DNA of 64,000 bases, taken from Hypanus sabinus. Lineage: Eukaryota. The first letter of the stretch is position 1; each line of letters starts with the position of its first letter. Position numbers and translations under genes: made by a program. Location of the stretch: the NCBI RefSeq assembly GCF_030144855.1, contig NC_082729.1, positions 17,360,001 through 17,424,000 of the forward strand, read 5' to 3'. The notes under the pieces were generated by a model, which searched no databases, was not told the DNA's origin, and saw only the letters and a list, made by a program, of their open reading frames with translations. Positions 1-64,000 of this stretch are shown here, in pieces.

Positions 1-423
1 TAGTTAAGATCAATGTGTATTCTAGCTTACTTCTGTAACGCCAAGATTTCTGACCGATTTCTTGAAAATGGAGCAAACTAGTCGGAGTTCAATTAAAAAG
101 ACTTTTGAAACACAATTTTTCAGTTATACCAAGACAAGATCTTAAATCAGATCACGGCCGCATGTTGTAAACGATTGTCACTGTGTAACCACCTTACACT
201 GTAATAACGCTATAGCAAGGCCAAAAAAAAAAAGCTAAATCAGAAATGTTCTCTATTTGAGACGGAGTTTCTTACACCGCAGACACAACCAGACCTATAA
301 CTTTTTCAAGGTCATTTTTCGGCATTGTGCGGTGTGAAGTGGAATTGACGGTGGAAAGTGGAAGTGATTTGACGATGCGCAAAAGGTCGTCTTCATCACA
401 CGGTAATTCACCCCATAACTTAA

Positions 424-497
424 AGGCTCCGCTGGGAGTTGAACCCAGGATCTCCTGTTTACTAGACAGGCGCTTTGACCAATTAAGCCACGGAACC
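424..497 (-). tRNA. tRNA-Thr(AGT)
   Basis: Reverse complement is GGTTCCGTGGCTTAATTGGTCAAAGCGCCTGTCTAGTAAACAGGAGATCCTGGGTTCAACTCCCAGCGGAGCCT (74 nt). Acceptor stem GGTTCCG/CGGAGCC; anticodon stem CCTGT/ACAGG around CT-AGT-AA; A-box and B-box (GGTTCAACTCC) present. First T4 terminator is ~40 nt downstream (381-384). Confidence 0.95.
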
Positions 498-2039
498 CTC
501 GCACTATCCAACGACTATAGTCATGACAGATCACTTGCATTAACTCTTCCTCATCTGCTAGCGAGAGAAATGCTTCAGATTTAGACTGTCAAGATGAGAT
601 GCAACAAAGTAGACCGTATTGACAGACTCAACCAAAATAGTCTGCATGTATAATATAGGTTCCTACTGTCACCACAGCTCACTCATTTTCAGAACGTTCT
701 CCGATTGACAGACACTCAGCTGGAAGGCAGTGGCCGATCCAACAGTCCTGAAGCCTCGTAAGAAGCGCGGAAGGATTGTCACCGCCCGTCGCGTGTTAAT
801 TGGTGAGCTCAAATATGTCTTCAATCAATGTGGCAGTTGCTCCCATGCAATGCTGTGATCGTCATGGCTCTTTAAGCAAGATGTGTAAAAACAATATTCG
901 TGCTCTGAGGATAAATCACATCTTTGAAGCTGGGAAAGAACTATTCAAGAGTTAGACCTGAGGGCATTTAAACATCAGAGGACAAAGACGTAAGAAATAG
1001 TCGAAATAACCAAATTTTTAAAAGAATTGTTAAGAAAATCTCTGACATATCTGTTCGGTATTTTTCAACAGAATAGATAAGGCCGAATGATTGGGTAGTG
1101 TAACTTCGTATTTCAGGAACACCCTGGTTAATGTGCCCAAAAATGTTTGTAAGGAAGATTGAATGAAGATTTCGCAGAAATGAAGATTGAATGAAGATTA
1201 AACAGAGAGAAATGCAGTAAATGGGCGTTGACCGTTTGGGGAGGTTGGACAAGTCGGCCATTCTGAGGTTTGTTGTGGAGTTATTTTTTGTCAATAGGAT
1301 GAAGGAATAAAATTGCCCAGAGTTGCTGATGACACTCCATTCGATATTAATGTGTGCAGGAAGGGTGGCAATACGCTGTTTAAAGGAAATACGTTTGCCG
1401 GCAGGTGGATTGTAACGCGCACCATGTGGGAAACGCATAACATTACTCAATAGTTGAGAAATTGAACAGCAAGACATCTAGGGTCAGATATATGGGATTA
1501 ATTCTTTCGGTGATATTAGTGAGTATCACTGCAAAATTTCTGAATTTGTCAAATGTACCGTGCGCTCATGCATGGCAATAACCGTGTTAGGTCCTGTTCG
1601 CTGTACGGATACTTATACCGCCTAATTCTGGGATCCATCCATATTGTATCCGCTAGGACCTGCCATCCAATGATAATGAGTTACAGAATTGTACAATTTC
1701 CCCATTAAATTTCCGTCTATAATGTTCTGTCTCATTTATATACTGCAGGTTCGTGTCGGTTTATGAGGCCCCATCTCAGTCCCGTGGAGAATTAGACGGA
1801 GATTATTATCAAAGCTTGGAGTCTGTGCGAGCAATGTGCAAGGGGAAATAAACACCGCAGGGAATACTTGGTAGATCAGGCAGTAATTGTGGAGAGTAAG
1901 AGAATTGTTTCAAAACATAACTTCTTTGCTTGTCAGTAGCAGAAAAATATAGTCCATTCCGGTAGATTTAGATGCCCAGGGAGAAATATTAAAACATTTT
2001 CTGAGGCTCCATTCTACTATTTTCGCCCACCTGGGCAGT

Positions 2040-2910
2040 ATTGCTATTTGGTATTGGTTTATATTGTCAGTTGTTACCAGATACTATTAAACCCTGAGTG
2101 TTACAATTCATCCATATCGATCATTCTATGAGAGAAGTACTTTGGAGTACTACAAGAGCAAATAAAAAACAATGCAGGATCCAATGTGACTGTGACAGTT
2201 ATACAGTTACTGAGGACAAGAATTCGGCTTGAGAGTATAAAAATTCGTTTAATATGGCACTAACTGCTATTGCGCCGAGTTGTTCATCCTTGTATTTTCT
2301 GCCAGTTTCACAGTGAGTAGAAAGGATGTCCAAGGTGGTAGGGGGAGTATGACAATACTGGCTGCTTCATGGAGGCAGAAGGAAGAGTCAGCAGTATCCA
2401 CGGACGAGAGGTGGTATTCGTGATGGGCAGAGTTCTAACCGCAACTCTCTGCATTTCTTGGGGTCTTGAGCAGAGCAGATTGCCGACCAAGCTGTGCTTT
2501 CTCCAGATAGGTTTCTTTCTGCCTTGTATGCATATTAATGCGAGAACGCCGAATTGCCTTTGTTGTCTGAGGAAGTGGACGTGCCGGTGTGTCTTTTTGG
2601 TCATAGCGTTTACGTAGTTGGATCAGTACAAATGATTGATTATACTTACAACCAAGAACTTAAAGTCCTCAATCATCTCCACCTGCGGACTATTGACAGA
2701 TACAGGGTAGGTGCTTCACTGTTTCCTAAAGTTAATAACAAGCTCTTTTGTTTTGATGACATTGATGGAAAGTTTGTTACCCTCATCGTGTAACTGGACT
2801 CGATCTACCCTTCCTCTGGTCACTTTCTGGGATCCAATTTTATACGGTGCTGCTATCTGCGAACTTTCCAAGCAATGCCGATGAAGCAGTTGGTTCAGTT
2901 TTGGGAGCAC
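2040..2910 (-). mobile_element. Decayed Rex/Babar-type LINE 3' fragment
   Basis: Minus-strand peptides such as INVIKTKELVINFRK and HFLRQ resemble the better-preserved copy at 41055-41680. Confidence 0.6.
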
Positions 2911-4009
2911 CTACCCTCCAGGTGTTAGAGAATAGAGTAATACTGATGAATTTGAATCCAGGATTTACTTTTACGCTCCAATTGTCTTCCGCTCGGATGT
3001 CAGGTCATTGAACTCAGCAGAATGTCTGTATCAGATACACTTGTCAGTGCACACCACCTAGGGCAGCATCACCTTGTTAAATATCATTTACTCGTGTCAC
3101 TACCTCGAAATCCGAGGAAAACAGGAACATCTGGAGAAGAAATACAAAGTGCATAAATGCACAATATCGCTGCAGTACTGCCTGGAAGGAGAGATATGGG
3201 AATATTTCTGACTCATAATAACTTGATCGATGATTCTTGTATTAACCCCCGCAGAAATGTACCAAAGCGAAGAACCACCTCAATCCCTGACATCAGTGGG
3301 AAGAAATAGTTTTGTCACAATATCTACATGCTGTTTATCAATCTCTCATCTCACAGAAGTTATGACGACTAACTAACTAATTAACTAACCTGCTGCCTCA
3401 TGATTTGAGCCTTTTTCAGCTTAACCTTCAAACTCATCTCTTGTAACAGCTGCAGTAGTTCTTTAAGTTACTCATAATAACACTGGGTGGCGCGCTTCCA
3501 AATAACTGTGTTCAAGTCGGAAAAAGCATGTTCGATCCTTTACTCAAAACTGGCCAAGACGAACTATGTTATAACGATCAAAAAACTAACGAAACTAGAA
3601 TTAGCGATACAGCGAAGTTAACGAAATAAGAGTTCTAATTAGTGTAATTAAACGAAAATAGCAAAATAAGCGTTATTAGCGGTGAACAAAAATTAAATTC
3701 CCCGGTTGCCTCCAACTCTCAATTAAACTGACTTCCGACAAAGCGACCATACGTAATTTGCTTCGTCCTTGCCCCAGCCCACGTGTCAATTACCCATAAC
3801 AAACTCGCAACACAAAATACTCAGTCCCAAATTGTCGATCCTCGGATCAGAAGTTCAACCTTATCCCAGCTGGAAATATGCGTCTGCTTTCATCCAAGCT
3901 TCCGATATACAGAAACACCAAACACGAGGAAATTTGCAGATGCTGGAAATTCAAACAACACACGCAAAATGCTGGTGGAACACAGCAGGCCAGGCAGCAT
4001 CTATAAGGA

Positions 4010-4425
4010 GAGTTTACTCCGGGTAGACAACGTTCACCTGGTTCATGTGTGGAAAGGGATTCATTCAGTTAACCCACCTTGCGAGGCTTCAAGGAGTTCT
4101 CAATAAGTAGAGGGCACAACTCTGTACTGAGTGAGTAAAGAGATTTACTCAATTATCCCACCTGCTAAAACACTAGCAAATTCACCTCAGGGACGAAGTT
4201 GAAATAATTTCTATGGTGACTGAAGCCAGTTGCAAGCTCACGAGGGACCGTTAATGCCAGATTCCGTAGATATTGCAGCTTCTCATCACACACCGGATTG
4301 AACCCTGGTCGCTGAGCATTAAAGGGGTTTGTTCTGTTGATGTTTGCCTTAAATTAGACTGCTGTTTAATATTTTGGATCTGTGCAAATAAATGAATTCT
4401 ATTTCAAATCCTCCTGTCTCAAGTG
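4010..4425 (+). pseudogene. C2H2 ZNF 3' relic (about two broken fingers plus the family 3'UTR)
   Basis: Contains tgtggaaagggattcattcagttaacccacctt (CGKGFIQLTHL) and ...cacctgctaaaacactag. The following 3'UTR is paralogous to 9490-9735, with AATAAA at 4387-4392. Confidence 0.75.
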
Positions 4426-4555
4426 TTTACTGTCTCTGTTACACGTCCATAAACAATAGAGAGGCCAATCTGTCCAGCTGATCTCTGCTATTCACCTCTC
4501 ACTCTCCCTGTGATAACGGGTTGCAACTGGTCACCACTGTGTCGGTGAGGGGGGA

Positions 4556-4799
4556 TGATGCACCATCAATAACTCTCTGAGACGTGAGGTGAGATATAGG
4601 CTTTTATTGACTGGAAGAAAGAACAAGCAGCAATTGACCATCATGCTACATCCTGGAGACTGAGTTGCAGGGCTCAGGCCCCAATCGCCTTTATACCGGG
4701 GTCTGTTGGAGGAGCCACGGTTAGTGGGAGGAGCCACAGGAGCAGTCAGCCGGAGCGGGTGGGGGGAGGTGTCCAGACAGGTATATGTAGTTCACCTCA
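4556..4799 (-). mobile_element. Solo LTR (Gypsy-like)
   Basis: TG...CA termini; TATAAA (~4690) and AATAAA (~4605) in the correct order on the minus strand; G-rich 4-5 bp flanks consistent with a TSD. It interrupts sequence that is contiguous in the paralogous cassettes. Confidence 0.7.
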
Positions 4800-5569
4800 G
4801 GGGGTTATCTTGAATTTCCTCTCTGACTTTCTGCAGACTGCAGAAGAAGATAAGCTTACTGAGGTTATGTCCCAAACATTCCTCGTTCCTTAGAGCTTTG
4901 GGCGAAGGGAAAACTTCCTGGGTGGTTAAACTTCTTCTTCCCTGTTCTTTTAAATACTATGAGTTATTTTGACTGATTTCAAAGGGCAGTGTCTTACAGA
5001 GCTGGGTTGTTGCAATACACAACTCTCCTTTAGATTACGAGAGTTGAATGGTCGGTAAATCTTCTACAGTGCGGGATCGGAAACCAAAGTGAATCCTGAA
5101 CAAGCCATGCATTTGGGGCTTCAAATGAGGTGGTAGTTAGAGTAGATGGGGAGGAGGAGGAAATCAGACCAGGAGGATGTGGTTACAAATGAAAGATCAG
5201 CAAATTTTGGAAAATGATTGACTGGAAAATATGTTGCTTATTTCTGCAAAAATGCTGGTGGAAACCAGCAGGTCAAGAAACATCTATGGAGAGGAATAGA
5301 CAGTCGTCTTTACGGGCAGAGAACATTCACCATGCTGATGTCTGGGGAAGGGGTTCGGCCTGAAGCCTCGGCTATTTATTCTTCGGCATCAATGCCACCT
5401 GACTTGCTGAGCTTCTCCAGCATTTTGTATGTGTTGCTCTATATTTCGAGAATGTGCAGGATTCCTCGCGTTTCATACTGCCTTTTTAAATGGGCTGTGC
5501 TTTGACCGCTGACACACGGAATGCCTGTTCATATTGAATATATTCATTGCAGGAGCTTGTTGTGTTAAA

Positions 5570-6070
5570 GTAGCCGCCGAGTTTCTGCATAAAAGCATTG
5601 CCTGTTCTCGGGGCAAGTGGCGGGAAACCGATGTTTGAATTGATTTTAAATGGCATCATCCCTACCCAGAAACCTTCACGGTTCAGCATTAGCCGTCGGT
5701 GACCCAGCGATCAAATGCGCAAGCGTAAGGGTCATTTATTGTCCCGAGTACGCGCATGCGCTCAATGAACAAAAGGCTCTGGAGATTCGGCAGCAGGTAG
5801 GAGCGGTTGTCCGGGTGGGGTTTCCGTACCGCGATTGAGGGACAGCGAATCCGGACACACCATGGCCCTGCACCTGGGACAGTTTCAGTTCTGTCCACCT
5901 TTCTCAGCCCACGATCCGTACCCACACCCGGGGAGCTGGGCGGCAGGCCCCGATGGAGGGTCGTAAATTGGGGGGCCGCTTCGTCGAGTACCCTGCACCA
6001 TCCCCAAAAGTGGAGCTTACCGGTGGCCTAATATTTCAATTCCGATTCCCTTTCCCGGTCCGACATATCG
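5570..6070 (+). promoter_or_regulatory. CpG-rich promoter and first exon of ZNF gene 1
   Basis: NRF1-type GCGCATGCGC (~5752-5761), E2F-type TGGCGGGAAA (5618-5627), TTTGAA (5634-5639), and a putative donor CAG|GTAGGA at 5796/5797. Confidence 0.65.
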
Positions 6071-7379
6071 ATACATGGCCTCCTCTTCACCCAACCTGAT
6101 GTTACTAATTTCATTTTCTTCCGATGAACAAATTACCTCCGACCATCTTCTTCTGTTCCATATTCTGACCTTTCACTTATTCTCACCTACCTGGAGTTGC
6201 CTTCTCCTTCTCTTTCCCCTATTCTCCACTCTCCTCGCCTATCCGATTCCTTCTTCTCCAGCCCTCGACCTTTTCCAACCACCTTGCTTCAACTATCACC
6301 TTCCACCTAGCCTCTTTCATTCACCTCACCGCACCTTTTTATTCTGGCACTTTCCCCCTTCTTTCTCAATCTTGAAGAAGGGTTCGGCTCAAGACGTTGA
6401 CTGTTTACACTTTCCCACAGATGCTACCTGACCTGCCGAGTTCCTCCAGCGTTCTGTGTGTGTTGCTTTGGAACTTCAGCACCCGCAGACTTTATGGTGC
6501 TGAGGGTTTCATCAGCACCGGTGTCCGCTCCTCGACTGAGGGATAATTTCTGTGAGCTAGGGACACTGCAGTTTTGCAAACCCAGCACAGTCTCGGTTCT
6601 TTCCCTCTCTCCAACCCCCTTGATCTGTACCTGGGCCACGGGGAATGTTCTGCTGAGTGAAGGTGCTGGTGCCATTTCTGCAGTGCATGCAGATTTTCTG
6701 GAGCTGTGATGAACAGACAGATCTCTTGTTTTTGGGGTTCAGAATTAGTCATGGGTGGAAGTGTGAGTGCTTTCCTTACTAGTGGTTAAAGTGTGTTTGG
6801 AAGCACACGTGGAGGGAGTGGATCTCCCAGAAACAGATCCAGCAATCTAAATACAAGGATCAGGAGCTCAGAGCAAAAATGTAGTTCTGAGTTAGTCTCT
6901 GAAGAGTCTACCTTCCAGTCAATAAAAATATCAGTTATTTCTACACATGAAAAGAAAGACAAAATCCTTCCATCAGCTTTAGTTCTTGAGAAAATCACCT
7001 TTGTTCTGCCTCCTCTTGTTCTGGACCATTCTACCTGTGAGAACATGTTTGTCCAATTCTCTCTGGCTGCATAATGATATCAAACATCTTTGTCCTGGGT
7101 AACAAGTGACCTGTAGCTTTCACATCACATAAGTGCCACTCTCCAATGAGAAATACTGCTGCCTCCGCTTCATATTCATTGGTATTGCCTTCAATTAGTT
7201 CACCACCCTCAATCACCTAGAGTGGTGGGGGTCAGAGTAACTAGAAAGTATCCAGGATGAGCCGTGTAATATCATATCTTCTCTGTAGCACTGTGAGACA
7301 TGAGCAGAACTTGACACTATAGTAATGGAGAGAGACACACTGAACCAAGTGACAGACTGAAGACGGGCAGAAATGTCCC

Positions 7380-8050
7380 GTCAACACACTCAAAATGTTG
7401 GAGGAACTCAGCAGGCCCAACAGCATCGATGAAAAAAAGTAAACAGTCAATATTTCAGACTGAAACCCTCATCTGGACTGTAGAAAAAAAGATGAGGTCA
7501 GGGTAAGATGGTGGGTGGAGGGAAGGAAGAAATACAAGGTGAAGGGTGAAACCGATGAGAAGAAGGGTGAAGTAAAGAGCTGGGAAGTCAATTGGTGAAA
7601 GAGATAAAGGGCTGGTGAAGGGTGAATCTGACAAGAGAGGACCTAAAGCCAGGGAAGAAAGAAAAATAGGGAGATGATGGGCGGGTAAATTGAGAGAAGG
7701 GAATGAGGTATGGTGAAGGTGGTGGTGGGGGGGGGGGGGGGGGGTGGGGGAACAAGTAACTGAAGTTCCAGAAATCTATGTTCGTGCCATCAGGTTGGAG
7801 GCTGCCCAGACGGAATGCAAGGTGTTGCTCCTCCAACCTGAGTGTTGGCTCATCACAGTAGTAGTGCAGCCTGTGGACTGACTTGTTGGAATGGGAATGG
7901 GAAGTTGAAACAAAATATGTGACCACTGGGAGATCCCACTTTATCTGGCAGACAGAGCGTAAGTGCTCAGTGAAGCAGTCTCCCAATCTACAGGAAGCCA
8001 TACCGGGAGCACTGGATACAGTAGATGACCCGATAGACTCACGGGTGAAG
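7380..8050 (-). mobile_element. Penelope-like element, GIY-YIG endonuclease C-terminal fragment
   Basis: ORF 7588-8001 reads RLGDCFTEHLRSV...HSHSN...LRLEEQHLAFRLGSLQPDGTNIDF, followed by a CT-rich tract and the PLE terminal repeat. Confidence 0.85.
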
Positions 8051-8727
8051 TGTCACATTCTTATTGAGACAGGAGGATCGTTAGAGAATTTCATGGACAG
8101 TCGAGAATCCCCGAGCAATTGAGGTGTTGTTCCGCCAACTTGGGTTGAATCTCGTTGTAACAGTGTGCTGTCAGAGCTCATTAAAGGCCTTAAACTCTCA
8201 TCTGAAATGTTGTCCTTCACCCATTGATGTATTTTGTTGCTCTTTTTATAGATTAGAAACGACAAAAAATTTGTGTACAGAGATCTCAACAACAGCCCGT
8301 CAATTTTGCTGCCTCTGTACAGATATAAAAGGAGTGAACAGATATTTCCCTTGTAACACCAGTATATCTGTTGTTGATGAAGAAGTATTTCATTCTGGCT
8401 GGAAACGTGCTTTGTGTTTTCTGTTGCAACTCATTGAAATCCACTGGAACCAGGGTACTGAGAACACACCAGCATTTGTTTACTAGAGATAAGTTCTTCC
8501 GTTGCATTGACTGTGCAAAGGGTTCACTACATGTAGCATCTGACTCCATTAATTTGTCAGAGAACTCACAGCAGGGAGGTATCATTCACCTCTCCGTGAG
8601 GCAAAGGATTCTCTCACTCAGCCAACCTTCAGACACAATACAGTGAGGTCATTTACCTGCTCAGACTGTGGGAAGGGATTATCAGTCATCTGACCTACCG
8701 CTACACCAATCAGTTCACCCTGGGGAG

Positions 8728-9492
8728 ATGCCGTTCACCTGCTCGGACTGTGGGAAGGGATTCACTCGGTCCTCCAGCCTGCAGAGACACCAGTCTGTTC
8801 ACACTGGGGAAAGGCCATTCACATGTTCTGTGTGTGGAAAGGGATTCACTCGTTCATCCCACCTACAAGCACACCAGTCAATTCACACAGGGGAGAAACC
8901 ATTCACCTGTTCTTACTGTGGTAAGGGTTTCAACGGATCAACTGACCTACTGGCACATCAGTCAGTTCACACTGGGGAGAAACCGTTCTCATGCTCTGAC
9001 TGTGGGAAGGGATTCTCTCGGTCATTCAGCCTCCAGAGACACCAGCGAGTTCACACTGGAGAGAGACCGTTCACGTGTTCATTGTGTGGGAAGGGATTTA
9101 CTCGGTCAGGCAGCCTGCAAACACACCAGCGATTTCACACTGGGGAGTGGCCGTTCACATGCTCCGACTGTGGAAAGAGATTCACTCGGTCATCTGACCT
9201 GCTGGCACATCAGTTAGTTCACACTGGGAAGACGCTGTTCTCCTGCTCAGACTGTGGGAAGGGATTCACTCGGTCATTCAGCCTACAGAGACACCAGTCA
9301 GTTCACACTGGGGAGAGGCCATTCACATGTTCCGTTTGTGGGAAGCGATTCGCTCGGTCATCCCACCTACAAACACACCAGTCAGTTCATACTGGGGAGA
9401 AACTGTTTACCCGCTCAGACTGTGGGAAGGGTTTCACTGGATCAACTGACATACTGACACTTCAGCGAGTTCACACAGGGGAAACAGTTTAA
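8728..9492 (+). CDS. C2H2 zinc-finger array protein (8 intact fingers + 1 degenerate, ~254 aa)
   Basis: Tandem CxxC-x12-HxxxH units with TGE(R/K)P linkers. First in-frame ATG is 8728 (the ORF track's 8668 start is GTG). Exon acceptor tttttatag| at 8251; AATAAA at 9698-9703. Confidence 0.85.
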
Positions 9493-10395
9493 GTAAGCTG
9501 CATGCTGGATATGTAAACCGTCACAGTTGCTGAAACCTGCAGCAAGTTCAAAAGTGACTGTTGGTATCAAACTCTGCAATTAATGCTGCTATTCATCACA
9601 CCCTTTTCTGCACCCTGGTCACTGGACATGGAAGGTATTTCTTGTGATATTGTTCACCTTTAATAGGACTGGTGATTAATATTCTGGATCTGTCACTAAT
9701 AAATCAGTTCTGTTTTAAACTCTGTCTCAGTTACCTAGTGAATCTAAACACACCCAGTGCACAGTAGGGAGTCAACAGCCCAGCTGGCCCTTGCCAGAAT
9801 TTCTGTTCCACAAGAGTCCTCATAAGTTCAATCCTGCCATTCACCTCTGCCTCTCCCTGTGGAGATGAGTTCTAAACAGTCACCATTCTGTGGGTGAAGA
9901 GGTTTCCCTTCAATTTCCTGCATGACTTTCTGCAGTCTGAAGAGGACAAATTGATTGCAGTTATTTATATCTGTCATGTCCTTCATCCCTGAAATCTCTG
10001 GGCTGATGAAGTCTGACACTGGCCGTTAGCCTCCTATGCCCTGCTCATTTCCACATTATGGGTCATATTTACTCCTGAAGAGCTGAACAGGGAAACAGAG
10101 CAGGGGGTGTGTAAGTGAATGTCAGAGTAGCAACATTTAGAAGCTGATGTAGAAAAAAATTAGGTTGACTTTGACTTGACACATGATGCCTGTTGACTTT
10201 GAGTACATTGCTTGTAGGAGCTTGCTCTATTAAATTTCCTACTCAGTTCTGATAAAAATAATAACTTGATTGGTGGCATTCAGCAGAAAGGAGGCAATGC
10301 TTGTAAGCACTCTCTATTGCACTGTTCTTACCCAGAAATCTCTGAGCTTCAGAATGTACTATCATTGCGAATCAAGCACAGAGGTGCTGAGTGTC

Positions 10396-10715
10396 CGTTG
10401 GATCTGACTGTTTAATTGTCATTTTCTTTGTAGTTGAACAATTACTTATCTGCTTGCATTTTAAGTAGACTATATGCATTACAGTTTAATATGCCTGTAG
10501 TAGATGTATAAAGTAGACCTCTGGAAGTTTCTTTGTACTTTATTAAATGAGTGTTTCCTCATTGGTTAATACTTACTGCAGTAATGACTAAGTATTTTCT
10601 AAATGGATTATTTTGAATGGGATTTTTCTACCTTTATGCTGGATGGCATCATTAATGTCTGTCTGCTTCAAATAGTAGACCCTTGTCACCATTCAGTTCC
10701 TGTTCGATCAAATTT
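10396..10715 (+). mobile_element. Truncated ERV-like LTR (copy A), downstream of ZNF gene 1
   Basis: Aligns by eye to the reverse complements of 22559-22997 and 45107-45517 (gttggatc...gcttcaaatagtagaccc). Similarity stops before the AATAAA and PBS. Confidence 0.6.
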
Positions 10716-12329
10716 TGTATGTTGATGAATCTAATTAAACTGGCAAGGTACAAGGAAGCGGAATTTAAGCAGTGGCTAGGGAATGTTCTTTACAGTATGT
10801 TCTTTACATGTATGTTACAGAACCCACCCAGAAAAGATTACTACTGTGTAATGAGGTCAGAATAATAAGAAAGATTGTGGTGAAGGATCCCCGAGGAAGA
10901 AGTGATCACAACATCAGAGGATTCCAGACACAATGTGAGAACAAATACCTGCGTCCAAACCAATGTCCTCAACCTGAGTAAGGGCAGTTACCTGGGTGTG
11001 AGGGTGGAGTTGTCTGGCATGGATTGGGCAAATAGGCTCAGGGACAGATCAGTGGATGAGCAGTGGCAGGTGTTTAATCTGCTGGCTTAGCAGATGCTGA
11101 TCCAAATTAGACAGAGGGATCCAGATGAAAGATGGTCAGCCAAAATCATCAAGGTAAATACAGAATCAAAGAGCATATGAAGAGGCAAGGATTGTTATTG
11201 GGACAAAGTACAGAGAATATGTCAGGAAGCAGTGAAAAGAGACAAAAAATAAAACTAACAAGGAACAGGCAAATATGTTAACTCAATAATTTAGTGTTCA
11301 TGGTAGGGACACAGCAAACTTGCCTTAGCTATCTGATGGGTGACATTTCAACACCGTGCAATAATCAGTAACAATCACCATTATGAGGGAAAATCTAAAG
11401 GAAGCATCACTAGGTCCAAATGACCTACAGCCTAGGGTTTGGAGAGAAAGGGGAGACATTCATTTGTTTATCAGAACTCACTCTGTTCCAGTGGATAGAA
11501 ACCTTCCAATGTGACTCAGTTGAGAAAGAAGGGTTGAAAACAAAAAGCAGATAACTGTACTCCTGTTAACTTCTCATATGCTGTTGGCAACATGTTAGAA
11601 TCTGTGATCTATGAAGAAATAACAAGTCATTTAGAAAAGTTTTAAATGTCTTAACTGAGTCGATGGTTGAAATGATCGAATCGACCATCTGCATTTCCCT
11701 GCATTTGGTTCATATTTCTCGAAACCTTTTCTTTCTATCTACTTGTCCAAAAACTTTTTAACATTATTAATATACCTCCCTCAACCACTTCCACTGACAG
11801 ATCATTCCATACATTGACCACCCTCTGTAGAAAAATTGCCCTTCAGGTTCCTATGAAATCTCTTATCTTTTCATCTTAAACCAATGCTCTCCAATTCTTG
11901 ATTCCCCAACCCTGGCCAAAAAAAAAACCCTGTTTCCTGACCCTATGTAACCGCCTCATAATTGTATATACCTTTATAATATCACCACACATTCTCTGAC
12001 ACTCACAGAGAAACTGTCCAAACCTGCTGAAACTCCCCATAAATGAGTCACCCAAGACCCAGCAACATCCTCGTAAACTTCCAATTTCTTTCCAGCTTAA
12101 TGTCCTCCAGCAGCATGAGAAAAACGAAACACCATATTCTAAATAACAAACGAGAAAATTTGCAGATGCTGGAAATCCAAGCAACACACACAAAATGCTG
12201 GTGGAACTTGGTAGGCCAGTTCTGCAGAAGGGTCTCAGCCCAAAACATCGACTACACTTTTCGATAGATGCTGCCTGGCCTGCTGAATTTCTCAGCATTT
12301 TGTGTGTGTTAGCATATTTGAAATATTAT

Positions 12330-13410
12330 ATTCTACCTGGGAAACAAGGACACTTATGTCAGAATGCTGTTTCTGGATTTCAGTTCGGTATTCAACGTTA
12401 TTGTTCCACAGACTGTGGTGAACAAACTCTTACTCTTCAGTCCAAATATACCACTGTGCATCAGGGTGTTGGACTTCCTAACCAGACCTCAGGTTGTCAG
12501 GATGCACAACCGTTCCTCCCTCGCCATCATCCCCAGCACAAACGCCCCTTCACCCTCAGGGTGGTCTTGTGAGCCCATTGCTCTACAGTCTGCTCACAAA
12601 AGACTATTCGCGTGTTTGGCCATGCAATCACATTGTCAAGATTGCCAATGACATCACCAACTATGATGAGACAGTCTACAGGGAAGAGGTGGAAGAGCTA
12701 AAGGCCCGCTACTAGGCAAATAACTTCCTAAATGTCAGAAAGACAGCAGAGACGGTTATCGAATTCAGAACTCACACCACTCACCCCTCTCTTTACATTG
12801 GCAGCAGAATAACAGAAACTGCGAGCAGTTTCAAACTCCTGGGAGTGCACATCTCGCCCAAACTCTCATGTCCAAGAACACATTCTACACAGTCAGAAAA
12901 GCTCACCAACACCTCTACTTTCTGAGGAGCTGAAGAGAGCTGGACTATGCACATCAACACTTGCGACTTTCTATAGATGTGTATTAGAGAGCATCCTAAC
13001 CTGCATAATACATAAACTGCACTGCAGCAAACAGAAAGGCTCCACAATGGGGATTCAAACATGCCTAACACATCACTAGTACCAGTCTACCCAGCATCAG
13101 GGACATAGGTGCTGAAAAAGCTGTGCTGAAAGCTTCTTCCCGAAGTTTGATCAACACATCCACCACCAACCCACCCTTGCACACCCCCACCACTACTACT
13201 TTCTCATTTCCTGTCAGTCACCTCATGTACAGACACTCCTATGCCTAGCGTCACCTTATAGACATACAATAAGTGTATATAAACAAATAATATATTTGTT
13301 ATTTTTTATTATTATTGCATTTTTTGCTGCATTGGAAACGGAGTAACAACTATTTTGTTTTCCCTTACACTTGTGTATTGGAAATGACATTAAACAAGCT
13401 TAAATCTTGA
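12330..13410 (+). mobile_element. Rex/Babar-type LINE RT 3' fragment
   Basis: Peptides MLFLDFSSVFNVIVP and LSPLLYSLLT-like, followed by the 3'UTR and tail. Confidence 0.8.
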
Positions 13411-14039
13411 AATGTGGCCAGAGTGACATTACTGTAATATTACATCCCAACTTTATACTCTATGTCCTGACTGGTGACTGCCGGCGTTCCAAAGAACTCC
13501 TCCACTACCCTGTCCTGCAACCCGGTTTGAGAACCAGTCAGTTGGTTTGGTGAAAGGTTTGTCTGGTACGTTTGTCAAATGTGCCAGAGATCTTTAAGAC
13601 TTTACAGGGGAAGCTGAAGATGTCCTGTGTTTGGATTTTCAAGGCGCCACTTGAAAGGCTAGTGCACAAGACCGGGGCTCACAGTGCTGGGGTAGGTGTG
13701 TTAACATGGAATGAAGACTGGTTATCACATAGAAGACAGAAATAGAATAAACAGTACTTTTTCCAGATAGGGAGGATGTGAGGTGTCCCAGGTCTCTACA
13801 ATCGGATACAAAGTGGGTGAAAACCTGCTGAATGAAGCTTTATGTGGGAAAATGGTAGAAGGAATTGGCAGGCAGACTATCATTTATGTAAAAGGAAATT
13901 GTGAATGAGGGAAATAGAGAGGGACCCATGTGTTGACCTGCTCAACAAACCAGCAGACAGGAGCAGTGCAAGGGTTGGAAGGTGAACGGTGCAATGACAT
14001 TCATTGCTGGCTGGTTGGTGCAGACAAATACTAAAGTGA

Positions 14040-14745
14040 GTGAGCAGTTTTAAACTCCTGGGAGTGCAGATCACACACAACCTCTCATGGTCCCAGAACC
14101 CATCCTCCATAGTTAGGAAAGCTCACCATTTTCTTTACTTTCTGAGGAGGCTCAAGAATGCTGATCTGTGCACATCATTACTCAGAATCTTCGACAGATG
14201 TGCAGTGGAGTATCTGTATGGTACAGACACTGAACTGAAACGAACAGGAGAGCTGGACAACCAGAAGTGCAAACTGCCCAACACATCACCCGTACCATCC
14301 TACCCATCATCAACAAAATACTGTATATATACAGAAAGGTGCCAGATGAAGACCAGCCATATCATGAAGGATCTACCCACACTTCTTATGGACTGTTTGT
14401 TCCAATCCCATCAGGAAAATGCTATGCAGCATCCACACCAGGACCACTAGACTCAAAAACAATCGCATTCCCCAAGCCGTTAGGCTGATCAGCACCTCCG
14501 CCCATTAACCCCCACACTACCACTACATTCACATCACCAAGCATCACTGTATGTATTACATACAGTCTATATATAGAACAGTTACATGTACATTGTCTCA
14601 AAGAATTACTTCTATATTTATAGCTCTTTTTTATTGTGTTCTTGCTTATTGTGTTTTCTTATGCTGCATCAGAACTGAACTAACAATCCATTTTGTTCTC
14701 CTTTATAATCACATACTGAATAATGACAATAAACAGTCTTGAATC
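14040..14745 (+). mobile_element. Rex/Babar-type LINE 3' fragment nested in CR1 remnants
   Basis: ORF reads SSFKLLGVQITHNLSWSQNPSSIVRKAHHFLYFLRRLK. Confidence 0.8.
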
Positions 14746-15519
14746 ATTGTTACAGTGATGGATTTTGGCAAGTTAAAGCAGGCCAGGGCATACACAGTGA
14801 ACAACAGAGTCCTGGGGAGTGTGAATGAACAAAGAGACCTTTGGGTCTCAAGGTCGTGAAGAAGCTGCATGGCATGCTTACGTTCATTGGAGCAGGCAGT
14901 AAGAGGAGTTGGGACATCATATTAAGTTATACAATTCATCATTGTGCCACATCCAGAGCACGCTGTGCAGTTCTGGTCACCACACTATAGGTAATTAAGC
15001 TGGAAAGGTACAGAAAAGATTCACAGGAACGTTGCCTAGGCTGGAGGGATTGAGTTACAAGGAAAGATTGGATGGGCTGGGACTGTTTTCCCCAGCGTAA
15101 AGGAGGCTAAAGGGAGACCTGATATAAGTATGAGAGGTGTGGATAAGGTAGAGAGTCAGAATCATTTTCTTGCCATAATCCCCTAATTCTTAACCCTACC
15201 AACCCTTTACCCTCTGATTTGCTAATTAGGAAGTTTATATCCATTGTTCAACTCTTAACAGCTTCCTTAGCTGAACAATCATCCTGCTGATTCTTAAGGG
15301 CAGAGACCCTTAAGAAGCCAACATATAAACCAATACTTTGCATACAAAATAACGTTTGATGAGCTTCCAACAGTAAATATAACCTACGACAAGAATGCCA
15401 TGTTTTAAGATCTTCAAAACTGAAAAGGAATTTGAACAAATTTCAACTTTACATGGATAAATTTCCTGCACTGACTGTAAGCAACCAGTTCTGTGGAAGA
15501 TACTGATAAGTGGTTAGTA

Positions 15520-15690
15520 ACAACACACACAAAATGCTGGTGGAACACAGCAGGCCAGGCAGCATCTATAAGAAGCACTGTCGACGTCTCGGCCCGAAAC
15601 GTCCTTATAGATGCTGCCAGGCCTGCTGTGTTCCACCAGCATTTTGTGTGTGTTGTTTGAATTTCCAGCATCTGCAGATTTCCTCGTGTT
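15520..15690. mobile_element. Penelope-derived inverted (fold-back) short element
   Basis: acaacacacacaaaatgctggtggaacacagcaggcc... is followed by its own reverse complement. Similar units lie at ~5250, 12150, 26880, 30770, 53030 and 55155. Confidence 0.75.
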
Positions 15691-16379
15691 TGCTCTTTAA
15701 GTGGTTAGTAAGTTTTTTTTTAATATATAATTACCTGTAATTCAGGCACAATAACAGCCACACCAACATTCTCAGCTGAATGTTCTGTTGATTCATCTGT
15801 AAAAACTGGTTGCCATATCATAATAATTTTCTTAATATATTGATGAAGCAACTAACTCTCAATCATAACAGAATCCTCAGACTTTATTAAATTGTGTATC
15901 CTAGTATCAACTAAAGAAAAAGCAATTGGTTACCATTGGTCCACATTGTGTAATCCAACAAACCCATATTCCTCGGGTGATAAGAACCCAGCCACCCAAA
16001 GTAAAAACACTTTTCTTCTGATGTTCCTAACAGCCCCCCAGCACACTGGATCATCATTTTTTGCCCAGTCAAATTAATCCAGTACGTTCAAATAAACTTC
16101 AGCCCCCGCAATTGTGAGGGTAGTTGTTCCACTTCAGCCGAAACAAGGGACGACCTGTTTTACATATTTTCATAATATGGTACTATTATGTCTCATTGTT
16201 ATCCATTCACATGCCTAGAAATCTTGCCGCCGACACTTCAAGAATTTGGCCATATAGTTTCCTGTGAAGTGCAGAGCTACTAATTCGCTTTGTAAAACAT
16301 AACTTGATTCTTAGCTGTTGAAATTCCCTTCTATTTACCCACTGCTCATTTCATACTTGCCCCCCCCCCCCGCATTTGA

Positions 16380-16550
16380 CCGGAGGTTGCCGAGGGAACT
16401 TCGTCTGTGAAAAGGGTCCCACTGTGACGTCAGCACGCCATCGGCGGCCGATCGTAGGGTGTCACATGATGGTGAGCACAAACCCGAGAGGAAGGAAAGA
16501 GGGAGCTGTCAATCAGAGGAGGTGCTGGGACCTTTGTGAACTTTGTAAGT
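16380..16550 (+). promoter_or_regulatory. Small CpG-rich promoter-like patch
   Basis: Full CRE TGACGTCA (16425-16432), E-box GTCACATGA (16461-16469), CTGTCAATCA (16506-16515), and GTAAGT donor (16545-16550). Confidence 0.45.
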
Positions 16551-18318
16551 AGGTCACTAAACCCTTCATGAAAACAAAGAGCGTCACCGAAAAACATTTG
16601 TCAAAGTAAATTTATTGTCAAACTATGTATACGCCATCATATAGTATTTTAAGAATCATTTTCTTACATGCATTTGCAGGAAAATAAATACTTTACAATA
16701 AAATTTATGAAAACAAAATATAGTACAGACTGACAAACAACTAATGTACGAAAGAGGGCAAATCTTGCAAATAATAAAAACAATATATAATTTTCAAAAC
16801 ATAAATTGTACAGAACTTGAAGGGGAGCCAGTAGGTTGTCGACTTTAGAGTTCAACTTTAGAATTCAAAGTTCAATGTAAAATTTATGATCAGAGTACAT
16901 ACATATCACCACATACAACCATGAGATTCATCTTCTGCGGGCATACTAAGCAAATATGTAGAATAGGAACAGTAAACATAGTCAATGGACAGCAAACTGT
17001 GCAAATGCAAATATAAATAAATAGCAATAAATAACGAGCATGAAGTAACAAGACAGAGTCCTGAAAGTGACACCATTGGCTCTGGGAACACCAGAAGTAG
17101 AACAAGTGTGGTTATCTTATTTTGTTCAAGAGCTTGAGGTTAGTAACTATTCTTGAAGTTGAGGCACTCGTACCTTTGACCTGATGGCAGCAGCGACAAA
17201 AGAGCATGGCCTGGGATTTGAGAATCTTTGATGATGGCTGCTGCTTTTCTACATCAATGTTTCCTGCAGATCTACTGAATAGTTGGGAGGGTTTCACCCG
17301 TGATGTACTGGGCCAAATCAACAACCTGCTTTTAGGATTTTCCGCTCAAAGGCATTGGTGTCCCCATACCAGGTCATAATACAGCCAGTTAGCACACTTT
17401 CCACCACCTATTTGTAGAAATTTCTAAAGGTTTTTGATGACATGCCGAGCCTCCGCAGATTCCTGCGGAAGTTGAAGTGCTGCCATGCTTTCTTTGCAAT
17501 TATATTTATATGATGGTTCCAGGACAGGTCCTCTGAGATAGTGACACCTGGGAATTTCATCCAGTGAAGTTATCTCTGCTGCTTCAAGAGCATGACCAGT
17601 GTAGAGTAATAACTCTTCCTGAACCTGGTGGCGAGGAACCTCAGGCTCCTCGACCTTCTTTCTCATGAGCAGTGAGAAGAGGCCATGGTGTGGATGATGG
17701 ATGCTGCTTTCTCATGGCAGTGCTCCTTGTCAATGTGCAGAATGATGGAGAGAGCAATGCTTGTGATGAACTGAGCTGTATCTATCTCTTTTTGGAGACT
17801 TCTCTATTCCCAGGCATTTGTGTTTCCGGACCAGGCCGTAATCCAACCAGTCAGGATACTCTCCTCTGTGCATCTATATTAGTATGTCAAAGGGATACCA
17901 AGATAGTAACTTCTGGATTACTCCAAGTGCCACAGGATAGTGCAGGTTGGAATGGGGTGATAGCATGGATTCATGAGCAGCTGAGGAGATGGTGCAGGAG
18001 ACAGGATTTCAAGTTTTTGAATCATTGGAACATTTTCTGAGGAGGGGCTGACTTGCACAACAGGAACAGATTGCACCTGATCGCCAGAGGAAACAATATC
18101 TTGGCCAAGTGGTTTGCTCATAATATTCAGGAGAGTTTTGCAGCAGTTGGGAACTGGAGCACCAGGTCAGTAAGTGAAGGATAAGACTTAGAAGGTAGAT
18201 GTCAAGGAAAATATTGAATAGTGGAATCAAAATAACAAGTAGCATGGGGCAGATAGAATGATGTGTGTATATTTTAATAGTAAAAGTATTATGAGTAAGG
18301 GAGATGATCTCTCCCTCA

Positions 18319-18356
18319 AGGAAGGAAGGAAGGAAGGAAGGAAGGAAGGAAGGAAA
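18319..18356 (+). repeat. (GGAA)n microsatellite
   Basis: About nine tandem GGAA units. Confidence 0.95.
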
Positions 18357-18510
18357 GGGGAAGTGGGAAGAGGGGAGGGGGAAGGGGAGGATACATTTTG
18401 CTTTTTCAGGAGGATCTTTGTATTTGATTTTTACTTCAAGGTCAGGAAATGCATTTAAATTAATTAATTTAATTTGACACTTTGTATTTTAAACAACAAG
18501 CATATCAATC

Positions 18511-18790
18511 AGGGAAGCATGGAAGGGTAGCGGCTAACAAAATGTTCTACAGTACCAGGGATCTGGGATCAATTCTTGTCGCAGCCTGCAGGGAATTTGA
18601 ATGTTCTCCCTTTGACCAAGTGTATTTCCTACTGGTGCCCTGGTTTCCTCCCACAGTCCAAAGACGTACTGGTCAGTAGGTTAATTAGTCTTTGTAAATT
18701 GTCCCATAATTAGGTTTGAATTCAAATGGGGGATGCTGGGCAGCAAAGGAGGAAAGGCAGGAAGGGCCTATTCCATGCTTATCCCCAAAA
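18511..18790 (+). mobile_element. tRNA-derived V-SINE (HE1-like)
   Basis: Degenerate tRNA head followed by a V-domain-like core tgttctccc...ggtttcctcccacagtccaaagac. Confidence 0.75.
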
Positions 18791-20040
18791 AAATCGATAA
18801 ATATCCAGGTTGATAGATATCTATCTATATAGATAGATTAATTGAGAGAGAAGGAAACAGAGAGAAAGGTGATAAATAAATTCATAATTTAGCTTCTAAA
18901 ACATTGTTCCATGTGAATTATTGGCTCTGCTATAATACTCAGTTCTGAGTTTCATCTGACAAGGAATCGACCAAACAAAGGGGTGTTGGCCTGAAATATA
19001 CCCTGAGCATGTAGGAATTCCAGACATTGTCATTACTGTGCTAATTCAAAAACCCCAAATTGAATATAAATGATAAAACCGAAGAGTTTGATAACCCCAT
19101 GACAGCATTCCTAATGAGACACCTGCAAAGTACAGTGAAAAACCAGAGCTTGTGAAAAAATGAACAATTAGACATAGAAGGAAGACAATCTAAGGACAAC
19201 GCATACTCACCAGATGAAATAGAGAATAAAAAAAAGTCCACATACTGGCTTTCAAAAAAAGTTATTTTTTGACAAATGATTTTATCATGACTGATCCAGT
19301 TTTCCTCTCAACTCCAATGTCCTGGCCTTTGTCCCCATAGCCTTTGATCAAGAAATCAGGAATCTATCCAGAAACTGCTTTAAATATACATAAAGATTTG
19401 GCCTCCAGTACAATGTCTTTTCCACTTTAAAAAACTTCCACATCTCCTGCCATTGTTGGATGTTTCAGATAAGCATCGGTAGTTTTGGTAGTGTTCTGAT
19501 TTGTTCTGTATGTCATTTAAATACCGAATTTGTTACTCAGTTAGATGGTAGTTTGTCATTTTTATAAGGTTTTAACTATTTCCATGAAACTTCTGCTAAT
19601 TGGGCCAAATGTAGTGGTCCTGATCTGAATCCACTGTAATACCTTGAGATTCATTTTCTTGCAGGCATTCACAGTGAAAATGAAGAAACACAATAAAATC
19701 TATGAAAAACCACACATGAACAAAGACTGACAAAAAAACAATGTGCAAAAGATGACAAACTGCGAACATGAGTTGTAAGAGTCCTTGAAATTGAGTCTGT
19801 AGGTTGTGGAATCAGTGCAGAGTTGAAGTGAGTTAAGTTATTCACGCTGGCTTACGGTACAGGACCTATGGCTCCAGCAACTCCTGCCCAACATTAGTAG
19901 AAGAGATATGAAAGGTTACAAGGAGAAAGCCAGTAAGTGGGACCCAGGACAGGAAAAAAAGGGTCAACCATTATTGAATGGCAGAGTAAGCTCAATAGGC
20001 CAAGTGACTAGTTCTTCTCTTATATCTTATAGTCTTATTA

Positions 20041-21322
20041 CTTCAAGCTGATCCAAACTGTCCTGTAGCAGTCTTCATATTCAGAAATATCTTCTAAAAC
20101 CTTTTGTTTGCAAATGACTACTTTACTTAAATCAATCTGTGTTGGGGTTTGTTCTTCCAATCATTTCTTAATTGCATACCAATCATCTGGTAAATTCTGC
20201 TTACCCTCTCCTCCATCATCCTCAGATTGACATCACTGGGCCTTGGAGTTCCCAAGATGGTGCTGTTTCTGAGGTCAATTCAGTATTGCTGCATTCCACC
20301 ATGTGACATCACTGTTAATACTGCCCACCAAAGGTCTTTGCTGTGCATTGCAACTTTGTCTGTTTCTAACTCTGAAAAATGTGACTCCTCACGGCTACAT
20401 TTATCATGTTGTTTTGTCACTCCATCAGTTTACAAGGAAATCCATTTGTTTACTATCTCTATCATACTGTTCCTTCAGCATGTGACACATTCCTTCCTTT
20501 TCTCCCAATTGATTAGTTATTTACTTGCTAGTTTATTCACCATGTGCTTGCTTTAAATTACACACTTGATTTTCTAACCTGACACCTTCACATTTAAATC
20601 CATTTCTAGCTTCTAGCTTGGCATGGTCATGCTTTCTTAGCCCTGATAATACAGTTTTAAAAAAAAAAATTCCCAACCACATTTTCTGAATCTTATATTC
20701 CATGTCTTTTGAACATCACTCATAAGACAAGTTCCACTAGACTCAGCATCAATAGCATATTTCTTCCAGACTTTTTTCACTAATGGCATCAAATTCAGTT
20801 GTTCAAATAGGTACTAAAACCCTCTGTTATCTGTCCTCTCTAGCTGGAGACTCTGCACTTTGTTTCTCAACTTTGGCCATTGTCTTAGTTGGATCAATGA
20901 GTACTTTTCACTTAGATGACAATCACAGTATTAGAATCACAATCCAAAATGTATAACTAGAGTTAAAACCTTAAGTATCAAGAGTCACAACCCAAAATAT
21001 TTTCATAGTGCTGTGCCCAAAAAGTATCAGAAAATTATTAAACAGACACTTATCATACTGAAATAAGGCAAATTCGTAAGATATGAGAAGTTATACATGT
21101 ATAGCATGTTTAACAGTCAGTTAAAAATGAAAGGTGATAAAACTGCTATATAACTATTATATCATTTTGCCACCAGTAGGTGGAGCTTAACATCATATAT
21201 TATAAAAAATACAAGTTAAAAATACAATTTATATGTTAGTGAAACTAGAATTTTTGTTTTGCTAAAAGCTCATTAATTCAATTAATACCGTACTAAAAAT
21301 ATAAGAACAACTGATTCCAACA
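20041..21322 (-). mobile_element. ERV remnant 2: LTR-like start plus gag fragments
   Basis: Begins TGTTGGAATC at 21322. Minus strand 20160-20041 reads LEEQTPTQIDLSKVVICKQKVLEDISEYEDCYRTVW, which resembles a capsid major-homology region. Confidence 0.55.
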
Positions 21323-22997
21323 CTTTCGATCTCCATGCTCTTGAATTAGGTCTGCTAACATGTGTTTCTCATTGATACAAAGGGTAAATGATTTACCTGT
21401 GTCAGGGATTATTAATGCAGGTGCAGTACACAATATCATCTTTAAAACTTGAAATGCTTTCAGTTGTTCTTCATTAGGAATCACGGGGTTGTCCGAGCCC
21501 TTGCTGACCTTCAGCTGATTGTTGAGTGGTTGAGCAACAGTTGATGGATCTGTCACTAGCTTGTCAATACATTAATTAGCAATGGACCCTGATGAAGAGT
21601 CTTGGTTCAAAGGTTTGACTGTTTACACTTTTGTATAGATGCTGCCTGACGTGCTGAATTACTCCACCATTTTGTGTGCCGCACAGTTGAAGTTGCTGCC
21701 TGTGCTTTCTGACATTGTTTCCATTTATTTTTGAGCCGTGAGCAATTTACATCAATTGAATTAAAAAGAGAAGAAATTCTGCAGATGCTGGTAATCCAGA
21801 ACAATTCACACCAACACAAGTACCTCCAGCATTTTCTGCATGTGACTTTGAATTACAATCTTGTTCTTTCGCTCGTTGGTTAATGCAAAGATTTGCTCTT
21901 TGGGCATTTCACTGTTTCTATCGTGTTTTTGTAGTTCATCATAAGCTTTGTGTTTCTTTCAATTAGTAAAAGATTTACTCATCCTATTACACTTTAATCA
22001 GTCACACATTTAATCAAACTAACCAGATGCTCTTGTCTCTAAATCAATAACAAACATTTCAAGACTCTTATCCCATACGTTCACAATATCACCTAGGAGC
22101 CATATTTCATTAGATTTAACATTATAGGTATATTTCAATAATCTTATCAAAATTGAATGTTTCACAACTTTTGGCCATTGCTTTGATGCAATCTTAAATA
22201 CATACATACTTTTACTTTGATCGCAATCTTGAATTTTTAACAGGTTGTCCTGCAAACTGAATTTTCCCCATGCTCTGCTCGCTTCCACAATTTCGTTAGC
22301 CTTTTTATCTGTGCTCTACTGCCTGTATGAATTTAATTTTTTGAAGTTTGCCCTTCTTTTTAACAGATGTTTATTTAAAAAAAGCAACACAACAGTCCTC
22401 CATCCTGATTTCCCTCTGGTAATGTAAAAGCCAGAGCTAGTTTTTTTTCTCAGACAATTTACAACATAAAATGAAGTTCTTACCCCATTTTTAGGTGCCA
22501 AATATTCTTTCATTGTTTTGGATTATTCTGAGCTCTAAGTGCTGACGACTACTCCAATTGGCGAATTTAGTGTTTCAATCCAAGGTACTTTTAAAAGTCA
22601 GGAACGAGGCATGAACTTGTTGCTTCACCATCGTTTTATTAAAAGTTGATAGGAGTGGAACAGTGGCAGGGGTCTACTACTTGAAGAAGAGAGAGAAGCA
22701 AAAGATGGCACACCTGGCATAAAACAGCTACTTCTAAGCCAGAAACTAAGAAAAACCCCATTCAAATCTAAATATGATAATCCACTTAGAAAGAACTGAG
22801 TCAATACTGCAGCAAAAATTAACTAATGACAAAACACTTACTTAATGAATTGCAAAGAAGCCCCAGAATTACACTTTGTATAGCCACTATAGGCATATGA
22901 AACTGTAATGAATACAATGGCTGCGTAAAATACAAGGTTAATAATTGTTAAACTGCAGAGACAATAATACTTTAAAATTAAACATTAGGATCCAACA
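21323..22997 (-). mobile_element. ERV remnant 1 (gamma/epsilon-like): LTR 22559-22997, PBS(Ser) 22539-22556, gag-like and pol connection-domain fragments
   Basis: LTR has TG...CA ends and an AATAAA. PBS TGGAGTAGTCGTCAGCAC matches the tRNA-Ser complement TGGCGTAGTCGGCAGGAT at 14/18. Pol peptide AQPL...KAFQVLKMILCTAPALIIPDTGKSFTLCINEK resembles MLV-type [21 protein letters not shown]. Confidence 0.75.
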
Positions 22998-24266
22998 GGC
23001 TCTCGGTACCTGTGCACTCGATTCACGGTGATAATACATTCTAAAGCTCACTTAGATTTCCGGGTAACAACAGTGCCATTGAAAGTGTTGACAAACTCTG
23101 CCAAATAGTATCATCGGTCAGTATTTTTTATCAGGGTTTAGCAGGCAATTTAACACAGCAAGCTTCCACAGGCAATATACTCAATGTCAACAGGCACCGT
23201 GCCTGTCAAAAGTCAAAGTCAACCTGGTTTTTTCTGTCAATCAGCTTCCAAACGTTGCTACTCTGTCACTTGTGGCCACACCCCCTGCTCATCATCATCT
23301 CTTCTTACCCCTACCTCTGTGCAGAGTACCAAACTGTGCCCTGTGCTGCCACGTCGCTGGTTTCTGACCCTGCTCCAGTGGGCATCCAACGAATGGTTCT
23401 CCATTCTGCTTTCAGACTTTCAAGGACAGTGGTTTATAGTGACAACCAAACTCTGTGTGTCACAGCTCTTTAGAAGCAGTGAAAGTGACCATAATGTTGG
23501 AATGACCAGGGAATAAGTTGGTTAACTACCAATTTCAGTCTTTCTCAGGCCACAGATTTGTGGGGCAAAGAACAGGTTAGTCACCACTGCAGTCAGCTCA
23601 CCCTCTTCAGTCTGCGGAAAGTCAAGCAGGAAACTTATGGGAAACCTCTTCACCCACAGATGAACAGCAGGAAAGGATTTAAAAGGAATATCATGAAACA
23701 GAAATAATAACAGGCTGTGCTGAGTCTATTCCCTACTGTAAAAAGGGAGTGATGTAGATTCACTCAATACCTGAGACAGAGTTTCAAATAGAACTGATTT
23801 ATTTGTCATGGATCCAGAATATTAAACTCCAGTCCTATTAAACGAGAACATCAGCAGAAAAAAACTCCTTCCATGCCCAGTGACCAGGGTATAGAACTGG
23901 GTTTGATGAACAGCAGCAACAATTGCAAAGTTCAACACCAACAATGACTTTTGAACTTGCGTCTGGATTCAGCAACCAGAATGATTAAATATCCAGCATG
24001 TAGCTTACTTAAACTGTTTCCCCAGTGTGAATTTGATAGTGTGTCACAAGGTTGGATGAGTGAGTGAATCCCTTCCCACAGAGCAGGCTAATGCTCTCCC
24101 ACCCACCAATGTGAACTCAATGATGCACCTTCAGTTGAGATGACCAAATGAATTCCATTCCACAGTCTGAGCAGGTGAACGGTCTCTCCCCAGTGTGAAC
24201 TAACTGGCATTGCAGTAGGGCAGATGACCGAGTTAGTCCCTTTCCAAAGACTGAGCAGATGAATGG

Positions 24267-25697
24267 CTAACCCTCACTGTGAACTGACTGGTGTGCCTGT
24301 AGCTGAGATGCCCAAGTGAATCCCTTCCCACAGTCTGAGCAGGTGAATGGTTTCTTCCCAGTGTGAACCAACTGATGCTGCATTAGGGCAGATGATCGAG
24401 TGAATCCCTTTCCACAGACGGAGCAGGTAAATGGCCTCTCTCCAGTGTGAACTCGCTGATGTACCTTCAGATAAGATGACTGAGCGAATCCCTTCCCACA
24501 TTCTGAGCAGGTGAATGGCCTCTCCCCAGTGTGAACTAACTGGTGTGCCAGTAACTGAGATGAGCGAGTGAATCCCTTCCCACAGACTGAGCAGGTGAAT
24601 GGTTTCTTCCCAGAGTGAACTAACTGGTGTTGCTGTAGGGCAGATGACCGAGTGAATCCCTTCCCACAGATTGAGCAAGTGAATGGCCTCTCTCCAGTGT
24701 GTACTCGTTGATGTACCTTCAGTTCAGATGACCGAACAAATCTCTTCCCACAGTCTGAGCAAATAAATGGCCTCTCTCCAGTGTGAACTGACTGGTGTCT
24801 CTGTAGTTGAGAGAACTGAGCAAATCCCTTCCCACATACAGAACAGGTGAATGGCTTCTCTCCTGTGTGAACTCGCTGGTGTGCCAGGAGGTCAGAAGTC
24901 TGATTGAATCCCTTCCCACAGTCTGAGCAGGTGAACGGTTTCCCCTTAGTGTGAACTAACTGGTGTGTCATAAGCTGAGATGACCGAGTGAATCCCTTCC
25001 CACAGTCTGTGCAGGTGAATGGCCTCTCCCCAGTGTGAACTCGCTGATGTATCTTCAGTTCAGATGCCCAAGAAAATCCCTTCCCACAGTCTGAGCAGGT
25101 GAATGGCCACTTCTTGGTGTGAACTGACTGGTGTCTCTGCAGGTCAGATGACCGAGTGAATCCCTTCCCACAATCTGAGCAAGTGAATGGCCTTTCCCCA
25201 CTGTGAACTAACTGGTGTGTCAACAGGTGAGATGACCGAGTGAAGCCCTTCCCACAATCGAAGCAGGTGAATGGTTTCTTCCCAGTGTGAATTGATTGGT
25301 GTGCCAGCAGGTCAGATGATCGAGTGAATCCCTTCCCACAGTCTGAGCAGGTGAATGGCCTCTCCCCAGTGTGAACTCGCTGATGTAGCTTCAGTTCAGA
25401 TGGCCAGGTGAATCCCTTCCCACAGTCTGAGCAAATCAACGGCCTCTCCCCAGTGTGAACTGACTGGTGTCTCTGTAGGTTGCTTAACCGAGTGAATCTA
25501 TTCCCACACACAGAACAGGTGAATGGTCTCTCTCCCATGTGAACTCGCTTGTGTGACTGCAGGTGGGTTGGCTGAGTGAATCCCTTTCCACATTCGGAGC
25601 AGGTCAGTGGCCTCTGCCCAGTGTGAACCCGCTGATGTACTTTCAGATGAGATGACTGAATGAATTCCTTCCCACAATCTGAGCAGGCATATGACAT
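24267..25697 (-). CDS. C2H2 zinc-finger array protein (17 intact fingers, 476 aa)
   Basis: Uninterrupted tandem fingers, flanked by degenerate fingers upstream (25700-26300) and downstream (24010-24266). Acceptor at 26557; AATAAA at 23798-23803 on the minus strand. Confidence 0.9.
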   Translation of the reverse strand: MSYACSDCGKEFIQSSHLKVHQRVHTGQRPLTCSECGKGFTQPTHLQSHKRVHMGERPFTCSVCGNRFTRLSNLQRHQSVHTGERPLICSDCGKGFTWPSELKLHQRVHTGERPFTCSDCGKGFTRSSDLLAHQSIHTGKKPFTCFDCGKGFTRSSHLLTHQLVHSGERPFTCSDCGKGFTRSSDLQRHQSVHTKKWPFTCSDCGKGFSWASELKIHQRVHTGERPFTCTDCGKGFTRSSQLMTHQLVHTKGKPFTCSDCGKGFNQTSDLLAHQRVHTGEKPFTCSVCGKGFAQFSQLQRHQSVHTGERPFICSDCGKRFVRSSELKVHQRVHTGERPFTCSICGKGFTRSSALQQHQLVHSGKKPFTCSVCGKGFTRSSQLLAHQLVHTGERPFTCSECGKGFAQSSYLKVHQRVHTGERPFTCSVCGKGFTRSSALMQHQLVHTGKKPFTCSDCGKGFTWASQLQAHQSVHSEG

Positions 25698-26934
25698 CTC
25701 GTCCGTGTGAGTTGACTATTGTGCCAATTGCTGAGATGACTGACTGAATCTGTTCCCACAGTCTGAGCAGGTGAACAGCCTCTCTCCTGTGTGAATTCAC
25801 TGATGTAGCTTCAATTGAGATGACTGAGTGGATCTTTTCCCATAGATGAAAGACCTCTCTGCAGAGTTCACAGACTGGTGCACCAGTTGTCAAGAAGATT
25901 GGGTGAATCTCGTCTCACAGTTTGAGCAGATGAATGGCCCGTCCCCAGTGTAAATTCATTGGTATCTCTTTAGGTGGGATGTGAGTGAATCCCCTCCCAC
26001 ATTCAGAGCTGACGTACAGCCACTCCTGCGTGTGAACTCACTTGTGTGTCAGCAGATCTGATGATGAAGTCAATCTCTTCCCACACATGGAACAGTTCTG
26101 CAGTCTCTCTCCGTTCTGAACTCACTGGTCTGCTTGTGGTGGATTGAGTAAGTGAATCTCTTCCAAGATACGTAACACAGTCCTCTCTGTAAGAATTTCT
26201 GATAAATATTTAACCTGGATGATGTTGAAATGCTTCCTGCTGCCAGCAATGTAGTGAATCCCTCACACAGTCATTACAGTTGAAGAACTGATCTCTCGTG
26301 AACAAATACTGGTGTGTTCTCAGCACCCCGGTTCGAGTGGTTTTTACTGGGTTTCAACAGAAAACCTCCTTTCAGATACAAAGCACGTTCCAGTTGGGAT
26401 GAAATACTTCTTTATCTCCAAAGAATCAACAATAGATATATTGGTGTTACAAAGGAAATGTCTGATCACTCCTTAAATATCTGGATAAGGACAGCAAACA
26501 CCGATGTGTTTGTAGTGTTTCAGATTCCTGTACACAAATTACTTGCAGTTTCTACCCTGTAAAAAGATTTACAAAAGACATCAATAGATAAAGGACAGCA
26601 CTTCAGATGAAATAATTGTAGACTCTATTGTGAACTCTGACATCACACTGTCACAGCGAGGTGCAACACAAGTTGTAGGAACAACTCATCTTCTAACTGG
26701 CTGAAGATCAGGCATCCAGACCAACCATCAAATTCTCTGTGTTCCTGTCTGCATCAGAATAGCCCATTTATGCCCATCTGTAATCTGTGAAGGCTCAGTG
26801 TGTCTTTCTCCATTAGTATAATTTCAAGTAATGGTCATGCCCCACAGTGCGATAAAGAGCACATGATATTACATCAACACGTACAAACAAACTGTATGAA
26901 CTCAGCAGGTCGGGCAGCATCCATTGAAATGAGC

Positions 26935-26972
26935 AGTCAACATTTCGGGCTGAGACCCTTCATCAGGACTGA
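26935..26972 (-). ncRNA. Penelope-type minimal hammerhead ribozyme motif (possibly decayed)
   Basis: Minus strand reads CAGTC-CTGATGA-AGGGTCTCAGCCC-GAAA-TGTT-GACTG: CUGAUGA and GAAA core boxes, stem II, and stem I CAGUC/GACUG. Confidence 0.55.
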
Positions 26973-27899
26973 AGAAGGAGGGGCAGGGGCTCTATAAAGA
27001 AGGTGGGGGGAGGGTGGAAGGTACCAGGTGAAAGATCAAGGGGAGGGGAAGCAGGGAGAGGGCAAGCAAGAGAAGTGAAGAAGGAATGTAAGGGGAAAGC
27101 ACTATGGGTAGTAGAAGGCAGAATCATGAGAGAGGTGATAGGCAGCTAACTTCACTCCTTCTTCACCTCTCCTGCCTATCCCCTCCCTACTTCCCTCTGA
27201 TTGTTTTTTCACCTGGCACCTTCTACCCTCCCCCCCACCTTCTTTATAGGGCCCCTGCCCCCTCCTTCTTCAGTCCTGACAAAGGGTCTCAGCCCAAAAC
27301 ATTGACTGCTCATTTCAACGGATGCTGCCCAACCTGCTGAGTTCATCCAGCTTTTGTACGTGTTGATTGGACCACAGCATCTGCAGTGTACTTTATGTTT
27401 ATGATATTACACAACTGATCCTGGAGACTTTCTAATTACTCTGAACCTTCCATCACACCCACCCCCCAGCACAGGGAATGATAGTGGTGAACTCATCAAT
27501 GGCCTCATCGACAGTAATGCCAATGAATATGAAGGGGAGGGCAGCAGGATTTCTCATTGGAATGTGGCACTTAGTGATGTAAAAGTTGCAGGTCACTTGT
27601 TGCCCAAGACAAAGGTGTTTGATATCATTATGTACCCAGAGAGAATAGTACAAAATAGTACATAACGTCCAAACCACGGGGAGATAGAACAAAAGTGATT
27701 GATTTTGTTCCTTTTTCATGTAGCACTGACACAGATATTTTCCTTAACTGGAGATAGACTATTCAATTCAGATTAACTCCGAACTATATTTTTCTTCCAA
27801 GTTCCTAATTTTGGATTTAGGCAGCTGGGACCTGGCGGTGTCTGAGAGATCCATCCGATCCCATTTCCCCTGCCTGTACTTCCAAACACGCCAGAGGAC

Positions 27900-28290
27900 A
27901 AAAGTGGAAGTGTCACCAATGGTCGCCACAATACCCAGAATTCCCCACGAACGGGAACCCTGTCTCTTCACCACGGTCTCAGCGACACGCATGCGCCAGA
28001 AATGGGCGCCAGTACCTTCACTAATCAGCAGAAAACTCCCCGGAGCCCGGATACAAATCGTGGGACTAAGAGAGGAAAATGACCGATACTGTCCCGGGAT
28101 GTGGGGCCACGGCATGTCCGGAGTTCGCGGCAATTATCCTGAAGTTCCTGTGCGACCGCCAGGGCCCACTCCGACTTGCTGCTGATCTTCCGGATCCTTT
28201 TGTCCACTAAGCGCATGCGCAATTTAGAAAACGACTGTGCCCTTTACGCCTGCGCATTAGATCGTTGTCTCACCGAGGAATGCTGAAGCG
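27900..28290 (-). promoter_or_regulatory. CpG-rich promoter and first exon of ZNF gene 2
   Basis: NRF1-type GCGCATGCGC (~28211-28220) plus two further NRF1-like sites, an ETS CCGGAAG (~28186-28192), and sequence paralogous to 5740-5810. Confidence 0.65.
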
Positions 28291-28429
28291 TCAAGATTTA
28301 AAGCTTCAAAAGTTCATTTTTATCAAAGTATGTCTGCAGTATACAACTTTGAGATTCTTCTCCAGATAGCCCCAAAACAAAGAAAACCATGGAAGTTAGT
28401 TCAAAGAGAAAGAGCCTAACAGCACAAAA

Positions 28430-29915
28430 TATTTTGCCTGAAAGATCTGTTAGAATTATTCGAGGAAGTGATAAGCAGGGTGGACAAAGGAGAGGCGGTG
28501 GATGTCATTGACTTGGATTTTCAGAAGGCATTTGATAACGTGCCACATATGAGGTTGCTTAACAAGGTAAAAATCTATGGGGTTACAGGAAAGATGCTGC
28601 ATGGATAGAGGAATGGCTGACAGGCAGGAGGCCGCGAGTGGGAATAAAAGGGGCCTTTTCTGGTGCTGCCAGTGAGTAGCGGTGTTATTCAGGGATCAGT
28701 ATTGGAGCCGCTACGTTTCACCTCGTTTGTCAGTGATTTAGATAATGAATTATGGTTTTGTGGCAAAGTTTGAGGATGTTACAAAGATAGGTGGAGGCGT
28801 AGGTGGTGCTGAGGAAGTATTGCGATTGTAACAGGAGTTAGACAAATTGGAAGAATGGGCAAAAATGTGCAGGTGGAATACAGTGTTGGGAAATGTATCA
28901 TAATGTATTTTGGTAAACGGAACAATAGTGCAGACTATTACATAAATGTGGAAAAAAAATCAAACATCAGAGGTGCAAAGGAACTTTGGAGTCCTTGTGC
29001 AAGATCCCCAGAAGGTTAATTCACAGGATGAGTCTATAGAAAAGAAGGCAGATGCAATGTTGGCATTTATTTCAAGAGGAATAGAATATAAGTACAAGTA
29101 GGTAATGCTGAAGCTTTATAACACACTGATGAGGCCTCACTTGGAGTACTGTCAACAGTTTTGAGCCCCTTATCTCAGAAAGGACCTGTCATTGGAGAGA
29201 ATCCAGAGGAGATTCACAAGGATGATTCTGGGAATGAAGGGGTTAACACGTGAGGAATATTTGGCAACTTTGGGCTTTTATTCACTGGAATTTAGAAAAA
29301 TGCATAGGATCTCATTGATACCTACCAAATGTTGAAAGGACTAAATAAGACGGCTGTAGACAGGATGTTCCCTCTGATGGGAGTATCCAGAACTAGGGGG
29401 CACAGCCTCAGATTTGAGGGTGACCTTTTAGAACAGAAGTAAAGAGGAATATTTTTAAGCAAAGAGTGGTGAATCTGTGGAATGCTCTAGAATGGACATT
29501 GTCAATGGACACTACCTCACTTTTTAATATACATTATTTCTGTTTTTTGGCATGATTTTAATCTATTCAATATATGTAATACTGTAATTTTTTTTATTTA
29601 TTATTACTTGTTCTTTTTCTTCTATATTATGTATTGCATTGAACTGCTGGTGCTAAGTTAACACATTTTGTAACACACAGTGGTGATCATAAACCTGATT
29701 CTGATTCTGAGACTGTGCTGGAGGCAAAGTCTGTGAGTGTGTTTAAAGTGGAAGGTGATCGATTCCTAATTGGTTGGGCATCAAGGGATATGGTGAGAGG
29801 GCAGGTGTATGGGGTTGAATGCAATCAGGGATCAGCTGTGATGAAATGGTGGAGCAGACCCAATGGGCTGAATGGCCTAATTCTGTTCCTATGTCTTAAT
29901 GGTTTCATGGTTTAC
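28430..29915 (+). mobile_element. CR1 LINE RT 3' portion, decayed, with nested insert
   Basis: DFQKAFD-, QGSVLEPL- and LMRPHLEY-like coding relics followed by a CR1 3' tail. Confidence 0.85.
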
Positions 29916-31499
29916 TAAAGTACTGCGACATGAGCGTCAACCCCCTCCCCACCCCCGCACAAAAGGCAACAAGGACATCGCCCCCCAAGCCCCCCTCCCC
30001 CATACACAACGTAACAACCATATCAACTTCTATCTACCACTCCCTTGTACAAAGAACATTGACCCCCAACCTTCCCCCCACACAAAAACCAACAAGAAAG
30101 AACAACACACAATATGAAAACCATAAAACTGAAAAAGTCCATAGTCCGTGGTCTAAATCCATAACGCAGAACCTCAGTAACATCATTGAAAGTGGGAGAC
30201 ACTGCTCGATTGTAGAGGCCTGGCCCCTGGGCTCCTTCTCCAGTAGCAGAGAGATCCCATCAGAGATCAAAAGGCAGGTAGTTGGCAGTGCACCTTTGCT
30301 CACTTTGCGCATTTGCCTCAATGTTGCAATCTTACTTGATAATGGAAGCTTTAATCGGTGAAGTGGAGTCGAACATTGACTTGCGCCATCTTATAGTTTC
30401 AATGCCTCAAGGCTCGTGCTTGCTTCCCAGACAGCAAAACACTGGATCACTCAGCCAATCTCCAAACTGTAAATCACAGTCTTCAACAGTTCCAGAAACA
30501 CAAATGTAAAAAAGTGAAATAAATAGTTTAATGGTCTATCCAGAAGATGTTGACCAAGGTAGCATTGTAAGCACGTCTCATCATGATATAGGAAGGCATA
30601 TCTGGGTAAGTAAGGTGTCATTAAAAGTGTTTGCAAGCACTGGTTCCGCACCGCATCCTTCAGCGTTTCTCAGCAGCTACCTTAACACAGAAAGTTCTGA
30701 TAAACAATATCAACAGGCGTTCCAGATGTGAAATGCTGATATCCAATCCACTTACAACTGGTTTTATTACAGATGCTGGAAACGTAGAGCACCACACACA
30801 GAGTGCCAGAGAAGCGCAGCAGCTGAGTTAAGCAGAGGAATAAACGGTCAACAGATATGGTGATAGCTATCAGCCCAAATCATCGACCGTTTATCCCTCT
30901 CCGTAGATGCTGCCTGATGCTCTGAGTTTCTCCATCATTTTGCAGAATAAACCACATGCTTTTCAGTCAATCTGTTTCCAAATATTCCTGATATTTTATT
31001 TGTAGCCATGTCCTCTAGTATGATTCCTTCCTCCTCTTCCCCATAAACTCGAGCCTCCAATTCTTTCTGGAGCCCAAAAGCCCTGACACATCTGGCTCCT
31101 CTTCGGTTTATGAACCTGCTCTAGTGAAGATTTACCTATCACTCTGCTCTCATACTTCTGAGTTGTGAATTTGAATAGCCTAGCTTTGCGAGGCACAACC
31201 TTTGAAATCTGTGGAAATGACCCAAAATGTGGGAAAGGTTGGCGAAGAACCAACCATGATATTCTTCCTTAGCCCAGAGCCCTGAGAAACAAGGAATATT
31301 TTGGGACCAATCCACAGTGAGCTCATCTTTCTTGGTCTGTTTGCAGTAAGTCATCAAGGAAATTCAAAGAAACCTCTTCACCCACAGTTGCAACCTGTCA
31401 TCACAAGGAGATCAAGGGGTCAACAGCAGGGATGGGTTTAAAAGCACTAATATAGAAGAAAACACAAGCAAGGGCCAGCTGGACTGAGTGGCCTCTTTA

Positions 31500-32290
31500 A
31501 TGTACCCCGGGTGCAAGCGCCTGAGACACAGGGTTTGAAATAGAACTTACTTGCATAGATCCGTACTATTAATCAGCAGTTTAATTTCAGGCTAACATCA
31601 GCAGAACAGACTCCCCAATGCTTAGACCTGGGTGTGATGAACAGCTGCAACAACCACAGAATCTAACCTTAATAATTGGTCGGGAACTTGCAATTGGATG
31701 CCATTACTGTGATGGTTAAAATTTTAACATAAAGCTTATTCGAACTTCCTCCCTGATGTGAAGTTGCTGGTGTTTCAGCAGGTGGGATGATTGAATAAAT
31801 GTATTTGCATACTCAGGACGAAAGTGTGGCGTCTACTTACTATGAGCTCTTTGAAGCCTCGCATGCTAGAATAACTGAATGAAACCCTTCCCACAGTCAG
31901 AACAGGTGTGCAGCAACTCCCCTGTGTGAATTCTGGTGTTTCTGCAGATTGAACGTTTGGATGAATTCCTTCCCACACTCGGAGGTGGTGAATGGCCTCT
32001 CCCCGGTGTGAATTTGCTGATGTGTCTGTAGGTGCAGTGGCCTACCGAGTCTCCTCTAAAATGAGAACCAGTGAATTACATCTCACTGCTATCAGATCTT
32101 TGGCCATTCAGCAAGTCAGATCACGGATGTGTCCACATATTCCTGTTCTTGCTACGATTGATGTGTTGTCTTCTCAGGAATCTCCTTTACATATAAGGAT
32201 CAGCGGCATTCATGTGCCGTTGAACTGACAGGCACAGCAGGACTGACGTGCTGCTGTGTTTGAGATTCCCATAAACAAAATCCTTTGCTC
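31500..32290 (-). pseudogene. C2H2 ZNF pseudogene
   Basis: [20 protein letters not shown] and CSDCGKGF fragments with frameshifts. The family 5' exon leader and 3'UTR are recognisable, but the poly(A) signal is lost. Confidence 0.8.
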
Positions 32291-33530
32291 TCTGTTGTGC
32301 TTTTAATCTGTCTTTGAATTCTCTCATCAGTCATTGTCTTCCCTTTAGAATACTTCATCTTTGGGATCTATTTGTCCTGCAATACCCAAATTACACCTGG
32401 AAACACCAGCCATTTGCTGTTCTGTTGTCATTCCAGCAAGTGTCCCCTTCCAGTCAACTTTGTCCAGCTCCTCTCTCATGTCTCTGTAATTCCCTTCACT
32501 CCACTGTAATAATGATACATCTGATTTTAGCTTCTCTCTCACAAACTGCAGGGTAAATTCTAGAATATTACAATCTCTGCTTTTTAAGGGTACCTTTACC
32601 TGAAGCTCCCTAATCCGATCTGTTTCATTACAAACCCCCAATCCAGAATTGCCTTTCCCTGAGCTGCTCTAATAAGACATTGTGTAGGCGTTCTGCAAAT
32701 TCCCTTTTTGGGGGTCCAGCACCATCTTGATTTTCCCAATCTACCAGCATATTGGACATGAATATCCTATGTGGCTTCTGCAAGATTGCCCTTTCTAAAT
32801 AGCTACAATTCCATTGTAATTTTTACCCCACGTTCTGGGGTGACCCTTGTAGTTCTTCACTCTCCCCACAAGAATTCTACAACTTCTGATCACGTATCAC
32901 CTCTTGCTAAGGATTTCACCTTTACGAACAGAACCAACCTACCCGTCTGCCTACTTGCCTCTCCTTTTGATACAATGTTTATTTATCCTTGGATGTTAAA
33001 CTCCCGACAATAATCTTCTTTCAGCCATGACTCAGTAATGCTCACAGTCATAACTGCCAATTTCTAATTGCACACAAGATAATCTAACTTATTCCGTAAA
33101 TTGAGGGCATTCGAACATAACACCTTCAGTTCTGTATTCATCACTCTTTTCAGGTTTGCACTTATGTAACACTTCCACCCATCCCACTGACTCCAGATTT
33201 ATCCAATTAACTTTCTGTTCTTTCTCACGGGCCCACTACACCTTGTCTACTTATATAAAAACTGCACCATCTTCAACTGTGTCACTCCGGTTCCCATTCC
33301 CTTGCCAATTAGTTTAAATCCTCCCCAAGAGCTCCAGCAAAGTTGCCTGCAAAGATATTGGTCTCCAGCAAATTCAAGTGTAACCAATCCATTTATGCAG
33401 GACAGACCTTCCCCATAAGAGATCCCAATGGTTCAAAAATCCAAAAACCCGTCTGGTGCACTAATTCTTCAGCATGCATTTATCCATCAAATCATCCTAC
33501 ACTTATCCTCACTGGCATCCAGGGACAGCT
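32290..33530 (-). mobile_element. CR1 LINE 5'/endonuclease-region fragment
   Basis: Minus ORF 32345-32641 reads IRELQVKVPL...LEFTLQF...GNYRDMREELDKVDWK. Confidence 0.75.
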
Positions 33531-34752
33531 TGAAGGGCCGAGTGGCATATTCCTGTTTTTCAGCCTCCTCTAAATGAAGAAGAGGGTTTGGAGAGATTGA
33601 TGGGCAGAATGGCCTATCCTGAGGAAAGGATTAGGCTGGCTGTGGAGGTAATTAAATGTGAGACGCCCACCCCTGGATTTCCTGAACCACCCTGCACCCT
33701 GGATTTGCTAAGGAAGGCAAATGAAATGTTAGCATTCATTTCAAGTGGACCAGAATAAAAAGCAAGGATGCATTGCTGAGGCTTTCTAAGACATTGCACT
33801 TTATAAGATTGCACTTCGAGCAACATGAGCTGTTTGGCCCCTTGCCCAAGAAAAGATGTGTTGGCATTGGAGAGCGACCAGAAGAGGTTTACAAGAATAA
33901 TTCTGGGAATGAAAAGGTTAAATTATGAGGAGCTTTTGTTGGTTGGGAGTCTGTACTCGCTGAATTTTAGAATAATAATGGGGGGAGCTTATTGAAATCT
34001 GTCGAATATTGATAACTGAGGTAGAGTGAATCTGGAGAGAATGATTCCTATAATGGAGGAGTCCAGGAGCAGAGGGCACAGCCTCAGAATAGAGGGACAT
34101 CTATTAGAAAAAAGATGAGGAGCAAATTCTTCAGTCAGATGATGGTGAATCTGTGAATCTCCCATAATGTCAATATGACCAAGGAACTAATTGTAGACTG
34201 CAGGTGATGGATACCCGGGGTCCATCAGCCAGTAATCATTGGAAGATCGGAGGTGGAGAGGGTCAGTTACTTTAAATTCCTGGGTGTCACTATCTCAGAA
34301 GACCTGACCTGGATCCATTATATAAATATTATTGTGAAGTTAGCACAGCAGTGCCTCCACTTCCTTAGGAGTCTGCGGAGGTTGGGCATGTAATCAAAAA
34401 CTTGGGCAAACTTCTACAGATGTCTGGTGGAAAGTGTGTTGACTGGCTGCATTACAGTTTGATTTGTGAACACTAATGCCTTTGAGTGGAAAATCCTACA
34501 AAAGTTTGCGGGTTCACCCCAGCTCCGCCAGCCACTGAGCACATCTACATGAAATGTTGCTGTAGAATAGCAGAGTTTATCATCAGATCCTCACCACTAG
34601 GCCATGCTCTTTCCTCACTACCGCCATCAGGTAGAAGGTACAAGTGGCTCAGGACCACCAGGTTCAAGAACAGTTACTGCCCCTAAACCATCAGGCTCCG
34701 AAACAAAAGAGGATAGCTACACCCATTTAAGGGCTCTATTATATTGTAATTT

Positions 34753-35375
34753 CATAGAAACATAGAATATAGGTGCAGGTGTAGGCCATTCGGCCCTTTG
34801 AGCCTGCACCACCATTCAGTATGATCATGGCTGATCTTCAAACTCAGAACCCTGTACCTGCTTTCTCTCCATACCCCCTGATCCCTTTAGCCCCAAGGGC
34901 CATATCTAACTTCCTCTTAAATATAGCTAATGAACCGGCCTCAAATGTTTCCTGTGGCAGAGAATTCCACAGATTCACCACTCTCGGTGTGAAGAAGTTT
35001 TTCCTCATCTCGGTCCTAAAAGGCTTCCCCTTTATCCTTAAACTGTGACCCCTCGTTCTGGACTTCCCCAACATCGGAAACAATCTTCCTGCATCTAGCC
35101 TGTCCAATCCCTTTAGAATTTTATACGTTTTAATAAGATCCCCCTTCAATCTTCTAAATTCCAGTGAGTATAAGCCTAGTCAATCCAGTCTTTCTTCATA
35201 TGAAAGTCCTGCCATCCCAGGAATCAATCTGGTGAACCTTCTCTGTACTCCCTCTATGGCAATAATGTCTTTCCTCAGATTAGAGGACCAAAACTGCACA
35301 CAATATTCTAGGTGCGGTCTCACCAAGGCCTTGTACAACTGCAGTAGAACCTCCCTGCTCCTGTACTCAAATCCT
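34753..35375 (-). mobile_element. Well-preserved CR1 LINE 3' end
   Basis: KGDLIKTYKILKGLDR...RTRGHSLRIKG...RVVNLWNSLP followed by a short-repeat tail. Confidence 0.9.
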
Positions 35376-35878
35376 TGTTATATACCCTTGTTATTTATTC
35401 CTGTTTGTTTATATCTGCATTTGAATAGTTTGTTTACAGCTTACAGTTACTGTTTTATAGATTTGCTAAGTATGCCCTCAAAAAAAGAATCTCAGGGTTG
35501 TACGTGGTGACATGTATTTACTTTGATCATAAATTTTACTTTGATCTTTGGAATTCATTGCCACAGATGTTTGTGGAGGCCAAATCTTTGTATAGATTTA
35601 AAGCACATCTTGATAGGTTCTTGATTAGTCAGGGTATCAAGGGTTTTGAGGAGAAGGCAGGAGAATGGGGTTGAGAGGGATAAGCATGTTGCAATGGTAG
35701 AACAGACTCAATGGGCTGAATGTTCTGTATGTCTAAGACTCTCTGATAGTAATAAATTTCAAATATGGTGGAATTGGTAGACAGCTGGCTTATGATATGC
35801 TGGAGTGCGCGCGCATGCGCGCACACACAGACAAATCTTAACATTGTCAATTCAGTATGTGTCTATGCCGGTACCAAT

Positions 35879-36497
35879 GACAAAGGTATGAATTGAATGA
35901 ATTAATAAATGAATTGACAAGATAGGAAGAGTGTGTAATAATTACCACCCCCCGTCTGTATGTGACTGAGTGAGTTCCCTCCCTGGGTTTTGTACTTGTC
36001 ACAGTAAAGATGTCAGTTGAAATCAGCGTGTTTTTGCATGGACCGAATGCAGGAATACCTGGTGAGGGCCCCAGTAGGGAGCTCCTGCCCCACCCGGAAC
36101 AAGGCACTATTCCGCAAGCTTGGAAGTGGCCGGGAGAAGTACTCGACCTTATCTCCGATGTGGTGTACTGGGTGCGGTCGCGTGAGAGACGACAGGCAGT
36201 CGTGCTGTAGGGGGACCGGCTGGCACTGTTTCCAGCCGGTCTCCTTATAGCACGACTGTCTTTTGTCTCACTAGGTCGGCTACCATGGACCTAGCGAGGC
36301 TGAAGGAAAGCAGTGACACTGCAGTACCCTGCCTCTTGACTCATCAAATAGTGCCTCCAGTGGGTTGGTGGGAGGGGGGCTACAGACACCGACAGCGCCT
36401 CAGGTGGTGGCGTTGACCACCACCAGGACTTTTGGATTTTGTTGCTGACTCTGAGGTTACTGGGGACTCCATCAGGTGGGGGCAATGTGGCGCTCTG
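35879..36497. repeat. ~610-bp direct repeat, copy 1 (contains a 38-bp hairpin)
   Basis: Closely similar to 37431-38040. Confidence 0.9.
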
Positions 36498-37430
36498 CAG
36501 TGCAGAAGAGTTTATAATTTATTATTACAATGAGAGAAGCGTCCTTTACTTAAGATTAAACAAGATTGGGAGAAGGAACTCAATTTGATTTTTATATGGG
36601 AGGATTGGACGCGGATTCTAAAGCTGGTTAACTCTTCTTCGATCTGTGCTAGTCATTCACTGATTCAATTTAAAATTGTACATCATTACCATTTGACGAA
36701 GGAGAGACTTTCTAAAATATTTCCTAATGTTGACAAGTATTGTGATAGATGTAAAACTGAGATAGCTACACTGACACATATGTTCTAGTCATGTTCTATA
36801 TTAAAACAATTTTGGAAGTCAGTCTTTTCAACTATCTCTAAAGCACTCAGGATCAACTTACAACCTAATAAATTGACTGTGCTTTTTGGAATAATTCCTC
36901 AAAATATCCATGGTATTTCTGTGTCTGACCAACATGTTATTGTGTTTGTTACATTGATAGCTAGGAGGGCCATCTTGTTGAAATGGAAGGATATATCAGC
37001 TCCTACTTTGTCACAATGGTTCTCTCAAGTGATGCTGTGACTTAGCTTGGAGAAAATTAGAAGTCGAACCTTTGAACCTTTATTTGATTTTGAGAAGAGA
37101 TGGGGCTCATTTGCTCGTTATTATCATTTAAGTTAACTGATAAATTTCCTCCATGATCTAAGTGTGAATTTTTTTTTAATATATTTTTCTTTCTTGTTGG
37201 TGGTTTGATGTTTATTTTTAGAAGCTTTCTGTGTGACACATGGCTCCGGGGTTGTACCCCCAATGGGTTTCTTTTTTTTCTCACTTTTCTTGCTTAGTAG
37301 GGTTTTTTTTTATTCACAAAAATTTTCAATCTTTAATATAATTTCTTTTTTTTTTGAGGCATTGTAAGTGTTGTTACTTCGATGTACCTGTGTTATCTTT
37401 GAATAATAATAATAATAAAAAGATTGCAAA
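36498..37430 (+). mobile_element. 5'-truncated L1-clade LINE (ORF2 C-terminus, 3'UTR, A-rich tail)
   Basis: HSLIQFKIVH...CDRCKTEIATLTHMF*SC (CCHC region), T-rich 3'UTR, and an (AAT)n AAAAA tail. Confidence 0.85.
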
Positions 37431-38040
37431 GACAAAGGTATGAATTGAATGAATTAATAAATGAATTGACAAGATAGAAGAGTGTGTAATAATTACCACC
37501 CCCCGTCTGTATGTGACTGAGTGGGTTCCCTCCCTGGGTTTTGTACTTGTCACCAGTAAAGATGTCAGTTGAGATCAACGTGTTTTTGCATGGACTGAAT
37601 GCAGCAATACCTGGTGAGGGCCCCAGTAGGGAGCTCCTGCCCCACCCGGAAGAAGGCACTATTCCTCAAGCTTGGAAGTGGCCGGGATGAGGTACTCAAC
37701 CGTATCTCCGATGTGGTATACTGGGTGCGGTCGCAAGAGACAAAAGGCAGTCATGCTAAAGGGGGACTGGCTGGCACCATTTCCAGCCGGTCCCCTTATA
37801 GCACGACTGCCTTTCGTCTCACTAGGTCGGCTGCCATGGACCTAGCGAGGCTGAAGGAAAGAAGTGACACTGCAGTGCGCTGCCTCTTGCCTCATCAAAT
37901 AGTGCCTCCATTGGGTTAGGTGGGGTGGGCTACAGACACCCACAGTGCCTCAGGTTGTGGCTGACTTTTGGATTTTGTTGCTGACTCTGAGGTTACTGGG
38001 GACAGCGGACTCCATCAGGTGGGGGCAATGTGGTGCTCTG
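37431..38040. repeat. ~610-bp direct repeat, copy 2
   Basis: Closely similar to 35879-36497. Confidence 0.9.
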
Positions 38041-38049
38041 GGGAGTGGA

Positions 38050-39990
38050 AATTCAGAAATCAGTGGTGCAAAAGGACTGGGGAATTCTCATACAAGATTC
38101 CTAAAGTTTAACTTGCAAGTCGAATCGGTGGCAAGGAAGGAAAATGAAATGTTAACATTCACTTCAACAGGATTAAAAAATAAAAGCAAGGATGCAATAT
38201 TGAGGCATAAAAAGGCATTGGTCAAACTGCACTTGGAGTACTGTTAGCAGTTTTGGACCCCTTATCTGAGAAAGGATGTGATGGCATTGGAGAGAGTCCA
38301 GAAGATTTTCAAGAGAATTATCAGGGGAACGAAAGGGTTGAGGTATGAGGAACATTTGATGGCTCTGGGCCTGTACTCACTGGAATTTTGAAGAATGATA
38401 GAGGATCTAATTGAAACCCATTGAAGACTAAAAGGCAGAGATTGGGTGGACGTAGAAAGGATGTTTCTTATAGTGGGTGGATCTTACACCAGCGGGCACA
38501 GCCTCAGAATATAAGGAAGTCCCTCTAGAGGTTGAGATGGAAAATATATCAGCCATTATGGAATGTCTGAGCAGACTCGACTAAATGGCCTAATTCTGCT
38601 CCTATGTCTTATGGTCTTAAGATGGTGTGCTGAAAAAAACAGAGTGCAAATGCTGAACCAAATCTTTGAGAGGTGAGCTTCCCTTTGTGCAACCTTTCTG
38701 AGTGTGGAAGTTCAGTAAGGCAACAGTAAAGATGATAAGCTGACAAAGGGTACAGACATAGTCTAGTCATCCAAGCTGAACAAGGGCTTTGAAAGCCTAA
38801 CTCTCCTTTGTGCAACTTTTCCATTTAAGCCTGGGAACCAAGGTTACCAAGAATAGCAAGATAAAGGTAGAAATGAATGATTCTATGGCAACACCTGCTA
38901 CTGGAATTTTATTTCACTAATTCTCAAACATTACTGGCCTATAACACATAGATTTAATTGCTTGTTAACCCCTGAAATATGTATTATGCTTAATACTTTA
39001 AACAGAAAATTGATGGATTCAGAAGTGCAGTATCTTTTAGACCAATATCTGTACACAAGGAGTCAATTTCTGTATAAAAATAGCATTGCTTTGTTCAGGC
39101 TTCAGAACAGTGTAGTGATAGGGGCCAAGCTGTTCTCCTTGTGCACATCAAAATAGAGTGTCATTAAGGAATGATGCAAGGTTTCAGAATCCAGTTAATT
39201 ACAGAATAGACATTCAAGTTATCTATTTTACTAAACACAATATATTCTGTAGATGCTGGAAATCCCAGAGCATTGCACACAAAATTCTGGAGGAATATTG
39301 GAACAGTCAATATTTCAGACCAAGATCCTACTTCAGGACTGGGAATGAAAGGAGAAAACAGCAGAATAAGAAGTTGGGGAGAAGGGGAGGAGGTGATAGG
39401 TGAAGCTAGGTGGGTGGGAAAGGTAAAGTCCTGGAGAAGGAATCTGATAGGAATGAAGGGTGGACCATGGGAGAAAGAGAAGGAGGAGGAGCATCACGGG
39501 TATGTGATAGGCAAGTGAGAAGAAGACTAAAGATGCTAGAATGGGGAACAGAAGAAACAATGGAGAGGGAAGGAGAAATTGTTATGCCATATACCCAAGT
39601 CCCTAAGTTTATTCAGGCAGAATAATTCAAAAGATCAGTACAGTGAGGTAGTACAAAAGGGATTAAAAAAAAACAGAATCAGATCACAGAATATTTTGTT
39701 ACATCTGCAGAGAAAATTTAGTGCAAGGAAAGTACAGAATTTATGAAAAGACCCTTAACAATGTCTATATAGAAGAGGGATCTTGGAGTCCAAGTCCATT
39801 GCTCCCTGCTAGTGGCTACATAGGCTGATAAGGTGGCTAAGATGTTGTATTCCATGCTTGAGTTTATTAGTTGAGGTGACTCAAGGAGGCAGGAAGTTAT
39901 ATTGCAACAGAAGTTAGGAGTCTAGTTGGGCCTCCTCTGGAGCAGTGTCTAAAAGACTAGTTAAGTCTCCTCTGGAATACTGCTTTCAAT
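38050..39990 (+). repeat. Old segmental duplication, paralogous to ~61000-63560
   Basis: Shares apparently non-repeat sequence (e.g. cctaactctc/ttctttgt...caaggt(t/c)accaagaatagca) and the same order of CR1 and PLE fragments. Confidence 0.8.
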
Positions 39991-40889
39991 TCTGGTTGCT
40001 GCATTATAGGTAGGAATTGAAGGCCTTGGAGAGGATACCGAACAGATCCAGACCATAAGACACAGGAGCAGAAATAGGCAATTTGGCCTGTTGAATTTGC
40101 TCCACCACTTCATCATGGAAGATTAATATCCCTCTCAATCTCAACCTTCTGCCTTCTCTCTAACCTTTCGCACCATGACCAATCATATACCCGTCCACCA
40201 CTTTAAATATACTTCATAGTAAAGAAGGCAAATGCCCATGAAATTTATTTCAAGAGGACTAGAATATAAAAGCAAAACTGTCAAAGGTTACAGAGAGAAA
40301 GGAGGAGAATGGGGTTAAAAAGGACAATAAGTTGGCCAGAGCAGACTCGATGGACCTAGTAGCTATTTCTGCTCCTGTATCTTATGGTCCCGTAATCCCA
40401 AGATTACAACCCTGGAAGTCGTGCTTCTTATGGATGATAAACAGGATGCGTTTAGTATAAATTGGTATCAAGCTTAGAATAATATAATGGGCTAAATGGC
40501 CTGTCCAATGCTGTACTGCTCTGAGTTTGTTCTATGTTCCTAGAAACCCAAAAATGAATTAGGATTGCCAAGAGTGAATATTAAATATCATGAGGATTAA
40601 GAAAATTCAATGGTATTTTATATAAATATTCAAAACAAAATTGTTGCAATGGAAACCATAGGAACTCTCAAGAATAAAAGAAGGAATTTATGACTGGAAC
40701 CAGATGAATTGGGTGAGATACTGAACAAGTATGTCACATCAGTATTCATCAAGGACATGAAGGAGACAGAGAGCATGGTAGGGAATGTTTATATTCTGGT
40801 CACTTTAACATCAAGGAGTTGGTGTTGATTTTTTCCACGGGGTGGAAATGTCAAATATGAGAGGGTATAGTTTTATTTTTAAAGGAGCT

Positions 40890-41680
40890 GTCAAGTCAAG
40901 TCGTCAACTTTTATTGTCATTTCGACCATCACTGCTGGAACAGTGCATAGTAAAAATGAGATGTTTTTCAGGACCATGGTGTTACATGTCACAGTACAAA
41001 AAACTAGACTGAAATACGTAATAATAAAAAAAAAACAACACAGAGAAAACTACACTAGACTACAGACCTACACTGGACTGCATAAAGTGCACAAAACAGT
41101 GCAGGCCTTACAATAAATAATAAACAGGACAGTAGGGCAAGGTGCCAGTCCAGGCTTCGGGTATTGAGGAGTCTGATAGCTTGGGGGAAGAAACTGTTAC
41201 ATAGTCCGATTGTGAGAGCCCAAATGCTTCGGAGCCTTTTCCCAGACGGCAGGAGGGAGAAGAGATTGTATGAGGGGTGCTTGGGGTCCTTCATAATGCT
41301 GTTTCCTTTGCGGATGCAGTGTGTAGTGTAAATGTCCGTGATGGCAGGAAGAGAGACCCCGATGATCTTCTCGGCTGACCTCACTATCTGCTGCAGGGTC
41401 TTGCAATCCGAGATGGTGCAATTTCCGAACCAGGCAGTGATGAAGCAGCTCAGGATGCTCTCAATACCACCCCTGTAGAATGTGATGAGGATGGGGGGTG
41501 GGAGATGGACTTTCCTCAGCCTTCGCAAAAAGGAGAGACGCTGCTGGGCTTTCTTTGCTATGGAGCTGGTGTTGAGGGACCAGGTGAGATTCTCTGTCAG
41601 GTGAACACCAAGAAATTTGGTGCTCTTTACGATCTCTACCAAGGAGCCATCGATGTTCAGTGGGGAGTGGTTGCAGGGAC
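40890..41680 (-). mobile_element. Rex/Babar LINE 3' end with intact RT C-terminal ORF
   Basis: 195-aa [16 protein letters not shown]...[13 protein letters not shown]...LLPSGKRLR...NSFFPQAIRLLN, with a (GACTT)n tail. Confidence 0.9.
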
Positions 41681-41795
41681 ATGTGCAGGGACAGTTTTTG
41701 TTTTACACTGAGTGATAGGTGCACAGAAAGAGAAATAGCAAAGAGAGGTAAGAAGAGAATTATGATAGTTATGTATGCTGTTAATCTCTATTAAT

Positions 41796-41920
41796 TACGA
41801 GGGGTGATTGATAAGTTTGTGGCCTAAGGGAGAAGGAGTCAATTTTAGGAAATGTAGCACATTTATTTTTCAACATAGTCCCCTCCTACATTTACACACT
41901 TAGTCCAGCGGTCGTGGACT
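41796..41920 (+). mobile_element. Mariner-type DNA transposon terminal fragment
   Basis: TA|CGAGGGGTGATTGATAAGTTT TIR-like start. No second end or transposase seen. Confidence 0.55.
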
Positions 41921-42645
41921 AACTTATTTACAGCTATTACAGATATTACAGCTATTTACAGTTATTTTACTGTTTCTGGGGTGGTAGCAGCTGGAACAGT
42001 TTGTGGTCGGGTACTATGATACTATGGGCCCTTTTTACACACCTGTCTTTGCAGATGTCCTGAATTTACATTTACACATTTACATGTTCACATTTACAGA
42101 TATGCTGGGCTGGAGAATAAAAAAGATGAGGTGTAGTGGTAAAACACAGGCAGGGGAGAGAAAAACAAAAAGCTGATAGGTGATATACAACGGTCCATGT
42201 AAATAACATTCACTGCCCTACCCTCATCAACCTCTCTCATCATCTTGTCAAAAAACCCGAGCAGCTTGGTAGGGCACGATCTGCTGTGCTCAAATCCATG
42301 CTGGCTCTCCCTAGTTTGGCCAAATGCTTATATACTCAATGGAGAATTTCCTCCAGCAATTTCCCTACGACTGTAATGAGACTCACACGAGGAAATCTGC
42401 AGGTGCTGGAAATTCAAACAACAACACACACAAAATGCTGGTAGAACATAGCAGGCTCGGCAGCATCTAGAAGGAGAAGCACTATCGACGTTTCGGGCCG
42501 AGACCCTTTGTCAGGACTAACCGAAAGGAAAGATATTAAGAGATTTAAAAGTAGTGGGGGGAGGGGGAAATGCGAAATGATGAGACTCAGCGGCTTGCAG
42601 ATCCCAAGAATTTCCCGTTTCCTTCTTAAGTAGGGGTACGTTAGC

Positions 42646-43116
42646 CTCGGCACGTACTCCTGCAGCCGAGAATGTGCCAGTCGGCAGCATTCCCCCACGG
42701 ACATTTCCATGTGCTGGTAGACCATCAAGTTTCGGGCCGACCAAAGAGCGTCTTTGACCGAGTTGATATCTGCCAGCAGCACAGGATGTTGGTCTCGGTG
42801 TGCGTCCCCGGGAACAGCCCGGAGATCAGAGTCCTCTGTAACGCAGCTGATGGGGACGCATTTGGTGCAGCCATCGCAAGGGATGGGTGGGGAAGGACCA
42901 CAGTCTAGGGTTCTTCTCACGCGGGAGTTGAGGGTTAGGGGGGTGGGATGTACACCCCTCAATAAGGGAATATAAATATGGACTAACAGAATGCCACGTG
43001 GGTGGCGAAAAGTGTTAAAATGTAGACTGTATTGGAAGCAGTCGTAAAGGATTGAATGGTTTATTGTATATAATTTTATTTTTGAATAAAGTATATTTTG
43101 TTTAACTTTAAAAAAG
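42646..43116 (+). mobile_element. Tx1/L1-clade 3' end with inverted 5' segment
   Basis: Minus strand 42848-42646 encodes ...KDALWSARNL...CRLAHSRLQEYVPR. The plus strand from ~42850 continues DAFGAAIARDGWGRTTV* then 3'UTR, AATAAA and an A-run. Confidence 0.75.
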
Positions 43117-43139
43117 GTGTCTCAGAGGACCATCCGATG

Positions 43140-43450
43140 TTGGCTGTAATTCTCCGGAGTTCGGATGCTGACGCTGTCTCCAGAATTAGAAACTCTTTGA
43201 TTTAATTCTCTGGAGGTGGTCTGGTTGCTCTGTACAGGGAGACAGTTTGATGTAATTCCCTGGAGTTTGTATGGTGGCGCTGTATAGGGAGACAGTTTGA
43301 TGCAATTCTCTGGCGTTTGTATAGAGGCGCTATACAAGGAGACAGATGTAATACCATGGAGTCTGTATGGAGGCGCTGTGAAAGGAAACTGTCTGCTATA
43401 ATCTAGAATTTGGATGGTGGCGCTAAATAGACAGACTGTTATGTTTCCCA
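43140..43450 (+). repeat. ~50-bp tandem repeat, about 6 degenerate units
   Basis: Units start near 43145, 43201, 43251, 43301, 43347 and 43397. Consensus is TGTAATTCYCTGGAGTTTGTATGGWGGCGCTGTATAGGGAGACAGTTTGA. Confidence 0.9.
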
Positions 43451-43939
43451 GAGCGAAGCTTGAGAAGTAGGTCAAATCATGAAGAAGAGAAAATCTGCAG
43501 ATGCTGGAAATCGAAGCAACACACACGAAATGCTGGAGGAACTAACATTAATGAAAAAGACTACAGTGAATGCTTCGGGCCAAGACCCGACAGCAGGACA
43601 GAATTATATTGACTTTATTACTTACCTCCTTCATATGCATGAGGAGTAAAAATCTTTGTCTAAATGTGTGATTTATAGTAATTTGTAATACATAGTATGT
43701 ACAACAGGACAGTCAATACAACATAGAGATAAAATTGTAGCAGCATGAATCAAACAGTCTTATGGCCTGATGGAAGAAGCTGTCTTGGAGTCTGTCAGTC
43801 CTGGCTTTTATGCTGCGGTACTGTTTCTGGGGTGGTAGCAGCTGGAACAGTTTGTGGTTGGGTACTATGATACTTTTTACACACCTGTCTTTGCAGATGT
43901 CCTGAACAGTGGGAAGGTCACATTTACAGATGTGCTGGG

Positions 43940-44880
43940 CTGGAGAATAAAGAAGTTGAGGTATAGAGGTAAAACGTAGGGAGGGGAGAGAAAAACAAAA
44001 GCTGATAGGTGAAACCAGGAGGGGGAGGGGTGAAGTAAAGAGATGGGAAGTTGATTGGTGAAGGAGATACAGTGCTGGAGAAGAAGGAATTTAATAGGAG
44101 AGAACAGAAGGCCATGGAAGAAAGAAAAGGGGGGAGAAGCCCCAGAGGGAGGCGATGGGCGAGCAAAGGAAGAAGGTGAGAGAGGGAAAAGGGAATGGGG
44201 AATGGTGAAGGGCTGGGGGAAGCTTGAGGAATGAACGTTCATGCCATTAGGTTTGAGGCTAACCAGGCGGAATACAAGGTGTTGTTCCTCCAACTTGAGT
44301 ATGGCCTCATCGTGACAGTGGAGGAGGCCATGGATTGACATATCGGAATGAGAATGGGAAGTGGAATTAAAAAGAGTGGCCACGGGGAGATTCCACTTTT
44401 ACTGGCGGACAGAGCGTAGGTGCTCAGCGAAGCAGTCTCCCAGTCTACGTAGGGTCTCACTGACATACAGGTTACCACGGAAGCACCGGACACAGTATAT
44501 GACCCCAACGGACTCACAGATGAGGAGTTGCCACATCTGGAAGGACTATTTGGGGCCTTTATGGTAGTGAGGGAGGAGGTGTAGCACTTGTTCTGCTTAC
44601 AAGGATAAGTGCCAGGTGGGAGATAACTGGGGAGGGACAAATGAACAAGGGAGAAATGTAGGAATCAATCCCAGTGGAAAGCAGAAAGTTGGGGAGAGGG
44701 AAAGGTGAGCTTGGTGGTGGGATCCTGTTGGAGATGGCGGAAGTTGTGGAGCATTATGTGCTAGATGCAGGGGCTGATAGGCTGCTGAGGACAAGAGGAA
44801 CCCTATCCCTGGTAAGGTGGCGGAAGGATGGGGTGGTAGTAGATATGCATGAAATGAAAGAGATGCAGTTGAGGCCGAGT
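43940..44880 (-). mobile_element. Penelope-like element RT-end/GIY-YIG fragment
   Basis: PPGTYPCKQNKC and ATLFNSTSHSHSDMSIHGLLHCHDEAILKLEEQHLVFRL peptides, frameshifted. Confidence 0.85.
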
Positions 44881-45029
44881 ACCAGCAGCAGTGTCCCGGC
44901 TGCGTCATGAACAGGACATCTGGAGGAACTCGGCAGGCACGGCAGCATCTGTGGAAGACTAAACAGTTAATGTTTTGGGCTAAGACCCTTCGTTTTGAAG
45001 TTGCGCCTTTGCTCCTGACCAGGATCTTG

Positions 45030-45517
45030 AAATTTTGTTTAGGAACCAAACATTCAGTCTTTGTCTTGGATTATTCCAAGCTCTATATCCTGCTGACTAT
45101 TGCAATTGATGGATTTTGGAAGTTTAAATCTAAGATTCTTTTAGAAGTCAGGAATGGGACATAAAACATGTTGCTTCATGATTGCTTTATTAAAAGATGA
45201 TAGAACAGGAACAGAACAGTGAAAGGGGTCTACTACTTGAAGCAGCAAGAGAAACAAAATATGGACTCTTGTGTAACACAGCTACTTTCATACACAAATA
45301 AAAATTTCCATTCAAATCTATGATAACAATAATCCAATAAGAAAGTACTTGGTCAATATTGCAGTACAAATTAACCAATGAGGAAATACTTATTTATGTA
45401 AGTCCCAGAATTATACTTTGTACATGCATAGTAAACTATTATGTATACAAAGGCTACTCAAAATACAAGCAGATAACTAATTGAAAACTGCAAAGAAAAT
45501 GACAAACAGATTCAACA
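45030..45517 (-). mobile_element. ERV-like LTR (copy C, 45107-45517) with PBS(Ser) at 45087-45104
   Basis: Paralogous to 22480-22997; PBS TGCAATAGTCAGCAGGAT matches the tRNA-Ser complement at 14/18. Confidence 0.65.
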
Positions 45518-46940
45518 GACTCAGCACATGCACACACAGTGATTGTACCTTCTAAAACTCAAATTTCTGGGGAAGAATAATATCTCGAAAGCATTTACAA
45601 GCATCGCCTCCTCTGTGCCCAAATGTCACCAATCAAGTCAATATTTTTATGAGAACTCAGTAGCCAGTTTAACATAGCAAGTTCCCACAAGCAATGTACT
45701 CAATGACAACAGACATAGTGTATCAACAAAGTCAACCTAATGTTTTTCCTCTGTCAATCAGCTTCCAAATGTTGCTACCCTGCCATTTGTTGCCACACCC
45801 CCTGCTCTGTTTCCCTGTTCCTCATCATATGCTCTTAACCCTACCACTGACCAGAGCCCCAGACTCTGTCCTCTGCTGACCCGTCTCTGGTTTCTGACCA
45901 TGTTCCACTGAACATACAACTATTGGTCCTCCATTCTGCTTTCGGACTTTGGAGGACAGTGTGTATCCTAACAACCCATCTGTGTGAGAAAGCCCTTTAG
46001 AACCAGTGAAAATGGCCTATATCATTGAAATGAACAGGGAAAAAGGTCATTATCTATCAATGTCATTCTTCCTTGCCCAGATATTCAAAGGATGAAGAAC
46101 AAGCCAAACATGACTGCAGCCAACTCGTCTTCTTCAATCTGCAGAAAGTCATGCAGGAAATTCAGATGAAACCTCTTCACCCACAGAGTGGTGATTATTT
46201 GGAAACCATCTCCACAGGGAGACCCAGAGGTGGACGGCAGGGATGGACTTAAAGGACTGTTACAGAACAAAAACTCCTGCAGGGATCAGATGGGCTCAGT
46301 TGACTCACTGTTGTACACTGGGTGTGTTGTAGCTTCACTAAGTACCTGAGACAGAGTTTAAAATAGAACTGGTTTATTCGTCACAGATCCAGAATACTAA
46401 ACTCCAGTCCTATTAGTGAACATCGACATAATAAACTCCTCCCATGCCCAGTGAACAGGGTGCAGAACTGGGTGTGACGAGCAGCAGCAATAACTGCAGA
46501 GTTTGCCACCAACAATTACTTTTGAACTTGCCTCAGGATTCAGCAACCACAATGGTTAAATGTCCAACATGCAGCCGATTTAAACTTTTTCCCCAGTGTG
46601 GACCGAATAGTGCATCACAAAGTGAGATGACCGAGTGAATCACCTTCCACACTCAGAACTGGTGAATGGTGTGAACTCGCTGATGTGTCAGTAGCTGAAA
46701 TGGCTGAGTGAATCCCTTCCCACAGTCTGACAGGTAAATAGTTTCTCCCCAGTATGAGCTGACTGGTGAGCCAGTAGATCAGTTGATCCAGTGAAACCCA
46801 TCCCACATTCTGAGCAGGTGAAATGCCTCTGTCCAGTGTAAACTTGCTGGTGTTTCTGGAAGTTGTATGACTGTTGTAAACCCCTCCCATACACAGAACA
46901 CGTGAGTGGCCTCTCTCCCAGTGTGAACCAACTGGCGTTT

Positions 46941-48089
46941 CTACTGGCTGCATGATGGAGTGAATCCCTTTCCACAGTCAGAGTAAGTGAATGCCTCTCT
47001 CCCAGTGTGAACTCGCTGGTGTCTCTGCAGACTGAATGACCGAGTGAATTTCTTCCCACACACTGAACACATGAATGGCCTCTCCCCAGTGTGAACTCGC
47101 TGATGTACCTTCAGTTGAGATAACCGAATGAATCTCTTCCCACAGTCTGAGCAGGTAAATGGCTTCTCCCCAGTGTGAATTCGTTGATGTACCTTCAGTT
47201 GAGATGATCGAGTGAATCCCTTACCACAGTCTGAGCAGGTAAATGGCCTCTCCCCAGTGTGAACTCGCTGGTGTCCTAATAGTTGAGATGATTGAGTAAA
47301 TCCTTTCCCACAGTCTGAGCAGGTGAATGGCCTCTCCCCATTATGGACTCGCTGGTGTGTTTGTAGGTGGGATAACTTAGTGAACCCCTTCCCACAGTCT
47401 GAGCAGATGAATGGCCTCTCTCCAGTGTGAAGTCGTCGATGTTCCTTCAGGTGAAATGACCGAGTGAATCCCTTCCCACAGTCTGAGCAGGTGAACGGCG
47501 TCTCCCCAGTGTGAACTGACTGATGAGCCAGTAGGTCAGGTAACCGAGTAAATCCCTTTCCACACATGGAACACACGAATGGCCTTTCCCCAGTGTGAAC
47601 AGACTGGTGTCTCTGTAGGCTGAAGGACCGAGTGAATCCCTTCCCACAATGTGAACAGGTGAATGGCATCTCCCCGGTGTGAACTGACTGGTGTTCCAAT
47701 AGTTGAGATGACCGAGGAAATCCTTTCCCACAGTGTAAGCAGATGAAGGGCCTCTCCCCAGTGTGAACTGGCTGATGTTCCTTCAGTTGAGATAACCGGG
47801 TAAATCCCTTACCACAGTCTGAGCAGGTAAACGGCCTCTCCCCAGTGTGAACTCGCTGATGTTCCTTCATTTGAGATGAACGACAAAATCTCTTCCCGCA
47901 GTGTGAGCAGGTGAACGGCCTCTCCCCAGTGTGAACTCGCTGATGTCCCTTCAGTTGAGATGACCGAGTAAATCTCATCCCACAATCTGAGCAGGTGAAC
48001 GGCCTCTCTCCAGTGTGAATTCGCTGATGTTCCTTCAGGTCAGATGACCGAGTAAATCCCTTCCCACAGTCTAAGCAGGTAAAAGACAT
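46941..48089 (-). CDS. C2H2 zinc-finger array protein (13 intact fingers, 382 aa)
   Basis: Tandem fingers with TGERP linkers; broken fingers continue downstream to ~46580. Acceptor at 48588; AATAAA at 46373-46378 on the minus strand. Confidence 0.88.
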
Positions 48090-49669
48090 CTCCCCAATGT
48101 GAACTGACCGGTGTGCCAGTAAGTCAGATGACTGATTGAGTCCCTTCCCAGTCTGATCAAGTAAATGGCCTCAATGCTGTGTCTGGGGGTCGGCTGCATG
48201 AGAGAATCCTTTCCCTCACTGAGAGCAGCTGAATGATATCTGCTTGCTTTCAGTTCTCTGACAATTCGTGCAGTCAGATGTCAGACGTAGTGAATCCCTC
48301 ACACAGTCAATGCAGTTGAAGAACTGATCTCTAATGAACCAATGCTGTTGTGTTCTCAGCACCCCGGTTGCAGTGGATTACACCGAGTTACAGACGAAAA
48401 CTCTATTTCAGACTCAAAACCTATTTCCAGCTGGAATGAGATGCTTCTTCATCTCCTAGAATCAAAAAACAGAAATATTGGTGTTACAAAATATCTGGTC
48501 ACTCCTTAAATATTTAGACTGAGACAGCAAATCTGAGTTGCTGTTGTGTTTGATGTCCCCAAACACCAATCCTTTGTCGTGTTTAATCTGTAAAAAGATC
48601 AACAACAGACATCAATGGATGAAAGACAACATTTCAGAAGAGATTTTAGGACTCTGTGGTGAGCTCTGACAGCACACTGTTACAATAAGTTTCAACCCAA
48701 GCTGGAGGAACAGCTCCTTAACAGCTCAGGGCATCTAGACCACCCATCAAATTGTCTAACTCTAAGAATGGACATTCTTGCCCATCACCATCTGTGACTT
48801 CTTTCTCCATTAGTATCATTTCAAGTTCTGCTCACGCCTCACAGCGCTGCAGAGAACACATGCTATCATATGGCTGATCCTGGAGACTTTCTAATTACTC
48901 TGACCCCCCCCACCACACCAGGTGATTGATGGTGGGGAATACCAATGAATACGAAGGGAAAGGCACTAGGATTTCTCATTGGAGTGTGGCCCTTGTATGA
49001 TGCGGAAGCTACAGGTCACTTGTTACCCAGGACAAAAGTGTTTGATAACACTGTGTATCCAGAGAGAATGGTACAAAACACATTCTCATGGGTAGAAGGT
49101 CCAGAATACGAGGAGATAGAATGAAGGTGATTGTCTCAAGAACTAAAGGCGGTGGAATGATTTTGTTCTGTTTTTCCATGCAGCATTAACCGATATTTTT
49201 TATTCGTAGATTCTCCATCCGAGATAAACTCAGAACTATATTTTTGTTTCAAGTTCCTAATCCTTGGATTTAAATAGATGGAGCATGACAGTGTCTGGGA
49301 GATCTATCCACTCCTATTCCCTGTTTACGCTTCCAAACATGCCCTATAGCAGGGAAAGCAGTAGAAGTGTCATCCATGGCTGCCTTTATACCCATAGACC
49401 TCCACAAATGAGTGACAAGTCTATCCATCATGCTTGCAATGATCCATATGTGCCACAGAAATAGCATGAGTACCTTCGCTCATTAGCCGAAAGCTCCTGA
49501 GGCCTGGGTACAGATTGTGGGGCTGAGAGACAGGGATCCGGTGTTTGCAGAACCACGGTGTATCCTAAGCTCGGAGCAATTGCCCCTCGACAGAGGTGCA
49601 GACACCGATGATGCTGATGAAACCGCAAACCTAAGAGAGTCTGCAGATGCTGGACATCCAAAGTAACCC

Positions 49670-52530
49670 CATAAGATATAGGAGCAGAATTAGGCCATTT
49701 AGCCCATTGTCTGCTCCATCATTTCATCATGAATGATCCATTTTCCCTCTCAGCTCCAATCTCCTGCCTTCTCCCCATATCGAGCTTGCAAGCACCACTT
49801 GCACTGGCAGCTGCTTCTACATTCTCACAACCATCTGAGTGAAGACGTTTCCCTTCATGTTCACCTTAACCTCTTCATCCTTCACCCTCCAACCCATGAC
49901 CTCTGGTTGTAGTCCCACACAACCTTACACCACCTCAGTGGATAAAACCAGCTGTATTTACCCTCTCTATACCCCTCATAATTTTATATACCTCTATCAA
50001 ATCTCCTCTCTGTCTTCCATATTCTAATGAATAAAGTCGCAATCTATTCAATCTTTCCTTATAAATCAGGTCCTCTGGACTCAGCATCATCCTTTCTCTG
50101 TACTATTTCAACCCTATTTACATCTTTTCTGTAGGTTGGTGTATTCAGGCATCCAAATATTCAAGTATCCAATCCCTTAGAACACTCTCCCACTTCTGAG
50201 GTCAGGCTCACCGGCCCATCATTTCCTTCTTAAACATCAGAAAAACATTGGCTATCATCAAATCCTCTGGTACCTCACCTGTCGCTAAGGATGATCTAAG
50301 CAACTCCGCTCGGGCCTCGGCAATTTCTCCATTTGCCTTCTTCAGGGTCTGAGGGATCACCTTGTCAGGCCCTGGGGGGGGGGTTTATCCACCCTAATTT
50401 GCCTCAAGACAGCAAGCACCTGTAACCTGTACTGGGTCCAGGAAGTTGATGCCGCTTTGCCTCCCTTCTATAGACTCTGTGTCCGTCTGCTGAGTAAATA
50501 CAGATGCAAAAAGTGCATTCCAGATCAGTCCCATCTCTTTTGCGTCCATGCATGGATCACTATTCTGATCTTCCAGAGGACCAACTTTATCCCTTGCAAT
50601 CCTTTTGTTCTTAACATATCTGTAGAATTCCTTAGGATTCTCCCTCACCTTGTCTGCTAAGGCAACCTCATACTTTCTTTTAGCCCTGATTTCATAAGGG
50701 TTCCCTTGCATTTTATTACACTCCCTAGTCACTTCATTCCTTTCAACCTGCCTATGCACCTTCTTTTTATTTTCAAAAATAGGGCCTCAGTATCTCTTGA
50801 AAATCAACGTCTCATCGGGACGTACTGATTAAGGAAACTTTCCTGAACACATTTGACAAACTCTATCCCAGCTAGTCCTTACACAGTGTGGGAGTCCCAG
50901 TCAATACGTGGAAAATAAAAAAAAAAATTCAACCTGAGTTTGAAACAACCCTGTGATTCTTCCAACAGTCTGGCAATCTCTCTACAAAGTTGTTCCTCTA
51001 AGTTCCTCGGACTGTTGGGTGGTCTGTAATATAGCCCCACTAATGTGGCCATAACTTTCTTATTACTCAGTTCCACTCATATCGCCTCAGTAGACGAGTT
51101 CGCTAGTCTGTTGTGACTCAGCACTGCCAGAACATTTTCCCCAACTAGTAACATCATCTTTTGTCACTCCCACTGTTGTGTCTAAAACATCGGAGCCCCC
51201 GAATATTGAGCTGTCAGACCAGCCCCTCCTGCAACCAAGCCTCACTAATGCTACAATATCATAATGCCAGGTGCCGATCCATGCCCTGAGCTTATCTGCC
51301 TTTCCTGCAATTCTCCTTGCACCGAACTGAACACAGCTCAGCTTATTAGTCAGATCATGCTCAGCCTTTTGATTCCTGACTTTGACTGAGGTTTTAACAA
51401 CATCTGTCCCCACAACCTCTCTGCTATCTGTTCCGGCACTCTGGTTCCCACCCCCCCTGCAACTTAAGGGAGAAATCAGGAAGGCTAGGTGGGGACATGA
51501 GGTTGCTCTGCTGATAAGGTGGAAGAGAATCCCAAGGGCTTCTTTACATATATCAAAGACTAAGGATAGCAAGTAAATAAAGAAAGATCAGTGTGGAGAT
51601 CTACCCGCAGAACCAAAAGGGAAGGGAAAGATCTTAAGGGAATTGTTTGCATTTGTATTTACCATAAAGAAATACACAGGATCTATCAAACCGACTGAGG
51701 CTTAAGAGTAATCAGGTGCTGGAACTTACCACAATCACAGAAAAGGAGGTGCTTGCTGTCTGAAGTCAAATAGGGTGGATAAATCCCCAAGGCCTGCAAG
51801 GTGTTCCCTCCACCTTGCAGGAGGCTAGTCCAGAAGTTGCATGGGGCTTAACAGAGACACTTAAAAAACCCATACCACAGCTGAGGTGCCAGTGGACTGG
51901 AAGACAGCAACTGTTCCATTGTTTAGGAAAGGCTCTAAGAATAAACCGGGAAAGTCTGACATCAGCTGTGAGTAAATTATTCGAAAGTATTCTTTGCAAC
52001 TGAACATATAAGTATTTGGCTAGACATCTCTCGATTAGGAATAGTTAATATAGATAAACCCCTATCAGGTACATTGCTAACTAACCTTATATAGACTTTG
52101 AATTGTTATGAAGAAGGTTGATGTAGGAGAGACGGTGAACGTTGTGTAAGTGGACATTAGCAAGGCCTATGACAGCCTGAATGTTAAATGGCTTAGCGTA
52201 CAGGAGGAAATTGTGGGAGTAGATGGTTGTCTGTCTAACTGGAGGCCGGTTACACTGGTGCACCGCAGTGACTGGTGCTTGGTCCATTCTTGTTTATCAT
52301 TTATATCGACGATTTAGATCAGGATCAGGATGACAATAAAATGTGAGACATAGTGGACAGCGAGGAAGTGTATCGAAGCTTGCAACGTGATCTGGACCAG
52401 CTGGCAAAATGACAGAAGGAATTTTAATGCAGCCAAGTATGAATAGTTTGGATAGCGACATGCATGAGAGGGATATGGTCCGTGTGCAGGAAAATGGGAG
52501 AAAAACAGGTCAGTACAAACTAGATGGGTC
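49670..52530. mobile_element. Block of CR1 fragments (minus strand to ~51460, plus strand after)
   Basis: KADKLRAWIGTWHYDIVA, GLYYRPPNS and ENPKEFYRYVKNK on minus; RT relics on plus. Confidence 0.8.
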
Positions 52531-53199
52531 GAACGACCCGATTCTGTGCTCTCACCTTGTCCCGCGCCCCCCAATCCACGGTCCTGAACTTTTTTTTTCC
52601 AGGTGAAGCGGTAATCCAGTCGTACTTTTTCCAGTCTAGTCCGCTGTATTCGGTGATCACACCGTGGTCTCGCCTACACTGGAGAAACGAAACAAAGATT
52701 GGTCGGTCACCCTCATATTCACTGTTAATGTTATTGCAGCAGCCATCAATCTGCTTAAGCGGGTGGATCAAAAATGAGGGATAGGGAACAGTGAATAGTG
52801 CCTCCTGCACTGTGATACTGAGGAAGAAACCCTCATCAGTTCGGGAACGTCAGAGCCTCTGGTCTCCATATTAATCTGCCCAGCTGTACTGCGCGTGGGC
52901 GGCCAGCTCGGAGAGGGAGTTCAAAGGTCAAATGTGTAACGTGAAATTTAATATTACCACGTACAAGCCCGAGGTTATTTTTCCCGCAGGCATACTTCAC
53001 GGCGAAAACGCAAAGCACTTTCAAACGTTTCCACGAGAAAGTTTGCAGGTGCTGGAAATCCAAGCAACACACACAAAATGCTGGAGGAGTTCGGCAGGCC
53101 AGACAACGTCAATGGGAAAGTATAAAGCCGACGATTCGGGCCCTTCATCCCGAAACGTAGACAGGTCACTCTTCCGCCAGCATTTTGTGTCTGTTGCTT

Positions 53200-53360
53200 C
53201 AGACGCTTCCGGCCGTTTCGGGAGGCGCGGGCCCCACGGCGGAGCTCCGGGCTGGGACCAAGGAGGGAGGCGCTTGCGTGCGGGCGATCTGTGACGGCGA
53301 GAGCAGCCCGGGCGCTTCCCGACCTGCACCTGCAACTACCTTCCCACCGCTTACCTCCTC
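53200..53360 (-). promoter_or_regulatory. CpG-rich patch, candidate first exon/intron start of ZNF gene 3
   Basis: GC- and CpG-rich. Minus-strand CAG|GTCGGG near 53325 resembles the putative donors of genes 1 and 2; ETS-like CCGGAAG near 53206. Confidence 0.4.
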
Positions 53361-53367
53361 CAAAATT

Positions 53368-53559
53368 GGGCAACGCGGCCCGGGACAACAAAAAGACAGG
53401 CATCGTCCCCAGACGTTTGCAGCTGGCTGCCCGCAACGACGAGGATCTCATCAAGCTCCTGGGAGGGTGACCATCACTCAGAGTGGGGTGCTGCCCAATA
53501 TCCAGGCCGTACTATTGCCGAAGAAAACCGGCGGATCCACCAACCCTAAGGGCAAATAA
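53368..53559 (+). pseudogene. H2A: Histone H2A C-terminal-half fragment
   Basis: [32 protein letters not shown], a 1-nt frameshift, then [21 protein letters not shown]. No N-terminus and no stem-loop. Confidence 0.9.
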
Positions 53560-53896
53560 ATCTGCAAATTTTTGTGAGGCGACCAGAACTGAGCAGGGTA
53601 CTCCAAGAGGGGTCTGACCAGGGTCCTATATAGCTGCAACATTACCTCTCGGCTCTTAAATTATATTCCATGATTGATGAAGGCCAATACACCATAGGTC
53701 TTCTTAACCACAGAGTCAACCTGTGCAGCCGCTTTGAGCGTTCTATGGACTCGGGCCCCAACATAACTCTGATCATCCACGCTGCCAAGAGTCCTACCAT
53801 TAATACCATATTCTGCCATCATATTTGACCTATGCTGCCTATTTAATTGGCATTTTTTAATTTCCATTTTTTCTGTGTCTTAAACTGATTGAAGAA

Positions 53897-53992
53897 ATGC
53901 CTAAGCCGTCCAAAGCTGCTGAGAAGGGCACGGGAAAAGCAGAGTCCAAAATGTAAAGCAAGGGAGGCAAGAAGTGGAGAAGGACGTACAGT
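53897..53992 (+). pseudogene. H2B: Histone H2B N-terminal relic
   Basis: Reads MPKPSKAAEKGTGKAESKM*SKGGKKWRR, with a TATTTAA box ~55 bp upstream. Confidence 0.55.
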
Positions 53993-55668
53993 ATTCCATG
54001 TGATTGTCTGCATGCCCTCATCAAAGGATATGCGGACAAGGCAGGGGAATTGGGATGACTGGAAGAATTGGATCAGCCATGATTGACTGGACATTTGGTC
54101 CTAGAATCACCTACGACAGGAAACATCTTCACCAGATCTACTCTATTCAGTCCTTTTAATATTTGATAGGTTTCACTCCTGGAATCATTCTTGTGAACCT
54201 CTTCTGGACACTCTTGAACACCAGCACAATTCTTCTTAGATAATAGGCTTAAAACTGCTCACAATACTGCAAGTGCAGTCTAACCAATACCTTATAAAAT
54301 AGCCTCAGCTTTACATCTTTCCTTTTATCTTCTCGTCCTCTCAACATGAATACTAACATTGAATTTCCCTTCCTTACCACTGACTCAGCTGGCAAGTTAA
54401 CTTTTACGGAATCCTGCATGGAAGTCCCTTTGCACCTCTGATTTTTGAATCTTTTGCCTTTTTAGAAAATAGACTATGCTTTTATTCCTTCTACCAAAGT
54501 ACATAACCATACACTTCCATACACTATATTGCATATGCAATTCTTTGTCCATTCTCCAAATTTGTCTCTTTTGCAGACTCCCAGCTTCTTCAAAATTTCC
54601 TGTCTCTCTGCCTGTATTTGTATCATCCCTTAACAGGACTGATTGAAGCAGCAGATGTTTGTATATCTAGTTGGCTCCATCTAGGGTAATAGCCTACAAA
54701 GTACCCAGGACATCTTCAGGGAGTGGTGTCTCAGTAAGACAGCGTCCATTATTAAGGACCTTCAGCACCCAGGGCATGCCCTTTCCTCACTGTTACCATC
54801 CGGTAGGAGGTTCAGAATCCTGAAGGCTCATTCTCAGCGATTCAGGAACTGCTCCTGAAACAGCCCCTTAGCCATCCGATTCCTAAATGGACAGTGAATC
54901 CTTGGACACTACCTCACTTTTTTAATATATAGCATTTCTGTTTTTTGCATGTTTTATTAAAAATCCATTCAATATACACATACTGTAATTGATTTACTTG
55001 TTTATTCTTATTATTTTTATTTCTTTCTCTTTTCTGGATTATGTATTGCATTGAAATGTTGCTGCTAGGTTTCAAATTTCACATCACATACCAGTGACAA
55101 TAAACCTGATTCAGATTCTGAACCTGGCTGGAAAGCCAATAATTCCATCGTCCAACACACACAAAATGCTGGTAGAATGCAACAGGCCAGGCAGCATCTA
55201 TAGGAAGAAGGGTCTCAGCCCAAAATATCGACTATACTTCTTCCTATAGATGCTGCCTGCCTTGCTGCGTTCCACCAGAATTTTGTGTGTGTGGCTTGAA
55301 TTTCCAGCATCTGCAGATTTCCTTGTGTTTGCATTTTTAAATTCTACCATCCAAATCATTTACATATATCATGAAAAGGAGCGGTCCGAGCACTAAACCT
55401 TGCAGTAAACCACTAGTCATTGACAGCTAAACAGAAAAGGCCTCGATTATTCCCACTCTTTGCCTCCTGCTGGTCAGACAATCTTTTATCCATACAAGTA
55501 CCTTTCCTGTAATACCATGGGTTCTTACCTTCTTAAACAACCGCTTGTTCAGCCAGTTGCACAAGCCTTTTTAAAAATCTGAATAAACTTTTGTTGACCT
55601 ATTTTGTCTGTTATTTCCTCAAAGATTTGTAACAAATTTGTGAGGCAAGGTATCTTCTTTTGAAAACC

Positions 55669-58096
55669 AAAAGGAGATATCTCATCACCTTTGTGAACAA
55701 AGCAGATGAGCTTAGAGCGTGGATCAATACTTGGAGATATGATGTAGTGGCCATTACAGAGAATTGGTTGGCTCAGGGACAGGAATGGTTGCTTCAAGTG
55801 CTGTTTTTTAGATGTTTCAGAAAGGACAGGGAGGGAGGCAAAAGAGATGGGGACATGGTACAGTTGATCAAAGGTAGTGTCACAGCTGCAGAAAAGGTGG
55901 ACGCTATGGATGGATTGTCTATGCAGTCTCTGTGGGTGGAGATTCAGAACAAGAAGGGGTCAATAACTTTACTGGGTGTTTTTTTTATAGGCCATCCAAT
56001 AATTACAGGGATATCGAGGTGCAGATAGGAAAACAGATCCTGGAAAGGTGTAATTACAACAGAGTTGTTGTGATGGGAGATGTTAATTTCCCTAATATCG
56101 ATGGGCATCTCCCTAGACTAGAGTAAGGTGTTTAAATGGGGTGGAGTTTGTTAGGTGTGTTCAAGAAGGTTTTTTGACACAATATGTAGATAAGCCTACA
56201 AGAGGAGAGGCTGTACTTGATTTGGTATTGGGAAATGAACCTGGTTGGGTGTCAGATCTCTCAGTGGAAGAGCATTTTGGAGATAGTGATCATAATTCTA
56301 TCTCCTTTACAATAGCATTGGAGGGAGATAGGAACAGACAAGTCAGAAAATTGTTTAATTGGGGTATGGGGAATTATGAGGCTATCAGGCAGGAAATTGG
56401 AAGCTTAAGCTGGAAACAGATGTTCTCAGGGAAATGTAGGGAAGAAATGTGGCAAATGTTCAGGGAATATTTGTGTGGAGTTCTGTATAGGTACTTTCCA
56501 ATAAGACAGGGAATTTAAGGTGGGGTAGAGAAACTGTGGTGTACAAAGGCTGTAATAAATCTAGTCCAGAAGAAAAGAAAGGCTTACAAAAGGTTCAGAG
56601 AGCTAGTTAATGTTAGAGATCTAGAAGATTATAAGGCTAATAAGAAGGAGCTTAAGAAGGGAAATAGGAGAGCCAGAAGGGGCCATAAGAAGGTCTTGGC
56701 AGGAAGGATTAAGGAAAATGCCAAGGCATTCTACAAGTATGTGAAGAGCAAAAGGATAAGGCGTGAAAGAATAAGACCTATCAAGTGCGACAGTGGGAAA
56801 GTATGTATGGAACTGGAGAAAATAGCAGAGGTACTAAATGAGTACTTTGCTTCAGTATTCACTGTAGAAAAGAATTTTGGAGACAGTAGTGATGACTTGA
56901 AGCAGACTGAAAAGGTTGAGCATGTAGATATTAAGAACGAGGATGTGCTGGAGCTTTTGGAAAGCATCAAGTTGGGTAAGTTCCCGGGACCAGATGAGAT
57001 GTACCTCAGGCTATTGTGGGAGGCAAGGGAGGCAATTGCTGAGGCTCTGGTAATTATCTTTGCATTATGAATGGGCCGGGAGAGGTTCGGAGAATTGGAA
57101 GGTTGCAAATGTTTTCCTTTATTCAAGAAAGGGAGTAGAGATAGCCCAGGAAATTATAAACCAGTGAGACTTACTTCAGTGGTTGGTAAGTTGATGGAGA
57201 AGATCCTGAGAGGCAGGATTTATGAACTCTTGGAGAGGCATAATATGATTAGGAATAGTCAGCATGGCTTTGTCAAGGGCAGGTTTTGCCTTATGAGTCT
57301 GACTGAATTTTTTGAGGATGTGACTAAACACATTGATGAAGGAAGAGCAGTAGATGTAGTGCATATGGATTTCAGGAAGGCATTTGATAAGGTACCCCAT
57401 GCAAGGCTTATTGAGAAAGTAAGGAGGCATGGGATCCAAGGGGACATTTCTTTGGGAATCCAGAACTGGCAAGAGTGGTTGTAGATGGGTCATATTCTGC
57501 ATGGCCTTCATCAGTCATGGAATTGAATTTAGGAGCTGAGAGGTAATGTTGCAGCTATATAGGACCCTGGTCAGACCCCGTTTGAAGTAGTACTGTGCTC
57601 AGTTCTGGTTGCCTCACTACAGGAAGGAAGTGGAAGCCATAGAAAACATACAGAGGAGAGCTACAACGATGTTGCCTGGATTGGGGAGTATGCCTTAAGA
57701 GAATAGGTTGAGTGATCTCCTTGGAGCGAGGGAGATAGAGAGATGACCTGATAGAGGTGTATAAGTTGATGAGAGGCATTGACCATATGGATAGTCAGAG
57801 GCTTTTTCCCAGGGCTGAAATGGTTGCCACAAAAGAACACAGATTTAAGGTGCTGAGGTCAGGGGTAAGTTTTTTACTCAGAGAGTGTGGGTGCGTGAAA
57901 AGGGCTGCCGGCAACAGTGGTGGAGGCAGATATGATAGGGTCTTTTAAGAGACTTTCAAATAGGTACATGGAGCTTAGAAAAATAGAGGGCTATGAGTAA
58001 GCCTAGAAATTTCTAAGGTAAGGACATATTCGGCACAACTTTGTGGGCTGAAGGGCCTGTTTTGTGCTATATGTTTTCTACGTTTCTATGTTGCTA
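55669..58096 (+). mobile_element. CR1 LINE ORF2 (endonuclease + RT), frameshifted and internally deleted, 8-bp TSD
   Basis: DVVAITE, MGDVNFP, DSDHN, SQHGF and DFRKAFD motifs. The RT catalytic segment is deleted near 57505. TGAAAACC occurs at both 55661-55668 and 58097-58104. Confidence 0.92.
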
Positions 58097-58799
58097 TGAA
58101 AACCCTGCTGACTTGGGCCTATTTTATCATGTGGCTTCAAGTACGCCAAAAATTCAACATTAGAAATTACTCTTTACCTCGAGGATCTTATTGAATCGCG
58201 GGCAGGCTCGATCGCTGGCTTCTATTTCTAATGTCCTTATGTAATGACGGAGATTACAGGAGTAAGAACATTTTGGCAGGGAAAATGTGCCATAATGAAC
58301 GTTTTCTAAATGTTCACAGACAACAAAAATATTATCTGATGAACTGGCTGAAAGTTTAAAAGCTTTCACGGTTGTTGCCGAGCTGTGTTTTCCCTGAATT
58401 TCAGGACTCCTGTCTCCGAATTTGTTCTTTTTTCAGAATATCATTGATTACTTTTCGCAGAAATGAGTACAAGTCTCAAGAGTTCTTATATTCCTTATTC
58501 GTTCGGTAGTAATGTTACAGACTAACCTTCAATATAGAAACGGTGTGAAAATAAAATTGATCACAACCATCTCTCCGGGGAACGTACACACGCAGCAGAA
58601 AACTTACTCAGCTCCGGAAGAGATTCAGAAAACCATCGCAGCTTGTTTAGAAGAAAATAACTAGGATAAGATAATTTAGTATGATTTTCGTGTTTCTGTA
58701 AAAAGAACTTCCTCAGAAATCTTTCTCAGTGACAGTGAAACCCGAGTCCTTTCCTCCGCGCTCATTGTATCCGTAGGGCAGCCCCTCACAGATACTGTG

Positions 58800-59150
58800 A
58801 GTGGCTCTGAAAAGAGCCTTTGGGTAACTGGGTTTCATATTCTATCGATTCACCTACCGGCTCCGCCGGTTTACTCGGACAACAGCACGGCCTGGATATT
58901 GAGTAACACTCCATCTTAGGCGATCGTCGCCCATCCGGACGTTGTGGGTCTTCTTTTTGTTCCGGGTCGCGTTGCCAGCAGTTCAAGAATTTCAGTCGTC
59001 AGATACTCGAGCACAGCAGCCACAAAGACCGAGGCTCCGGCATCCACCGGCTCAAGTTGCACTTTCTGAAGAGCCGGTGAACCCGGCGCAATGAGAACTG
59101 AGCCGAGGATGAGCTTTCCCGCCAGTTTTAACTTGTTCAATCATTTCAAC
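58800..59150 (-). pseudogene. H2A: Histone H2A pseudogene with 3' stem-loop
   Basis: VDAGASVFVAAVLEYLTTEILEL and NIQAVLL fragments with deletions and frameshifts; CCAAT upstream near 59240. Confidence 0.9.
58803..58818 (-). terminator. Histone 3' stem-loop (H2A pseudogene)
   Basis: CCCAAA-GGCTCTTTTCAGAGCC-ACTCA, followed by an HDE-like GAGGGGCTG. Confidence 0.9.
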
Positions 59151-59653
59151 AAGCTCTGCAGCAACAGAGATTGAGGAAATGTTTCCTGTCCTCGGCCTTC
59201 TTGTATGTCCTGTGGGGATGCAATGAGACATTCAGGATTGGTGCAACAACGCTTAAGTACATCACAGAGAGCAAATCAACCAGTGAGAGAGCCGACTTAT
59301 TTACCAAACGAAATCAAAAGCGCGGAAGTACCTGTTTACCCGCCGAAAATAAACTGAAATTTGAAACCATACCGCCAAAAATCCTTTGTTCAAACCTAAT
59401 CTAAAATCAAATAATTGCGGATCTGCTTGTGGACTAATTCTCTGCATTAACCCATTACTGACGTCCACCACATCTAATGTTTGAGTGTAGCTAATATTAC
59501 AGATGTATCTGGGGATTTCATTGCTCTTCTCCAACTACGGCTCCAGTTTAGCCAGCAGATTTCGCAAAATATTCGTCAAAGAACCATTTGGCATTGAAAT
59601 GGGATTCACAGAATATGACAAAGAAATGCAGCTCTGTTAATGAAAGATTGAGT

Positions 59654-59669
59654 GGCTCTTAAAAGAGCC
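59654..59669 (-). terminator. Histone 3' stem-loop (H2B)
   Basis: CCCAAA-GGCTCTTTTAAGAGCC-ACTCA, followed by HDE ACAGAGCTG. Confidence 0.92.
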
Positions 59670-59686
59670 TTTGGGTCTGTGGTTTG

Positions 59687-60073
59687 NNNNNNNNNNNNNN
59701 NNNNNNNNNNNNNNNNNNNNNNNNNNNNNNNNNNNNNNNNNNNNNNNNNNNNNNNNNNNNNNNNNNNNNNNNNNNNNNNNNNNNNNNNNNNNNNNNNNNN
59801 NNNNNNNNNNNNNNNNNTCGATCGTTTGTTGTAATGGGCTAGGCGGGAAGCCTCGCCGGCGATGCGCTCGAAAATATCGCTCACGAACGAGTTCATGATG
59901 CCCATGGCCTTGGAGGAAATGCCGGTGTCGGGGTGAACCTGCTTCATCACTTTGTAGATGTAAATGGCGTAACTCTCCTTCCTCACCCTCCTGCGCTTCT
60001 TGCCGGACTTGCCTGATGGCTTCGGCAGCGCTTTCTTAGCGCCCTTCTTGGAAGCAGTCTTCTGATCCGGCAT
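59687..60073 (-). CDS. H2B: Replication-dependent histone H2B; C-terminus hidden in assembly gap 59687-59817
   Basis: [14 protein letters not shown]...[55 protein letters not shown]. The 131-N gap fits the ~38 missing codons plus a short UTR. Confidence 0.9.
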
Positions 60074-60119
60074 TTCTTCAGTCGTGTTCAGACTCAATTA
60101 GGCAAAATGATGGGCGGAG

Positions 60120-60195
60120 CGCCCTTTAAATAGGAAGCGCTGACGGCGATATGCTAATCAAGGAATGGAGAAGCAGTGCATGTTCATTGGCTGCC
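60120..60195 (-). promoter_or_regulatory. H2B promoter
   Basis: TATTTAAA (60125-60132), octamer variant ATTAGCAT (60151-60158), CCAAT (~60186-60190). Confidence 0.8.
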
Positions 60196-62589
60196 TGGAG
60201 AGACGAATCACATCGGTATTTTTACGACAAATCCTGTACTTGGACATCAGAGGGAACAAATCACAATCGCTCGCTCTACCAAGCTAAAGCCGCTCCCAGT
60301 CTGCGGCCGGGATCCTTGCCAACCCGTGACTGTCCGCGGTGGCATTTATTGCGACCGAAGGGATAAGAGGAAGAGAGGGTTGTGGCTGACATTAAACAAT
60401 GGAAAACGTAAAATACAAATGCAGATGAAATGAACTCACACTCAGATGAAAAGTTCAGAGGAAATTTATTATCAAAGTACAATGTATGTCACCATCTAGA
60501 AGCATGATTCATTTTCTTGTGGGCATACTCAATAAATGGAAAACAGAATACTAGGTTTCGTAGAGTAAATGAGAGATCCTATCAATTTGGGCATTCAACC
60601 AGTGTGCAAAATAAACAAATTGAGCAAATAAAAAATTAAGAGTGAATATTAATAATTAATAAGCAATATATATTGAGAATATGAGTTGAATGTGCCCTGA
60701 AAGTGAGATCACGTTGTAGAAACGTTTCAATGATGAAGTGAATTTATCCCCTTTGGTTCAAGTGTCTGATGTTTGGGGGATAAAAACCATTACTGAAACT
60801 AACGGTGTGAGGACTCGTCTCTTTTACCTTTGTCCTGATAGCAGAGTGAGAAGAGAGCATGTCCTGGGTGGGGGCGGTCCCTGATGATGGAACCACTTTC
60901 AAGGAGCTATGACCTTAGATCCCAGGATTCCCTGCTTGGCAACACTGTTAAGGACCTGTACTGCTTACTTCGTGACCAAAGGCAGCAGGGGCTGATGGAG
61001 AAAATTTAGATATCAGAAGGGCAAAGGGATTTACACAAGTTTCCAAAAAGTTAATTTGTATGTCAAGATGCTTAAAATATAAATGCAAGGAAATAATATT
61101 GAGGCATAGCAAAGCATTTGTCAGACAGCTTGGAGGACCGTGAGCCTGTTATCTAAGAAAGGATATGTTGCATTGGAGAGTATCTAGAGGAGATTTATGC
61201 GATTTATCATGGGAATGAAGATGTTAATGTTTGAGGAGAGTTTAGTAGCTCTGTACTCACTTGAATTTAGAAGAATGAGGGGGATCTCATTGAAACCTAT
61301 TGAAAGTTGGAAGTCTCAGATAGAGTGGATGTGGAGAGGATGTTTCCTGTAGTGGGGGAGTCAGAGACCAGCTGGAACAACCTCAGAATATACAGAAGAT
61401 CGTATAGAATTGAAATGAGGATGAATTTCTTTAGCCAGAGACTGGTGATAGAACTGAGGGCAGACACTGTACAGTCACAAGCTGAAACAAAATTTCAAGA
61501 GCTGGGCTTCCCTCTGTGCAGCCTTTGTGAGTGTAAAAGTTCAGTTATGCTGTAGTCACAATGATAAACTGTCAGAGACAGTGTGTGGACATAGTGCAAT
61601 TAGACAGGTGAACGTGACCCTTGAAAACCTAACTCTTCTTTGTACAACTTTCCTGAATCAAGGTCACCAAGAATAGCATGATAAAGATGGAAACAAATGA
61701 TTCAAGGGTAACAGCTACTCAGTGACAGTTATTTCACTAATTCTCAAGCCTTATTGGCCTCTAATACATACATTATGCGTTATGATTGATACTTAAACAG
61801 GAAATTGATGCAATTCAAAAGTGCAGTATCTATCAAACCAATATCGGTATACAGCAAATTGATTTCAGAATAAAAATAGCAATGTTTTTTTCAGATTTCA
61901 GAATCTGAAAGGGCCAAGCTGTTCCCTATATAATACAAAACAATTTACTCAATAAAGTAGATTGTATTTGAGGAATGATGCAATGTTTCAGAGTCCAGTT
62001 AATCACATAAGAGACTCTCAGTCAAACATATTGTTATAAACACAGGACTTTCTGCAAATTGGAAATCCACACACACATACACAAAATGCTGGAGGAACTC
62101 AGCGGGTCATTTCTATGGAAATGAATGAACAATCAACATTACAGTGCAAAGTCCTTATTCAGTACTGGAAATGAAGGGGGAAGATGCCAGAATAAAAAAA
62201 AAGTAGGGAGATTGGAAGGAGGAATGGCTAGAAGGTGATACGTTAAGCCAGGTTGATGGGGAAAGTAAAGTGATGGAGAAGAAGTAATCTCATAGGAAAC
62301 GAGTGTGGACCATGGGAGAAAGGTAATAGGAGGGCATCAGGCAGAGGTGACAGGCAAATGAGAAGAAGAGATAAGGGGACAGAGTGAGGAACAGAAGAGG
62401 GATGGGAGAGGGAAAATAATTACCTGAAGGAGAAATCGATATACATGCCTAGATCCCCAAGTTCATTCAACGAGAGTAATTCTAAGCCCAAGTACATTGA
62501 GGTAGTAGAAAAGGAAAAACAAAATCAAAATGCAGAATATATCATTATATCTTAAGAGAGTGTGCAGTGCAAGGAAAGTACACAGTGTT

Positions 62590-63335
62590 TGGCAACACCC
62601 TTGTCTTTGGAAATAGCTCTATTTCCATCTTTAATATCTTTATTTTTCCCTTTCTGGAAGACCCTGACCTGAAGTTACATGCTAACTATGGTTCTTTGCG
62701 GGAATGGGACACACTCTTGGGGTTTCAGGACTGGCTGCTGTTCTGCACACCAGGGGCTTGGTTTAAGTGTGTGGCTCGGCTTTGGAGGCCTAGGATTTTG
62801 GACCGCCAGAGATGGCCAGATCGAAGGTCATTATCACAACAGGAGACCTGAATGTCATCGGTGAGTCAGAATATCTGCAGCTTTGTGCCCAGAGACTCGA
62901 GCTCTTTGGGTACAGAGCTCGAAAAAAGCAACGCAGTGGACTTTTAACACAGTAAACCAGCGAGTTGTTTGTTATGTCTCCCCACTCACTGTGAAAACGG
63001 ACACACCTCTTTCTCCCTTATTGGGGAGAAAGAGAACCTGTGGTACGTCGAATCTGGGTGAACAATGCAGCCTTTGGGGTAACTGCAAGTCCGTGATTTT
63101 CCTGTTGCTTCGCTGCACACTTGAGTGCTCGGTGGCAGGTGTTGATGCTTCCTTTTTGCTGGTGGGGGAGTAGGTTTGTTGCTTCCTGCTGCTTACATGT
63201 GGGAGGGACTTTGGGGTTTTAACATTTGACTGTTGTTCATTCTTTGGGGCACTCCTCTGTTTTCATGCATGGTTGTGAAGAAAAAAACATTTCAAGATGT
63301 ATATTCTAAACATTTCTCTGACATTAAATTTACCT
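62590..63335 (+). mobile_element. Non-autonomous element with a Rex-like 3' tail
   Basis: Absent from the paralogous segment near 39730; ends ...tttcaagatgtata...ctgacattaaa like the Rex tails elsewhere in the window. Confidence 0.45.
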
Positions 63336-63494
63336 ATGAAACCTCTGAGCAATGTTGATATGCAGAGGGATGTTGGAGTCCGAATCCATGGCTACACATG
63401 TTGTTCACCTGGTAAAGAAGGCGTTTTACTTGCTTGAATTGATCAGCTGAGGTGACTGCAGGAGTCAGGAAGTTATGTTGTAGTTTTAGTTTGG

Positions 63495-63880
63495 AATATA
63501 CTGAGGCCAGCTCTGGAGTACTGTCTGAGCATCCTCTGGAATAGTCCATAAGTCTAGTTAGGCCTTCTATGGAGTACTTTCTAGACTTCCCTTGGAGTAG
63601 AGTCAAAAACTCCAGTTAGACCTGCTATGGAATCTAAAAGTCTAGGTAGGCCTCCACTGCAGTAGCTTAGACCTCTTCAGGATAAAAACAAAACTAGTTA
63701 GGCCATATCTGGAGTAGCCTAAAACTCTAATTAGACCTTATCTGGAGTGGAGTCTAAGGTCTAGTTAGGACTCCTGCGGAGTTGAGTCAAATGTCTAGTT
63801 TGCCCTTCCCTGGAGTAGAGTTTACAATACCAGTTAAGTCTCCTCTGCAGTGCTGATCAAAAATCTAGTTCAGCCTTCTC
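63495..63880 (+). repeat. Degenerate ~35-bp minisatellite derived from CR1
   Basis: About 11 units resembling AAAACTCTAGTTAGGCC(TC/AT)(C/A)TCTGGAGTAG. Confidence 0.85.
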
Positions 63881-64000
63881 AAAGCCTCAAAGACAATTTT
63901 CTAATCAAAGTATGTATAAATTATACAATCTTGGGATTCATCTGCTTACAGGCAGCCACAAAACCCAATTTAAAAAAAAAGATGAACTCCTAATCTATAG

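What the first reader, a model, noticed from the sequence alone, without database searches (positions are those of the whole stretch)
4010..53360. ZNF genes amplified as a cassette that carries a downstream retroviral LTR/PBS
Seen: three genes (~5.6-10.7 kb +, ~22.5-28.3 kb -, ~45.0-53.3 kb -) share, in order, intron sequence, finger exon, 3'UTR, a spacer, and the same sense-oriented LTR about 0.7-0.9 kb past the poly(A) signal. Two copies keep the tRNA-Ser PBS. The relics at 4.0 kb and 31.5 kb share the 3' part. Known: tetrapod KRAB-ZNF clusters expand alongside ERVs, and some ZFPs bind PBS sequences (ZFP809 binds PBS-Pro). Inference: a KRAB-independent ZNF family whose duplication unit includes an ERV LTR, possibly driving expansion by recombination or linking ZNF expression to ERV activity. 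This is the best candidate here for an undescribed system.
Basis: partly seen in the sequence, partly recalled or inferred. Interest (0 to 1): 0.72.

Follow-up and report, generated by a model that had tools for sequence, protein, structure and literature searches.

The report
Fossil provirus hitchhiking with zinc-finger genes
One ancient retrovirus landed once behind a zinc-finger gene and was copied along with it to at least two dozen places in the genome, most likely as a decaying passenger, which extends a pattern known from mouse gene clusters to KRAB-less genes of what is probably a shark or ray.

Summary
The cassette is real and genome-wide, but looks like a passenger. The three genes share intron, finger exon, 3'UTR, spacer and a ~410-440 bp LTR 0.70-0.86 kb past the poly(A) signal; two keep a decayed tRNA-Ser PBS. 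The LTR belongs to an old dispersed ERV family with free two-LTR proviruses. At least 24 ZNF-linked LTRs on 8 contigs were found; the 14 aligned share one junction base, and 23 form one clade with a single free copy: one insertion, then DNA duplication. The 'spacer' is a decayed copy of the genes' own promoter, so the virus entered the next unit of a head-to-tail array. Most family members lack the LTR (5 of 30 carry it in a 3'UTR-selected sample), no LTR-ZNF-LTR unit was seen, and LTR, PBS and LTR poly(A) signal decay like free copies, whereas the finger-only ORFs are under purifying selection. The relics carry no LTR, and gene 3's proposed 5' end is a histone H2A relic. Same process as ERV co-duplication in mouse KRAB-ZNF clusters; new are the KRAB-less host, the age, and synchrony of ERV invasion and ZNF radiation. 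One look-up found no earlier scan note of it.

The parts
4010..5640 (+). Relic upstream ZNF unit (decayed fingers, 3'UTR 4214-4430, spacer leading into gene 1's promoter); no LTR
5640..5796 (+). Gene 1 CpG-rich promoter / non-coding exon 1 (CpG o/e 0.93; NRF1-like motif, name recalled); donor at 5797 inferred from sequence; homologous to the downstream 'spacer' end
5797..8251 (+). Gene 1 intron (family-shared parts 6462-7335 and 8080-8251, LINE/SINE inserts)
8252..9740 (+). Gene 1 last exon: decayed-finger leader, finger-only ORF 8728-9492 (8 C2H2 fingers, Met 4 residues before first finger), 3'UTR with poly(A) signal at 9698
9741..10395 (+). Gene 1 distal UTR and spacer (decayed promoter copy of the next unit; about 180 bp deleted)
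10396..10715 (+). ERV 5' LTR, 3' end and PBS deleted; followed at 10716-11365 by a LINE-like piece shared with six other ERV-bearing loci
21150..22538 (-). Broken proviral leader, gag-like and pol (RT tether/RNase H-like) remnant behind gene 2
   Evidence: (RT_RNaseH_2 E 3e-4, below cut-off)
22539..22556 (-). tRNA-Ser PBS, 14 of 18 matches
22559..22997 (-). ERV 5' LTR behind gene 2; LTR poly(A) signal at 22640
22998..23760 (-). Gene 2 distal UTR and spacer (decayed promoter copy)
23760..26556 (-). Gene 2 last exon: decayed-finger leader, finger-only ORF 25697-24267 (17 fingers, 476 aa), poly(A) signal at 23803
26557..28015 (-). Gene 2 intron (GT-AG), bridged by a spliced contig of run X1
   Evidence: (X1 record 7)
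28016..28300 (-). Gene 2 CpG-rich promoter / non-coding exon 1 (CpG o/e 0.99)
30600..32040 (-). Relic upstream ZNF unit of gene 2, paralogous to the 4.0-kb relic (about 70%); no LTR
45038..45104 (-). tRNA-Ser PBS (45104-45087, 14 of 18 matches) and short leader remnant behind gene 3
45107..45517 (-). ERV 5' LTR behind gene 3; LTR poly(A) signal at 45191
45518..46329 (-). Gene 3 distal UTR and spacer (decayed promoter copy, CpG o/e 0.2)
46330..48587 (-). Gene 3 last exon: finger-only ORF 48089-46941 (13 fingers), decayed fingers after it, poly(A) signal at 46378
48588..49667 (-). Gene 3 family-shared intron sequence; first exon not identified
53161..53559 (+).
   Evidence: (Histone_H2A_C E 8e-11)

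Best explanation
One old endogenous retrovirus inserted once behind a finger-only C2H2 zinc-finger gene and was copied with it by DNA duplication to at least 24 loci, where it most likely decays as a passenger while the zinc-finger genes are what selection keeps. Shown: single shared junction, one LTR clade, empty-site paralogs, nested shared deletions in the provirus, neutral-like decay of LTR and PBS, purifying selection on the fingers. Shown: the insertion site lies in a decayed copy of the genes' own promoter, i.e. the start of the next unit of a head-to-tail array. Inferred: the virus hit that promoter while it was still a CpG-rich open site; spread between chromosomes went by segmental (often near-end) duplication during a rapid family radiation that coincided with the ERV family's activity; the proteins are sequence-specific DNA binders with diversifying contact residues, probably aimed at repeats (untested).
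For: Junction: 14 of 14 aligned LTR-bearing paralogs switch to the LTR at the same base; 10 of 10 aligned LTR-less paralogs continue there with one shared flank (rows hand-picked for a spacer reaching the junction). That flank and the spacer align to gene 1's promoter (scores 80-132, shuffle maximum 39; CpG o/e 0.93-0.99 in live promoters, 0.15-0.31 in the copies) and intron. LTR tree: 23 ZNF-linked LTRs plus 1 of 17 free LTRs form one branch (98/96). One internal deletion of the provirus is shared by 5 loci on three contigs while others keep that pol stretch. LTR dispensable: 5 of 30 loci picked by a 3'UTR query carry it within 1.5 kb, 11 are empty-site; L078, L082, L217 lost the LTR but keep gag/pol or env remnants. 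Decay: PBS 3.56 mismatches of 18 in both ZNF-linked and free copies, none perfect; LTR poly(A) signal 15 of 23 vs 12 of 17; median distance LTR 0.25, distal UTR 0.28, spacer 0.30, proximal UTR 0.21. Fingers: dN/dS 0.34 at non-contact and 1.15 at contact positions, 238 inner fingers; ORFs of 8 or more fingers in 12 of 16 ERV-bearing and 6 of 7 empty-site genes. Precedent: PMC12575710 section 12, PMC13709654 section 9.
Against: The host-flank tree does not recover ERV-bearing copies as one clade (3 changes; star-like; monophyly not rejected, p-AU 0.129). ZNF-linked LTRs are slightly less diverged than their flanks (0.25 vs 0.28-0.30; 0.24 vs 0.26-0.27 without CpG columns). A PBS is recognisable in 16 of 17 ZNF-linked but 9 of 15 free copies examined, though the ZNF-linked set was chosen for a retained LTR end. 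Contigs of two runs guessed to be RNA (one study) cross gene 2's spacer-LTR junction (X1 22674-23284, X2 22862-23283), so transcripts may include LTR sequence. All counts are lower bounds from best-40 searches; the insertion is too old for original breakpoints to be read with certainty.
Confidence: 0.78

Rival explanations
1. The LTR was co-opted as part of the ZNF transcription unit (distal poly(A) site or regulatory element), putting ERV sequence in the mRNA and coupling ZNF output to ERV silencing.
For: Sense orientation 0.7-0.9 kb past the proximal signal; contigs of X1 and X2 cross spacer into LTR at 97% identity, and X1 holds a spliced contig of the same gene; LTR poly(A) signal kept in 15 of 20 copies where the site is present; LTR slightly less diverged than spacer.
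Against: Signal retention equals that of free LTRs (12 of 17); no conserved window along the LTR relative to free copies; gene 1 keeps an 8-finger ORF without the LTR 3' end; most family members never had or lost the LTR and keep long ORFs; contigs cannot show an RNA end, the two stop at different places and RNA status is a guess.
Confidence: 0.12
2. The LTR drove the amplification by non-allelic recombination.
For: The ERV family's age (5'-3' LTR distance 0.29-0.36, three proviruses; free LTRs 0.30) matches the depth of the ZNF radiation (0.31-0.32); such a role is modelled for mouse clusters (PMC12575710).
Against: No same-strand LTR upstream at 16 of 16 ERV-bearing genes; no 3' LTR in 20 of 20 downstream 10-kb stretches; 0 of 30 empty-site flanks have an LTR within 1.5 kb; shared sequence ends at scattered places inside gag, pol or env, not at the LTR; multi-unit tandems occur with and without the ERV; empty-site lineages are as deep and more numerous.
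Confidence: 0.07
3. Repeated site-specific insertions of the ERV into ZNF promoter copies, or retroviral transduction of the ZNF gene.
For: One free LTR (L012) falls inside the ZNF-linked branch, and the host-flank tree is unresolved.
Against: Independent insertions would sample the whole LTR family, yet all 23 linked LTRs sit on one branch at one base and orientation; shared internal deletions across contigs; the genes keep introns and lie upstream of a 5' LTR with its PBS, outside the provirus.
Confidence: 0.02

Closest known systems
ERV co-duplication in young mouse KRAB-ZNF clusters (Bruno et al. 2025, PMC12575710; abstract, outline and section 12 read); MMTV insertion amplified to 13 copies (review PMC13709654; passages and section 9 read)
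   Same: An ERV that integrated once is multiplied by segmental duplication of ZNF genes rather than by retrotransposition; ZNF and ERV numbers rise together.
   Different: Here the genes have no KRAB or other detected effector domain, the host is probably a cartilaginous fish, the event is very old (0.25-0.3 pairwise distance), copies lie on at least 8 contigs rather than in one cluster, the site is a promoter copy of the next tandem unit, and no ERV-mediated breakpoints or ZNF binding are shown.
Lineage-specific KRAB-less tandem ZNF expansions, e.g. cyprinid FiNZ-ZNFs (Wells et al. 2023, PMC10547256; passages read)
   Same: Large clustered C2H2 family outside tetrapods, near tRNA and histone genes, with constrained backbone and fast contact residues.
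   Different: No N-terminal domain or coding first exon found; ORFs start at a Met in the linker before the first intact finger (13 of 18 vs 8 of 238 inner linkers). FiNZ itself was not tested.
Class I-like (gamma/epsilon-type) endogenous retroviruses with tRNA-Ser PBS (class features recalled)
   Same: TG...CA LTRs with short terminal inverted repeats, PBS, RT tether plus RNase H, integrase with MLV-type C-terminus (weak), env-TM-like remnant before the 3' LTR.
   Different: All copies seen are broken; PBS-to-tether distance is only about 1.0-1.3 kb in gene 2's copy and in free L165, so most of gag-pro-RT is missing and no RT tree could place the family.
ZFP809 binding of PBS-Pro (recalled, not checked in a paper)
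   Same: Offers a model for a ZNF recognising a PBS.
   Different: Nothing here shows PBS binding, and the linked PBS copies are not conserved.

Membership tests
ERV / LTR | TG...CA ends with terminal inverted repeat | tested here: met
   seen in free and linked copies, decayed in several
ERV / LTR | PBS complementary to a host tRNA 3' end directly after the 5' LTR | tested here: met
   tRNA-Ser(AGA); 14 of 18 in both window copies, 16 of 18 at best
ERV / LTR | Paired LTRs around internal coding remnants at unlinked loci | tested here: met
   L164, L165, L167, L170, L180 (5 of 20 free loci fetched), LTR pairs 69-81% identical
ERV / LTR | Target-site duplication | tested here: inconclusive
   one perfect 4-bp duplication (solo L028) and one 3-of-4 (L165) among 8 elements looked at; the rest too decayed
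ERV / LTR | pol with RNase H and integrase | tested here: met
   L165 RNase_H E 3e-11; Integrase_H2C2 and rve below cut-off; window copy only a weak RT_RNaseH_2 hit
Class I-like ERV | Gamma-type env TM; RT phylogeny | tested here: inconclusive
   no Pfam env hit in 12 frames, TM-like motifs by eye only (recalled); MLVIN_C E 0.007; RT core not found, no tree
KRAB-ZFP | KRAB domain | tested here: not met
   no KRAB/SCAN/BTB/SET among listed hits of the three ORFs (best 25 of 29-32 families shown) and no family at all in 9 upstream frames; spliced contig shows a non-coding exon 1 for gene 2
KRAB-ZFP | Tandem C2H2 array with TGE[KR]P linkers, constrained backbone, variable contacts | tested here: met
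KRAB-ZFP | Binds and represses TEs through TRIM28 | not testable with these tools
   needs ChIP-seq and reporter assays
FiNZ-ZNF | N-terminal FiNZ domain | not tested
   no model searched; no N-terminal coding exon found
ERV-ZNF co-duplication (mouse type) | Same insertion present in paralogous blocks, copied without retrotransposition | tested here: met
ERV-ZNF co-duplication (mouse type) | ERV-promoted recombination breakpoints | tested here: inconclusive
   none seen at the LTR, but old breakpoints are eroded
ERV-ZNF co-duplication (mouse type) | Cluster ZNFs bind the ERVs in the cluster | not testable with these tools
   no binding data
LTR-mediated gene transduction | Host sequence between two LTRs, intronless | tested here: not met
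   intron kept, no upstream LTR

The most novel reading that the evidence does not exclude
The finger-only ZNF family radiated in response to this very ERV invasion and represses it without KRAB, and the ERV-bearing branch reads through into the captured LTR, so that ZNF output is tied to the silencing state of the virus: an ancient, KRAB-independent arm-in-arm defence loop in cartilaginous fish.
Probability: 0.12. Interest if true: 0.72.

Novelty: new variant of a known kind. Interest (0 to 1): 0.36.

Why it matters
It shows that physical co-amplification of ERVs with zinc-finger genes, described for young mouse KRAB clusters, also happened in a KRAB-less family of a probable cartilaginous fish, and it gives a dated marker: one insertion that splits the family into filled and empty-site lineages and places the ZNF radiation at the time of an ERV invasion. 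That makes the family a concrete test set for whether effector-less tandem ZNFs target retroelements. As a functional system (LTR-driven or LTR-regulated ZNFs) it is not supported.

Tried and rejected
Spacer as a second LTR family: rejected, all spacer hits with free-looking ends sat behind ZNF UTRs and it aligns to the promoter. PBS as a tRNA gene relic: ARAGORN and Rfam find only tRNA-Thr at 423-498. Solo-LTR reading of PBS-less linked copies (L007, L015, L025, L027, L010, gene 1): what follows is a shared LINE-like piece, not the empty-site flank, so these are deletions. Search for the 3' junction of the original insertion: not found in 20 downstream stretches or 30 empty-flank loci, so its TSD is unknown. 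Unbiased regional count: 200 kb around the window held only one more relic unit (L133-L134) and no LTR, too few for a rate. Expression: no RNA holder listed on record; the four runs laid are contigs guessed to be RNA, so depth and uncovered parts were not used, and where transcripts end in the LTR and whether DNA runs of other organisms hold the junction remain open. Protein search gave generic ZNF hits; highest identities (59-68%) were to shark and ray proteins, used only for a class-level guess. The mean UTR distance was inflated by two deleted copies and replaced by medians without them. Trees left out 7 anchors (six near-copies on small contigs, one split UTR), L092 (junction deleted) and L009's split LTR. 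The RVT_1 hit in L143 was not attributed to the ERV; it may be a LINE insert. Literature searches listed no paper on ZNF-ERV cassettes in cartilaginous fish; bioRxiv 10.1101/2025.06.08.657570 has 0 occurrences of 'zinc finger' (passages). Subscription papers and supplements were not seen. No motif prediction for the finger arrays was attempted.
Full report
Observation. Self-comparison of the window shows three C2H2 finger exons (8, 17 and 13 fingers in open frames) that share intron, 3'UTR, spacer and a downstream repeat at 67-77% identity. The repeat starts at 10396, 22997 and 45517, 698-861 bases past the poly(A) signals. Behind genes 2 and 3 it is followed by an 18-mer with 14 matches to the complement of the genome's own tRNA-Ser(AGA) 3' end (21 exact pattern hits, 0 for the control, 6 of 6 fetched loci called tRNA-Ser). 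The relics at 4.0 and 31.5 kb share UTR and spacer but no LTR. The window lies in a 4.04-Gb genome; the highest-identity protein hits are from sharks and rays (59-68%), so a cartilaginous fish is inferred.

The repeat is an LTR of a dispersed, old ERV family. Searches with gene 2's post-PBS sequence found LTR-PBS-gag/pol loci without any ZNF on large contigs. Five of 20 free loci fetched have two LTRs around internal remnants, 69-81% identical (distances 0.29-0.36 for three). L165 gives RNase H (E 3e-11) and weak integrase hits; no Pfam env hit was obtained, only TM-like motifs by eye. One solo LTR has a perfect 4-bp target duplication; 7 others looked at are imperfect or unreadable. With a solo LTR as query, 5 of the 40 best hits coincide with known ZNF-linked loci (the others were not fetched). 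Class I-like affinity is a lead only, as no RT core was found.

One insertion, many duplications. Among 59 distinct UTR anchors from three searches (sample biased toward LTR carriers) 23 had the LTR downstream (21 distinct LTRs), 2 only gag/pol remnants, 10 the empty-site flank, 24 neither; three more spacer-LTR junctions lack a UTR anchor, giving at least 24 linked LTRs on 8 contigs. Fourteen of 14 aligned carriers switch to the LTR at the same base, and 10 of 10 aligned non-carriers continue there with one shared flank. All 23 linked LTRs on the tree, with one of 17 free LTRs, form one branch (98/96). The host-flank tree is star-like: three changes of state, monophyly not rejected (p-AU 0.129; wider tree). 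Linked copies keep varying lengths of gag, pol and env; one internal deletion is shared by five loci on three contigs, and a LINE-like piece behind gene 1 is shared by six other loci after separate deletions.

The site is a promoter copy. Spacer end plus empty-site flank align to gene 1's promoter and exon 1 (scores 80-132 vs shuffle maximum 39; gene 2's shorter probe only 29-42) and onward to the intron. Live promoters have CpG o/e 0.93-0.99, the copies 0.15-0.31. Relic-plus-gene tandems occur with the ERV (genes 1, 2, L195, L196) and without it (L200, L201). So the family unit is promoter, non-coding exon, intron, finger exon, UTR, arranged head to tail, and the virus entered the promoter of the next unit. 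That it did so while the promoter was active is inference from recalled integration preferences.

Is the LTR functional? With a UTR query from an LTR-less gene, 5 of 30 loci have the LTR within 1.5 kb, 11 the empty flank, 14 neither (one of these has the LTR behind a 1-kb insert, one an env remnant); with the empty flank as query 0 of 30 have an LTR. No same-strand LTR lies upstream in 13 fetched stretches or the 3 window genes, and no 3' LTR in 20 downstream stretches. Flank distances are 0.311 within carriers, 0.311 within empty-site copies, 0.323 between. PBS mismatches average 3.56 of 18 in both linked (16 of 17 recognisable) and free (9 of 15) copies; the LTR poly(A) signal is kept in 15 of 23 vs 12 of 17; median distances are 0.25 (LTR), 0.28 (distal UTR), 0.30 (spacer), 0.21 (proximal UTR) over 45 pairs. 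Against a pure passenger: the LTR is slightly the least diverged of the distal parts, and contigs of runs X1 and X2 (one study, RNA status guessed) cross gene 2's spacer-LTR junction, while X1 also holds a contig spliced across the 28015-26557 intron. Contigs do not show where an RNA ends.

The genes. ORFs are finger-only; no domain was found in nine upstream frames. Across 238 inner fingers dN/dS is 0.34 at non-contact and 1.15 at contact positions (between-gene finger pairs, not orthologous pairs), and 13 of 18 long ORFs have a Met four residues before the first finger. Long ORFs are as common with the ERV (12 of 16) as without (6 of 7). Targets are unknown.

Comparison. Bruno et al. (PMC12575710; abstract, outline, section 12) show ERVs multiplied by segmental duplication of KRAB-ZNF clusters and model ERV-promoted recombination; a review (PMC13709654; passages, section 9) cites one MMTV insertion raised to 13 copies. 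Wells et al. (PMC10547256; passages) cover KRAB-less expansions and the ZNF-retroelement correlation. Six searches listed nothing on such cassettes in cartilaginous fish; supplements were not read. The scan's own index gave one unrelated note.

Verdict. Real and well resolved; works like mouse ERV-ZNF co-duplication but is not a KRAB-ZFP system. Passenger 0.78, LTR co-option 0.12, LTR-driven recombination 0.07, other 0.02-0.03. New variant of a known kind; interest 0.36, up to 0.72 if the ZNFs prove to repress this ERV.

Noticed in passing
window 8728, 25697, 48089 and loci L187-L206: Long finger ORFs begin at a Met four residues before the first intact finger in 13 of 18 genes against 8 of 238 inner linkers; fingers upstream of it are decayed into a ~0.5-0.9 kb leader. 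Suggests an effector-less, finger-only ZNF family with a conserved recruited start codon.
   Followed up: partly
ZNF family radiation is star-like at the same depth (0.31-0.32) as the free LTR family (0.30) and 5'-3' LTR pairs (0.29-0.36); the branch from free to linked LTRs is only 0.013.
   Followed up: partly
G000 C28, C31, C38, C40, C43, C84: Several family members lie within 0.3 Mb of a contig start, which would fit spread by near-end exchange.
   Followed up: no
L054-L060, L115, L116 (small contigs): A near-identical, recently amplified LTR-less subfamily on many small unplaced contigs.
   Followed up: no
window 22556-21300; L165: Both linked and free copies have only about 1.0-1.3 kb between PBS and RT tether, suggesting the family spread as a non-autonomous deletion form.
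   Followed up: partly
window 53161-53559 (+), 58779-59100 (-), 59606-60097 (-): Histone genes: two broken H2A copies and an H2B, with histone 3' stem-loops at 58779-58823 and 59629-59674; tRNA-Thr at 423-498.
   Followed up: partly
window 35875-36497 and 37427-38040: A 620-bp direct repeat at 90% identity, 1.5 kb apart; possibly a younger LTR pair or local duplication.
   Followed up: no
L121-L124 (G000:C43:17.26-17.30 Mb): A repeat recurring about every 5 kb just upstream of the window, possibly a tandem array.
   Followed up: no
L149 4334-8238: After the env remnant the locus resumes with intron, UTR and spacer of a further ZNF unit, as expected if the virus entered the next unit's promoter.
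   Followed up: partly
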